Positions 1-64,000 of a DNA stretch of 64,000 nucleotides are shown in pieces. Within the stretch, counting starts at the first letter, position 1; each line of letters opens with the position of its first letter. This DNA comes from Hydrurus foetidus. Its lineage: Eukaryota. Under the pieces are notes generated by a model. That model was not told the origin of the DNA. It did no database searches and saw nothing but the letters and a program-made list of their open reading frames with translations. The stretch covers positions 62,001 through 126,000 of the forward strand of contig UYFQ01000315.1 of assembly GCA_900617105.1 (NCBI GenBank), given 5' to 3'. The position numbers and the translations under genes are program-made.

Positions 1-455
1 CATCTTATGTGATCTTATTAGTGTTCTTAAGGATTGACGAGTACTGATGATTTGTATTAAGTGTGTGGGAAGAAGAAAAAAGAAGTACGTCAATCAGTAA
101 TGTGGCATGGGATATGCTGATAGACGGTTGAAGTGTAATAAATAACATAGACTTGTCACATGTACAGCAAAAGAGGTAGTGAGATGTACGTTGAGGTAAG
201 AAGATTAGAAAAGCGTACGTACTGTACAGTTTATCTAACTAGCTATTTACCTACAGAACAAATTATAATGCAGTCAGACATGTTATAAAAATATCTCATT
301 TACTATGACAACAGCAGAGTACTGCAAAACATAAAAGACAGCGTTATTTGACTTTGAAAAAATTAAAATGGAAATCGTTCGGCAAATATGGGTGATGCGA
401 GCTATTTCTACACACTGACGCAGTGACTGCAATTAAATTTCCGGTGAAATTAATT

Positions 456-2353
456 TCAGAATCCAATAATTGGAGATAAATATCGTACCTGACTGAAATT
501 GTGATTCTGATTTTTCAAAACCGTAAATTCAGATAATTCCGTTGCTTTCAAACACGTAACAAGATTACCGAAAGTGGATTTTACCATTACATTTTTGACG
601 GATATTTGCACGGCATTTACATTTTGTTTTTCTCTTGCGCTATTAAGAATATTTAAGATAGTTTTGTATTGTATCTTATTTTGAAATTCCATTTTCACAG
701 CGACACCAGCGCTGTCTGACATGGTTAGAAAAGGTGTCAACGAAATGTTATCATTGAAAATGATGGAAGTGATTTTATCATTATCCTCACATCTCCTACC
801 ATCAACAGAGACATCGCTCTCATTTTCTTTGGTTTCGATTCTGATTTTTTTCTTCGCATTTTCAGAACAATTTTCTTCTTGTTCGCAGAAATCTCTGACG
901 TCACTATTTCTATTTCCATTTCCGTCACTATTTTCATTTTTATTATCTCCTGTGTGTTGTACGTTATAATCTATCCGGTCCCCACGCACACGCACACACA
1001 CGTGTTCCAGTACAATGTCTATCTGTCCGTACCCCAGGGCTTCTCTCAGTCGGGGTACGTACACAGGATGGGATGGTACCATTCTGCACAATACGAGTAC
1101 GACGTATATGTAAAGAGTTCACATTTACTTTCATCACGTCGTGAGATCGGTTTTAATCGAACATTGAGATTAATTCAAATCATTTCTGTCGACAAAATAC
1201 AGTACAATACAAAACAGCACAACATAATACATTACAGCAAAGTGAAATACGATACACTACACTACACTACACTACACTACACTACACTACACTACACTAC
1301 ACTACACTACACTACAATACAGAATAATACAATACAATACAGAATAAAACAGGGCAGAACAGAACAGAGCAGTGTAGTGCAGAGCAGTGAAAAACAATCC
1401 CATACATGTCCACTGTACCAATGACAAATCATCACATGAGGAAGATACTGTATTCAGTGTTGCCAAACGAATGTGGAGCAGAAAAGCAGAAATACAGAAG
1501 AGCAGAGAAAGAATTTTTTGAATCACCTGGATAGAAATATGTGTGTGTGTTCCTTACACCACTTGCACAGTGCGTCAGCAAGGCTATACAGTCTCGGATA
1601 CATTCCCCTACACATTCCTTGACCAATGCAGTCAGTGTCGTCCACTATCAGTCTACAGAAAGATCCAGATATCGGATGTAATTTCAAGCATATGGAAGAT
1701 CCTAAGAACTTTCCGTTGAGTTTTCCCATTTCATTTTCTGTGCTTTTTCGTATTGGCTTTGAGAAGCATTGATTCAGAAATATGATGGAGCCTCGAGTAA
1801 TTCTCGTCAAGCCAGTGTATGCTACCAACGCTGCTGAGCCATATAGGCGCAAGACAAAAACTGCCGCGTTATCAGACTCTACAATCAGAACTTTCCCTGG
1901 TTAGTGTAATATAGTTGAAGCTCATCGAATCGAATCATTCACATCGACATCGTAGTCGTTACTTATCAACGTAACTTCATATTTGCGGATACAATCACGC
2001 GCGTTATTGCAATACGTTTCGATTCTCCTCTATACTTGCAAGATACACGACATCAGTGACAGTAATATCAGCCCTAATTGCACCGTACCTGCCGTTATCA
2101 AAGAGCTATCAATAATGTTGACGTCCAACACTGCAACTTGATTTGCATTCTGAAATGAGATGTACTGGAACTTTGTCTCCATCGCCACACATAATACTTC
2201 GTGAAGTTTTGTCGATTGTTCGTTAGTTATTATCTGTTCATGTGATAGTCTCATAGAATTGATCTCATGAGAAACTGTCTTCAAGGTCGTCAACGTGATG
2301 CGCGAATCAGCAACTAATCCTATCATCGCAATCACGAACTCTCTCCATCGCAT
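456..2353 (-). CDS. Multi-exon gene, hypothetical protein (3' exon structure only partly resolved)
   Basis: Exon 2353-2089 (ATG, MRWREFVIAM...LITA-G) ends at donor AG|GTACGG. It joins in phase to acceptor ACTAAC-CAG| at 1896 (GKVLIVESDNAAVFVLRLYGSAAL..., same frame as ORF 1523-1852). There is a probable short exon near 1526-1450 and a terminal exon ~1083-456 (acceptor TGTGCAG|, stop TGA). I could not fix the junction phases of the middle exons. No recognisable family. Confidence 0.55.
1253..1315. repeat. (ACACT)n pentanucleotide microsatellite, ~12 copies, within a degenerate 5-bp-period tract (~1195-1390), intronic
   Basis: Directly visible acactacactacact... run, flanked by aatac/agaac/agtgc pentamer variants. 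Confidence 0.95.
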
Positions 2354-2767
2354 TGTGGCATTCCTCTTTTCGAGCGCATCGTTGATTGTCGTACACTTCT
2401 TGAGTACCCTCGTTTCATCTCTTAATCTCGACGGTTGATTTTTTTTTTATAAAAAAGTAAAGGACTGCTGATGCTCTGTCCATGGTCTGTGATCGACGAT
2501 CCCAATCTGCGATCTCTTCAAGTTAACGGACGTACCGGACCGACTGATCTCAAATTCACGCTAAATATTTTCATCAAAAATTGCTTCGACTTCCGACTTC
2601 GACGTCTTCTCGCTCGAAGGAACTGACGTCCTCAGTGAGACATTTGAGGACTTGCCGCAGTCGAAGGGACCGAAGGGATTGTCATCGATCCTGGGAGGGG
2701 CCTCTGTCTCACGGAAGAGATCGTTCTTCTCATGAAAGCGAGTGCACTGTAACTTCGTATATCGAGC
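2354..2767. promoter_or_regulatory. Putative bidirectional promoter region (414 bp between divergent ATGs)
   Basis: Inferred only from the head-to-head gene arrangement. Confidence 0.4.
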
Positions 2768-4455
2768 ATGACATCTAATCAGATATTAGAATGTGGTGTG
2801 GGGCAGTTAGTAACGCAACAGGACGATAGCAATTCATCGGACCTTGGCCGAGACGGTGAAAAATCTCGCTATGGACATTGGAAGACTTTCCTCGTTTTTG
2901 CCACAATGGGTGCCGGCGCGAGCTGGGTACTAAACTCAAACTTCATGTTTCCCAAGTGGATTTTTGTTCAATCTGTTTACAACTTGCCCTAATCCTCATT
3001 CAACGCATATACTTTTGATATTTGGTGCAATTGCAGGTATGTCCTACAGCTCTTGCGCAGCAAGTACCGTACTTCGAACGAGTAAATCCTGAGGGACTGT
3101 GTATTGCAACTTATATGAACGCTTCGACAAATGTTGGGGTGCTCAGCGCAGCTGTGTATTTCCTAGTAATCCGATATGTGTGTCCGATACCTCACAGCGT
3201 CTCTGTGCCGTTTATTCTGGCATCATCAACAACTGCCGCCTATCTCGCGGCAGCTGTATACCCCGATACAATAGGTGGCGTATCTGTATTTCTTTTCGCG
3301 TGCTGCGCCATCGGTGGCTCCGCTGGATCACTGGCTTCTGTGGTGATGAATCCATTCCTAACGCAATTTAAGAACGATTTCATCACAGCTTCTAGGAGTG
3401 GTGGTAGTATGTGCATCGTCTTGACAGCTCTGCTAGCAGCCATTCAGAATCCGGGGTCGGACCGACCCAGATTCAGCACCACGTACTACATGCTCATGGT
3501 GGCTATCTTGCTGTCTATGCCCATGTTCGCATTTCTACATATAACGCGCAATGGTTTAGGGTTGCGTTGGGAGGATGACGGACTGGCTAATTCTCGCGCT
3601 TGTGTTGACGACGATTCTAATTTGTTCAGCGATAGGAAAGATGTTATTCACAGCAGTGATGCACACAACGCAGACAGAGCTATAGGGGTAGGAAGTGACA
3701 GTCCTATATTTTTACGTGATCGGTCTGGGAGCGACGGAAGCTTACAGTACATTGGACAAGAAACTACTACTAAATCTCTACTTCACAGCGGGGAACATTC
3801 CTCATCGAACGTTCCTGAAAATGAACATCGTTCTGGAAACAATAAATACGTGCGCAGCAGTGTAGCTGAGGATGGAACCAGGACCATTGAGATTCCTAGA
3901 ACACCTGGATATTTTGATTTATTTTATTATTTTCCTAACTTAGCATCTAATATGAGACCTTGGGTGCGACAAGTCCTACCAATGTGTGCGGTGATGGGAT
4001 TTGTAAATATGAATACGTGGGGAATATTAACTGCTGTATCACCTTTTGCATTCCGGAATGTAAGTACGGATTCTGGAGCACGTACGTTGGGAGTGGCGTA
4101 CGAGTTAGGTGCTGTGTGTTTGATGTTGGGAGATTTGTCCACCGCAGCAATACGTCTCCCTTCCCACTGGGCTCTCCTGTCCTTCTCCCTCCTCACATGC
4201 GGTATCTACATAGCAGCCGTGCCATCCCCTATGCTTCTCTCCCCTGTCGCTGCTCCCCTTCTCGTAATGTTCTTTGCCGTGGGAAGGTTCTTTGAGGCGC
4301 ATTTAGTGACTTCGATGTATCGTAAGATAGCCACCGACTTCAGAACAGAAGACAGAGAGAATGCTGCGCGCGTTGTTGGGATAGTTGATCAAATATCCAC
4401 TACTATCGGATCGATAGCTTCTTCTATTCTAGTTGCCAAATACGCGACTTGCTAA
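2768..4455 (+). CDS. SLC52/RFVT-like (riboflavin transporter family) multi-pass membrane protein, 2 exons (2768-2926, 3037-4455)
   Basis: Phase-0 intron TGG|GTAC...TTGCAG|GTA gives FLVFATMGAGASW-VCPTALAQQVPYFERVNPEGLCIATYMNASTNVG. This resembles the SLC52 N-terminal motif (G-x-G-S-W...ELP...PEGW-x-LPSY...N-x-G). Two bundles of hydrophobic helices are separated by a long hydrophilic loop. The 'PRFS...Y' segment before TM6 is also SLC52-like. Stop TAA at 4455. Family assigned by motif recognition, not by a search. Confidence 0.72.
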
Positions 4456-4596
4456 ATTGGGAAACACGTAACCACTCAATATCCACTATGAAGTTATTCC
4501 AAATAATACGTGATGAAATGTGCAAGAAAGCAGCAATAAAGAAATGTTTCCATGATTCATCACAGTGGGACAAGACCAACATGGCATAAATTGAAA

Positions 4597-5850
4597 TTAA
4601 GTGACCCAGAAAAATCCTTGATTTGATTTGGGTCGAGAAGTGATACACTCGCACTCATCATCTATTCTCTTCCATTTTCTTCTCCTATGGAGTTCATCGC
4701 TGTGGATTGATTCTTCGCATAATCTTCCCGTAGACCGGTTCATGGCATTGTAGACTGCTTCTTTATAGCGTCTCTGTTCAAACTGATTTCCGATTCTTCG
4801 CATTATCTGTCTGTAGACTGATTCATGGCATAGATGGGATAAACAAAATTGCCTTGAAATTATTTTTGGCAATCTTCATTTTCAGTGTGAAGAAAAGAAA
4901 GAAAAAAGAAAGAAAAGAATTTTCTCGTCTGTCTATATTGCTTACTAAAATACTTGAATAGTGACACACTGAGTAGTGCGCACCATAACTAAAACAAATA
5001 ACAGAATATCACGCACATCACATGATATAAAGCGTGTTGTACGTTACCAATTGTATAATACTCACACATTCTCGCTTCAAGATTGCTGCATCTCTCTAAC
5101 TAAATGAATTCAAATCTATTCAAGAAATGGCATCACTTCCTCTTCCTTTTTCTTAAATAAAATACATTTAGATATTACGATTCACTCTATTCTGACTGAT
5201 TGCGACGTACGTGCGTACGTACTGGCCTGACAATCTTTAATTCCAGATACTGCCGGATATAGGATTCATTCTTTTGTTTTCAATTTTGTCGGGAAATGGA
5301 GAATCTTCATGGGTTCAATTAATGACAGCACAGCACAATGCAATACAATACAACACAGTCAATGCATTGCAGAACAGTGCGATAAAGTGAAATACAGTGC
5401 AGTGTGATACCGTGCAGTTAATTACAGTATACAACGCAACATTTCTTTATCCAATGGCAAAATAGACGAAGTTTTTAACTTGCCGTGAGAATGTCATGTT
5501 GTGCATTCATTCCTTGTACTGTGATAACTCGAGAAACAAGAAATAATGAAAATAATACACCCCCCCTTGTTTTTGATCCATGAAAGAGTCCAGTACAATA
5601 TCCATCCTCTCAAACTATTTCTCTTAACAAATGAACATGTTGGCCATTCTTGACCAAGCAGAATCCAGTCAACTCCAGACCGACTTCTCATCTGGATTCA
5701 CTTGAAATAGCCGGCCAACAATGTCAAATTTGTGCTCGTCCAGAATGACCCCAAGACATGAGAACGTACATCTTTTCGTACTTGTTACCATGCCTTTGCA
5801 TCGTCCTTCAGAACTGACACAAAGGTAGTCCAGTCCGTAAGTACCATTCA
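4597..5850 (-). CDS. Possible small spliced gene, unresolved
   Basis: ORF 4597-4872 (...ESVYRQIMRRIGNQFEQRRYKEAVYNAMNR...) lies downstream of a minus-strand polypyrimidine tract (~4890-4920). Donor-like GTACGT at 5222 and GTGAGT near 5065. Short ORFs at 5494-5908. No consistent exon chain could be built. Confidence 0.25.
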
Positions 5851-6803
5851 ACGAACTCAATATAATAGAAAAAAAATGTGATTTAAATGGTGTAGCGTTT
5901 TTTTTCATATCACAATTGACGCTATCTTCAAAATTTTAAGAAGTGTATGGTTGTTATAAGACATTTAAAATTTTAATTACTAATGAAAATATTCAATAGA
6001 CGTCATAGAATGCGTTGTAACGATTTTTTATTTCTTTTTCGTCTAAGGCTGGATACACTTTTGTATATCTCCGCCTAAGGGGCATTCTATACGGGGCCGT
6101 TTTCTCGTCTGAATTCACCTATATTCGCCACAATCCGTCAAATTTATGCTCGTATAAAACGGCCCTCATAGTCATCACGATCTCTTTTTCACATTTCCCA
6201 AATCATGTCATCTTATCCTACGTATATGTAATTATTATTTTTCCCACTTTTTTTCATTTCTTGCTCTTGAATGTTGTAGTGTTTTTATTTTCCATTTTTG
6301 ATTTTTTTGTTTAATATCTGATTTTTTCTTTGATATTTCGTAGTTATTAAATTTAATTAAAAATTTGAATTTCGGATTTTATATTTTTCTTTCGATGTTT
6401 GCTTTCTACTTTTCTTTTGAGCCTATTTTCTTTTAATTTTCCCTAAATATTTTGCGGGTAATCCTACCTAGACATGTGCTACGAAACTTCTTCCTCGTTT
6501 TCTACGAAACATTCTTCACGTCACCGTTGTCACCGCCTTTACAATCATGACTGTTACTGCCAACATGCAGCTTTAACAGTCTGCAATTGTATTTCCTGTA
6601 CTTATCATGTAATCCCTCTCTCTCTGCCTCCACTCCTTATCATTGATACACCCCCTCCTCCCCTTTCCTCTCTACCCCTAATCATTCATGTTCAAACAAT
6701 GTCTCTCTCCCCTCTCCCTCCTATGCCCTATGTCCTTTTCCTCTCTCTCCTCCCTCGCATTACCCCTTCCTCCCCTCTCACCTCCTCTCTCCTCCCGATT
6801 CAC

Positions 6804-9800
6804 TCACTCATGTTGATAATAAGCCAGCACCATATCCACGTCTCTCTTGCATCCGATTATTACGGGGCATTTATCATGAATGCCCTTGGGGACGAGATCG
6901 AGGATGTCGCCTATTTGGTTTTGAAACGGTCCAGTTGACGCCACTCCACCAGCTATGTTGAAGTTGAAGTTGAAATCGGAGAGGACAAGAGAAGAGTGAG
7001 TCGGAGTTAAACGTGAAGTTGAGGGAAACAAGAGAGAAGCGTAGAAGCGAAATTGAAATTAAACGAAGCAAAAGGAAAGGAGTGAAGCGAAATTGAAGTT
7101 TGAGAAGAGCGAAGTGAAAGAAGAGATGATGGTGAATAAAACAGAATAGTTGAAAAGATATGTGAAACATCAGAACTCAAGCTAAGGCGTTTGAAACAAA
7201 AGCAGAAATGAATAAAGTGATCGAATTACTCACTGTAAACATTAAATATGACGTCTATATAAATGGTACGTACAAACGGTAGACAAAACGCGTACGTACC
7301 GTGTTCCATGATCATCGCCATGGGAAACCCTTCGTACAGTACACGGAGTTTGCCAGTACCCTGAGGGATGGAAACATTCATGTTAATGACGGACTTAATT
7401 TTAATCAAACCGTATAAGTGCGGAGCGCGATTGGTGCTGTTTAGCGGAATAAAGTAGTGCAGTAAGGGTACTGTGTACTGTAAGGAATAAACAGATAAGC
7501 ACGCACACACACAAACAGGCACTTACAACAGCCTGCAGTGACGGAATAAAAATTAGATTATCTTGTCTTACCTTTTCTTTGTCTGCCGGATAGAGGTACA
7601 CTCCACCGTACAGTAACGTACGATGCACGTCAGACACCATGGATCCGACATACCGACCTGATGAAGAGAAGGAATGACGTATGGCGATTGTCAACAGATT
7701 TGTTTCGTGGACCAAGATGAATGGAGGGTCTTCTGCGTTGTGATGACACAGTGACATGCGTCACATCATATCATTTAGCAGGGAGTATAGATAGCGGAAT
7801 GTAATATGACAGTGCATAATGGTGTGCCTCATAGCACACCAGGCTACATCACAGCACACCTCATTACACTCTACTATGTCCCACCACGCTCCATATTACT
7901 GCATCGAAACTAGACTGTATTGCACCACACCACACCACACCACACTTCACTACACTGTATTACATCATACTGAATCAAATCACACTACACTGCTATACAC
8001 CATAACACATCGCACCAGACCACACCACACCACATTAAAGTTCTACACAAATACAAGAGAAGAGAAGAACACGTACCTGTGTACGGCGGGTTGTGGAACT
8101 TGAACCCGTCCACCGCCTTCTGCATTGGGGAGTCCCAAGTAATGTAATTACCATCTAATACATGCATTGACAGTCAGATTTAGCACCAGATTATAATTGA
8201 CACGTTGTTGTATTAATAAGTCAAACTAATCGGGATGAAACAAAGTTCACAAACTTTACGTACTGTAAAAAATAAATGCAGTTAATTTCAAATTTAGTTC
8301 ATAATTTTCTATTTTGCTTGCTATGAAAAGCAAAGTAATTCTACAGCTGCATAATTAAGAGCATAATAAATGGTATTTCTAATTGACAATTATGGTACGT
8401 CATTCATACCGTTGACGGAGTATATAGTTTTGCACACTTCCGGCAGTTTCATTTTATCGCCAGTGAGAATGAATTCGCCCAGAGATGGATCTATTAAAAA
8501 TGAGAAATAAAGAGTGAGGATAAAAGAGGCATAGAAAATAAGAGATACGAAAAGAGAGAAGAAGAGAAAAGGAAGGAGAAGAGGAAAGGCGAGGAGAGAT
8601 GTACGGGACGATAAATAAAAAAATATCCGTGTGTGAAATAAATGTGACTGAAGCTATTGAGGTCATAGTTACATATGATAACTGACCGACAGACGGGCTG
8701 GGCTGATAGATCGCTACGAGACTACCAGACGGACAGACTATCAGACAAACTGACTGATAGATAGACAGACAAACTAACAGACACACACGCACAGATACAA
8801 ATTCATACTGACTCACCCAGTGTGAATCTTTGTACTCCGTGTCCGTACGTTACCACCATCTCGGTGGCGCTACCATAGCAGCAGTAACCGGCGCAAATCA
8901 TCTGTGGGGGTGATAAGAGAAAGGAGGAGAGAGGATGTGAGTGACAGATAGTGAGGTGAATGGATGGGAGGATAAATTGAGCAATAAATAGAGGAGAAAT
9001 CAGGCGGATAAAATGCTGACGGAGATATAGGCAGAGACAAACAAACAAAGCACACAACACACACACACACACACACATTAGGAAAGATGATTAATCAAAT
9101 CGAAATTCAACAATGCAATCTCTCTAATCCTTTACCATCTGTAACATACTCAATCTTAGCATCATCTAGTTTAATCAATCGTCATCTAATCAATGTATTC
9201 AGGTACCTCTTTGCCCGGTCTTAGAATGTCGTCAACCGTGGCCGGTCCCTCTGATTTCTAACCGTAATACGGTAAAGATATGCGTATGTATAAATTGTTG
9301 ATTTGTGCCTTTCTTAAAAATATACGTACGCTATCTTTCTTAGAATAAGCACGTATGCGATGTGTACGGTTTGATGAGTGTATACAATTTATTAGTGTGT
9401 GTGCACATTTCACTGCGCCGGATAAAAGCAATATGAGTAATTGTAGGCTGAATTGAGGAAGGAGATGGGAGAATCAAGGGAGGACAAAGAGGCTACGGAT
9501 GGGACAAATTCGAGGATACAGATGGGGAGGAGAAAATAAAGAAGAGGGATAAAGGGAGAGACAATAGAAGTGAGAATGTCAAGTGAAAAATAGAAGTGTA
9601 AGAACTTAAGAAGAGGTAAATCATAAAGTGTAAAGAATGCAGAAGGGAAAAGTGTGTTGACTACTCGTTACAGCACATGCACGTAATTCACACTGCTAAG
9701 TGATTTCTTTCTATTGCATCACAGCAAGGAGTCGTGTGGGGCAATTCTCACTATCAGCCCTCACAAGCTGCATCCTCTAACCTTCTCCCAAATCGCGAAA

Positions 9801-11146
9801 ATGGTTCCGGTGGATACGTTGCAGTCAATCTAAAAAAATGAAATAAAGGAATGTTGTTATTTTACTGGTAATAATGAAGTTACTGGGTATCAATGCTATG
9901 ATGGAAGGGTGCTTGGTTGATGTTGATGTTGATATCATTTCATGATGAGTAGAGAGGCAACAGCACGTAGATTAGTTAAGCAAAAGAATACGAGCGATGA
10001 AGATTGAAAAAATAATTCGAAAGCTCACGTACTGCAATGTGCGCGTACTTACGTTGGAAGATCCATCCAATGGATCGAAAGCAACACAAAACTTTCCTAA
10101 GAATATTTATTGTTCCGACAGAACAGAAGGAAGGCATGTTAGGAACATTATTTTAGGGGAAAATAGTAAATGAATTCAGGGGTGTGGGTGGCAAAGAGTA
10201 TATATTGCTTAGTATCTTGTCGCAGTGATTCATTGTGCAATGGGCGGTACGTGAGAAGCAGAATTAATTTTTATAATATTTTGTGCAATGGAAATTATTT
10301 CTTGGCAGATTCTCAGTCAATTCTGTGATATCAATAAATAGGCTATCTCACAATCAACATGAATAGTCGTGATGCTTCGAATGGTCGACTGCAGCTGTAT
10401 ACCACCACTTGAACTGATGAGGATTTCTAAATGCAATGTCGTAAATTACCTGCAAGCCCCGCCTCGACAATGATCGGATCTTCATTCTCCTCGGAAACAA
10501 GCACCGCACACACGGAGGAGTTATATAGGGAGTTCACCTTACAATTAGAAAATAGCGCACAGCAGGTAGTTCATTTAGAAGCTGGTACGGAAAGTGTCGC
10601 GATACTGTGGAGTTGAAGATTAGACAACCGAAAATAGTTGAACATCTTTGACGAATTCAGTCTCAACAAATTCCGTTAGGAGCAGCACTAAAGCGCTCTT
10701 CTTTATAGACTTACCATCATATCATTGGAGAGGACGTCAAGCTTCTTCTGAGAATCTCCAGTCGCATTCTCAGAGCCTGCGGAACCGTCTGCGATAATTT
10801 GAAAATTGTGGATGAGTCATCTATGAACTGATGATTCGGAGTGAAAGATTTTTGCAGATGAAATCGACGTTTATCAATGACTCGTGCAACAAATGGCGAG
10901 CACCCAACAAATTTATGAATTCTCCATCAACTTGAAGCTTGAACACAAAAAGATGCAAAAGCAAATGAAGCACTTACACAAATTTGCGATTCCAGCTTTC
11001 CTCACTGATCGAGAGATCAATTTGCATGCAGTTTGAATTGCGTTGAAAAGAATCACGAAGTCACTGTCGCGACTATTGATCATGATCAACCTTGTCATGG
11101 TCTTACTGTCGGTGTCATTTCTGATTGAATCTGGGTGCTGCTCCAT
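6804..11146 (-). CDS. FBP: Fructose-1,6-bisphosphatase class I, probably cytosolic; 12 exons, 337 aa
   Basis: Exons 11146-10978, 10788-10715, 10537-10450, 10096-10053, 9829-9782, 9257-9207, 8901-8817, 8490-8410, 8154-8077, 7657-7572, 7360-7300 and 6952-6804 all join in phase with GT-AG ends (1014 nt including stop). Hallmark motifs: [93 protein letters not shown]. No targeting extension is evident. Confidence 0.97.
7845..8035. repeat. Degenerate 5-bp-period low-complexity tract (CACAC/TACAC-like) in an FBPase intron
   Basis: caccacaccacaccacac, tacactacac and similar. Same style as the tracts at 1195-1390 and ~5325-5430. Confidence 0.7.
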
Positions 11147-11796
11147 CTTCAGTTGAGACGCCTAGAAAAGATTGGTGGAGCTATACCAGCGGTGCTGATA
11201 GCGGAGTAAATTTGCAGAGACTTTACTTTTTGAGTGAAGGTTTAAAATGCAGATTCGTCCTTGCGGTGCTGCTGCTTGAAAGCAAAAGATGCGCACGAAT
11301 GACGTCCGAATGTCCGAATGAATATTTCGCACTCTTTTCGTGATAACTTCAATCGACAATGATCGGATCCCAGATCCATGATCCTGTGTGGTGTTAGAAA
11401 ACAGGTAGCGCGCACGTACGCACGCCCAAAACAATCCCAAATAATTTGAATACCGAATGTACCCTCTCGAAACCGCTGTACTGAAAGAATGTCTCAGACA
11501 GAGTGATCAGTGGCCAGTCTTCTGCAAAGGCCACCAATGAAATGAATCTGCTGAGAAGTTGCATCACGAGCAGATTCCTTTTCCCATTTGTCATCGTCGA
11601 TAGATGCAAACGCCATCCAAATATCTGACTTTAAAATGGTTGTCATCACTATCCAGGATATTCTAGATGATTTTGAGGAGTCATCTATTATATTCAAAAG
11701 GAGATTCAGAAACGGGATCAATATTAAATGAAATATTATCGATTCCGTGTACTGCTACTTTGATTACGCCATCTGTAGGTCGAACGCGAAGTCGTT
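11147..11796. promoter_or_regulatory. Putative bidirectional promoter/5' UTR region between FBPase and the giant repeat gene (650 bp)
   Basis: Inferred from the head-to-head arrangement. Contains a gcgcgcacgtacgcacgc element at ~11408-11426. Confidence 0.4.
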
Positions 11797-14700
11797 ATGT
11801 TCAATACTCCCCAAAGTATATCACCAAGAAGGAGAAGAGGATCAACAGCTGGGGTGGTTAGACCTCCAAATGGTAGCATTGGACCACCACAACTTCAAAG
11901 GAATGGAATTGATCTCAATTCGAACCGCAGAATGAACCCAGCAGCGCCATTACCAGATGTGGATCTAAAAGGAACCACTCCTATGTACAAGAGTGAATCT
12001 GTTCGGAACCTCGAGGATATCAACTACCAACTAAAGGAATTGAGGAGAAGGAGACAGGAGCTTGCTGGTAGCTGTATTCTTGGGTATGCAGCACCATTGA
12101 TGCCTGTCAGACTTACCATCGACACGAGATATCTCCAATCTCGGAAAGAAGCTGAAATTCTTTCAAAATCTTACGAGAGGTAAGAAGTACGATTATAACT
12201 TTTTGACATCAGATTGTTCGCTTCACACTTCAATCAAGATTCTACAGCATAGTTGATGTCAGTGACTTTGGCGAGAAATCTAAGTCGCTTTTATCCGTGA
12301 TGTGATGTTGGACATGGGTATTTGTGATCAATCCATTTCGTTAACTTTTAACAGTATGTGAGAAAAATTTCGAATAGAAGGAGGAACAAAGTGTCAAACT
12401 TGTATGAGTCCAAGTATTATTCTTTGTCACACTGCTACAGTACCCCCATTCGTTCCATTTGTTTGTTTTGCATTTTATTCATGTTCAATTACTGATATCA
12501 ACTGTTACAACTTAAAAGTAGCAAATCACTTTTTAGCACCCAAATCATAGTCGATATCTTAACTTAATGCTGATTATTTAGTCTCGAGTTATCCCCTGGG
12601 CTAAAAGTAAACATTCTAAAGAAGAGACCGTCAACAGGGAAATGCCCGAATGATCTAACAGGTACATGCCAAACAGTATTTCTTCGTAATGTATATTGCA
12701 GGTGTTCCTTCCCTTCAGTGTTATTTAACATCTGTATTTACTGTATATTATAGTGATTGTAGATTAAAATCAACGTTTTACTTTTTCTCCTCTTCTTTAA
12801 GTGTCACCAATTTGAATAATTCTTATATCATATCGCGTACTTCACTCCTAATCATATTCTGCTCCGAAATTCCGCATTCTGCACACGCTTGTTTTTTTCT
12901 TTCAGTCTCTTTTAGGCCGAAATCTCCAGAAAATGGATACTCTGTTGACCCATTTAAAAATCACGAAAAAGATAGTGGAAAAAATGACAGAATTGAAAAG
13001 ATAGAAAAAAGTGCAAAAGTAGGAAAAGAAAATGAGAGACGCTCGGCATGGTCTGAAATTTCATCCGTAGAGAATGTTCACCTTCCTAAGGAATGTTCTT
13101 CGCCATCGCCTTATAGATTAGAAGATTCCCAAAAAGTTCCTCGCAGGATATTCCATCATCCGGAATTTGAGTTTGCTGTGGAATCTATAGTGCACAGTCC
13201 CTATCTCATCGGTCCTGCGTGTTCCTATCCAGGTACAGTAACATAACGTACGCACTTATTATTAGCAACTTGAACCTTAGATTCCAGAATTTTATTTTAA
13301 TTTTAATCTCCCTGATATTTTAGAATTTATCTGCTAAATTTTGTCTCTCATGATTTGCGTTTTCTCCTAGTGATGATTTGAATAATCTTCTTCTGTTCTT
13401 TGATGATTTGATTTGCGTAAAATCTCGAGAAGAGTAATTACGGCATATTTTAAATTTAAGTGGTCGCAAAAGGCGAATTTATTCCTCTGCTGAATAAAGC
13501 GACTTTACGTCTTCTTATTTTTCAGAATCTACTTTATCTGTGCCTGCCGCAATTAAAGGATACAGAGAAAAAGGAATTCAATACCATAACATCCCAGGTG
13601 CTTTCATCACAATCTTTCTTTTTTTCAAATGTATCTGGATCCATTTAATTGCGTCAGAAATCGTTTTCTAATTTTCAGCTCAATTATTCTTTCTTGATAG
13701 AATTTTGAATTTTGTACGCTCCTTATCTTCATTCTTCCTACTGTAATTTAGTCACTTCTTAACACCTTCTCTTATGAACAGATAATGCATGGAATACTCA
13801 CGAGTGCTTTTTTGTCAAACCTAAACTGATTTCCTTTCTGCTCTTTTGATTGAACAACTTGTCTTACCTTCCATCCTAACATTATCACATCCCATCCTAA
13901 CATTATCACATCCCATCCTAACATTATCACATCCCATCCTAACATTATCACTTCCCATCCTAACATTATCACATCCCATCCTAACATTATCACATCCCAT
14001 CCTAACATTATCACATCCCATCCTAACATTATCACATCCCATCCTAACATTATCACTTCCCATCCTAACATTATCACATCCCATCCTAACATTATCACAT
14101 CCCATCCTAACATTATCACATCCCATCCTAACATTATCACATCCCATCCTAACATTATCACATCCCATCCTAACATTATCACATCCCATCCTAACATTAT
14201 CACATCCCATCCTAACATTATCACATCCCATCCTAACATTATCACATCCCATCCTAACATTATCACATCCCATCCTAACATCATCATCCATCCCCATTAT
14301 CACATCCCATCCTAACATTATCACATCCCATCCTAACATTATCACATCCCATCCTAACATTATCACATCCCATCCTAACATTATCACATCCCATCCTAAC
14401 ATTATCACATCCCATCCTAACATTATCACATCCCATCCTAACATTATCACATCCCATCCTAACATTATCACATCCCATCCTAACATTATCACATCCCATC
14501 CTAACATTATCACATCCCATCCTAACATTATCACATCCCATCCTAACATTATCACATCCCATCCTAACATTATCACATCCCATCCTAACATTATCACATC
14601 CCATTCTCGTTATCTTACATTTTTCTTTTTCATTTCTTAGCGAAAGATATTCCGTTTGATCACAAAAATTCAAGAAAACGGTTTCTGGCCGATGTTGTAA

Positions 14701-15141
14701 ACTACAAACATTCCAATTTACCGTATTCTGAAAAAGGAAAGGTAACTGTTATCAATGAGCAATTTGCTGATGCTGTGACTGATTAATTTGAATCTTCTAA
14801 TAGAATAATTTATCTTCTCTTCCCTTCTCTTCTCCTCTTCTCTCCTCCCTTTCATTCCTCCTCTTACATCTATTAAAGCATGTCCGCAGCTACTTCACTT
14901 CTCTTTTATCCTATCCTCCCTTACAAAGCTCTGCTCTATTCCTATTCCTATTCCTATCGACCGCCACATTTTCCCTCATCTACTACTACCCAACACACAT
15001 CTTTTTTTCATTTTTCCAAGTGTAAAAATAGCCAACAAGAGGATTTCACGATATGGCCAAGTAAACTGATCCTCGCAGTAGCTGCCTCACCGACACTTTC
15101 CAGCGACTTAGAACAAAAACTAAACGAGTTCACTGATATAG
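11797..15141 (+). CDS. 5' small exons of a giant acidic repeat protein gene
   Basis: Phase-consistent chain: 11797-12179 (MFNTPQSISPRRRR...SYE), 12248-12296, 12355-12401, 12582-12661, 12906-13232, 13526-13597, 14641-14741, 15021-15141. All have GT/AG ends and no stops (1180 nt). The chain joins in phase to the acceptor TATTTAG| at 15428, which is in frame with ORF 15547-20406. The start codon is uncertain because there is also an acceptor at 11778. Confidence 0.7.
13871..14604. repeat. 21-bp minisatellite (CATCCCATCCTAACATTATCA), ~35 near-identical copies, intronic
   Basis: Direct tandem array with two A>T variant units and one disrupted unit at ~14281-14296. Lies between exons 13526-13597 and 14641-14741. 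Confidence 0.98.
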
Positions 15142-15427
15142 GTATTTGGTAATGTCTCAGCATGCAGTTGCACGTGCGTACGTGTACATGTCCGTACGTA
15201 TGTACGTTCCTACGACGTATTCTTTTGCGTTCATAGAGGGTCACGTGAACGTATGCGCGTACACACGTACTTGATTAAATTCAGACAGTCACATACGTAC
15301 GCACATGCATGTACGAGTCATTTTAATCACCTTCTGCCAGATTTAGAAAAAAATGCATGCCCAGTATCTGTGATCAAAAATTGAATCTAATTCCCTTCTA
15401 ATTAGTCTTATTATCATCCTTATTTAG

Positions 15428-18400
15428 ATCTTACAAACCGCTGCACGCCCACCAACGGCAGACAAACAATACGTGCATTAAAACTAGCCAACCGTATAGA
15501 GAGTAATTTAAAAGCGTTAAATACATTACTGGAACCAACCGGTTTCATGGGTAAGTGCGTACTTGTTGAAAAGAAGAAAATCTTGGGTCAGCCATCTCCA
15601 AGTTCTGTTGCTGATTTCGTAAGGTTACAGGGTAAGTTTAATTCGGGAATGAGCGTAGATTGCGATGATGATATTGAGAGGAGAAATGAAGGTGGATTCA
15701 AAAGAAAAGTATCTGATAGCATGAAAAGTAATGTGAGTAAGAAAAGAAATGATGACCAAGAGATAGACAAATGTAAAAGTGAGTATGATAATGAAAATGA
15801 AAATGAAATTGAAAGTGGAAATGGGTGCGTAAATGAAAATTATAGTGTGGAGAGAAAAGAAGAAGATGACGACGATAGTAAGGTTCATATTATACAAGTA
15901 TCTGAACCAGATGATATCATTATAAACGAAAATAAAGCCGTGAGAAAATCTACCGGAAGAATACGGCAAGATTGGCGAACAAGAAAAAAAAGAAGCAATC
16001 AAGATGAAAATGAATTAGAAAATAAGATGGATATTCATCGAAATGGGAATGGACAGAAAATAGAAATGGATGATGTAGATGTGCTGGAAGAATTTGCGCA
16101 TGATAACAATAAAGAATCAATCATGATAAATGCAAATATTGATGAAATTGATTTTTTAGGTGATGAGAATATGAATATAGATGCTAATTGTGTTACAGAT
16201 ATTCCAAGTGATGGTAAGAGACGTAATGATAATGAGTTGCAACAAAGAGGACGAAAAGATCTGATGATAAGCGTCTTAAAGGAGAGGAAAAAAGACAAGA
16301 AAATGACGTTACGAAATAAAAAAGAGAGATTGTATGATGACAATACTGATATCAGAAATGCAAACAGTTTATCTCTTGTCGAAAACATAACTGAAGTGAA
16401 AGTACTTTCGAGCACGGAAAAAAATGAGAAACAGCAATTTTATCCTTTGAAAAATGACGAAAAATTGTCGAAAGTAAAGCGAGATAAAAGTTTAAAAAAG
16501 AGAAAGAAAAAAGATGATCAAATAGAAGTGAGTAATAGCAACAACAATGACGAAAAAAAAGAAGTCAGTCGGAAGCACGAACAAGATGAGAAGAAGGACG
16601 GCGTACATACACACATTAGCGATGAATTATGCTGGAAAACTAAAATAAATTTACGAGAAAGCGAGGGAAAGAATGAAGAAGATAGCACAATCCAATCAGA
16701 AGTACCACTGAAAGAAGATAAGTCCAAAAGAAATTGTGAAAGTAAGGACACATCTGATAATGCTTTCGGTCCAAATAGTAGTTACAAAGATGTTGGAGAC
16801 AATAGTGGTGACAACGAAACATCCCCACAATATGTGGAGGATTTCGGTGATAGAATAGAGTTGCTGTCTGATTTTATCCCGACATTTCGTAAAGACATAA
16901 ATGACGAAAACGACTTATGTAATGAGAATAAAAAAGAAGACACAGACAGGAAAGATGGAAAGAATGAATATGGGAAAAAGACTGAATATGATGATAAGAA
17001 TGAATATGATATTCTGAACGAAAGGGGAGGGAGTTACAGTGAGGATATTAAAGAGGAAGATAAGTGTTATGAAGATGTCTTTGAAGATGACAAGGGATAT
17101 GCAGTTCGCGACTTCGATTTCGAGGATGAAAGAGACGATGAAAAAAGATGTGTCGTTGAGACGGAACAGGGAGAGGGAGAGGGAGAGATGGATGGAAAGG
17201 ATGATGAAAAAACTAGTTTTGTTGGAAAGGATAAAGAAGAGGGAGAGGGAGGGAGAGATGAAATGAAGATAGGACAGGAAGAGGAAGAAGAAGTGCGGTA
17301 TGAAGAGGCAAATGAAGTGGAAGTGTATCAGAACGATAACATGGAGGATGAAATGGGAGTGGATGACGAAGGAGAACATGAGGACACAGTACACGAAGAT
17401 GAGCAATATGAGGACGAAGATCAGATTAGCGGAGATGAAATTGTTCGAGATGAGGCGGTGCATGCAAAAGGTGCTGCTAGGAGAAATAGAGGTGGCAGAA
17501 TTGATGGAGGAGAGGAGAGTGATAATGTCGACAGCGATGAAATGAAAGAATGTACTCGGATGACAGAGATTGCGGTAGAGGTAGAGAAATATGTAGAGAT
17601 AGCAGTGGAGGCAGTAGAAGAAGAAAGAGGTGACTTTAATGATGTGCAGAGCACTCTACCTGATACCATCTCGGATGATCGCTATCTCCTTGTTGAAGTT
17701 GAGAACACCCTGAAAGAGACTCAAAATGACATGATAGACATGGAGATGCGAATGCAGTTGGAGATAGGCGCACAGGAAGAGAAGGAGGAAGAGGAAGAGG
17801 AAGAGGGAGAGGAAGATCGAAGTGAAGGAAATATGAAGGAGAAAGAGGAGGAGAAAAAGGAGGAGAAAGAGGAGGAGAAAAAGGAGGAGAAAAAGGATGA
17901 GGATGAGGGAGAGGAAGAGGGAGAGGAAGAGGAGAGTGCCACATCACATACAGAGTTAGCGGTGGATGTTACCTCTGAGATCGCAGCACAGGATGAGATG
18001 GAGGTAGAGAAGGAGGTAGAGATGGAGGTAGAGAAAGAGGTCTCTGAACTGCAGGAAACTGAAATATGTGGTGACAATGAGATTGAAGCTGAAGCGAAGG
18101 TAGTGTGTAGAGCTGATCAAGAAACAGGGAATGAAGATGGAGAAAAGGAGGTAGCAGAGGTCGATATCGAATCAAATGAAGGTGAGGAGCAGAGCGAGAA
18201 AGAAGTTGTCTTGGATATTACAACACCAGCACAGACTGAAATTAAAGTTGAAGAAAAAGTTGAAAAAGATATTGATACTTTAGATGAGAAAAATATATCT
18301 GGCAAGAAAATTGAAGATGAAATTGAAGTTGAGAATAAAAAAGATGAAAATGGAATGCAAAATAAGTTCGAAAAAGACGAGGACATTGAAATAGGAAGAG

Positions 18401-21400
18401 ATGTAGATAATGAAATAAAAATTGGGAATAATGACATGCATAATACACCTGACAATCAAAACGAAAATGAAAACGAAAATGTCGCATCTCCTCCAGTATA
18501 CGCATTGGAGGGAGACTTTGTAACGGATGATAATATAGATCTGACAGTGCGTGGGGGGGATTTTGTAGGCCCTGATGATAGTGCTGAGAGTAATACGTGC
18601 GTTGGAGAGGGTAGTATGTACGTCCCTGAAAATAGTACGAGTGTCGCGGAAAGCAGTGAATTCATTGAAGATTGTCCGATGGATTCCTTCTATGACGGAG
18701 ATGAATGGAGGAACATGGTATTTCACGAGATAAGTGTGGAAGATGTGGGGGGAGGAGAAAGATATGAAGATTGGGATGAAGTCGAAGATGAACATGTAAA
18801 CGGCCTGATGGATGGGCAGGCGGATGAAATGAGGGATGAAGAGGGAGAAGAGAAGAGAAGTAAAGATGACAATGTTGAGTTCGAAGCAGGAGCCGAGGAA
18901 AGGGGAGCGTTCGAGAACTCTCTCCTATCTGACATCGATGCGAAACCTGACGCAGAGACAGACACAGTCAGAGAAGCACAAAACGAGGGTACAAATAAGA
19001 CAAAAATCAAAACTGGAGTCGAGACTGGAGTCGAGGCTCACATCGAAGCAGAGGTCGAGGTCGATGCAGAGGTCGAGGTCGATGCAGAGGTCGAGTTGAT
19101 AGCAGACATCAAGGCAGACATCGAGACTGGAGTCAAGGCTCACATCGAAGCAGAGGTCGAAGTAGAGGTCAATGTAGAGGTCGAGGTCGATGCAGAGGTC
19201 GAGTTGATAGCAGACATCGAGGCAGACATCGAGACTGGAGTCGAGGCTGACATCGAAGCAGAGGTCGAGGTCGATGCAGAGGTCGAGGTCGATGCAGAGG
19301 TCGAGTTGATAGCAGACATCGAGGCAGACATCGAGACTGGAGTCGAGGCTCACATCGAAGCAGAGGTCGAGGTCGATGCAGAGGTCGAGGTCGATGCAGA
19401 GGTCGAGGTCGATGCAGAGGTCGAGTTGATAGCAGACATCGAGGCAGACATCGAGACTGGAGTCGAGGCTAACATCGAAGCAGAGGTCGAGGTCGATGCA
19501 GAGGTCGAGGTCGATGCAGAGGTCGAGGTCGATGCAGAGGTCGAGGTCGATGCAGAGGTCGAGTTGATAGCAGACATCGAGGCAGACATCGAGACTGGAG
19601 TCGAGGCATACATCGAAGCAGAGGTCGAGGTCGATGCAGAGGTCGAGGTCGAGGTCGAGGTCGATGCAGAGGTCGAGTTGATAGCAGACATCGAGGCAGA
19701 CATCGAGACTGGAGTCGAGGCTGACATCGAAGCAGAGGTCGAGGTCGAGGTCGATGCAGAGGTAGAGGTCGAGTTGATAGCAGACATCGAGGCAGACATC
19801 GAGACTGGAGTCGAGGCTGACATCGAAGCAGAGGTCCAATTACAGGTCGAGGTCGATGCAGAGGTCGAGTTGATAGTAGACATCAAGGCAGACATCGAGA
19901 CTGGAGTGGAGGCATACATTGAAGCAGAGGTCGAGGTCGATGCAGAGGTCGAGGTCGATGCAGAGGTCGAGGTCGATTCAGAGGTCGAGTTGATAGCAGA
20001 CATCGAGGCAGACATCGAGACTGGAGTCGAGGCTGACATCGAAGCAGAGGTCGAGGTCGATGCAGAGGTCGAGGTCGAGGCAGAGGTCGAGTTGATAGCA
20101 GACATCGAGGCGAGACATCGAGAGAGGTCGAGGTCGATGCAGATCGATCGAAGCAGAGGTCGAGGTCGATGCAGAGGTCGAGTTGATAGCAGACATCGAG
20201 GCAGACATCGAGACTGGAGTCGAGGCTCACATCGAAGCAGAGGTCGATGTAGAGGTCGAGGTCGATGCAGAGGTCGAGTTGATAGCAGACATCGAGGCAG
20301 ACATCGAGACTGGAGTGGAGGCTCACATCGAAGCAGAGGTCGAGGTCGATGCAGGTCGAGGTCGAGCAGAGGTCGAGTGCAGAGGTCGAGTTCGATGTCG
20401 AGTTGATAGCAGACATCGAGGCAGACATCGAGACTGGAGTCGAGGCTCACATCGAAGCAGAGGTCGAGGTCGATGCAGAGGTCGAGTTGATAGCAGACAT
20501 CGAGGCAGACATCGAGACTGGAGTCGAGGCTCACATCGAAGCAGAGGTCGAGGTCGATGCAGAGGTCGAGGTCGATGCAGAGGTCGAGTTGATAGCAGAC
20601 ATCGAGGCAGACATCGAGACTGGAGTCGAGGCTCACATCGAAGCAGAGGTCGAGGTCGATGCAGAGGTCGAGGTCGAGGTCGATGCAGAGGTCGAGTTGA
20701 TAGCAGACATCGAGGCAGACATCGAGACTGGAGTCGAGGCTCACATCGAAGCAGAGGTCGAGGTCGATGCAGAGGTCGAGGTCGAGGTCGATGCAGAGGT
20801 CGAGTTGAGTTGATAGCAGACATCGAGGCAGACATCGAGACTGGAGTCGAGGCTCACATCGAAGCAGAGGTCGAGGTCGAGGTCGATGCAGAGGTCGAGT
20901 TGATATAGCAGACATCGAGGCAGACATCGAGACTGGAGTCGAGGCTCACATCGAAGCAGAGGTCGAAGTACAGGTCGATGCAGAGGTCGAGGTCGATGCA
21001 GAGGTCGAGGTCGATGCAGACATCGAGGCAGACATCGAGACTGGAGTCGAGGCTGACATCGAAGCAGAGGTCGAGGTCGATGCAGAGGTCGAGGAGGTCG
21101 ATGCAGGTCGAGTCGAGTTGATAGCAGACATCGAGGCAGACATCGAGACTGGAGTCGAGGCTCACATCGAAGCAGAGGTCGAGGTCGAGGTCGAGGTCGA
21201 TGCAGAGGTCGAGTTGATAGCAGACATCGAGGCAGACATCGAGACTGGAGTCGAGGCTCACATCGAAGCAGAGGTCGAGGTCGATGCAGAGGTCGAGAGG
21301 TCGATGCAGAGGTCGAGATCGAGGTCGAGTTGATAGCAGACATCGAGGCAGACATCGAGACTGGAGTCGAGGCTCACATCGAAGCAGAGGTCGAGGTCGA

Positions 21401-24400
21401 TGCAGAGGTCGAGGTCGATGCAGAGGTCGAGTTGATAGCAGACATCGAGGCAGACATCGAGACTGGAGTCGAGGCTCACATCGAAGCAGAGGTCGAAGTC
21501 AGAGGTCGAGGCAGAGGTCGAGGTCGAGGTCGAGTCGAGTTGATAGCAGACATCGAGGCAGACATCGAGACTGGAGTCGAGGCTCACATCGAAGCAGAGG
21601 TCGAGGTCGAGGTCGAGGAGGTCGAGGTCGAGAGAGTCGAGGTCGATGCAGAGGTCGAGATGAGTAGCAGACATCGAGGCAGACATCGAGACTGGAGTCG
21701 AGGCTCACATCGAAGCAGAATCAGAGGTGGAGGTCGATGCAGAGGTCGAAGCAGAGGTCGAGGTCAGAGGTCGAGGCGAGTTGATAGCAGACATCGAGGC
21801 AGACATCGAGACTGGAGTCGAGGCTCACATCGAAGCAGAGGTCGAGGTCGATGCAGAGGTCGAGGTCGATGCAGAGGTCGAGTTGATAGCAGACATCGAG
21901 GCAGACATCGAGACTGGAGTCGAGGCTCACATCGAAGCAGAAGCAGAGTTCGAGGTCGATGCAGAGGTCGAGATCGAGTTGATAGCAGACATCGAGGCAG
22001 ACATCGAGACTCAGTCGAGGCTCACATCGAAGCAGAGGTCGAGGTCGAGGTCGAGGTCAGAGGTCGAGTTGATAGCAGACATCGAGGCAGACATCGAGAC
22101 TGGAGTCGAGGCTCACATCGAAGCAGAAGCGAGAGAGGTCGAGGTCGATGCGAGAGGTCGAGGTCGATGCAGAGGTCGAGTTGATAGCAGACATCGAGGC
22201 AGACATCGAGACTGGAGTCGAGGCTCACATCGAAGCAGAGGTCGAAGTACAGGTCGATGTCGAGTTGATAGCAGACATCGAGGCAGACATCGAGACTGGA
22301 GTCGAGGCTCACATCGAAGCAGAAGTAGAGGTCGAGGTCGATGCAAAGGTCGAGGTCGATGCAGAGGTCGAGTTGATAGCAGACATCGAGGCAGACATCG
22401 AGACTGGAGTCGAGGCTCACATCGAAGCAGAGGTCGAGGTCGATGCAGAGGTCGAGTTGATAGCAGACATCGAGGCAGACATCGAGACTGGAGTCGAGGC
22501 TGACATCGAAGCAGAGGTCGAGGTAGATGAAGATGTCGAGGTCGAGGTCGATGCAGAGGTCGAGATCGAGTTGATAGTAGACATCGAGGCAGACATCGAG
22601 ACTGGAGTCGAGGCTCACATCGAAGCAGAGGTCGAGGTCGATGCAGAGGTCGAGTTGATAGCAGACATCGAGGCAGACATCGAGACTGGAGTCGAGGCTC
22701 ACATCGAAGCAGAAGAAGAGGTCGAGGTCGATGCAGAGGTCGAGGTCGAGTTGATAGCAGACATCGAGACTGGAGTCGAGGCTCACACCGAAGCAGAAGA
22801 AGAAGAAGAGTTCGAGGTCGATGCAAATGTCGAGGTCGAAGTCGAGTTGATAGCAGACATCGAGGCAGACATCGAGACTGGAGTCGAGGCTCACATCAAA
22901 GTAGAAGAAGAGGTCGAGTCCGATGCAGAGGTCGAGGTCGATGCAGAGGTCGAGTTGATAGCAGTCATCGAGGCAGACATCGAGACTGGAGTCGAGGCTG
23001 ACATCGAAGCAGAGGTCGAAGTACAGGTCGATGTCGAGTTTATAGAAGACATCGAGGCAGACATCGAGACTGGAGTCGAGGCTGACATCGAAGCAGAAGA
23101 AGAGGTCGAGGTCGATGCAAAGGTCGAGGTCGATGCAGAGGTCGAGTTGATAGCAGACATCAAGACAGATATCGAGACTGGAGTCGAGGCTCACATCGAA
23201 GCAGAGGTCGAGGTCGATGCAGAGGTCGAGGTCGATGCAGAGGTCGAGATCGAGTTGATAGTAGACATCGAGGCAGACATCGAGACTGGAGTCGAGGCTC
23301 ACATCGAAGCAGAGGTCGCAGTACTTTTTAAGGTCGAGTTGGTAGCAGACATCGAGGCAGACATCGAGACTGGAGTCGAGACTCACATCGAAGCAGAAGA
23401 AGAGGTCGAGGTCGATGCAGAGGTCGAGGTCGAGTCCGATGCAGAGGTTGAGGTCGATGCAGAGGTCGAGTTGATAGCAGACATCGAGGCAGATATCGAG
23501 ACTGGAGTCGAGGCTCACATCGAAGCAGAGGTCGAGGTTGAGATCGAAATAGAGTTGATAGCAGACATCGAGGCAGACATCGAGACTGGAGTCGAGGCTG
23601 ACATCGAAGCAGAGGTCGAAGTACAGGTCGATGTCGAGTTGATAGCAGACATCGAGGCAGACATCGAGACTGGAGTCGAGGCTCACATCGAAGCAGAGGT
23701 CGAGGTCGATGCAGAGGTCGAGGTCGATGCAGAGGTCGAGTTGATAGCAGACATCGAGGCAGACATCGAGACTGGAGTCGAGGCTCACATCGAAGCAGAG
23801 GTAGAGGTCGATGCAGAGGTCGAGGTCGATGCAGAGGTCGAGTTGATAGCAGACATCGAGGCAGACATCGAGACTGGAGTCGAGGCTCACATCGAAGCAG
23901 AGGTCGAGGTCGATGCAGAGGTCGAGGTCGATGCAGAGGTCGAGTTGATAGCAGACATCGAGGCAGACATCGAGACTGGAGTCGAGGCTCACATCAAAAT
24001 AGAAGCAGAGGTCGAGGTCGATGCAGAGGTCGAGGTCGATGCAGAGGTCGAGGTCGAGTTGATAGCAGACATCGAGGCAGACATCGAGACTGGAGTCGAG
24101 GCTCACATCGAAGCAGAGGCGGAGGTCGAGGTCGAGTTGATAGCAGACATCGAGGCAGACATCGAGACTGGAGTCGAGGCTAACATCGAAGCAGAGGTCG
24201 AGGTCGATGCAGAGGTCGAGGTCGATGCAGTCATCGAGGCAGACATCGTTACTGGAGTCGAGGTTGATATCAAAGCAGAGGTCGAGGTCGATGCAAAGGT
24301 CGAGGTCTATGCAGAGGTCGAGTTGATAGCAGACATCGAGGCAGACATCGAGACTGGAGTCGAGGCTCACATCGAAGCAGAAGAAGAGGTCGAGGCCGAT

Positions 24401-27400
24401 GCAGAGGTCGAGGTCGATGCAGAGGTCGAGTTGATAGCAGTCATCGAGGCAGATATCGAGACTGGAGTCGAGGCTGACATCGAAGCAGAGGTCGAAGTAC
24501 AGGTCGATGTCGAGTTGATAGCAGACATCGAGGCAGACATCGAGACTGGAGTCGAGGCTCACATCGAAGCAGAGGTCGAGGTCGATGCAGAGGTCGAGGT
24601 CGATGCAGAGGTCGAGTTGATAGCAGACATCGAGGCAGACATCGAGACTGGAGTCGAGGCTCACATCGAAGCAGAAGCAGAGGTCGAGGTCGATGCAGAG
24701 GTCGAGGTCGATGCAGAGGTCGAGATCGAGTTGATAGCAGACATCGAGGCAGACATCGAGACTGGAGTCGAGGCTGACATCGAAGCAGAGGTCGAGGTCG
24801 AGTCCGATGCAGAGGTCGAGGTCGCTGCAAAGGTCGAGGTCGATGCAGAAGTCAAGTTGATAGCAGACATCGAGGCAGACATCGAGACTGGAGTCGAGGC
24901 TAACATCGAAGCAGAGGTCGATGCAGAGGTCGAGTTGATAGCAGACATCGAGGCAGACATCGAGACTGGAGTCGAGGCTCACATCGAAGCAGAGGTCGAG
25001 GTCGATGCAGAGGTCGAGTTGATAGCAGACATCGAGGCAGACATCGAGACTGGAGTCGAGGCTCACATCGAAGCAGAGGTCGAGGTCGATGCAGAGGTCG
25101 AGGTCGATGCAGAGGTCGAGATCGAGTTGATAGCAGACATCGAGGCAGACATCGAGACTGGAGTCGAGGCTGACATCGAAGCAGAGGTCGAGGTCGATGC
25201 AGAGGTCGAGATCGAGTTGATAGCAGACATCGAGGCAGACATCGAGACTGGAGTCGAGGCTCACATCGAAGCAGAGGTCGAGGTCGATGCAAATGTCGAG
25301 GTCGAAGTCGAGTTGATAGCAGACATCGAGACTGGAGTCGAGGCTCACATCGAAGCAGAAGTTGAAGAAGAGGTCGAGGTCGATGCAGAGGTCGAGGTCG
25401 ATGCAGAGGTCGAGTTGATAGCAGACATCGAGGCAGACATCGAGACTGGAGTCGAGGCTGACATCGAAGCAGAGGTCGATGCAGAGGTTAAGTTGATAGC
25501 AGACATCAAGGCAGACATCGAGACTGGAGTCGAGGCTGACATCGAAGCAGAGGTCGAGGTCGATACAGAGGTCGAGGTCGATGCAGAGGTCGAGTTGATA
25601 GCAGACATCGAGGCAGACATCGAGACTGGAGTCGAGGCTCACATCAAAATAGAAGCAGAGGTCGAGGTCGATGCAGAGGTCGAGGTCGATGCAGAGGTCG
25701 AAGTCGAGTTGATAGCAGATATCGAGGCAGACATCGAGACTGGAGTCGAGGCTCACATCGAAGCAGAGGTCGAGGTCGATGCAAAGCTCGAGGTCAATGC
25801 AGAGGTCGAGGTCGATACAGAGCTTGAGGTCGATGCAGAGGTCGAGTTGATAGTAGACATCGAGGCAGACATCGAGACTGGAGTCGAGGCTCACATCGAA
25901 GCAGAAGAAGAAGCAGAGGTCGAGGTCGATGCAGAGGTCGAGGTCGATGCAGAGGTCGAAGTCGAGTTGATAACAGACATCGAGGCAGACATCGAGACTG
26001 GAGTCGAGGCTGACATCGAAGCAGAGGTCAAGGTTGAGTTTGAAATAGAGTTGATAGCAGACATCGAGGCAGACATCGAGGCAGACATCGAGACTGGAGT
26101 CGAGGCTCACATCGAAGTAGAAGAAGAGGTCGAGGTCGATGCAGAGGTCGAGGTCGATGCAGAGGTCGAGTTTTATTTGATAGCAGACATCGAGGCAGAC
26201 ATCGAGACTGGAGTCGAGGCTGACATCGAAGCAGAGGTCGATGCAGAGGTCGAGATCGAGTTGATAGCAGACATCGAGGCAGACATCGAGACTGGAGTCG
26301 AGGCTCACATCGAAGCAGAGGTCGAGGTCGATGCAGAGGTCGAGGTCGATGCAGAGGTCGAGTTGATAGCAGACATCGAGGCAGACATCGAGACTGGAGT
26401 CGAGGCTCACATCGAAATAGAAGCAGAGGTCGAGGTCGATGCAGAGGTCGATGCAGAGGTCGAAGTCGAGTTGATAGCAAATATCGAGGCAGACATCGAG
26501 ACTGGAGTCGAGGCTCACATCGAAGCAGAGGTCGAGGCAGAGGTCGAGGTCGAGGTCAATGCAGAGGTCGAGGTCGATACAGAGCTTGAGGTCGATGCAG
26601 AGGTCGAGTTGATAGTAGACATCGAGGCAGACATCGAGACTGGAGTCGAGGCTCACATCAAAATAGAAGCAGAGGTTGAGGTCGATGCAGAGGTCGAGGT
26701 CGATGCAGAGGTCGAGGTCGATGCAGAGGTCGAGTTGATAGCAGACATCGAGGCAGACATCGAGACTGGAGTCGAGGCTCACATCGAAGCAGAAGCAGAG
26801 GTCGAGGTCGATGCAGAGGTCGAGGTCGATGCAGAGGTCGAGTCGAGTTGATAGCAGACATCGAGGCAGACATCGAGACTGGAGTCGAGGCTCACATCGA
26901 AGTAGAAGAAGAGGTCGAGTCCGATGCAGAGGTCGAGGTCGATGCAGAGGTCGAGTTGATAGCAGACATCGAGGCAGACATCGAGAGTCGAGGCTCACAT
27001 CGAAGCAGAGGTCGAGGTCGAGGCAGAGGCGGAGGTGGAGGTCGAAGTCGAGTTGATAGCAGACATCGAGGCAGACATCGAGACTGGAGTCGAGGCTCAC
27101 ATCGAAGCAGAGGTCGAGGTAGATGAAGATGTCGAGGTCGAGGTCGATGCAGAGGTCGAGTTGATAGCAGACATCGAGGCAGACATCGAGACTGGAGTCG
27201 AGGCTCACATCGAAGCAGAGGTCGAGGTCGATGCAGAGGTCGAGTTGATAGCAGACATCGAGGCAGACATCGAGACTGGAGTCGAGGCTGACATCGAAGC
27301 AGAGGTCGAGGTCGATGCAGAGGTCGAGGTCGATGCAGAGGTCGAGTTGATAGCAGACATCGAGGCAGACATCGAGACTGGAGTCGAGGCTCGCATCGAA

Positions 27401-30400
27401 GCAGAAGAAGAAGAAGAGGTCGAGGTTGATGCAAAGGTCGAGGTCGAAGTCGGGTTGATAGCAGACATCGAGGCAGACATCGAGACTGGAGTCGAGGCTC
27501 ACATCGAAGCAGAGTTCGAAGTTCTTTTTAAGGTCGAGTTGATAACAGTCATCGAGGCAGACATCGAGACTGGAGTCGAGGCTCACATCGAAGTAGAAGC
27601 AGAGGTCGATGTTGTTGCAAAGGTCGAGGTCGATGCAGAGGTCGAGTTGATAGCAGACATCGAGACTGGAGTCGAGGCTCACATCGAAGTAGAAGCAGAG
27701 GTCGAGGCAGAGGCGGAGGTGGAGGTCGATGCAGAGGTCGAGTTCGACTTGATAGCAGACATCGAGGCAGACATCGAGACTGGAGTCGAGGCTCACATCG
27801 AAGCAGATGTAGAAGCAGAGGTCGAGGTCGATGCAAATGTCGAGGTCGATGCAGAGGTCGAGTTGATAGCAGACATCGAGGCAGACATCGAGACTGGAGT
27901 CGAGGCTCACATCGAAGCAGAGGTCGAAGTTCTTTTTAAGGTCGAGTTGATAACAGACATCGAGGCAGACATCGAGACTGGAGTCGAGGCTCACATTGAA
28001 GTAGAAGAAGAGGTCGAGTCCGATGCAGAGGTCGAGGTCGATGCAGAGGTCGAGTTGATAGCAGACATCGAGACTGGAGTCGAGGCTCACATCGAAGTAG
28101 AAGCAGAGGTCGAGGCAGAGGCGGAGGTGGAGGTCGATGCAGAGGTCGAGTTGATAGCAGACATCGAGGCAGACATCGAGACTGGAGTCGAGGCTCACAT
28201 CGAAGCAGATGTAGAAGCAGAGGTCGAGGTCGATGCAGAGGTCGAGGTCGATGCAGAGGTCGAGATCGAGTTGATAGCAGACATCGAGGCAGACATCGAG
28301 ACTGGAGTCGAGGCTCACATCGAAGCAGAGGTCGAGGTCGATGCAGAGGTCGAGTTGATAGCAGACATCGAGGCAGACATCGAGACTGGAGTCGAGGCTC
28401 ACATCGAAGCAGAGGTCGAGGTCGATGCAGAGGTCGAGGTCGATGCAGAGGTCGAGTTGATAGCAGACATCGAGGCAGACATCGAGACTGGAGTCGAGGC
28501 TCACATCGAAGCAGAGGTCGAAGTACAGGTCGAGGTCGATGCAGAGGTCGAGTTGATAGCAGACATCGAGGCAGACATCGAGACTGGAGTCGAGGCTCAC
28601 ATCGAAGCAGAGGTCGAGGTCGATGCAGAGGTCGAGGTCGATGCAGAGGTCGAGTTGATAGCAGACATCGAGGCAGACATCGAGACTGGAGTCGAGGCTC
28701 ACATCGAAGTAGAAGCAGAGGTCGAGTCGATGCAGAGGTCGAGGTCGATGCAGAGGTCGAGTTCGATATCGAGGCAGACATCGAGACTGGAGTCGAGGCT
28801 CACATCGAAGCAGAGGTCGAGGTCGAGGCAGAGGTCGAGGTCGATGCAGAGGTCGAGGTCGAGTCGAGTTGATAGCAGACATCGAGGCAGACATCGAGAC
28901 TGGAGTCGAGGCTGACATCGAAGCAGAGGTCGAGGTCGATGAAGAGGTCGAGGTCGAGGTCGATGCAGAGGTCGAGTTGATAGCAGACATCGAGGCAGAC
29001 ATCGAGACTGGAGTCGAGGCTCACATCGAAGCAGAGGTCGAGGTCGATGCAGAGGTCGAGGTCGAGGTCGATGCAGAGGTCGAGTTGATAGCAGACATCG
29101 AGGCAGACATCGAGACTGGAGTCGAGGCTGACATCGAAGCAGAGGTCGAAGTACAGGTCGAGGTCGATGCAGAGGTCGAGTTGATAGCAGACATCGAGGC
29201 AGACATCGAGACTGGAGTCGAGGCTCACATCGAAGCAGAGGTCGAGGTCGATGCAGAGGTCGAGGTCGATGCAGAGGTCGAGTTGATAGCAGACATCGAG
29301 GCAGACATCGAGACTGGAGTCGAGGCTCACATCGAAGTAGAAGAAGAGGTCGAGGTCGATGCAGAGGTCGAGGTCGATGCAGAGGTCGAGTTGATAGCAG
29401 ACATCGAGACTGGAGTTGAAGCTCACATCGAAGCAGAGGTCGAGGTCGAGGCAGAGGCGGAGGTGGAGGTCGAAGTCGAGTTGATAGCAGACATCGAGGC
29501 AGACATCGAGACTGGAGTCGAGGTTGACATCGAAGCAGAGGTCGAGGTAGATGAAGATGTCGAGGTCGAGGTCAATGCAGAGGTCGAGTTGATAGCAGAC
29601 ATCGAGACTGGAGTCGAGGCTCACATCGAAGTAGAAGCAGAGGTCGAGGTTGTTGCAAAGGTCGAGGTCGATCCAGAGGTCGAGTTGATAGCAGTCATCG
29701 AGGCAGACATCGAGACTGGAGTCGAGGCTTACATCGAAATAGAAGCAGAGGTCGAGGACGATGCAAAGGTCGAGGTCGATGCAGAGGTCGAAGTCGAGTT
29801 GATAGCAGACATCGAGGCAGACATCGAGACTGGAGTCGAGGCTCACATCGAAGCAGATGTAGAAGCAGAGGTCGAGGTCGAAGTACAGGTCGAGTCGAGT
29901 TGATAGCAGACATCGAGGCAGACATCGAGACTGGAGTCGAGGCTCACATCGAAGCAGAGGTCAAAGTACAGGTCGATGTCGAGTTGATAGCAGACATCGA
30001 GGCAGACATCGAGACTGGAGTCGAGGCTCACATCGAAGCAGAGGTCGAATTTCTTTTTAAGGTCGAGTTGATAACAGTCATCGAGGCAGACATCGAGACT
30101 GGAGTCGAGGCTCACATCGAAGTAGAAGAAGAGGTCGAGGTCGATGCAGAGGTCGAGGTCGATGCAGAGGTCGAGTCGCAGACATCGAGACTGGAGTCGA
30201 GGCTCACATCGAAGCAGAGGTCGAGGTCGAGGCAGAGGCGGAGGTGGAGGTCGATGCAGAGGTCGAGTTGATAGCAGACATCGAGGCAGACATCGAGACT
30301 GGAGTCGAGGCTCACATCGAAGCAGAAGAAGCAGAGGTCGAGGTCGATGCAGAGGTCGAGGTCGATGCAGAGGTCGAGTTGATAGCAGACATCGAGGCAG

Positions 30401-33400
30401 ACATCGAGACTGGAGTCGAGGCTCACATCGAAATAGAAGCAGAGGTCGAGGTCGATGCAGAGGTCGAGGTCGATGCAGAGGTCGAGGTCGAGTCGAGTTG
30501 ATAGCAGACATCGAGGCAGACATCGAGACTGGAGTCGAGGCTCACATCGAAGCAGATGTAGAAGCAGAGGTCGAGGTCGATGCAGAGGTCGAGATCGAGT
30601 TGATAGCAGACATCGAGGCAGACATCGAGACTGGAGTCGAGGCTCACATCGAAGCAGAGGTCAAAGTACAGGTCGATGTCGAGTTGATAGCAGACATCGA
30701 GGCAGACATCGAGACTGGAGTCGAGGCTCACATCGAAGCAGAGGTCGAATTTCTTTTTTAGGTCGAGTTGAGAACAGTCATCGAGGCAGACATCGAGACT
30801 GGAGTCGAGGCTCACATCGAAGTAGAAGAAGAGGTCGAGTCCGATGCAGAGGTCGAGGTCGATGCAGAGGTCGAGTTGATAGCAGACATCGAGACTGGAG
30901 TTGAAGCTCACATCGAAGCAGAGGTCGAGGTCGAGGCAGAGGCGGAGGTGGAGGTCGAAGTCGAGTTGATAGCAGACATCGAGGCAGACATCGAGACTGG
31001 AGTCGAGGCATACATCGAAGCAGAGGTCGAGGTAAATGAAGATGTCGAGGTCGAGGTCGATGCAGAGGTCGAGTTGATAGCAGACATCGAGGCAGACATC
31101 GAGACTGGAGTCGAGGCTGACATCGAAGCAGAGGTCGAGGTCGATGAAAAGGTCGAGGTCGAGGTCGATGCAGAGGTCGAGTTGATAGCAGACATCGAGG
31201 CAGACATCGAGACTGGAGTCGAGGCTCACATCGAAGCAGAGGTCGAAGTAGAGGTCGAGGTCGATGCAGAGGTCGAGTTGATAGCAGACATCGAGGCAGA
31301 CATCGAGACTGGAGTCGAGGCTCACATCGAAGCAGAGGTCGAGGTCGATGCAGAGGTTGAGGTCGATGCAGAGGTCGAGTTGATAGCAGACATCGAGGCA
31401 GACATCGAGACTGGAGTCGAGGCTGACATCGAAGTAGAAGAAGAAGTCGAGTCCGATGCAGAGGTCGAGGTCGATGCAGAGGTCGAGTTGATAGCAGACA
31501 TCGAGACTGGAGTTGAAGCTCACATCGAAGCAGAGGTCGAGGTCGAGGCAGAGGCGGAGGTGGAGGTCGAAGTCGAGTTGATAGCAGACATCGAGGCAGA
31601 CATCGAGACTGGAGTCGAGGCTGACATCGAAGCAGAGGTCGAGGTAGATGAAGATGTCGAGGTCGAGGTCGATGCAGAGGTCGAGTTGATAGCAGACATC
31701 GAGGCAGACATCGAGACTGGAGTCGAGGCTCACATCGAAGTAGAAGCAGAGGTCGAGGTCGATGCAGAGGTCGAGGTCGATGCAGAGGTCGAGTTGATAG
31801 CAGACATCGAGGCAGACATCGAGACTGGAGTCGAGGCTCACATCGAAATAGAAGCAGAGGTCGAGGACGATGCAGAGGTCGAGGTCGATGCAGAGGTCGA
31901 AGTCGAGTTGATAGCAGACATCGAGGCAGACATCGAGACTGGAGTCGAGGCTCACATCGAAGCAGATGTAGAAGCAGAGGTCGAGGTCGAAGTACAGGTC
32001 GAGATCGAGTTGATAGCAGACATCGAGGCAGACATCGAGACTGGAGTCGAGGCTCACATCGAAGCAGAGGTCAAAGTACAGGTCGATGTCGAGTTGATAG
32101 CAGACATCGAGGCAGACATCGAGACTGGAGTCGAGGCTCACATCGAAGCAGAGGTCGAATTTCTTTTTAAGGTCGAGTTGATAACAGTCATCGAGGCAGA
32201 CATCGAGACTGGAGTCGAGGCTCACATTGAAGTAGAAGAAGAGGTCGAGTCCGATGCAGAGGTCGAGGTCGATGCAGAGGTCGACTTGGTAGCAGACATC
32301 GAGACTGGAGTCGAGGCTCACATCGAAGCAGAGGTCGAGGTCGAGGCAGAGGCGGAGGTGGAGGTCGATGCAGAGGTCGAGTTGATAGCAGACATCGAGG
32401 CAGACATCGAGACTGGAGTCGAGGCTCACATCGAAGTAGAAGCAGAGGTCGAGGTTGTTGCAAAGGTCGAGGTCGATCCAGAGGTCGAGTTGATAGCAGT
32501 CATCGAGGCAGACATCGAGACTGGAGTCGAGGCTTACATCGAAATAGAAGCAGAGGTCGAGGACGATGCAAAGGTCGAGGTCGATGCAGAGGTCGAAGTC
32601 GAGTTGATAGCAGACATCGAGGCAGACATCGAGACTGGAGTCGAGGCTCACATCGAAGCAGATGTAGAAGCAGAGGTCGAGGTCGATGCAGAGGTCGAGA
32701 TCGAGTTGATAGCAGACATCGAGGCAGACATCGAGACTGGAGTCGAGGCTCACATCGAAGCAGAGGTCAAAGTACAGGTCGATGTCGAGTTGATAGCAGA
32801 CATCGAGGCAGACATCGAGACTGGAGTCGAGGCTCACATCGAAGCAGAGGTCGAGGTCGATGCAGAGGTCGAGTTGATAGCAGACATCGAGGCAGACATC
32901 GAGACTGGAGTCGAGGCTCACATTGAAGTAGAAGAAGAGGTCGAGTCCGATGCAGAGGTCGAGGTCGATGCAGAGGTCGAGTTGATAGCAGACATCGAGA
33001 CTGGAGTCGAGGCTCACATCGAAGCAGAGGTCGAGGTCGAGGCAGAGGCGGAGGTGGAGGTCGATGCAGAGGTCGAGTTGATAGCAGACATCGAGGCAGA
33101 CATCGAGACTGGAGTCGAGGCTCACATCGAAGCAGAAGAAGAGGTCGAGGTCGATGCAGAGGTCGAGGTCGATGCAGAGGTCGAGTTGATAGCAGACATC
33201 GAGGCAGACATCGAGACTGGAGTCGAGGCTCACATCGAAGCAGAGGTCGAGGTCGATGCAGAGGTCGAGTTGATAGCAGACATCGAGGCAGACATCGAGA
33301 CTGGAGTCGAGGCTCACATCGAAGCAGAGGTCGAGGTCGATGCAGAGGTCGAGGTCGATGCAGAGGTCGAGGTCGATGCAGAGGTCGAGTTGATAGCAGA

Positions 33401-36400
33401 CATCGAGGCAGACATCGAGACTGGAGTCGAGGCTCACATCGAAGCAGAGGTCGAAGCAGAGGTCGAGGTCGATGCAGAGGTCGAGTTGATAGCAGACATC
33501 GAGGCAGACATCGAGACTGGAGTCGAGGCTCACATCGAAGCAGAGGTCGAAGTACAGGTCGATGTCGAGTTGATAGCAGACATCGAGGCAGACATCGAGA
33601 CTGGAGTCGAGGCTCACATCGAAGCAGATGTAGAAGCAGAGGTCGAGGTCGATGCAGAGGTCGAGATCGAGTTGATAGCAGACATCGAGGCAGACATCGA
33701 GACTGGAGTCGAGGCTCACATCGAAGCAGAGGTCAAAGTACAGGTCGATGTCGAGTTGATAGCAGACATCGAGGCAGACATCGAGACTGGAGTCGAGGCT
33801 CACATTGAAGTAGAAGAAGAGGTCGAGTCCGATGCAGAGGTCGAGGTCGATGCAGAGGTCGAGTTGATAGCAGACATCGAGAGACATCGAGACTGTCGAG
33901 GCTCACATCGAAGCAGAGGTCGAGGTCGAGGCAGAGGCGGAGGTGGAGGTCGATGCAGAGGTCGAGTTGATAGCAGACATCGAGGCAGACATCGAGACTG
34001 GAGTCGAGGCTCACATCGAAGCAGAGGTAGAAGCAGAGGTCGAGGTCGATGCAGAGGTCGAGATCGAGTTGATAGCAGACATCGAGGCAGACATCGAGAC
34101 TGGAGTCGAGGCTCACATCGAAGCAGAGGTCGAAGTACAGGTCGATGTCGAGTTGATAGCAGACATCGAGGCAGACATCGAGACTGGAGTCGAGGCTCAC
34201 ATCGAAGTAGAAGCAGAGGTCGAGGTCGATGCAGAGGTCGAGGTCGATGCAGAGGTCGAGTTGATAGCAGACATCGAGGCAGACATCGAGACTGGAGTCG
34301 AGGCTCACATCGAAGCAGAGGTCGAGGTCGAGGCAGAGGCGGAGGTGGAGGTCGATGCAGAGGTCGAGTTGATAGCAGACATCGAGGCAGACATCGAGAC
34401 TGGAGTCGAGGCTCACATCGAAGCAGATGTAGAAGCAGAGGTCGAGGTCGATGCAGAGGTCGAGGTCGATGCAGAGGTCGAGTTGATAGCAGACATCGAG
34501 GCAGACATCGAGACTGGAGTCGAGGCTCACATCGAAGCAGAGGTCGAGGTCGATGCAGAGGTCGAGTTGATAGCAGACATCGAGGCAGACATCGAGACTG
34601 GAGTCGAGGCTCACATCGAAGCAGAGGTCGAGGTCGATGCAGAGGTCGAGGTCGATGCAGAGGTCGAGTTGATAGCAGACATCGAGTTGATAGCAGACAT
34701 CGAGGCAGACATCGAGACTGGAGTCGAGGCTCACATCGAAGCAGAGGTCGAGGTCGATGCAGAGGTCGAGTTGATAGCAGACATCGAGGCAGACATCGAG
34801 ACTGGAGTCGAGGCTCACATCGAAGCAGAGGTCGAGGTCGAGCAGAGGTCGAGGTCGATGCAGAGGTCGAGTTGATAGCAGACATCGAGGCAGACATCGA
34901 GACTGGAGTCGAGGCTCACATCGAAGCAGAAGGTCGAGGTCGATGCAGAGGTCGAGGTCGATGCAGACGTCGAGTTGATAGCAGACATCGAGACTGGAGT
35001 CGAGGCTCACATCGAAGCAGAGGTCGAGGTCGAGGCAGAGGTCGAGGTCGAAGTCGAGTTGATAGCAGACATCGAGGCAGACATCGAGACTGGAGTCGAG
35101 GCTCACATCGAAGCAGAGGTCGAGGTCGATGCAGAGGTCGAGGTCGATGCAGAGGTCGAGTTGATAGCAGACATCGAGAGACATCGAGACTGGAGTCGAG
35201 GCTCACATCGAAGCAGAAGCAGAGGTCGAGGTCGATGCAGAGGTCGAGGTCGATGCAGAGGTCGAGTTGATAGCAGACATCGAGGCAGACATCGAGACTG
35301 GAGTCGAGGCTCACATCGAAGCAGAAGCAGAGGTCGAGGTCGATGCAGAGGTCGAGGTCGATGCAGAGGTCGAGTTGATAGCAGACATCGAGGCAGACAT
35401 CGAGACTGGAGTCGAGGCTCACATCGAAGCAGATGTCGAAGCAGAGGTCGAGGTCGATGCAGAGGTCGAGATCGAGTTGATAGCAGACATCGAGGCAGAC
35501 ATCGAGACTGGAGTCGAGGCTCACATCGAAGCAGAGGTCGAAGTACAGGTCGATGTCGAGTTGATAGCAGACATCGAGGCAGACATCGAGACTGGAGTCG
35601 AGGCTCACATCGAAGCAGAGGTCGAGGTCGATGCAGAGGTCGAGATCGAGTTGATAGCAGACATCGAGGCAGACATCGAGACTGGAGTCGAGGCTCACAT
35701 CGAAGCAGAGGTCGAAGTACAGAGGTCGAAGTCGAGTTGATAGCAGACATCGAGGCAGACATCGAGACTGGAGTCGAGGCTCACATCGAAGCAGAGGTCA
35801 AAGTACAGGTCGAGGTCGAGTTGATAGCAGACATCGAGGCAGACATCGAGACTGGAGTCGAGGCTCACATCGAAGCAGATGTAGAAGCAGAGGTCGAGGT
35901 CGATGCAGAGGTCGAGGTCGAGTTGATAGCAGACATCGAGGCAGACATCGAGACTGGAGTCGAGGCTCACATCGAAGCAGAGGTCAAAGTACAGGTCGAT
36001 GTCGAGTTGATAGCAGACATCGAGGCAGACATCGAGACTGGAGTCGAGGCTCACATCGAAGCAGAGGTCGAGGTCGATGCAGAGGTCGAGTTGATAGCAG
36101 ACATCGAGGCAGACATCGAGACTGGAGTCGAGGCTCACATCGAAGCAGAGGTCGAGGTCGATGCAGACGTCGAGGTCGATGCAGAGGTCGAGGTCGAGGT
36201 CGATGCAGAGGTCGAAGTACAGGTCGAGGTCGAGTTGATAGCAGACATCGAGGCAGACATCGAGACTGGAGTCGAGACTCACATCGAAGCAGATGTAGAA
36301 GCAGAGGTCGAGGTCGATGCAGAGGTCGAGATCGAGTTGATAGCAGACATCGAGGCAGACATCGAGACTGGAGTCGAGGCTCACATCGAAGCAGAGGTCG

Positions 36401-39400
36401 AGGTCGATGCAGAGGTCGAGGTCGAGGTCGAAGTCGAGTTGATAGCAGACATCGAGGCAGACATCGAGACTGGAGTCGAGGCTCACATCGAAGCAGAGGT
36501 CGAGGTCGATGCAGAGGTCGAGTTGATAGCAGACATCGAGGCAGACATCGAGACTGGAGTCGAGGCTCACATCGAAGCAGAGGTCGAGGTCGATGCAGAG
36601 GTCGAGGTCGATGCAGAGGTCGAGGTCGAGGTCGATGCGAGAGAGGTCGAAGTACAGGTCGAGGTCGAGTTGATAGCAGACATCGAGGCAGACATCGAGA
36701 CTGGAGTCGAGGCTCACATCGAAGCAGAGGTCGAGGTCGAGGTCGAGCAGATCGAGAGAGTTGATAGCAGACATCGAGGCAGACATCGAGACTGGAGTCG
36801 AGGCTCACATCGAAGCAGAGGTCGAAGTACAGGTCGATGTCGAGTTGATAGCAGACATCGAGGCAGACATCGAGACTGGAGTCGAGGCTCACATCGAAGC
36901 AGATGTAGAAGCAGAGGTCGAGGTCGATGCAGAGGTCGAGATCGATTTGATAGCAGACATCGAGGCAGACATCGAGACTGGAGTCGAGGCTCACATCGAA
37001 GCAGATGTAGAAGCAGAGGTCGAGGTCGAGGTCGATGCAGAGGTCGAGATCAAGTTGATAGCAGACATCGAGGCAGACATCGAGACTGGAGTCGAGGCTC
37101 ACATCGAAGTAGAAGTCGAGGTCGATGCAGAGGTCGAGTTGATAGCAGACATCGAGGCAGACATCGAGACTGGAGTCGAGGCTGACATCGAAGCAGAGGT
37201 CGAGGTCGATGCAGAGGTCGAGGTCGATGCAGAGGTCAAGGTCGATGCAAAGGTCGAGTTGATAGCAGACATCGAGGCAGACATCGAGACTGGAGTCGAG
37301 GCTCACATCGAAGCAGATGTTAAAGCAGAGGTCGAGGTCGATGCAGAGGTCGAGGTCGAAATCGAGTTGATAGCAGACATCGAGGCAGACATCGAGACTG
37401 GAGTCGAGGCTCACATCGAAGCAGAGGTCGAGGTCGATGCAGAGGTCGAAGTCGAGTTGATAGCAGACATCGAGGCAGACATCGAGACTCACATCGAAGC
37501 AGATGTAGAAGCAGAGGTCGAGGTCGATGCAGACGTCGAGGTCGATGAAGAGGTCGAGGTCGATGCAGAGGTCGAGTTTATAGCAGACATCGAGGCAGAC
37601 ATCGAGACTGGAGTCGAAGCTCACATCGAAGCAGATGTAGAAGCAGAGGTCGAGGTCGAAGTCGGGTTGATAACGACATCGAGGCAGACATCGAGACTGG
37701 AGTCGAGGCTTACATCGAAGTAGAAGCAGAGGTCGTGGTTGAGATCGAAATAGAGTTGGTAGCAGACATCAAGGCAGACATCGAGACTGGAGTCGAGGCT
37801 TACATCGAAGTAGAAGAAGAGGTCGAGGTCAATGCAAAGGTCGAGGTCGATGCAGAGGTCGAGTTGATAGCAGACATCGAGGCAGACATCGAGACTGGAG
37901 TCGAGGCTGACATCGAAGCAGAGGTCGAAGTACAGGTCGAGGTCGATGCAGAGGTCGAAGTCGAGTTGATAGCAGACATCGAGGCAGACATCGAGACTGG
38001 AGTCGAGGCTGACATCGAAGCAGAGGTCGAGGTCGATACAGAGGTCGAGGTCGATGCAGAGGTCGAAGTAGAGGTCGAAGTCGAGTTGATAGCAGACATC
38101 GAGGCAGACATCGAGACTGGAGTCGAGGCTCACATCGAAGCAGATGTAGAAGCAGAGGTCGAGGTCGAAGTCGGGTTGATAACGACATCGAGGCAGACAT
38201 CGAGACTCGAGTCGAGGCTTACATCGAAGTAGAAGCAGAGGTCGAGGTTGAGATCGAAATAGAGTTGGTAGCAGACATCAAGGCAGACATCGAGACTGGA
38301 GTCGAGGCTTACATCGAAGTAGAAGCAGAGGTCGAGGTCGATGCAGAGGTCGAGGTCGATGCAGAGGTCGAGTTGATAGCAGACATCGAGGCAGACATCG
38401 AGACTGGAGTCGAGGCTGACATCGAAGCAGAGGTCGAAGTACAGGTCGAGGTCGATGCAAAGGTCGAAGTCGAGTTGATAGCAGACATCGAGGCAGACAT
38501 CGAGACTGGAGTCGAGGCTCACATCGAAGCAGAGGTCGAGGTCGATGCAGAGGCGGAGGTCGAGGTCGATGCAGAGGTCGAGTTGATAGAAGACATCGAG
38601 GCAGACATCGAGACTGGAGTCGAAGCTCACATCGAAGCAGAGGTCGAGGTCGAGGCGAGAGGTCGAGGTCGAGCAGTCGAGGTCGAGCAGAGGTCGAGAT
38701 CGAGTTGATAGCAGACATCGAGGCAGACATCGAGACTGGAGTCGAGGCTCACATCGAAGCAGAGGTCGAAGTCGAGGTCGAGGTCGATGCAGAGGTCGAG
38801 ATCGAGTTGATAGCAGACATCGAGGCAGACATCGAGACTGGAGTCGAGGCTCACATCGAAGCAGAGGTCGAGGTCGAGGTCGATGCAGAGGTCGAGGTCG
38901 AGGTCGATGCAGAGGTCGAGTTGATAGCAGACATCGAGGCAGACATCGAGACTGGAGTCGAGGCTCACATCGAAGCAGAGGTCGAGGTCGATGCAGAGGT
39001 CGAGGTCGATGCAGAGGTCGAGTTGATAGCAGACATCGAGGCAGACATCGAGACTGGAGTCGAGGCTCACATCGAAGCAGAGGTCGAGGTCGATGCAGAG
39101 GTCGAGGTCGATGCAGAGGTCGAGTTGATAGCAGACATCGAGGCAGACATCGAGACTGGAGTCGAGACTCACATCGAAGCAGATGTAGAAGAAGAGGTCG
39201 AGGTCGATGCAGAGGTCGAGGTCGATGCAGAGGTCGAGTTGATAGCAGACATCGAGGCAGACATCGAGACTGGAGTCGAGGCTCACATCGAAGCAGAGGT
39301 CGAGGTCGATGCAGAGGTCGAGGTCGATGCAGAGGTCGAGTTGATAGCAGACATCGAGGCAGACATCGAGACTGGAGTCGAGGCTCACATCGAAGCAGAG

Positions 39401-42400
39401 GTCGAGGTCGATGCAGAGGTCGAGGTCGATGCAGAGGTCGAGTTCGTGTTGATAGCAGACATCGAGGCAGACATCGAGACTGGAGTCGAGGCTCACATCG
39501 AAGCAGATGTAGAAGCAGAGGTCGAGGTCGATGCAGAGGTCGAGGTCGATGCAGAGGTCGAGTTGATAGCAGACATCGAGGCAGACATCGAGACTGGAGT
39601 CGAGGCTCACATCGAAGCAGAGGTCGAGGTCGATGCAGAGGTCGAGGTCGATGCAGAGGTCGAGATCGAGTTGATAGCAGACATCGAGGCAGACATCGAG
39701 ACTGGAGTCGAGGCTCACATCGAAGCAGAGGTCGAGGTCGATGCAGAGGTCGAGGTCGAGGTCGATGCAGAGGTCGAGTTGATAGCAGACATCGAGGCAG
39801 ACATCGAGACTGGAGTCGAGGCTCACATCGAAGCAGAGGTCGAGGTCGATGCAGAGGTCGAGGTCGATGCAGAGGTCGAGATCGAGTTGATAGCAGACAT
39901 CGAGGCAGACATCGAGACTGGAGTCGAGGCTCACATCGAAGTAGAAGCAGAGGTCGAGGTCGATGCAGAGGTCGAGGTCGATGCAGAGGTCGAGTTGATA
40001 GCAGACATCGAGGCAGACATCGAGACTGGAGTCGAGGCTCACATCGAAGCAGAGGTCGAAGTAGAGGTCGAGGTCGATGCAGAGGTCGAGTTGATAGCAG
40101 ACATCGAGGCAGACATCGAGACTGGAGTCGAGGCTCACATCGAAGCAGAGGTCGAGGTCGATGCAGAGGTCGAGGTCGATGCAGAGGTCGAGTTGATAGC
40201 AGACATCGAGGCAGACATCGAGACTGGAGTCGAAGCTCACATCGAAGCAGAGGTCGAAGTCGATGCAGAGGTCGAAGTAGAGGTCGAGGTCGATAGCAGA
40301 CGATCGAGGCAGACATCGAGACTGGAGTCGAGGCTGACATCGAAGCAGAAGAAGGAGCAGAGGTCGAGGTCGATGCAGAGGTCGAGGTCGATGCAGAGGT
40401 CGAGTTGATAGCAGACATCGAGGCAGACATCGAGACTGGAGTCGAGGCTCACATCGAAGCAGAGGTCGAGGTCGAGGCAGAGGTCGAGGTCGATGCAGAG
40501 GTCGAGATCGAGTTGAGGCAGACATCGAGGCAGACATCGAGACTGGAGTCGAGGCTCACATCGAAGCAGAAGCAGAGGTCGAGGTCGATGCAGAGGTCGA
40601 GGTCGATGCAGAGGTCGAGATCGAGTTGATAGCAGACATCGAGGCAGACATCGAGACTGGAGTCGAGGCTCACATCGAAGCAGAGGTCGAAGTACAGGTC
40701 GAGGTCGATGCAGAGGTCGAGATCGAGTTGATAGCAGACATCGAGGCAGACATCGAGACTGGAGTCGAGGCTCACATCGAAGCAGAGGTCGAAGTCGATG
40801 CAGACGTCGAGGTCGATGCAGAAGTCGAGATCGAGTTGATAGCAGACATCGAGGCAGACATCGAGACTGGAGTCGAGGCTCACATCGAAGCAGAGGTCGA
40901 GGTCGATGCAGAGGTCGAGGTCGATGCAGAGGTCGAGTTGATAGCAGACATCGAGGCAGACATCGAGACTGGAGTCGAGACTCACATCGAAGCAGATGTA
41001 GAAGAAGAGGTCGAGGTCGATGCAGAGGTCGATGCAGAGGTCGAGATCGAGTTGATAGCAGACATCGAGGCAGACATCGAGACTGGAGTCGAGGCTCACA
41101 TCGAAGCAGAGGTCGAAGTCGATGCAGAGGTCGAGGTCGATGCAGAGGTCGAGTTGATAGCAGACATCGAGGCAGACATCGAGACTGGAGTCGAGGCTCA
41201 CATCGAAGCAGAGGTCGAGGTCGATGCAGAGGTCGAGGTCGATGCAGAGGTCGAGTTGATAGCAGACATCGAGGCAGACATCGAGACTGGAGTCGAGGCT
41301 CACATCGAAGCAGAAGCAGAGGTCGAGGTCGATGCAGAGGTCGAGGTCGATGCAGAGGTCGAGTTGATAGCAGACATCGAGGCAGACATCGAGACTGGAG
41401 TCGAGGCTGACATCGAAGCAGAGGTCGAAGTCGATGCAGAGGTCGATGCAGAGGTCGAGTTGATAGCAGACATCGAGGCAGACATCGAGACTGGAGTCGA
41501 GGCTCACATCGAAGCAGAGGTCGAGGTCGATGCAGAGGTCGAGGTCGATGCAGAGGTCGAGTTGATAGCAGACATCGAGGCAGACATCGAGACTGGAGTC
41601 GAAGCTCACATCGAAGCAGAGGTCGAAGTCGATGCAGAGGTCGAAGTAGAGGTCGATGCAGAAGTCGAGATCGTGTTGATAGCAGACATCGAGACTGGAG
41701 TCGAGGCTCACATCGAAGCAGAAGAAGGAGCAGAGGTCGAGATCGATGTAGAGGTCGAGGTCGATGCAGAGGTCGAGTTGATAGAAGACATCGAGGCAGA
41801 CATCGAGACTGGAGTCGAGGCTCACATCGAAGCAGAGGTCGAGGTCGAGGCAGAGGTTGAGGTCGATGCAGAGGTCGAGTTGATAGCAGGCATCGAGGCA
41901 GACATCGAGACTGGAGTCGAGGCTCACATCGAAGTAGAAGCAGAGGTCGAGGTCAATGCAAAGGTCGAGGTCGATGCAGAGGTCGAGATCGAGTTGATAG
42001 CAGTCATCGAGGCAGACATCGAGACTGGAGTCGAGGCTGACATCGAAGCAGAGGTCGAAGTACAGGTCGAGGTCGATGCAGAGGTCGAGTTGATAGCAGA
42101 CATCGAGGCAGACATCGAGACTGGAGTCGAGGCTCACATCGAAGCAGAGGTAGAAGTCGATGCAGACGTCGAGGTCGATGCAGAAGTCGAGATCGAGTTG
42201 ATAGCAGACATCGAGGCAGACATCGAGACTGGAGTCGAGGCTCACATCGAAGCAGAGGTCGAGGTCGATGCAGAGGTCGAGGTCGATGCAGAGGTCGAGT
42301 TGATAGCAGACATCGAGGCAGACATCGAGACTGGAGTCGAGGCTCACATCGAAGCAGATGTAGAAGCAGAGGTCGAGGTCGATGCAGAGGTCGATGCAGA

Positions 42401-45400
42401 GGTCGAGATCGAGTTGATAGCAGACATCGAGGCAGACATCGAGACTGGAGTCGAGGCTCACATCGAAGCAGAGGTCGAAGTCGATGCAGAGGTCGAGGTC
42501 GATGCAGAGGTCGAGTTGATAGCAGACATCGAGGCAGACATCGAGACTGGAGTCGAGGCTCACATCGAAGCAGAGGTAGAAGTCGATGCAGAGGTCGAGG
42601 TCGATGCAGAAGTCGAGATCGAGTTGATAGCAGACATCGAGGCAGACATCGAGACTGGAGTCGAGGCTGACATCGAAGCAGAGGTCGAGGTCGATGCAGA
42701 GGTCGAGATCGTGTTGATAGCAGACATCGAGGCAGACATCGAGACTGGAGTCGAGGCTCACATCGAAGCAGAGGTCGAGGTCGATGCAGAGGTCGAGTTG
42801 ATAGCAGACATCGAGGCAGACATCGAGACTGGAGTCGAGGCTCACATCGAAGCAGAGGTCGAAGTCGATGCAGAGGTCGAGGTCGATGCAGAGGTCGAGA
42901 TCGAGTTGATAGCAGACATCGAGGCAGACATCGAGACTGGAGTCGAGGCTCACATCGAAGCAGAGGTCGAGGTCGATGCAGAGGTCGAGGTCGATGCAGA
43001 GGTCGAGATCGAGTTGATAGCAGACATCGAGGCAGACATCGAGACTGGAGTCGAGGCTCACATCGAAGCAGATGTAGAAGCAGAGGTCGAGGTCGATGCA
43101 GAGGTCGAGGTCGATGCAGAGGTCGAGTTGATAGCAGACATCGAGGCAGACATCGAGACTGGAGTCGAGGCTCACATCGAAGCAGAGGTCGAGGTCGATG
43201 CAGAGGTCGAGGTCGATGCAGAGGTCGAGAGAGGTCGATATCGACATGATAGCAGACATCGAGACTGGAGTCGAGGCTCACATCGAAGCAGAGGTCGAGG
43301 TCGATGCAGAGGTCGAGGTCGATGCAGAGGTCGAGTTGATAGCAGACATCGAGGCAGACATCGAGACTGGAGTCGAGGCTCACGAGGTCGAAGCAGATCG
43401 AAGTCAAAGCAGAGGTCGAGGTCGATGCAGAGGTCGAGATCGAGTTGATAGCAGACATCGAGGCAGACATCGAGACTGGAGTCGAGGCTCACATCGAAGT
43501 AGAAGCAGAGGTCGAGGTTGATGCAAAGGTCGAGGTCGATCCAGAGGTCGAGTTGATAGCAGTCATCGAGGCAGACATCGAGACTGGAGTCGAGGCTCAC
43601 ATCGAAGCAGAGGTCGAGGTCGATGCAGAGGTCGAGGTCGATGCAGAGGTCGAGTTCGATAGCGAGACAGACGAGGAGACATCGAGGCAGACATCGAAGC
43701 AGAGGTCGAAGCTCACATCGAAGCAGAGGTCGAGGTCGATGCAGAGGTCGAGTTGATAGCAGACATCGAGGCAGACATCGAGACTGGAGTCGAGGCTCAC
43801 ATCGAAGCAGATGTAGAAGCAGAGGTCGAGGTCGATGCAGAGGTCGAGATCGAGTTGATAGCAGACATCGAGGCAGACATCGAGACTGGAGTCGAGGCTC
43901 ACATCGAAGTAGAAGCAGAGGTCGAGGTCGATGCAGAGGTCGAGGTCGATGCAGAGGTCGAGTTGATAGCAGACATCGAGGCAGACATCGAGACTGGAGT
44001 CGAGGCTCACATCGAAGCAGAGGTCGAAGTCGATGCAGAGGTCGAGGTCGATGCAGAGGTCGAGATCGTGTTGATAGCAGACATCGAGGCAGACATCGAG
44101 ACTGGAGTCGAGGCTCACATCGAAGCAGAGGTCGAGGTCGATGCAGAGGTCGAGGTCGATGCAGAGGTCGAGTTGATAGCAGACATCGAGGCAGACATCG
44201 AGACTGGAGTCGAGACTCACATCGAAGCAGACGTAGAAGCAGAGGTCGAGGTCGATGCAGAGGTCGAGATCGAGTTGATAGCAGATATCGAGGCAGACAT
44301 CGAGACTGGAGTCGAGGCTCACATCGAAGTAGAAGCAGAGGTCGATGTTGATGCAAAGATCGAGGTCGATGCAGAGGTCGAGTTGATAGCAGACATCGAG
44401 GCAGACATCGAGACTGGAGTCGAGGCTCACATCGAAGTAGAAGCAGAGGTCGAGGTCGATGCAGAGGTCGAGGTCGATGCAGAGGTCGAGTTGATAGCAG
44501 ACATCGAGGCAGACATCGAGACTGGAGTCGAGGCTGACATCGAAGCAGAGGTCGAAGTACAGGTCGAGGTCGATGCAGAGGTCGAGTTGATAGCAGACAT
44601 CGAGGCAGACATCGAGACTGGAGTCGAGGCTGACATCGAAGCAGAGGTCGAGGTCGATACAGAGGTCGAGGTCGATGCAGAGGTCGAGATCGAGTTGATA
44701 GCAGACATCGAGGCAGACATCGAGACTGGAGTCGAGGCTCACATCGAAGCAGAAGCAGAGGTCGATGTTGATGCAAAGATCGAGGTCGATCCAGAGGTCG
44801 AGTTGATAGCAGTCATCTAGGCAGACATCGAGGCTGGAGTCGAGGCTGACATCGAAGCAGAAGAAGGAGCAGAGGTCGAGGTCGATGCAGAGGTCGAGGT
44901 CGATGCAGAGGTCGAGATCGTGTTGATAGCAGACATCGAGACTGGAGTCGAGGCTGACATCGAAGCAGAAGAAGGAGCAGAGGTCGAGGTCGATGCAGAG
45001 GCGGAGGTGGAGGTCGATGCAGAGGTCGAGTTGATAGCAGACATCGAGGCAGACATCGAGACTGGAGTCGAGGCTCACATCGAAGCAGAGGTCGAGGTCG
45101 ATGCAGAGGTCGAGGTCGATGCAGAGGTCGAGTTGATAGCAGACATCGAGGCAGACATCGAGACTGGAGTCGAGGCTCACATCGAAGCAGAAGCAGAGGT
45201 CGAGGTCGATGCAGAGGTCGAGGTCGATGCAGAGGTCGAGTTGATAGCAGACATCGAGGCAGACATCGAGACTGGAGTCGAGGCTCACATCGAAGCAGAG
45301 GTCGAGGTCGGTCGAGGTCGATGCAGAGGTCGAGTTGATAGCAGACATCGAGGCAGACATCGAGACTGGAGTCGAGGCTCACATCGAAGCAGAGGTCGAG

Positions 45401-48400
45401 GTCGATGCAGAGGTCGAGGTCGATGCAGAGGTCGAGTTGATAGCAGACATCGAGGCAGACATCGAGACTGGAGTCGAAGCTCACATCGAAGCAGAGGTCG
45501 AAGTCGATGCAGAGGTCGAAGTAGAGGTCGATGCAGAAGTCGAGATCGTGTTGATAGCAGACATCGAGACTGGAGTCGAGGCTGACATCGAAGCAGAAGA
45601 AGGAGCAGAGGTCGAGGTCGATGCAGAGGTAGAGGTCGATGCAGAGGTCGAGATCGTGTTGATAGCAGACATCGAGGCAGACATCGAGACTGGAGTCGAG
45701 GCATACATCGAAGCAGAGGTCGAGGTCGAGGCAGAGGTCGAGGTCGAGGTCGAGTTGATAGCAGACATCGAGGCAGACATCGAGACTGGAGTCGAGGCTC
45801 ACATCGAAGCAGAGGTCGAGGTACAGATCGAAATAGAGTTGATAGCAGACATCGAGGCAGATATCGAGACTGGAGTCGAGGCTCACATCGAAGCAGATGT
45901 AGAAGCAGAGGTCGAGTCCGATGCAAAGGTCGAGATCGTTGCAGAGGACGAGATCGAGTTGATAGCAGACATCGAGACTGGAGTCGAAGATGACATCAAA
46001 GCAGAGGTCGAGGTCGAGGCAGAGGCGGAGGTGGAGGTCGAAGTCGAGTTGATAGCAGACATCAAGACAGACATCGGTTCTGGAGTCGAGGCTCACATCG
46101 AAGTAGAGGTCGAGGTCGATGCAGAGGTCGAGGTCGAGGTCGAAGTCGAAGTCGAAGTCGAGTTGGTAGCAGACATCGAGGCAGACATCGAGACTGGAGT
46201 CGAAGCTCACATCGAAGCAGAGGTCGAGGTCGATGCAGAGGTCGAAGTCGATGCAGAGGTCGAGTTGATAGCAGACATCGAGGCAGACATCGAGACTGGA
46301 GTCGAGGCTCACATCGAAGCAGATGTAGAAGCAGAGGTCGATGCAGAGGTCGAGGTCGATGCAGAGGTCGAGATCGATCTGATAGCAGACATCGAGGCAG
46401 ACATCGAGACTGGAGTCGAGGCTCACATCGAAGCAGAGGTCGAGGTCGAGGCAGAGGTCGAGTTGATAGCAGACATCGAGGCAGACATCGAGACTGGAGT
46501 CGAGGCTCACATCAAAATAGAAGCAGAGGTCGAGGTCGATGCAGAGGTCGAGTTGATAGCAGACATTGAGACTGGAGTCGAGGCTCACATCGAAGTAGAG
46601 GTCGAGGCAGAGGCGGAGGTGGAGGTCGAGGTCGAGTTCGAAGTCGAGTTGATAGCAGACATCAAGGCAGTTATCGAGACTGGAGTCGAGGCTCACATCG
46701 AAGCAGAGGTCAAAGTACAGGTCAATGTCGATTTGATAGCAGACATCGAGGCAGACATCGAGACTGGAGTCGAAGCTGACATCAATGCAGAGTTCGAGGT
46801 CGCGGCAGAGGTCGAGTTGGTAGCAGACATCGAGGCAGACATCGAGACTGGAGTCGAGGCTCACATCAAAATAGAAGCAGAGGTCGAGGTCGATGCAGAG
46901 GTCGAGTTGATAGCAGACATTGAGACTGGAGTCGAGGCTCACATCGAAGTAGAGGTCGAGGCGAGGCAGAGCGAGGTCGAGGTCGAGGTCGAGGTCGAAG
47001 TCGAGTTGATAGCAGACATCGAGGCAGACATCGAGACTGGAGTCGAGGCTCACATCGAAGCAGAGGTCAAAGTACAGGTCGATGTCGAGTTGATAGCAGA
47101 CATCGAGGCAGACATCGAGACTGGAGTCGAGGCTCACATCGAAGCAGAGGTCGAGGTCGAGGCAGAGGTCGAGTTGGTAGCAGACATCGAGGCAGACATC
47201 GAGACTGGAGTCGAGGCTCACATCAAAATAGAAGCAGAGGTCGAGGTCGATGCAGAGGTCGAGTTGATAGCAGACATCGAGCAGGAGTCGAGGCTCGACA
47301 TCGAAGCAGAGGTCGAGGCAGAGGCGGAGGTGGAGGTCGAGGTCGAGTTCGAAGTCGAGTTGATAGCAGACATCAAGGCAGTTATCGAGACTGGAGTCGA
47401 GGCTCACATCGAAGCAGAGGTCAAAGTACAGGTCGATGTCGATTTGATAGCAGACATCGAGGCAGACATCGAGACTGGAGTCGAAGCTGACATCAATGCA
47501 GAGTTCGAGGTCGCGGCAGAGGTCGAGTTGGTAGCAGACATCGAGGCAGACATCGAGACTGGAGTCGAGGCTCACATCAAAATAGAAGCAGAGGTCGAGG
47601 TCGATGCAGAGGTCGAGTTGATAGCAGACATTGAGACTGGAGTCGAGGCTCACATCGAAGTAGAGGTCGAGGCAGAGGCGGAGGTGGAGGTCGAGGTCGA
47701 GTTCGAAGTCGAGTTGATAGCAGACATCAAGGCAGTTATCGAGACTGGAGTCGAGGCTCACATCGAAGCAGAGGTCGAAGTACAGGTCGAAGTCGATTTG
47801 ATAGCAGACATCGAGGCAGACATCGAGACTGGAGTCGAGGCTGACATCGAAGCAGAGATCGAGGTCGATGCAGAGGTCGAGGTCGATGCAAAGGTCGAGG
47901 TCGATGCAGATGTCGAGTTGATAGCAGACATCGAGACTGGAGTCGAGGCTCACAACGAATTAGATGTCGAGGTCGATGCAGAGGTCGAGGTCGATGCAGA
48001 GGTCGAGGTCGATGCAGAGGTCGAGGTCGATGCAGAGGTCTAGTTCGATTTGATAGCAGACTTCATGGCAGACATCGAGACTGGAGTCGAGGCTCACATC
48101 GAAGTAGAGGTCGAGGTCGATGCAAAGGTTGAGGTCGATGCAGAAGTCGAGATCGAGTTGATAGCAGACATCGAGGCAGTTATCGAGACTGGAGTCGAGG
48201 CTCACATCGAAGCAGAGGTCGAGGTACAGGTCGAAGTCGATTTGATAGCAGACATCGAGGCAGACATCGAGACTGGAGTCGAGGCTCACATCGAAGCAGA
48301 GGTCGAGGTCGATGCAGACGTCGAGGTCGATGCAGAGGTCGAGTTGATAGCAGACATCGAGACTGGAGTCGAGGCTCACATCGAAGCAGATGTCGAGGTA

Positions 48401-51400
48401 CAGTTCATGGTCGAAATGATAGAAGACATCGAGACTGGAGTCGAGGCTCACATCGAAGTAGATGCAGAGGTCGAGGATCTTGCAAAGGTTCAGGTCGAAG
48501 TCGAGTTGGTAGCAGACATCGAGGCAGATATCGAGGCAGACATCGAGACTGGAGTCGAGGCTCACATCGAAGCAGAGGTCAAAGTACAGGTCGATGTCGA
48601 GTTGATAGCAGACATCGAGGCAGACATCGAGACTGGAGTCGAGGCTCACATCGAAGCAGAGGTCAAAGTACAGGTCGAGGTCGAAATCGAGTTGATAGCA
48701 GACATCGAGGCAGACATCGAGACTGGAGTCGAGGCTCACATCGAAGCAGAGGTCAAAGTACAGGTCGATGTCGAGTTGATAGCAGACATCGAGGCAGACA
48801 TCGAGACTGGAGTCGAGGCTCACATCGAAGCAGAGGTCAAAGTACAGGTCGATGTCGAGTTGATAGCAGACATCGAGGCAGACATCGAGACTGGAGTCGA
48901 GGCTCACATCGAAGCAGAGGTCGACAGGTCGATGTCGAGTTGATAGCAGACATCGAGGCAGACATCGAGACTGGAGTCGAGGCTCACATCGAAGCAGATG
49001 TAGAAGCAGAGGTCGAGGTCGATGCAGAGGTCGAGATCGAGTTGATAGCAGACATCGAGGCAGACATCGAGACTGGAGTCGAGGCTCACATCGAAGCAGA
49101 GGTCAAAGTACAGGTCGATGTCGAGTTGATAGCAGACATCGAGGCAGACATCGAGACTGGAGTCGAGGCTCACATCGAAGCAGAGGTCAAAGTACAGGTC
49201 GATGTCGAGTTGATAGCAGACATCGAGGCAGACATCGAGACTGGAGTCGTGACCCACATCGAAGCAGATGCAGAAGCAGAGGTCGAGGTCGATGCAGAGG
49301 TCGAAGTCGAGTTGATAGCAGACATCGAGGCAGACATCGAGACTGGAGTCGAGGCTCACATCGAAGCAGAGGTCAAAGTACAGGTCGATGTCGAGTTGAT
49401 AGCAGACATCGAGGCAGACATCGAGACTGGAGTCGAGGCTCACATCGAAGCAGAGGTCGAAGTACAGGTCGAGGTCGAGTTGATAGCAGACATCGAGGCA
49501 GACATCGAGACTGGAGTCGAGGCTCACATCGAAGCAGAGGTAGAAGCAGAGGTCGAGGTCGATGCAGAGGTCGAAGTCGAGTTGATAGCAGACATCGAGG
49601 CAGACATCGAGACTGGAGTCGAGGCTCACATCGAAGCAGAGGCGGAGGTCGAGGTCGAGTTGATAGCAGACATCGAGGCAGACATCGAGACTGGAGTCGA
49701 GGCTCACATCGAAGCAGAGGTCGAGGTCGATGCAGAGGTCGAGGTCGAGTTGATAGCAGACATCGAGGCAGACATCGAGACTGGAGTCGAGGCTCACATC
49801 GAAGCAGAGGTCAAAGTACAGGTCGAGGTCGAGTTGATAGCAGACATCGAGGCAGACATCGAGACTGGAGTCGAGGCTCACATCGAAGCAGAGGTCGAGG
49901 TCGATGCAGAGGTCGAGGTCGAGTTGATAGCAGACATCGAGGCAGACATCGAGACTGGAGTCGAGGCTCACATCGAAGCAGAGGTCGAAGTACAGGTCGA
50001 AGTCGAGTTGATAGCAGACATCGAGGCAGACATCGAGACTGGAGTCGAGGCTCACATCGAAGCAGATGTAGAAGCAGAGGTCGAGGTCGATGCAGAGGTC
50101 GAGATCGAGTTGATAGCAGATATCGAGGCAGACATCGAGGCAGACATCGAGACTGGAGTCGAGGCTCACATCGAAGCAGAGGTCAAAGTACAGGTCGATG
50201 TCGAGTTGATAGCAGATATCGAGGCAGACATCGAGACTGGAGTCGAGGCTCACATCGAAGCAGAGGTCGAAGTACAGGTCGATGTCGAGTTGATAGCAGA
50301 CATCGAGGCAGACATCGAGACTGGAGTCGAGGCTCACATCGAAGCAGAGGTCGAAGTACAGGTCGATGTCGAGTTGATAGCAGACATCGAGGCAGACATC
50401 GAGACTGGAGTCGAGGCTCACATCGAAGCAGAGGTCGAAGTACAGGTCGATGTCGAGTTGATAGCAGACATCGAGGCAGACATCGAGACTGGAGTCGAGG
50501 CTCACATCGAAGCAGAGGTCGAAGTACAGGTCGATGTCGAGTTGATAGCAGACATCGAGGCAGACATCGAGACTGGAGTCGAGGCTCACATCGAAGCAGA
50601 TGTAGAAGCAGAGGTCGAGGTCGATGCAGAGGTCGAGATCGAGTTGATAGCAGACATCGAGGCAGACATCGAGACTGGAGTCGAGGCTCACATCGAAGCA
50701 GAGGTCGAAGTACAGGTCGAAGTCGAGTTGATAGCAGACATCGAGGCAGACATCGAGACTGGAGTCGAGGCTCACATCGAAGCAGAGGCGGAGGTCGAGG
50801 TCGAGTTGATAGCAGACATCGAGGCAGACATCGAGACTGGAGTCGAGGCTCACATCGAAGCAGAGGTCGAGGTCGATGCAGAGGTCGAGGTCGATTTGAT
50901 AGCAGACATTGAGGAAGACATCGAGACTGGAGTCGAGGCTCACATCGAAGCAGAGGTCAAAGTACAGGTCGAGGTCGAGTTGATAGCAGACATCGAGGCA
51001 GACATCGAGACTGGAGTCGAGGCTCACATCGAAGCAGAGGTCGAGGTCGATGCAGAGGTCGAGGTCGAGTTGATAGCAGACATCGAGGCAGACATCGAGA
51101 CTGGAGTCGAGGCTCACATCGAAGCAGAGGTCAAAGTACAGGTCGAGGTCGAGTTGATAGCAGACATCGAGGCAGACATCGAGACTGGAGTCGAGGCTCA
51201 CATCGAAGCAGAGGTCGAAGTACAGGTCGAGGTCGAGTTGATAGCAGACATCGAGGCAGACATCGAGACTGGAGTCGAGGCTCACATCGAAGCAGAGGTC
51301 AAAGTACAGGTCGATGTCGAGTTGATAGCAGACATCGAGGCAGACATCGAGACTGGAGTCGAGGCTCACATCGAAGCAGAGGTCGAAGTCGACAGGTCGA

Positions 51401-54400
51401 GGTCGAGTTGATAGCAGACATCGAGGCAGACATCGAGACTGGAGTCGAGGCTCACATCGAAGCAGAGGTCGAAGTACAGGTCGATGTCGAGTTGATAGCA
51501 GACATCGAGGCAGACATCGAGACTGGAGTCGAGGCTCACATCGAAGCAGAGGTCGAAGTACAGGTCGAGGTCGAGTTGATAGCAGACATCGAGGCAGACA
51601 TCGAGACTGGAGTCGAGGCTCACATCGAAGCAGATGTAGAAGCAGAGGTCGAGGTCGATGCAGAGGTCGAGATCGAGTTGATAGCAGACATCGAGGCAGA
51701 CATCGAGACTGGAGTCGAGGCTCACATCGAAGCAGAGGTCGAAGTACAGGTCGAAGTCGAGTTGATAGCAGACATCGAGGCAGACATCGAGACTGGAGTC
51801 GAGGCTCACATCGAAGCAGAGGTCGAGGTCGAGGTCGAGTTGATAGCAGACATCGAGGCAGACATCGAGACTGGAGTCGAGGCTCACATCGAAGCAGAGG
51901 TCGAGGTCGATGCAGAGGTCGAGGTCGAGTTGATAGCAGACATCGAGGCAGACATCGAGACTGGAGTCGAGGCTCACATCGAAGCAGAGGTCGAAGTACA
52001 GGTCGAGGTCGAGTTGATAGCAGACATCGAGGCAGACATCGAGACTGGAGTCGAGGCTCACATCGAAGCAGAGGTCGAGGTCGATGCAGAGGTCGAGGTC
52101 GAGTTGATAGCAGACATCGAGGCAGACATCGAGACTGGAGTCGAGGCTCACATCGAAGCAGAGGTCGAGGTACAGGTCGAGGTCGAGTCGAGTTGATAGC
52201 AGACATCGAGGCAGACATCGAGACTGGAGTCGAGGCTCACATCGAAGCAGAGGTCGAGGTCGAGGTCGAGTTGATAGCAGACATCGAGGCAGACATCGAG
52301 ACTGGAGTCGAGGCTCACATCGAAGCAGAGGTCGAGGTCGAGGTCGAGTTGATAGCAGACATCGAGGCAGACATCGAGACTGGAGTCGAGGCTCACATCG
52401 AAGCAGAGGTCGAGGTCGATGCAGACGTCGAGGTCGATTTGATAGCAGACATTGAGGAAGACATCGAGACTGGAGTCGAGGCTCACATCGAAGCAGAGGT
52501 CGAGGTCGATGCAGAGGTCGAGGTCGAGTTGATAGCAGACATCGAGGCAGACATCGAGACTGGAGTCGAGGCTCACATCGAAGCAGAGGTCGAAGTACAG
52601 GTCGAGGTCGAGTTGATAGCAGACATCGAGGCAGACATCGAGACTGGAGTCGAGGCTCACATCGAAGCAGAGGTCGAGGTCGATGCAGAGGTCGAGGTCG
52701 AGTTGATAGCAGACATCGAGGCAGACATCGAGACTGGAGTCGAGGCTCACATCGAAGCAGAGGTCGAAGTACAGGTCGAGGTCGAGTTGATAGCAGACAT
52801 CGAGGCAGACATCGAGACTGGAGTCGAGGCTCACATCGAAGCAGAGGTCGAAGCAGAGGTCGAGGTCGATGCAGAGGTCGAGATCGAGTTGATAGCAGAC
52901 ATCGAGGCAGACATCGAGACTCGAGAGTCGAGGCTCACATCGAAGCAGAGGTCGAAGTACAGGTCGATGTCGAGTTGATAGCAGACATCGAGGCAGACAT
53001 CGAGACTGGAGTCGAGGCTCACATCGAAGCAGAGGTCGAAGCACAGGTCGAGGTCGAGTTGTCGAGTCGAGTTGATAGCAGACATCGAGGCAGACATCGA
53101 GACTGGAGTCGAGGCTCACATCGAAGCAGAGGTCGATGCAGAGGTCGAGGTCGATGCAGAGGTCGAGATCGAGTTGATAGCAGACATCGAGGCAGACATC
53201 GAGACTGGAGTCGAGGCTCACATCGAAGCAGAGGTCGAGGTACAGGTCGAAGTCGAGTTGATAGCAGACATCGAGGCAGACATCGAGACTGGAGTCGAGG
53301 CTCACATCGAAGCAGAGGTCGAGGTCGATGCAGAGGTCGAGGTCGATGCAGAGGTCGAGATCGAGTTGATAGCAGACATCGAGGCAGACATCGAGACTGG
53401 AGTCGAGGCTCACATCGAAGCAGAGGTCGAGGTACAGGTCGAGGTCGAGTTGATAGCAGACATCGAGGCAGACATCGAGACTGGAGTCGAGGCTCACATC
53501 GAAGCAGAGGTCGAGGTCGAGGTCGATGCAGAGGTCGAGGTCGATGCAGAGGTCGAGTTGATAGCAGACATCGAGGCAGACATCGAGACTGGAGTCGAGG
53601 CTCACATCGAAGCAGAAGAAGAGGTCGAGTCCGATGCAGAGGTCGAGGTCGATGCAGAGGTCGAGTTGATAGCAGACATCGAGACTGGAGTCGAGGCTCA
53701 CATCGAAGCAGAGGTCGAGGTCGATGCAGAGGTCGAGGTCGAGGTCGATGCAGAGGTCGAGTTGATAGCAGACATCGAGGCAGACATCGAGACTGGAGTC
53801 GAGGCTCACATCGAAGCAGAGGTCGAGGTACAGGTCGAGGTCGAAATGATAGCAGACATCGAGACTGGAGTCGAGGCTCACATCGAAGCAGAGGTCGAGG
53901 TCGAGGTCGAGGTCGAGTTGATAGCAGACATCGAGGCAGACATCGAGACTGGAGTCGAGGCTCACATCGAAGCAGAGGTCGAGGTCGATGCAGAGGTCGA
54001 GTTGATAGCAGACATCGAGGCAGACATCGAGACTGGAGTCGAGGCTCACATCGAAGCAGAGGTCGAAGTACAGGTCGAGGTCGAGTTGATAGCAGACATC
54101 GAGGCAGACATCGAGACTGGAGTCGAGGCTCACATCGAAGCAGAGGTCGAAGCAGAGGTCGAGGTCGATGCAGAGGTCGAGTTGATAGCAGACATCGAGG
54201 CAGACATCGAGACTGGAGTCGAGGCTCACATCGAAGCAGAGGTCGAGGTCGAGGTCGAGGTCGATGTCGAGTTGATAGCAGACATCGAGGCAGACATCGA
54301 GACTGGAGTCGAGGCTCACATCGAAGCAGAGGTCGAAGCAGAGGTCGAGGTCGATGCAGAGGTCGAGATCGAGTTGATAGCAGACATCGAGGCAGACATC

Positions 54401-57400
54401 GAGACTGGAGTCGAGGCTCACATCGAAGCAGAGGTCGAGCAGAGGTCGAGGTCGAGGTCGATGCAGAGGTCGAGTTGATAGCAGACATCGAGGCAGACAT
54501 CGAGACTGGAGTCGAGGCTCACATCGAAGCAGAGGTCGAAGTACAGGTCGAAGTCGAGTTGATAGCAGACATCGAGGCAGACATCGAGACTGGAGTCGAG
54601 GCTCACATCGAAGCAGAGGTCGAGGTCGATGCAGAGGTCGAGATCGAGTTGATAGCAGACATCGAGGCAGACATCGAGACTGGAGTCGAGGCTCACATCG
54701 AAGCAGAGGTCGAGGTCGATGCAGAGGTCGAGGTCGAGTTGATAGCAGACATCGAGGCAGACATCGAGACTGGAGTCGAGGCTCACATCGAAGCAGAGGT
54801 CGAAGTACAGGTCGATGTCGAGTTGATAGCAGACATCGAGGCAGACATCGAGACTGGAGTCGAGGCTCACATCGAAGCAGAGGTCGAAGTACAGGTCGAT
54901 GTCGAGTTGATAGCAGACATCGAGGCAGACATCGAGACTGGAGTCGAGGCTCACATCGAAGCAGAGGCAGAGGTCGAGGTCGATGCAGAGGTCGAGATCG
55001 AGTTGATAGCAGACATCGAGGCAGACATCGAGACTGGAGTCGAGGCTCACATCGAAGCAGAGGTCGAAGCAGAGGTCGAGGTCGATGCAGAGGTCGAGTT
55101 GATAGCAGACATCGAGGCAGACATCGAGACTGGAGTCGAGGCTCACATCGAAGCAGAGGTCGAAGCAGAGGTCGAGGTCGAGTTGATAGCAGACATCGAG
55201 GCAGACATCGAGACTGGAGTCGAGGCTCACATCGAAGCAGAGGTCGAGGTCGATGCAGAGGTCGAGATCGAGTTGATAGCAGACATCGAGGCAGACATCG
55301 AGACTGGAGTCGAGGCTCACATCGAAGCAGAGGTCGAGGTCGATGCAGAGGTCGAGGTCGAGTTGATAGCAGACATCGAGGCAGACATCGAGACTGGAGT
55401 CGAGGCTCACATCGAAGCAGAGGTCAAAGTACAGGTCGAGGTCGAGTTGATAGCAGACATCGAGGCAGACATCGAGACTGGAGTCGAGGCTCACATCGAA
55501 GCAGATGTAGAAGCAGAGGTCGAGGTCGATGCAGAGGTCGAGATCGAGTTGATAGCAGATATCGAGGCAGACATCGAGGCAGACATCGAGACTGGAGTCG
55601 AGGCTCACATCGAAGCAGAGGTCAAAGTACAGGTCGATGTCGAGTTGATAGCAGACATCGAGGCAGACATCGAGACTGGAGTCGAGGCTCACATCGAAGC
55701 AGAGGTCGAAGTACAGGTCGAGGTCGAGTTGATAGCAGACATCGAGGCAGACATCGAGACTGGAGTCGAGGCTCACATCGAAGCAGAGGTCGAAGCAGAG
55801 GTCGAGGTCGATGCAGAGGTCGAGATCGAGTTGATAGCAGACATCGAGGCAGACATCGAGACTGGAGTCGAGGCTCACATCGAAGCAGAGGTCGAAGTAC
55901 AGGTCGAGGTCGAGTTGATAGCAGACATCGAGGCAGACATCGAGACTGGAGTCGAGGCTCACATCGAAGCAGAGGTAGAAGCAGAGGTCGAGGTCGATGC
56001 AGAGGTCGAGATCGAGTTGATAGCAGACATCGAGGCAGACATCGAGACTGGAGTCGAGGCTCACATCGAAGCAGAGGTCGAGATCGAGTTGATAGCAGAC
56101 ATCGAGGCAGACATCGAGACTGGAGTCGAGGCTCACATCGAAGCAGAGGTCGAGGTCGATGCAGAGGTCGAGGTCGATGCAGAGGTCGAGTTGATAGCAG
56201 ACATCGAGGCAGACATCGAGACTGGAGTCGAGGCTCACATCGAAGCAGAGGTCGAAGCAGAGGTCGAGGTCGATGCAGAGGTCGAGATCGAGTTGATAGC
56301 AGACATCGAGGCAGACATCGAGACTGGAGTCGAGGCTCACATCGAAGCAGAGGCGGAGGTCGATGTCGAGTTGGTAGCAGACATCGAGGCAGACATCGAG
56401 ACTGGAGTCGAGGCTCACATCGAAGCAGAGGTCAAGGTCGAAGTACAGGTCGAGGTCGAGTTGATAGCAGACATCGAGGCAGACATCGAGACTGGAGTCG
56501 AGGCTCACATCGAAGCAGAGGTCGAAGCAGACGTCGAGGTCGATGCAGAGGTCGAGGTCGAGTTGATAGCAGACATCGAGGCAGACATCGAGACTGGAGT
56601 CGAGGCTCACATCGAAGCAGAGGTCGAGGTCGATGTCGAGTTGATAGCAGACATCGAGGCAGACATCGAGACTGGAGTCGAGGCTCACATCGAAGCAGAG
56701 GTCGAGGTCGAGGTCGAGGTCGAGTCGAGATCAGACATCGAGGCAGAGGTCGAGGTCGATGCAGAGGTCGAGATCGAGGATAGCAGACATCGAGGCAGAC
56801 ATCGAGACTGGAGTCGAGACTCACATCGAAGCAGAAGTAGAAGCAGAGGTCGAGGTCGATGCAGAGGTCGAGATCGAGTTGATAGCAGACATCGAGGCAG
56901 ACATCGAGACTGGAGTCGAGGCTCACATCGAAGCAGAGGTCGAAGTACAGGTCGAGGTCGAGTTGATAGCAGACATCGAGGCAGACATCGAGACTGGAGT
57001 CGAGGCTCACATCGAAGCAGAGGTCGAGGTCGAGGTCGAGTTGATAGCAGACATCGAGGCAGACATCGAGACTGGAGTCGAGGCTCACATCGAAGCAGAT
57101 GTCGAAGCAGAGGTCGAGGTCGATGCAGATCGAGGTCGATGCAGAGGTCGAGGTCGATGCAGAGGTCGAGTCGAGTTGATAGCAGACATCGAGGCAGACA
57201 TCGAGACTGGAGTCGAGGCTCACATCGAAGCAGAGGTAGAAGTAGAGGTCGAGGTCGATGCAGAGGTCGAGATCGAGTTGATAGCAGACATCGAGGCAGA
57301 CATCGAGACTGGAGTCGAGGCTCACATCGAAGCAGAGGTCGAAGTACAGGTCGAGGTCGAGTTGATAGCAGACATCGAGGCAGACATCGAGACTGGAGTC

Positions 57401-60400
57401 GAGGCTCACATCGAAGCAGAGGTCGAAGTACAGGTCGAAGTCGAGTTGATAGCAGACATCGAGGCACACATCGAGACTGGAGTCGAGGCTCACATCGAAG
57501 CAGATGTAGAAGCAGAGGTCGAGGTCGATGCAGACATCGAGGTCGATGCAGAGGTCGAGGTTGATGCAGAGGTCGAGTTGATAGCAGACATCGAGGCAGA
57601 CATCGAGACTGGAGTCGAAGCTCACATCGAAGCAGAAGTAGAAGTACAGGTCGAGGTCGATGCAGAGGTCGAGATCGAGTTGATAGCAGACATCGAGGCA
57701 GACATCGAGACTGGAGTCGAGGCTCACATCGAAGCAGAGGTCGAGGTCGAGGTCGAAGTCGAGTTGATAGCAGACATCGAGGCAGACATCGAGACTGGAG
57801 TCGAGGCTCACATCGAAGCAGAGGTCGAAGTACAGGTCGAAGTCGAGTTGATAGCAGACATCGAGGCAGACATCGAGACTGGAGTCGAGGCTCACATCGA
57901 AGCAGAGGCGGAGGTCGAGGTCGAGTTGATAGCAGACATCGAGGCAGACATCGAGACTGGAGTCGAGGCTCACATCGAAGCAGATGTAGAAGCAGAGGTC
58001 GAGGTCGATGCAGAGGTCGAGGTCGATGCAGAGGTCGAGGTCGAAATCGAGTTGATAGCAGACATCGAGGCAGACATCGAGACTGGAGTCGAGGCTCACA
58101 TCGAAGCAGAGGTCGAGGTCGATGCAGAGGTCGAGTTGATAGCAGACATCGAGGCAGACATCGAGACTGGAGTCGAGGCTCACATCGAAGCAGAGGCGGA
58201 GGTCGAGGTCGAGTTGGTAGCAGACATCGAGGCAGACATCGAGACTGGAGTCGAGGCTCACATCGAAGCAGATGTAGAAGCAGAGGTCGAGGTCGATGCA
58301 GAGGTCGAGGTCGATGCAGAGGTCGAGGTCGATGCAGAGGTCGAGTTGATAGCAGACATCGAGGCAGACATCGAGACTGGAGTCGAGGCTCACATCGAAG
58401 CAGATGTAGAAGCAGAGGTCGAGGTCGATGCAGAGGTCGAGATCGAGTTGATAGCAGACATCGAGGCAGACATCGAGACTCGAGACTGTCGAGGCTCACA
58501 TCGAAGCAGAGGTCGAGGTACAGGTCGATGTCGAGTTGATAGCAGACATCGAGGCAGACATCGAGACTGGAGTCGAGGCTCACATCGAAGCAGAGGTCGA
58601 GGTCGATGCAGAGGTCGAGTTGATAGCAGACATCGAGGCAGACATCGAGACTGGAGTCGAGGCTCACATCGAAGCAGAGGTCGAGGTCGATGCAGAGGTC
58701 GAGGTCGAGGTCGATGCAGAGGTCGAGGTCGATGCAGAGGTCGAGATCGAGTTGATAGCAGACATCGAGGCAGACATCGAGACTGGAGTCGAGGCTCACA
58801 TCGAAGCAGATGTAGAAGCAGAGGTCGAGGTCGATGCAGAGGTCGAGATCGAGTTGATAGCAGACATCGAGGCAGACATCGAGACTGGAGTCGAGGCTCA
58901 CATCGAAGCAGAGGTCGAAGTACAGGTCGATGTCGAGTTGATAGCAGACATCGAGGCAGACATCGAGACTGGAGTCGAGGCTCACATCGAAGCAGAGGTC
59001 GAGGTCGATGCAGAGGTCGAGTTGATAGCAGACATCGAGGCAGACATCGAGACTGGAGTCGAGGCTCACATCGAAGCAGAGGTCGAGGTCGATGCAGACG
59101 TCGAGGTCGATGCAGAGGTCGAGGTCGATGCAGAGGTCGAGATCGAGTTGATAGCAGACATCGAGGCAGACATCGAGACTGGAGTCGAGACTCACATCGA
59201 AGCAGATGTAGAAGCAGAGGTCGAGGTCGATGCAGAGGTCGAGATCGAGTTGATAGCAGACATCGAGGCAGACATCGAGACTGGAGTCGAGGCTCACATC
59301 GAAGCAGAGGTCGAAGTACAGGTCGATGTCGAGTTGATAGCAGACATCGAGGCAGACATCGAGACTGGAGTCGAGGCTCACATCGAAGCAGAGGCGGAGG
59401 TCGAGGTCGAGTTGGTAGCAGACATCGAGGCAGACATCGAGACTGGAGTCGAGGCTCACATCGAAGCAGATGTAGAAGCAGAGGTCGAGGTCGATGCAGA
59501 CGTCGAGGTCGATGCAGAGGTCGAGGTTGATGCAGAGGTCGAGTTGATAGCAGACATCGAGGCAGACATCGAGACTGGAGTCGAAGCTCACATCGAAGCA
59601 GAAGTAGAAGTACAGGTCGAGGTCGATGCAGAGGTCGAGATCGATTTGATAGCAGACATCGAGGCACACATCGAGACTGGAGTCGAGGCTCACATCGAAG
59701 CAGAGGTCGAAGTACAGGTCGAAGTCGAGTTGATAGCAGACATCGAGGCAGACATCGAGACTGGAGTCGAGGCTCACATCGAAGCAGAGGTCGAAGTACA
59801 GGTCGAAGTCGAGTTGATAGCAGACATCGAGGCAGACATCGAGACTGGAGTCGAGGCTCACATCGAAGCAGATGTAGAAGCAGAGGTCGAGGTCGATGCA
59901 GACGTCGAGGTCGATGCAGAGGTCGAGGTTGATGCAGAGGTCGAGTTGATAGCAGACATCGAGGCAGACATCGAGACTGGAGTCGAGGCTCACATCGAAG
60001 CAGAGGTAGAAGCAGAGGTCGAGGTCGAGGTCGATGCAGAGGTCGAGATCGAGTTGATAGCAGACATCGAGGCAGACATCGAGACTGGAGTCGAGGCTCA
60101 CATCGAAGCAGAGGTCGAAGTACAGGTCGAAGTCGAGTTGATAGCAGACATCGAGGCAGACATCGAGACTGGAGTCGAGGCTCACATCGAAGCAGAGGTC
60201 GAAGTACAGGTCGAAGTCGAGTTGATAGCAGACATCGAGGCAGACATCGAGACTGGAGTCGAGGCTCACATCGAAGCAGAGGCGGAGGTCGAGGTCGAGT
60301 TGGTAGCAGACATCGAGGCAGACATCGAGACTGGAGTCGAGGCTCACATCGAAGCAGATGTAGAAGCAGAGGTCGATGCAGAGGTCGAGGTCGATGCAGA

Positions 60401-63400
60401 GGTCGAGTTCGAAATCGAGTTGATAGCAGACATCGAGGCAGACATCGAGACTGGAGTCGAGGCTCACATCGAAGCAGAGGTCGAGGTCGATGCAGAGGTC
60501 GAGTTGATAGCAGACATCGAGGCAGACATCGAGACTGGAGTCGAGGCTCACATCGAAGCAGATGTAGAAGCAGAGGTCGATGCAGAGGTCGAGGTCGATG
60601 CAGAGGTCGAGATCGAGTTGATAGCAGACATCGAGGCAGACATCGAGACTGGAGTCGAGGCTCACATCGAAGCAGAGGTCAAAGTACAGGTCGATGTCGA
60701 GTTGATAGCAGACATCGAGGCAGACATCGAGACTGGAGTCGAGGCTCACATCGAAGCAGAGGTCGAGGTCGATGCAGAGGTCGAGGTTGACATCGAAGCA
60801 GAGGTCGAGGTCGATGCAGAGGTCGAGTTGATAGCAGACATCGAGGCAGACATCGAGACTGGAGTCGAGGCTCACATCGAAGCAGAGGTCGAAGTACAGG
60901 TCGAAGTCGAGTTGATAGCAGACATCGAGGCAGACATCGAGACTGGAGTCGAGGCTCACATCGAAGCAGAGGTCGGACAGGTCGATGGTCGAGTTGATAG
61001 CAGACATCGAGGCAGACATCGAGACTGGAGTCGAGGCTCACATCGAAGCAGAGGTCGAAGTACAGGTCGAAGTCGAGTTGATAGCAGACATCGAGGCAGA
61101 CATCGAGACTGGAGTCGAGGCTCACATCGAAGCAGAGGTCGAGGTCGAGTTGATAGCAGACATCGAGGCAGACATCGAGACTGGAGTCGAGGCTCACATC
61201 GAAGCAGAGGTCGAGGTCGATGCAGACGTCGAGGTTGACATCGAAGCAGAGGTCGAGGTCGATGCAGAGGTCGAGTTGATAGCAGACATCGAGGCAGACA
61301 TCGAGACTGGAGTCGAGGCTCACATCGAAGCAGAGGTCGAAGTACAGGTCGAAGTCGAGTTGATAGCAGACATCGAGGCAGACATCGAGACTGGAGTCGA
61401 GGCTCACATCGAAGCAGAGGTCAAAGTACAGGTCGAGGTCGAGTTGATAGCAGACATCGAGGCAGACATCGAGACTGGAGTCGAGGCTCACATCGAAGCA
61501 GAGGTCGAAGTACAGGTCGAAGTCGAGTTGATAGCAGACATCGAGGCAGACATCGAGACTGGAGTCGAGGCTCACATCGAAGCAGAGGTCGAGGTCGAGT
61601 TGATAGCAGACATCGAGGCAGACATCGAGACTGGAGTCGAGGCTCACATCGAAGCAGATGTAGAAGCAGAGGTCGATGCAGAGGTCGAGGTCGAGGTCGA
61701 TGCAGAGGTCGAGATCGAGTTGATAGCAGACATCGAGGCAGACATCGAGACTGGAGTCGAGGCTCACATCGAAGCAGAGGTCGAGGTCGAGGTCGAAGTC
61801 GAGTTGATAGCAGACATCGAGGCAGACATCGAGACTGGAGTCGAGGCTCACATCGAAGCAGAGGTCGAGGTCGATGCAGACGTCGAGGTCGATGCAGAGG
61901 TCGAGGTCGATGCAGAGGTCGAGATCGAGTTGATAGCAGACATCGAGGCAGACATCGAGACTGGAGTCGAGGCTCACATCGAAGCAGAGGTCGAAGTACA
62001 GGTCGAAGTCGAGTTGATAGCAGACATCGAGGCAGACATCGAGACTGGAGTCGAGGCTCACATCGAAGCAGAGGCGGAGGTCGAGGTCGAGTTGATAGCA
62101 GACATCGAGGCAGACATCGAGACTGGAGTCGAGGCTCACATCGAAGCAGAGGCAGAGGTCGAGGTCGATGCAGAGGTCGAGGTCGATGCAGAGGTCGAGA
62201 TCGAGTTGATAGCAGACATCGAGGCAGACATCGAGACTGGAGTCGAGGCTCACATCGAAGCAGAGGTCGAAGTACAGGTCGAAGTCGAGTTGATAGCAGA
62301 CATCGAGGCAGACATCGAGACTGGAGTCGAGGCTCACATCGAAGCAGAGGCGGAGGTCGAGGTCGAGTTGATAGCAGACATCGAGGCAGACATCGAGACT
62401 GGAGTCGAGGCTCACATCGAAGCAGAGGTCGAAGTACAGGTCGAGGTCGAGTTGATAGCAGACATCGAGGCAGACATCGAGACTGGAGTCGAGGCTCACA
62501 TCGAAGCAGAGGCGGAGGTCGAGGTCGAGTTGATAGCAGACATCGAGGCAGACATCGAGACTGGAGTCGAGGCTCACATCGAAGCAGATGTAGAAGCAGA
62601 GGTCGATGCAGACGTCGAGGTCGAGGTCGATGCAGAGGTCGAGATCGAGTTGATAGCAGACATCGAGGCAGACATCGAGACTGGAGTCGAGGCTCACATC
62701 GAAGCAGAGGTCGAGGTCGAAGTAGAGGTCGAAGTCGAGTTGATAGCAGACATCGAGGCAGACATCGAGACTGGAGTCGAGGCTCACATCGAAGCAGAGG
62801 CGGAGGTCGAGGTCGAGTTGATAGCAGACATCGAGGCAGACATCGAGACTGGAGTCGAGGCTCACATCGAAGCAGATGTCGAAGCAGAGGTCGAGGTCGA
62901 TGCAGAGGTCGAGGTCGAGGTCGATGCAGAGGTCGAGTTCGAGTTGATAGCAGACATCGAGGCAGACATCGAGACTGGAGTCGAGGCTCACATCGAAGCA
63001 GAGGTCGAGGTCGATGCAGAGGTCGAGTTGATAGCAGACATCGAGGCAGACATCGAGACTGGAGTCGAGGCTCACATCGAAGCAGAGGTAGAAGCAGAGG
63101 TCGAGGTCGATGCAGAGGTCGAGGTCGAGGTCGATGCAGAGGTCGAGTTCGAGTTGATAGCAGACATCGAGGCAGACATCGAGACTGGAGTCGAGGCTCA
63201 CATCGAAGCAGAGGTCGAGGTCGATGCAGAGGTCGAGTTGATAGCAGACATCGAGGCAGACATCGAGACTGGAGTCGAGGCTCACATCGAAGCAGATGTA
63301 GAAGCAGAGGTCGATGCAGAGGTCGAGGTCGATGCAGAGGTCGAGATCGAGTTGATAGCAGACATCGAGGCAGACATCGAGACTGGAGTCGAGGCTCACA

Positions 63401-64000
63401 TCGAAGCAGAGGTCAAAGTACAGGTCGAAGTCGAGTTGATAGCAGACATCGAGGCAGACATCGAGACTGGAGTCGAGGCTCACATCGAAGCAGAGGTCGA
63501 GGTCGATGCAGAGGTCGAGGTTGACATCGAAGCAGAGGTCGAGGTCGATGCAGAGGTCGAGGTCGAGTTGATAGCAGACATCGAGGCAGACATCGAGACT
63601 GGAGTCGAGGCTCACATCGAAGCAGAGGTCGAAGTACAGGTCGAAGTCGAGTTGATAGCAGACATCGAGGCAGACATCGAGACTGGAGTCGAGGCTCACA
63701 TCGAAGCAGAGGTCAAAGTACAGGTCGAGGTCGAGTTGATAGCAGACATCGAGGCAGACATCGAGACTGGAGTCGAGGCTCACATCGAAGCAGAGGTCGA
63801 AGTACAGGTCGAAGTCGAGTTGATAGCAGACATCGAGGCAGACATCGAGACTGGAGTCGAGGCTCACATCGAAGCAGAGGTCGAGGTCGAGTTGATAGCA
63901 GACATCGAGGCAGACATCGAGACTGGAGTCGAGGCTCACATCGAAGCAGAGGTCGAGGTCGATGCAGACGTCGAGGTTGACATCGAAGCAGAGGTCGAGG
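15428..64000 (+). CDS. Giant exon: ~1,200 aa non-repetitive K/N/D/E-rich region followed by an E/V/D/A/I tandem-repeat region; runs off the window; interrupted by frameshifts and 3 TAG codons in this assembly
   Basis: Uninterrupted acidic reading frame 15428 to ~20110, from unique sequence straight into the repeats. After that, long acidic-frame ORFs (e.g. 22148-26851, 40626-43230, 45335-48043, 48940-51411) are linked by local indels. Confidence 0.65.
19012..64000 (+). repeat. >=45 kb tandem array of roughly 500 units (estimate): 60-bp core plus variable 6-nt-module linker
   Basis: Core gagttgatagcagacatcgaggcagacatcgagactggagtcgaggctcacatcgaagca, followed by combinations of gaggtc, gatgca, gaagta, caggtc and gagatc. 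Units are mostly ~66-115 bp. Confidence 0.99.

What the first reader, a model, noticed from the sequence alone, without database searches (positions are those of the whole stretch)
11797..64000. Candidate giant (>16,000 aa) hyper-acidic repeat protein gene with a single >48 kb exon
Seen: eight small exons splice in phase into an exon at 15428. That frame reads ~1,200 aa of unique acidic sequence and enters the tandem array with no stop or frame change, and the array is still running at 64000. Summed coding length is ~49.7 kb, or ~16,500 aa minimum, with roughly 40% Asp/Glu in the repeat. The N-terminus is basic and S/P/R-rich (SPRRRR; KKRKKK near 16495) with no evident signal peptide, so I infer an intracellular protein. 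I recognise no family. Inference: a novel structural or scaffold protein, or an ion-binding polyanion, of giant size.
Basis: partly seen in the sequence, partly recalled or inferred. Interest (0 to 1): 0.9.

Follow-up and report, generated by a model that had tools for sequence, protein, structure and literature searches.

The report
Giant acidic repeat-rod protein gene
A spliced gene of an unidentified eukaryote runs into more than 440 copies of an acidic repeat that is predicted to stack into a long, strongly negative protein rod, but the assembled sequence is broken 62 times, so the likely giant size (thousands to possibly over 16,000 amino acids) is unproven.

Summary
The gene is real in outline; the unbroken 16,500-aa frame is not there as assembled. 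Six small GT-AG exons (not eight) splice in phase into a large exon at 15428. One public contig set (X5, library unrecorded) shows two of the junctions and reads through the 15551 donor. The frame is open from 15428 to 20110 only; the array (19015 to the window end, 444 anchors) holds 59 frame changes and 3 stops, and the product as written is 2,020 aa. Most breaks look like consensus errors: clustered, private, absent from 3.2 kb of read-matched unique DNA. One shift is shared by two sister copies (37664/38173) and may be real, which would cap the protein near 7,800 aa. The repeat alternates acidic and hydrophobic residues (99% hydrophobic at every second position). Two AlphaFold models give two strands per unit, a SufBD/curli-like beta-solenoid (Z 16-18). 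Best reading: an intracellular giant protein with a cation-dependent polyanionic beta-solenoid rod. Recent variants show no purifying selection, no homologue was found, and no RNA evidence covers the array.

The parts
11797..12179 (+). exon 1 (ATG; basic, S/P/R-rich; no signal peptide)
   Evidence: in phase, GT donor; no transcript evidence
12582..12661 (+). exon 2
   Evidence: exons 2-4 total 479 nt against 481 letters upstream of 14641 in the X5 spliced record (length match only)
12906..13232 (+). exon 3
   Evidence: no family or homologue
13526..13597 (+). exon 4
13871..14604 (.). 21-bp x35 minisatellite in intron 4; 1 of 33 spacings irregular
14641..14741 (+). exon 5
   Evidence: GT..AG joint to exon 6 in X5
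15021..15141 (+). exon 6
   Evidence: GT..AG joints on both sides in X5
15428..19014 (+). exon 7, unique part: about 1,196 codons, basic then increasingly acidic low-complexity sequence
   Evidence: X5 covers 15428-17769 with two small holes; X1 DNA contig identical over 14605-17769
15551..15552 (+). strong GGTAAGT donor inside exon 7 (a second at 15632); read through in X5
19015..64000 (+). tandem array, 444 anchors, units mostly 26-40 aa built of hexamers, e.g. [28 protein letters not shown] at 20430-20513; predicted one beta-solenoid rung per unit
20110..22153 (+). dense cluster of 17 frame changes (5.3 per kb); first one ends the assembled ORF at TGA 20404-20406
37604..38291 (+). sister units that share a one-base frame change (37664 and 38173): the best candidate for a real break
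7401..11630 (-). neighbour: intron-containing fructose-1,6-bisphosphatase gene, head to head with the repeat gene (bounds approximate)
   Evidence: Pfam FBPase and FBPase_C hits; PDB hits

Best explanation
This is a spliced eukaryotic gene whose long acidic exon runs in frame into a 45-kb tandem array that likely encodes, once probable assembly errors are set aside, thousands of residues predicted to fold as a beta-solenoid rod with one rung per repeat and carboxylate-covered faces. Shown: exon phases, two junctions and read-through to 17.8 kb in one contig set, in-frame entry, strict acid/hydrophobic alternation. Predicted: each unit gives two strands with a fixed turn at ET(G) and a variable loop at the other edge; V/A/I/L/T pack inside, E/D face out. 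Inferred: about 13 acids per 0.48-nm rung (about 28 charges per nm) cannot stack unscreened, so the chain would be an extended polyanion that stiffens into a rod when Ca2+, Mg2+ or H+ bind; held by the basic N-terminal region, it would act inside the cell as a cation-responsive spacer, scaffold or ion store whose length is set by repeat number. Length odds: break within 20-22 kb 0.25; break by about 38 kb (4,000-7,800 aa) 0.35; whole array, at least 16,500 aa, 0.3; array spliced out or untranscribed 0.1.
For: Gene. Breaks look like errors: 0 of 59 shifts share a +-45-nt context against 110 of 328 rare-codon sites; 3 of 56 distinct shift contexts recur against 47 of 218 (p 0.003); 23 of 58 gaps are 150 nt or less against 10.4 expected; 10 of 59 are loss of one G from GG; 7 of 9 shifts with an identifiable sister block are absent from the sister; 0 differences and 0 gaps in 3,165 unique bases matched by X1; polishing is known to damage large repeats (passages of PMC7484160). 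Protein-shaped unit: second hexamer position 99% hydrophobic, first 78% acidic; differences among the 11 common hexamer types fall 6/8/15 on codon positions 1/2/3; both classes kept in 8 of 11 types against 1.8 expected. Fold: 14 strands for 7 units (pLDDT 65, pTM 0.68) and 18 for 9 units from a single sequence (pLDDT 76, pTM 0.76); best matches SufB/SufD beta-helices, Z 16.2, rmsd 3.3 over 209 and Z 18.1, rmsd 3.6 over 231, and curli CsgA, Z 14.5-17.9 with rmsd 8.
Against: The assembled frame ends at 20406. One shift is shared by true sister copies, is not a homopolymer loss, and the in-frame form of that context occurs twice elsewhere; the data allow up to about half or more of the shifts to be real (95% upper bound 0.46-0.73). 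Recent variants show no purifying selection (synonymous 8 of 39, non-synonymous 30 of 134 possible changes seen twice or more); stop depletion is not significant (0 of 11 against 22 of 136). In-frame unit lengths (405 of 443 spacings) follow from hexamer slippage with or without coding. Hexamer types share ancestry, so the p-values are optimistic. No RNA evidence beyond 17800; raw oligo-dT runs X20 and X21 gave only 8 partial off-target reads each. X5's library is unrecorded and comes from the same study as X1. Only 2 of 5 single-sequence models folded (76, 61, 31, 23, 23); Foldseek gave nothing at E 0.001 or better; AlphaFold ignores charge repulsion. No homologue. Cation binding and scaffold role are untested.
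Confidence: 0.4

Rival explanations
1. Ordinary-sized orphan protein with a runaway tail: the frame really breaks at 20.1-22.2 kb, giving about 2,000-2,600 aa with some 11-30 repeats; the rest of the array is an expanded satellite in the 3' UTR or beyond the gene.
For: This is what the assembly says (2,020 aa). No purifying selection on recent variants, a shared shift and three stops further on, no RNA evidence over the array, and no regional difference in decay before and after 37.6 kb.
Against: The 17 early shifts are packed at 5.3 per kb against 0.8-1.1 elsewhere, in a stretch with almost no shared variants for reads to anchor on. A freely decaying array should have copied about 12 shift contexts; 3 recur, 1 by descent.
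Confidence: 0.25
2. The array is translated but never folds: a giant disordered polyanion acting as entropic spacer, crowding agent or ion buffer; the period-2 pattern only reflects its hexamer origin.
For: About 28 negative charges per nm if stacked; 3 of 5 single-sequence models unfolded; the upstream 800 aa are plain acidic low complexity; amino-acid changes tolerated.
Against: Diverged hexamers keep the inward residue hydrophobic far more than chance; only 2 of 397 shift-poor units class as clean odd-length against none expected to be excluded by frame alone (4 odd units in all, 2 without a shift); unit boundaries match predicted rungs in 16 of 16 units.
Confidence: 0.18
3. The main mRNA leaves exon 7 at the strong donor 15551 or 15632 and joins exons beyond the window; the acidic exon and array belong to a minor long isoform or to a retained intron.
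For: Two perfect GGTAAGT donors right after the ordered-looking N-terminal part; giant ankyrins gain their tails through isoform-specific large exons (passages of PMC6703079).
Against: The only spliced record reads through both donors; no loose end or joint was listed there. A 1,195-codon open frame is not intron-like.
Confidence: 0.1
4. A nuclear nucleic-acid mimic or histone/basic-protein chaperone: basic clusters import it and the acidic rod binds DNA-binding proteins.
For: Basic clusters at aa 11, 83, 547, 649, 718; acidic beta-helices that mimic DNA exist (pentapeptide-repeat proteins, recalled).
Against: No such protein among the 50 listed rows of either fold search, which is inconclusive; charge density is several times that of DNA (DNA value recalled); size is extreme for nuclear import.
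Confidence: 0.07

Closest known systems
Plasmodium Pf332 (and Pf11-1) giant glutamate-rich repeat proteins
   Same: Small 5' coding part plus a very large exon of acidic repeats; Pf332 has an 18,282-nt mRNA, 6,094 aa, exon I of 1,704 bp (passages of PMC1868959). Pf11-1 architecture is recalled, not read.
   Different: No DBL domain or other Pfam family in the exons scanned, no sequence match, free-living context inferred; repeat here alternates acid and hydrophobic residues and is predicted to form a solenoid.
Giant ankyrins (Drosophila Ank2-L/XL, vertebrate giant ankyrins)
   Same: Intracellular proteins with an N-terminal anchor and a huge C-terminal part gained through large exons, not conserved between lineages (passages of PMC6703079).
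   Different: No ankyrin-repeat, spectrin-binding or death domain hit; microtubule role untested.
Epiplastins / alveolins / articulins
   Same: Low-complexity medial domain, V+I 30% against 33 +- 7%, beta-strand prediction, net negative (section 7 and passages of PMC6212826).
   Different: 4 acid-base dyads in 14,956 residues, A+G 19% instead of near exclusion, no VPV, true tandem repeats, and far longer.
Two-sided beta-solenoids: SufB/SufD core and curli CsgA
   Same: Predicted fold, two long strands per rung.
   Different: 5-18% identity, no cysteine in the repeat, no Asn/Gln ladders, no signal peptide; hundreds of rungs in one chain rather than a short domain or stacked subunits.
PKZILLA-1/-2 and titin (size only)
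   Same: Giant genes that poly-A RNA-seq misses beyond about 10 kb from the 3' end; PKZILLA-1 is 45,212 aa (passages of 10.1101/2024.01.29.577497).
   Different: Those are multidomain enzymes or Ig chains; even at 16,500 aa this would not be a size record.

Membership tests
Epiplastins | numerous acid-base dyads in the medial domain | tested here: not met
   4 dyads in 14,956 residues, K+R 0.6% (criterion)
Epiplastins | high V+I (33 +- 7%) | tested here: met
   30.2%
Epiplastins | near exclusion of A and G | tested here: not met
   A+G 19%
Epiplastins | beta-strand/coil prediction | tested here: met
   all-beta models
Epiplastins | organism builds an epiplast | not testable with these tools
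   organism not identified; needs microscopy
SufB/SufD | right-handed parallel beta-helix core | tested here: met
   predicted models only; Z 16.2 and 18.1
SufB/SufD | family sequence profile and Fe-S ligands | tested here: not met
   no SufBD Pfam hit among 13 weak, composition-driven hits; no Cys codon in the tracked array
Curli CsgA-type functional amyloid | beta-solenoid with one repeat per rung | tested here: met
   predicted; Z 14.5-17.9, rmsd 8
Curli CsgA-type functional amyloid | Asn/Gln ladders and a secretion signal (features recalled) | tested here: not met
   N 0.1%, Q 0.7%; no hydrophobic N-terminus
Ice-binding or ice-nucleating beta-solenoids | flat Thr-x-Thr arrays (feature recalled) | tested here: not met
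   one Thr per unit, 3.2%, at the predicted turn; outer faces acidic
Giant ankyrins | ankyrin-repeat, spectrin-binding and death domains | tested here: not met
   no Pfam hit in exons 1, 3, 4, 5, 6 and unique exon 7, scanned one by one; exon 2 (27 codons) not scanned
Giant single-exon repeat proteins (architecture) | one uninterrupted, transcribed and translated repeat exon | tested here: inconclusive
   only 1 acceptor-like site in the array, but 59 shifts and 3 stops as assembled and no RNA laid on the array

The most novel reading that the evidence does not exclude
The whole array is one open coding exon of more than 48 kb, giving a single chain of over 16,500 aa whose 440+ repeats fold, on binding cations or protons, into a polyanionic beta-solenoid rod more than 200 nm long: a built-in, switchable intracellular filament or mineral/ion template unlike any described eukaryotic cytoskeletal protein.
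Probability: 0.17. Interest if true: 0.88.

Novelty: new variant of a known kind. Interest (0 to 1): 0.58.

Why it matters
If even the part up to 38 kb is translated, this is a lineage-specific protein of about 7,800 aa made almost wholly of one predicted beta-solenoid repeat, longer than the solenoids among the fold matches by more than an order of magnitude and with about 13 carboxylates per rung. It would be a natural test case for cation- or pH-switched folding of acidic beta-rods and for how coding minisatellites build giant proteins. It also shows how such genes drop out of annotation: repeat consensus errors break the frame and poly-A RNA-seq cannot see the 5' part. If the early break is real it is an orphan 2,000-aa protein beside a satellite, of modest interest.

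Tried and rejected
No whole genome is held for this window, so the end of the array and any C-terminal domain could not be reached. Homologue searches found nothing: exact 26-nt array motif in metagenome contigs, 0 stretches; exon 3 against longer proteins, 0 of 47 candidates; residues 7-560 of exon 7, 0 of 7,983; first 257 residues of exon 7 against 1.84 billion representatives, 0; exon 3 against PDB, 0; synteny route through the SLC52-like neighbour, 274 pattern hits, none confirmed; earlier scan notes, none on this gene. The spliced N-terminal product was not searched as one piece, so a domain split over exons 3-7 may have been missed. The protein atlas gave no answer. A phage search with the FBPase exon was uninformative. 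Cluster look-ups gave no organism names. A first hexamer test was circular for the hydrophobic position and was redone without the filter. Antisense readings: the Ser/Thr-rich frame is closed (412 stops); the mirror frame is open (4 stops) but has no upstream exon or transcript support. Pfam hits of the repeat (Vit_open_b-sht, DUF481, DNAJC11 barrel) are treated as composition artefacts. An assembler loop is unlikely: longest exact repeat 309 nt, 98% of 250-mers unique, regional subfamilies. Shift density against shared-variant density: rho -0.31, p 0.11, not significant. The blank in X20/X21 is not used as evidence either way: no control gene was laid. Paper searches listed no description of such a protein; the library lacks most subscription journals.
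Full report
Setting. The window is intron-rich eukaryotic DNA: an SLC52-like transporter gene at about 2.9-4.5 kb and an intron-containing fructose-1,6-bisphosphatase on the minus strand at about 7.4-11.6 kb. No whole genome is held and my calls did not establish the lineage.

Gene model. Six small exons (11797-12179, 12582-12661, 12906-13232, 13526-13597, 14641-14741, 15021-15141; 1,084 nt) join in phase, all GT-AG, to a large exon at 15428. I could not place two further in-phase exons (candidates between exons 1 and 2 break the frame). Laying four runs on 14605-17800: DNA-like contig set X1 matches 3,165 bases with 0 other letters and 0 gaps; X5 holds a 1,587-nt record with GT..AG joints at exon 5/6 and 6/7 that reads through the donors at 15551 and 15632 to 16311, and two more records to the end of the laid stretch (27 of 30 bins). 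The record has 481 letters upstream of exon 5; exons 2-4 sum to 479, plus the AG that exon 1 and intron 1 both end in. X5's library is not on record and its depth is a flat 2, so it may be long cDNA reads, an assembled transcript set or even gene models, and it shares a study with X1: support, not independent proof. Raw oligo-dT runs X20 and X21 (10.5 million records each) gave 8 partial off-target reads each. That blank is uninformative: no control gene was laid, and poly-A libraries lose signal beyond about 10 kb from the 3' end (passages of the PKZILLA preprint). Nothing was laid on exon 1-4 or beyond 17800.

The frame is not continuous as assembled. The frame is open from 15406 to 20406; its unique part is 1,195 codons against a maximum of 153 in 300 shuffles. 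It enters the array in frame at about 19015 and stays in register for 11 units. Frame tracking then finds 59 changes and 3 TAG in 14,956 codons. The product as written is 2,020 aa with an Arg/Ser/Gly tail from the shifted frame; with an intact frame it would be at least 16,552 aa. The array has one acceptor-like site in 45 kb, so introns do not explain the shifts.

Errors or mutations? For errors: shifts are private (0 of 59 share a +-45-nt context against 110 of 328 rare-codon sites; 3 of 56 distinct contexts recur against 47 of 218, p 0.003), clustered (23 of 58 gaps at most 150 nt, 10.4 expected), 10 of 59 are loss of a G from GG, 7 of 9 with an identifiable sister block are missing from the sister, 17 lie in 2 kb with almost no shared variants, and the intron minisatellite has a similar irregularity rate (1 of 33 spacings). 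Standard polishing is reported to lower quality in large repeats (passages of PMC7484160). Against: two true sister units share one shift (37664, 38173) that is not a homopolymer loss; if real, the protein ends near 7,800 aa. The propagation test only bounds the real share below 0.46-0.73. Recent substitutions in the 60-nt core (416 copies) show no synonymous excess (8 of 39 against 30 of 134), and stop depletion is not significant (0 of 11 against 22 of 136). With hundreds of redundant units weak selection per unit is expected, but a non-coding array gives the same picture. My odds: early break 0.25, break by 38 kb 0.35, whole array open 0.3, array outside the mRNA 0.1.

Anatomy of the repeat. 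444 anchors; 405 of 443 spacings are multiples of 3, 401 of 6. Units are 238 distinct peptides among 443, with local higher-order repeats and regional subfamilies; the longest exact repeat is 309 nt, so this is not a looped assembly. In 397 of 443 units (those with spacing a multiple of 6 and no shift; 46 dropped), the second residue of each hexamer is hydrophobic in 99.0% and the first acidic in 78%; differences among common hexamer types favour third codon positions (6/8/15) and keep both classes in 8 of 11 types against 1.8 expected (types are not independent). The unit was therefore likely shaped as protein.

Predicted fold. AlphaFold on 19231-20016 with an alignment of 16 array segments gave 14 strands for 7 units (pLDDT 65, pTM 0.68); on 49423-50232 as a single sequence 18 strands for 9 units (best 76 and 0.76; the five models 76, 61, 31, 23, 23). 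In 16 of 16 units there are two strands, a turn at ET(G) and the variable (EV/DA)n part at the other edge. VIA-align ranks SufB/SufD beta-helices first (Z 16.2, rmsd 3.3, 209 aligned; Z 18.1, rmsd 3.6, 231 aligned) with curli CsgA close (Z 14.5 and 17.9, rmsd 8); Foldseek gave no match at E 0.001 or better, best SufB at 0.0017. No shuffled control was folded. At the textbook 0.48 nm per rung, 444 units span about 213 nm with 13.4 acids per rung, about 28 charges per nm.

Mechanism. Shown: splicing of exons 5-7, read-through, in-frame entry, alternation. Predicted: one rung per unit. Inferred: such charge needs screening, so the chain is an extended polyanion that stiffens into a rod on binding divalent cations or protons; the basic N-terminal region (net positive over the first 200 aa, falling to about -30 per 100 aa after aa 900; no signal or membrane segment) would anchor it inside the cell. 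It would work as a cation-responsive spacer, scaffold or ion store. Confidence 0.4 for the whole; rivals are a 2,000-aa orphan with a satellite tail (0.25), an unfolded giant polyanion (0.18), a minor long isoform (0.1) and a nuclear DNA mimic (0.07).

Comparison. It works like giant repeat-exon proteins (Pf332, passages; giant ankyrins, passages) and is predicted to fold like SufBD or curli solenoids, but is a member of none. Epiplastins (section 7 and passages of PMC6212826) share high V+I and beta prediction, yet acid-base dyads (4 in 14,956) and A/G exclusion (19%) fail. No homologue was found, with the limit that exons were searched singly. Paper searches (listings only, except the five papers named) showed no such protein. 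Supplements were not read.

Verdict. Observation partly confirmed; interpretation partly supported. A real orphan gene with a striking, probably coding acidic solenoid array whose true length hangs on a check of raw reads. New variant of a known kind; interest 0.58.

Noticed in passing
window 7401-11630 (-) and 11797 (+): The FBPase gene and the repeat gene are head to head within a few hundred bases, so they may share a bidirectional promoter; the FBPase 5' end was not fixed.
   Followed up: partly
window 2867-4455 (+): SLC52 / riboflavin-transporter-like gene (Pfam PF06237, E 2e-8); 31 unnamed relatives at 30-97% identity in metagenome-derived proteins.
   Followed up: partly
window 13871-14604: 21-bp x35 minisatellite inside intron 4, open in several frames on both strands; one irregular spacing.
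   Followed up: partly
window 19015-64000 (-): The antisense mirror frame of the array is also nearly stop-free (4 stops in 14,953 codons), which gives long minus-strand ORFs up to 7 kb; probably a by-product of the hexamer make-up.
   Followed up: yes
window 20110-20406 (+): The +1 frame of the repeat reads as an Arg/Ser/Gly-rich, RS/RGG-like peptide; a real shift would give the protein a basic tail of about 100 aa.
   Followed up: no
window 29826-33000, 37082-38500, 46406-47740: Higher-order repeats of 5-8 units inside the array, and a shift to shorter 26-30-aa units beyond 48 kb: a record of stepwise local expansion.
   Followed up: partly
other pieces of the same assembly: Earlier notes describe Brevundimonas-like bacterial DNA, so the assembly mixes organisms.
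   Followed up: no

Follow-up and report, generated by a model that had tools for sequence, protein, structure and literature searches.

The window, a stretch of 64,000 nucleotides from Hydrurus foetidus, is eukaryotic DNA. Upstream of a modelled five-exon gene it carries an SLC52-like gene and a split fructose-bisphosphatase gene; the last known exon of the modelled gene passes into a tandem array that runs on to the window end (Table 1). The fructose-1,6-bisphosphatase gene starts about 650 bp from the ATG of the modelled gene and is read in the opposite direction, and the SLC52-like open frame has 31 relatives in a near-length search. Near the left edge lies what may be another split gene, to judge from a group of open frames separated by intron-like gaps; two of its pieces gave no match when scanned against Pfam. 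Sequence of the window is also present in sediment, biofilm and freshwater metagenomes. The core motif of the array was absent from the metagenome, viral and prokaryotic genome contigs searched, and a bacterial or viral origin is therefore disfavoured within those collections. An Atlas search with the array returned no hit at 0.9 or above. A literature search of listings found no description of this array; the annotation of a genome paper may list the gene.

Table 1. Features of the window and their coordinates.
Feature	Position	Strand	Remarks
Putative split gene	459..2785	-	Several open frames with intron-like gaps
SLC52-like transporter open frame	3019..4455	+	
Split fructose-1,6-bisphosphatase gene	about 7400..11161	-	Pfam FBPase and FBPase_C pieces
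Modelled exon 1	11797..12179	+	ATG at 11797, in-frame stop upstream, GT-AG introns, phases fit
Modelled exon 2	12916..13232	+	Splice motifs and phase only
Tandem repeat in modelled intron 2, 21 bp x 35	13871..14604	.	97% matches
Modelled exon 3	14641..14741	+	Splice motifs and phase only
Modelled exon 4	15021..15141	+	Splice motifs and phase only
Giant exon 5, unique part	15428..19008	+	1,193 open codons, low-complexity, increasingly acidic
Tandem array	19009..64000	+	At least 447 units, mostly 72-144 bp, hexamer-built; reads (E/D)-(V/A/I) in the exon 5 frame
Frame-break cluster	20113..22160	+	20 of 64 broken tokens; first break in frame at about 20113
1-bp frame break common to two sister higher-order copies	37664..38190 (about 37670 and about 38179)	+	Neighbours differ

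The five-exon model, in which exons 1-4 are predicted, is drawn from sequence alone, by splice motifs and intron phases; it joins 1,865 codons without a stop up to position 20100 and places the start of the array at residue 1502. The open frame from 15428 extends over 1,193 codons, compared with 155 codons for the longest frame in 2,000 shuffles, and the array begins in frame with it, a point that had escaped the first-pass annotation. Along the modelled protein, net charge moves from near zero to about -30 per 100 residues ahead of the array. No signal peptide or membrane helix was found before the array in the modelled gene, which makes the mineral-templating surface once suggested for the repeat unlikely. 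A search of 1.84 billion representatives with exon 1 retrieved only exon 1 itself, metagenome contigs contained no locus related to the start of exon 5, and neither this start nor exons 1 and 2 matched a Pfam family; the modelled gene thus appears to be an orphan. An unbroken exon 5 would span at least 48.5 kb and encode a protein of no fewer than 16,498 residues. The 21-bp repeat within intron 2 has long open frames on both strands and provides a useful non-coding comparison.

The array begins at about 19009 and its 3' end lies beyond the window, so that its length is at least 45 kb. Its unit intervals were taken from anchor to anchor with an 18-base anchor (n = 447, a few intervals covering two units): 405 are multiples of 6, 4 leave a remainder of 3 and 38 are off-frame. 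The initial description of unit-length variants as nearly all multiples of 6 thus holds in the assembly, as does that of a polar/apolar alternation kept in register over hundreds of units. Among the 7,219 hexamers counted in register (of 7,502 in the array, those within two hexamers of a frame break being excluded), 93.3% place a polar residue first and 99.0% an apolar residue second. The exceptions are the I-A pair, through which almost every unit carries Ile at a polar position, and a set of pattern-breaking pairs that recur (E-E 31, V-I 12+4, V-L 7 and D-E 7). Glu makes up 29% of residues, Val 17%, Ala 16%, Ile 13% and Asp 10%; Gly occurs in the hexamer inventory almost only as G-V, once per unit. 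The near-lack of Pro and Lys noted earlier is confirmed (0.03% and 0.59%), Lys and Arg together reach 0.6%, Trp is absent and net charge is -0.39 per residue. The 447 units comprise 265 distinct sequences, and no repeated run of identical consecutive units is longer than 4. Unit types also shift along the array, with 102/108-bp units dominating 37-46 kb and 84-bp Q-V units doing so past 46 kb. CpG is not depleted (observed/expected 1.23).

Sequencing reads provide evidence on both the junction and the transcription of the array, from a comparison covering 4 of 21 runs and the region 18060-19165. A short-read contig from run X1, which may be the source sample, is identical to 18060-19046 with 0 differences and confirms the gene-array junction. 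In X4, a sediment metagenome from another study, the repeat unit is present together with 261 unique bases. The share of the H-to-D variant is 9.0% in the window, 9.7% in X1 and 9.8% in X4. Two runs of oligo-dT (poly(A)) RNA from one sample gave 37 and 27 reads on the unit per 10.5 million each, all of them on the repeat unit and with the first mate nearly always on the minus strand, the sense direction being assigned by the usual library convention without a control gene. DNA carry-over is disfavoured as the source, because it would be two-sided. Across 950 unique bases there was no RNA read, with fewer than one expected at even coverage, and the RNA support therefore concerns the array alone and not one gene-array mRNA. 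The array is thus likely transcribed from one strand at a low level, and two marks of a coding minisatellite are found here: a repeat in frame with a unique coding region, and one-strand transcription.

The joints and loose ends of the RNA reads add further detail. Nine of ten RNA joint classes give units of 6n bases (72-120), and one 2-read class gives 41 bases. The 102-bp unit was not seen among these joints, which may reflect 3' bias. In a 3-read loose end of run X21, at 19090, a TAG in frame takes the place of the Gln codon of a K-V-Q-V unit; this TAG is absent from the window and may mark where the frame naturally ends, belong to a strain allele or be noise. A 4-read loose end in the same run, at 19069, folds back on the repeat and has a 9-mer shared with the intron repeat, being either a library artefact or an inverted junction elsewhere. 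One loose end that was first read as a C-terminal tail was rejected for its resemblance to the sequencing adapter.

The even register of the array is explained fully, without selection, by slippage on a 6-bp period, the alternative that the first-pass annotation had itself put forward. Base identity in the array is 0.42 at lag 6 and 0.58 at lag 12 but only 0.28 at lag 3, against an expected 0.275; period 6 is present in the DNA and period 3 is absent. Within a clean tract of 4.6 kb, 2051 exact 6-mer matches were 6n bases apart, 17 were separated by an odd multiple of 3, and no other spacing occurred. These matches predict 3.4 odd-3n units among 409 in-frame units, and 4 were seen (P = 0.58). 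With mis-pairing of copies confined to steps of 6 bases, both frame and register would be preserved automatically. Any 6-bp repeat reads as a dipeptide repeat, and the polar/apolar alternation, far above that of random DNA, is not above the expectation for a repeat with a 6-bp period. Of open hexamers 19% are polar-apolar, and in the upstream exon the same holds for 26% of neighbouring residue pairs; such a seed is therefore easily found.

Selection on the repeat was assessed by re-dealing the observed substitution types over sites with the same base. In the 60-bp core, the 33 recurrent variants included 9 synonymous changes (9.5 expected), 5 pattern-breaking changes (5.75 expected) and 0 stops (0.85 expected; not significant). 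Over the whole array, with 17 hexamer types lacking a one-step parent excluded, 69 recurrent variants included 17 synonymous changes (18.5-19.6 expected) and 11 pattern-breaking ones (9.4-10.6 expected). Pattern-breaking variants did not have a lower copy number (P = 0.50) and reached up to 31 copies. Since the pattern-breaking and synonymous recurrent variants match chance expectation, the residues and their alternation look neutral, with a weak constraint on the open frame only. Stops were absent from the 69 recurrent variants of the whole array where 2.6 were expected, a weak result from one of several tests (P = 0.026-0.038), and 3 stops occurred among the 44 single variants. Against this neutral reading, breaking-plus-stop changes were rarer among recurrent (11/69) than among single variants (16/44; P = 0.02). 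This lower share could mean some selection on the pattern, but some of the single variants are sequencing errors, and among the recurrent types are recombined hexamers in which the pattern is necessarily preserved.

Altogether, the explanation that we favour, with moderate confidence, is a transcribed coding minisatellite that has grown to at least 45 kb in the last known exon of an orphan gene and that would encode a likely disordered acidic protein of at least 16,500 residues. A tentative and rather less probable alternative is that only the first part of the array is translated, a real frameshift or stop, for instance at about 37.7 kb, leaving the rest as an untranslated tail or an escaped transcribed satellite. 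The assembled array contains 3 single in-frame TAGs and 64 broken tokens, the latter grouped in 51 events of which one is the window edge, leaving 50 break events in the assembly. Many of these breaks, including the cluster near the start of the array, look like long-read consensus errors. A sister copy exists for 33 of the 50 events, and only 2 of the 33, forming one pair, share the break with it. Because the neighbours of these two sister copies differ, their identical break may be a real frameshift and is the best candidate for one; if so, translation would stop about 6,200 residues into the repeat. The same alternative draws on the lack of selection on residues, on the TAG in the RNA loose end together with the very low RNA level, and on the 21-bp intron repeat, which shows that open frames arise here in non-coding repeats. 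It is countered by the absence of stops among the 69 recurrent variants, by the remaining breaks not being common to sister copies, by the 9 of 64 broken tokens that are GG-to-G losses, and by clean in-frame runs of up to 4.7 kb.

A second alternative, which we consider improbable, develops the earlier proposal of a cation- or pH-dependent beta-solenoid. Alternation and even register would be kept by selection, and each unit would form one coil of a two-sided beta-solenoid or fibril that packs apolar residues in its interior, displays ladders of acid residues on its surface and is switched on by low pH or Ca2+. The structure prediction on several units that had been recommended gave a divided outcome. 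For seven units of 34-38 residues, AlphaFold2 returned a solenoid with 14-residue strands at a pLDDT of 87 (4 of 5 models at 75 or above), for which the best structural match was a SufB/SufD-type flat beta-helix (Z 15.7, rmsd 3.0, 210 aligned residues); curli CsgA matched at Z 13.0 and rmsd 8.3. Mostly 28-residue units, the commonest type, instead gave another layout with 25-residue strands and a pLDDT of 70 down to 25. Foldseek returned no match at E 0.001 or better for either model. Pfam matches on the array (Vit_open_b-sht, DUF481, DNAJC11, Bactofilin and others) were rejected as compositional matches to a beta pattern. In a study of random repeats, AlphaFold2 gave confident solenoids for 32 of 78 of them, and the solenoid obtained here is therefore weak evidence (PMC11795689).

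Other observations bear on the same proposal. The deficit of breaking-plus-stop changes among recurrent variants speaks for it, while register is predicted by slippage alone and needs no selection on a fold, and pattern-breaking variants recur at a neutral rate. In addition, the model of the 34-38-residue units absorbs the extra residues in one loop, where an even length is not obviously required, and the modelled gene carries no export signal. By the charge-hydropathy boundary formula, the array, with H at 0.517 and the boundary at 0.554, lies on the disordered side; a drop in its net charge from 0.39 to 0.29 per residue would carry it across. The modelling thus leaves a cation- or acid-dependent beta-solenoid physically possible. 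On alternating Glu/Asp-apolar polypeptides that fold with cations, the literature search returned no direct paper. Free cytosolic Ca2+ is normally too low for such a Ca2+ switch. RTX repeats, which switch from disorder to a beta-roll on Ca2+ (PMC4303809), show that a switch of this kind exists, but they serve only as a model of how the array might work: charge repulsion would keep an acidic repeat disordered until bound cations allowed it to fold. The array has no GGxGxD motif and no Pfam RTX match. The boldest reading, which we hold to be still more doubtful, has a single uninterrupted exon of at least 48.5 kb encoding a protein of more than 16,500 residues; on binding Ca2+ or protons, its 450 or more acidic units would turn from an expanded coil into one unbroken beta-solenoid rod, about 0.2 micrometres long or longer. 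If true, this would be a giant spring or fibre of natural origin, triggered by ions and derived directly from a hexamer repeat in DNA.

Finally, it is very unlikely that the array, though real, has had its length or order inflated or scrambled by assembly: a rough de Bruijn depth model, of order-of-magnitude value only because of contig simplification, does put copy number at 105-277 in X1 and 34-89 in X4 against the 447 assembled, and consensus-type errors are many, but the 265 distinct units and the gradient of unit types rule out a simple assembly loop, no long identical runs recur, and the H-to-D share is equal in the window and both samples.

Several known systems offer points of comparison for the favoured reading of a giant coding minisatellite. 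GSBP1 and GSBP2 of Spirostomum have 13,125 and 17,974 residues, lack introns and contain internal repeats; poly(A) selection had to be abandoned before their transcripts could be recovered. They carry Trp-centred Sfi1-like motifs, and the proteins themselves are confirmed by mass spectrometry (PMC9946354). The array is like them in size, in being an intronless giant repeat and in its internal repeats, and its thin poly(A) coverage fits the loss of GSBP transcripts under poly(A) selection. Unlike the GSBPs, the array has no Trp, is almost purely acid-apolar and specifies a protein that is so far a prediction; no homology is claimed. The AgSp1 spidroin, with 42,270 bp of coding sequence, likewise resembles the array in that its tandem coding repeat extends over tens of kilobases and can be read only by long-read sequencing (PMC6553539). 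The resemblance to GSBP1/2 and AgSp1 is one of scale only. Spidroins are secreted and have conserved terminal domains, whereas the array has no signal peptide, a head without relatives and short hexamer-built units.

The link to alveolins, articulins and epiplasmins drawn by the first-pass annotation did not survive comparison with published criteria. For epiplastins, these are acid-base dyads as the hallmark, V+I of about 33 +/- 7%, G of 0.4 +/- 0.7%, and low A and G (PMC6212826). The array is similar in its V+I of 30.2%, its richness in Glu, its long predicted beta-strands and the head domain before the repeat, and both AlphaFold2 models are all-strand, in keeping with a criterion of strand and coil without helix. 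It differs from the epiplastins in having a single acid-base dyad in 14,876 residues, K+R of 0.6%, A+G of 19.1% with G at 3.2%, a net charge of -0.39 per residue and a far longer repeat. No VPV module was found in the array and Pfam scans gave no IMCp match. By its sequence features, the array is not an epiplastin. Short E-V/E-A alternating tracts were also found in unrelated eukaryotic proteins, for example in Macrostomum (P0042) and Trichoderma (P0046), among 12 hits of which 4 were examined. These tracts span about 100-300 residues compared with about 15,000 in the array, and the likeness is compositional. The occurrence of the same dipeptide pattern in unrelated flatworm and fungal proteins indicates that it arises repeatedly.

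If the array is indeed a coding minisatellite, its history would begin with an acid-apolar codon pair of the GAG-GTC type, amplified inside an exon that was already acidic, and its growth would have proceeded by slippage and unequal exchange. Selection would probably act on keeping the frame open, perhaps also on length and charge, and not on the residues themselves. At cell pH, the prediction for the translated chain is an expanded intracellular polyanion, which would be free to collapse into beta structure once about a quarter of its charge was neutralised. Its most likely role may be that of a bulk spacer and cation sink, anchored by the 1,500-residue head.

Such a locus also carries a caution: a 6-bp period, without selection on a fold, can by itself give rise to a strict binary pattern, to an even register and to a solenoid that AlphaFold2 predicts with confidence. 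If translated, the array alone would amount to at least 1.6 MDa and about 5,900 acid residues, and Hydrurus foetidus would possess a titin-scale orphan polyanion made almost wholly by DNA slippage from a microsatellite-like seed.
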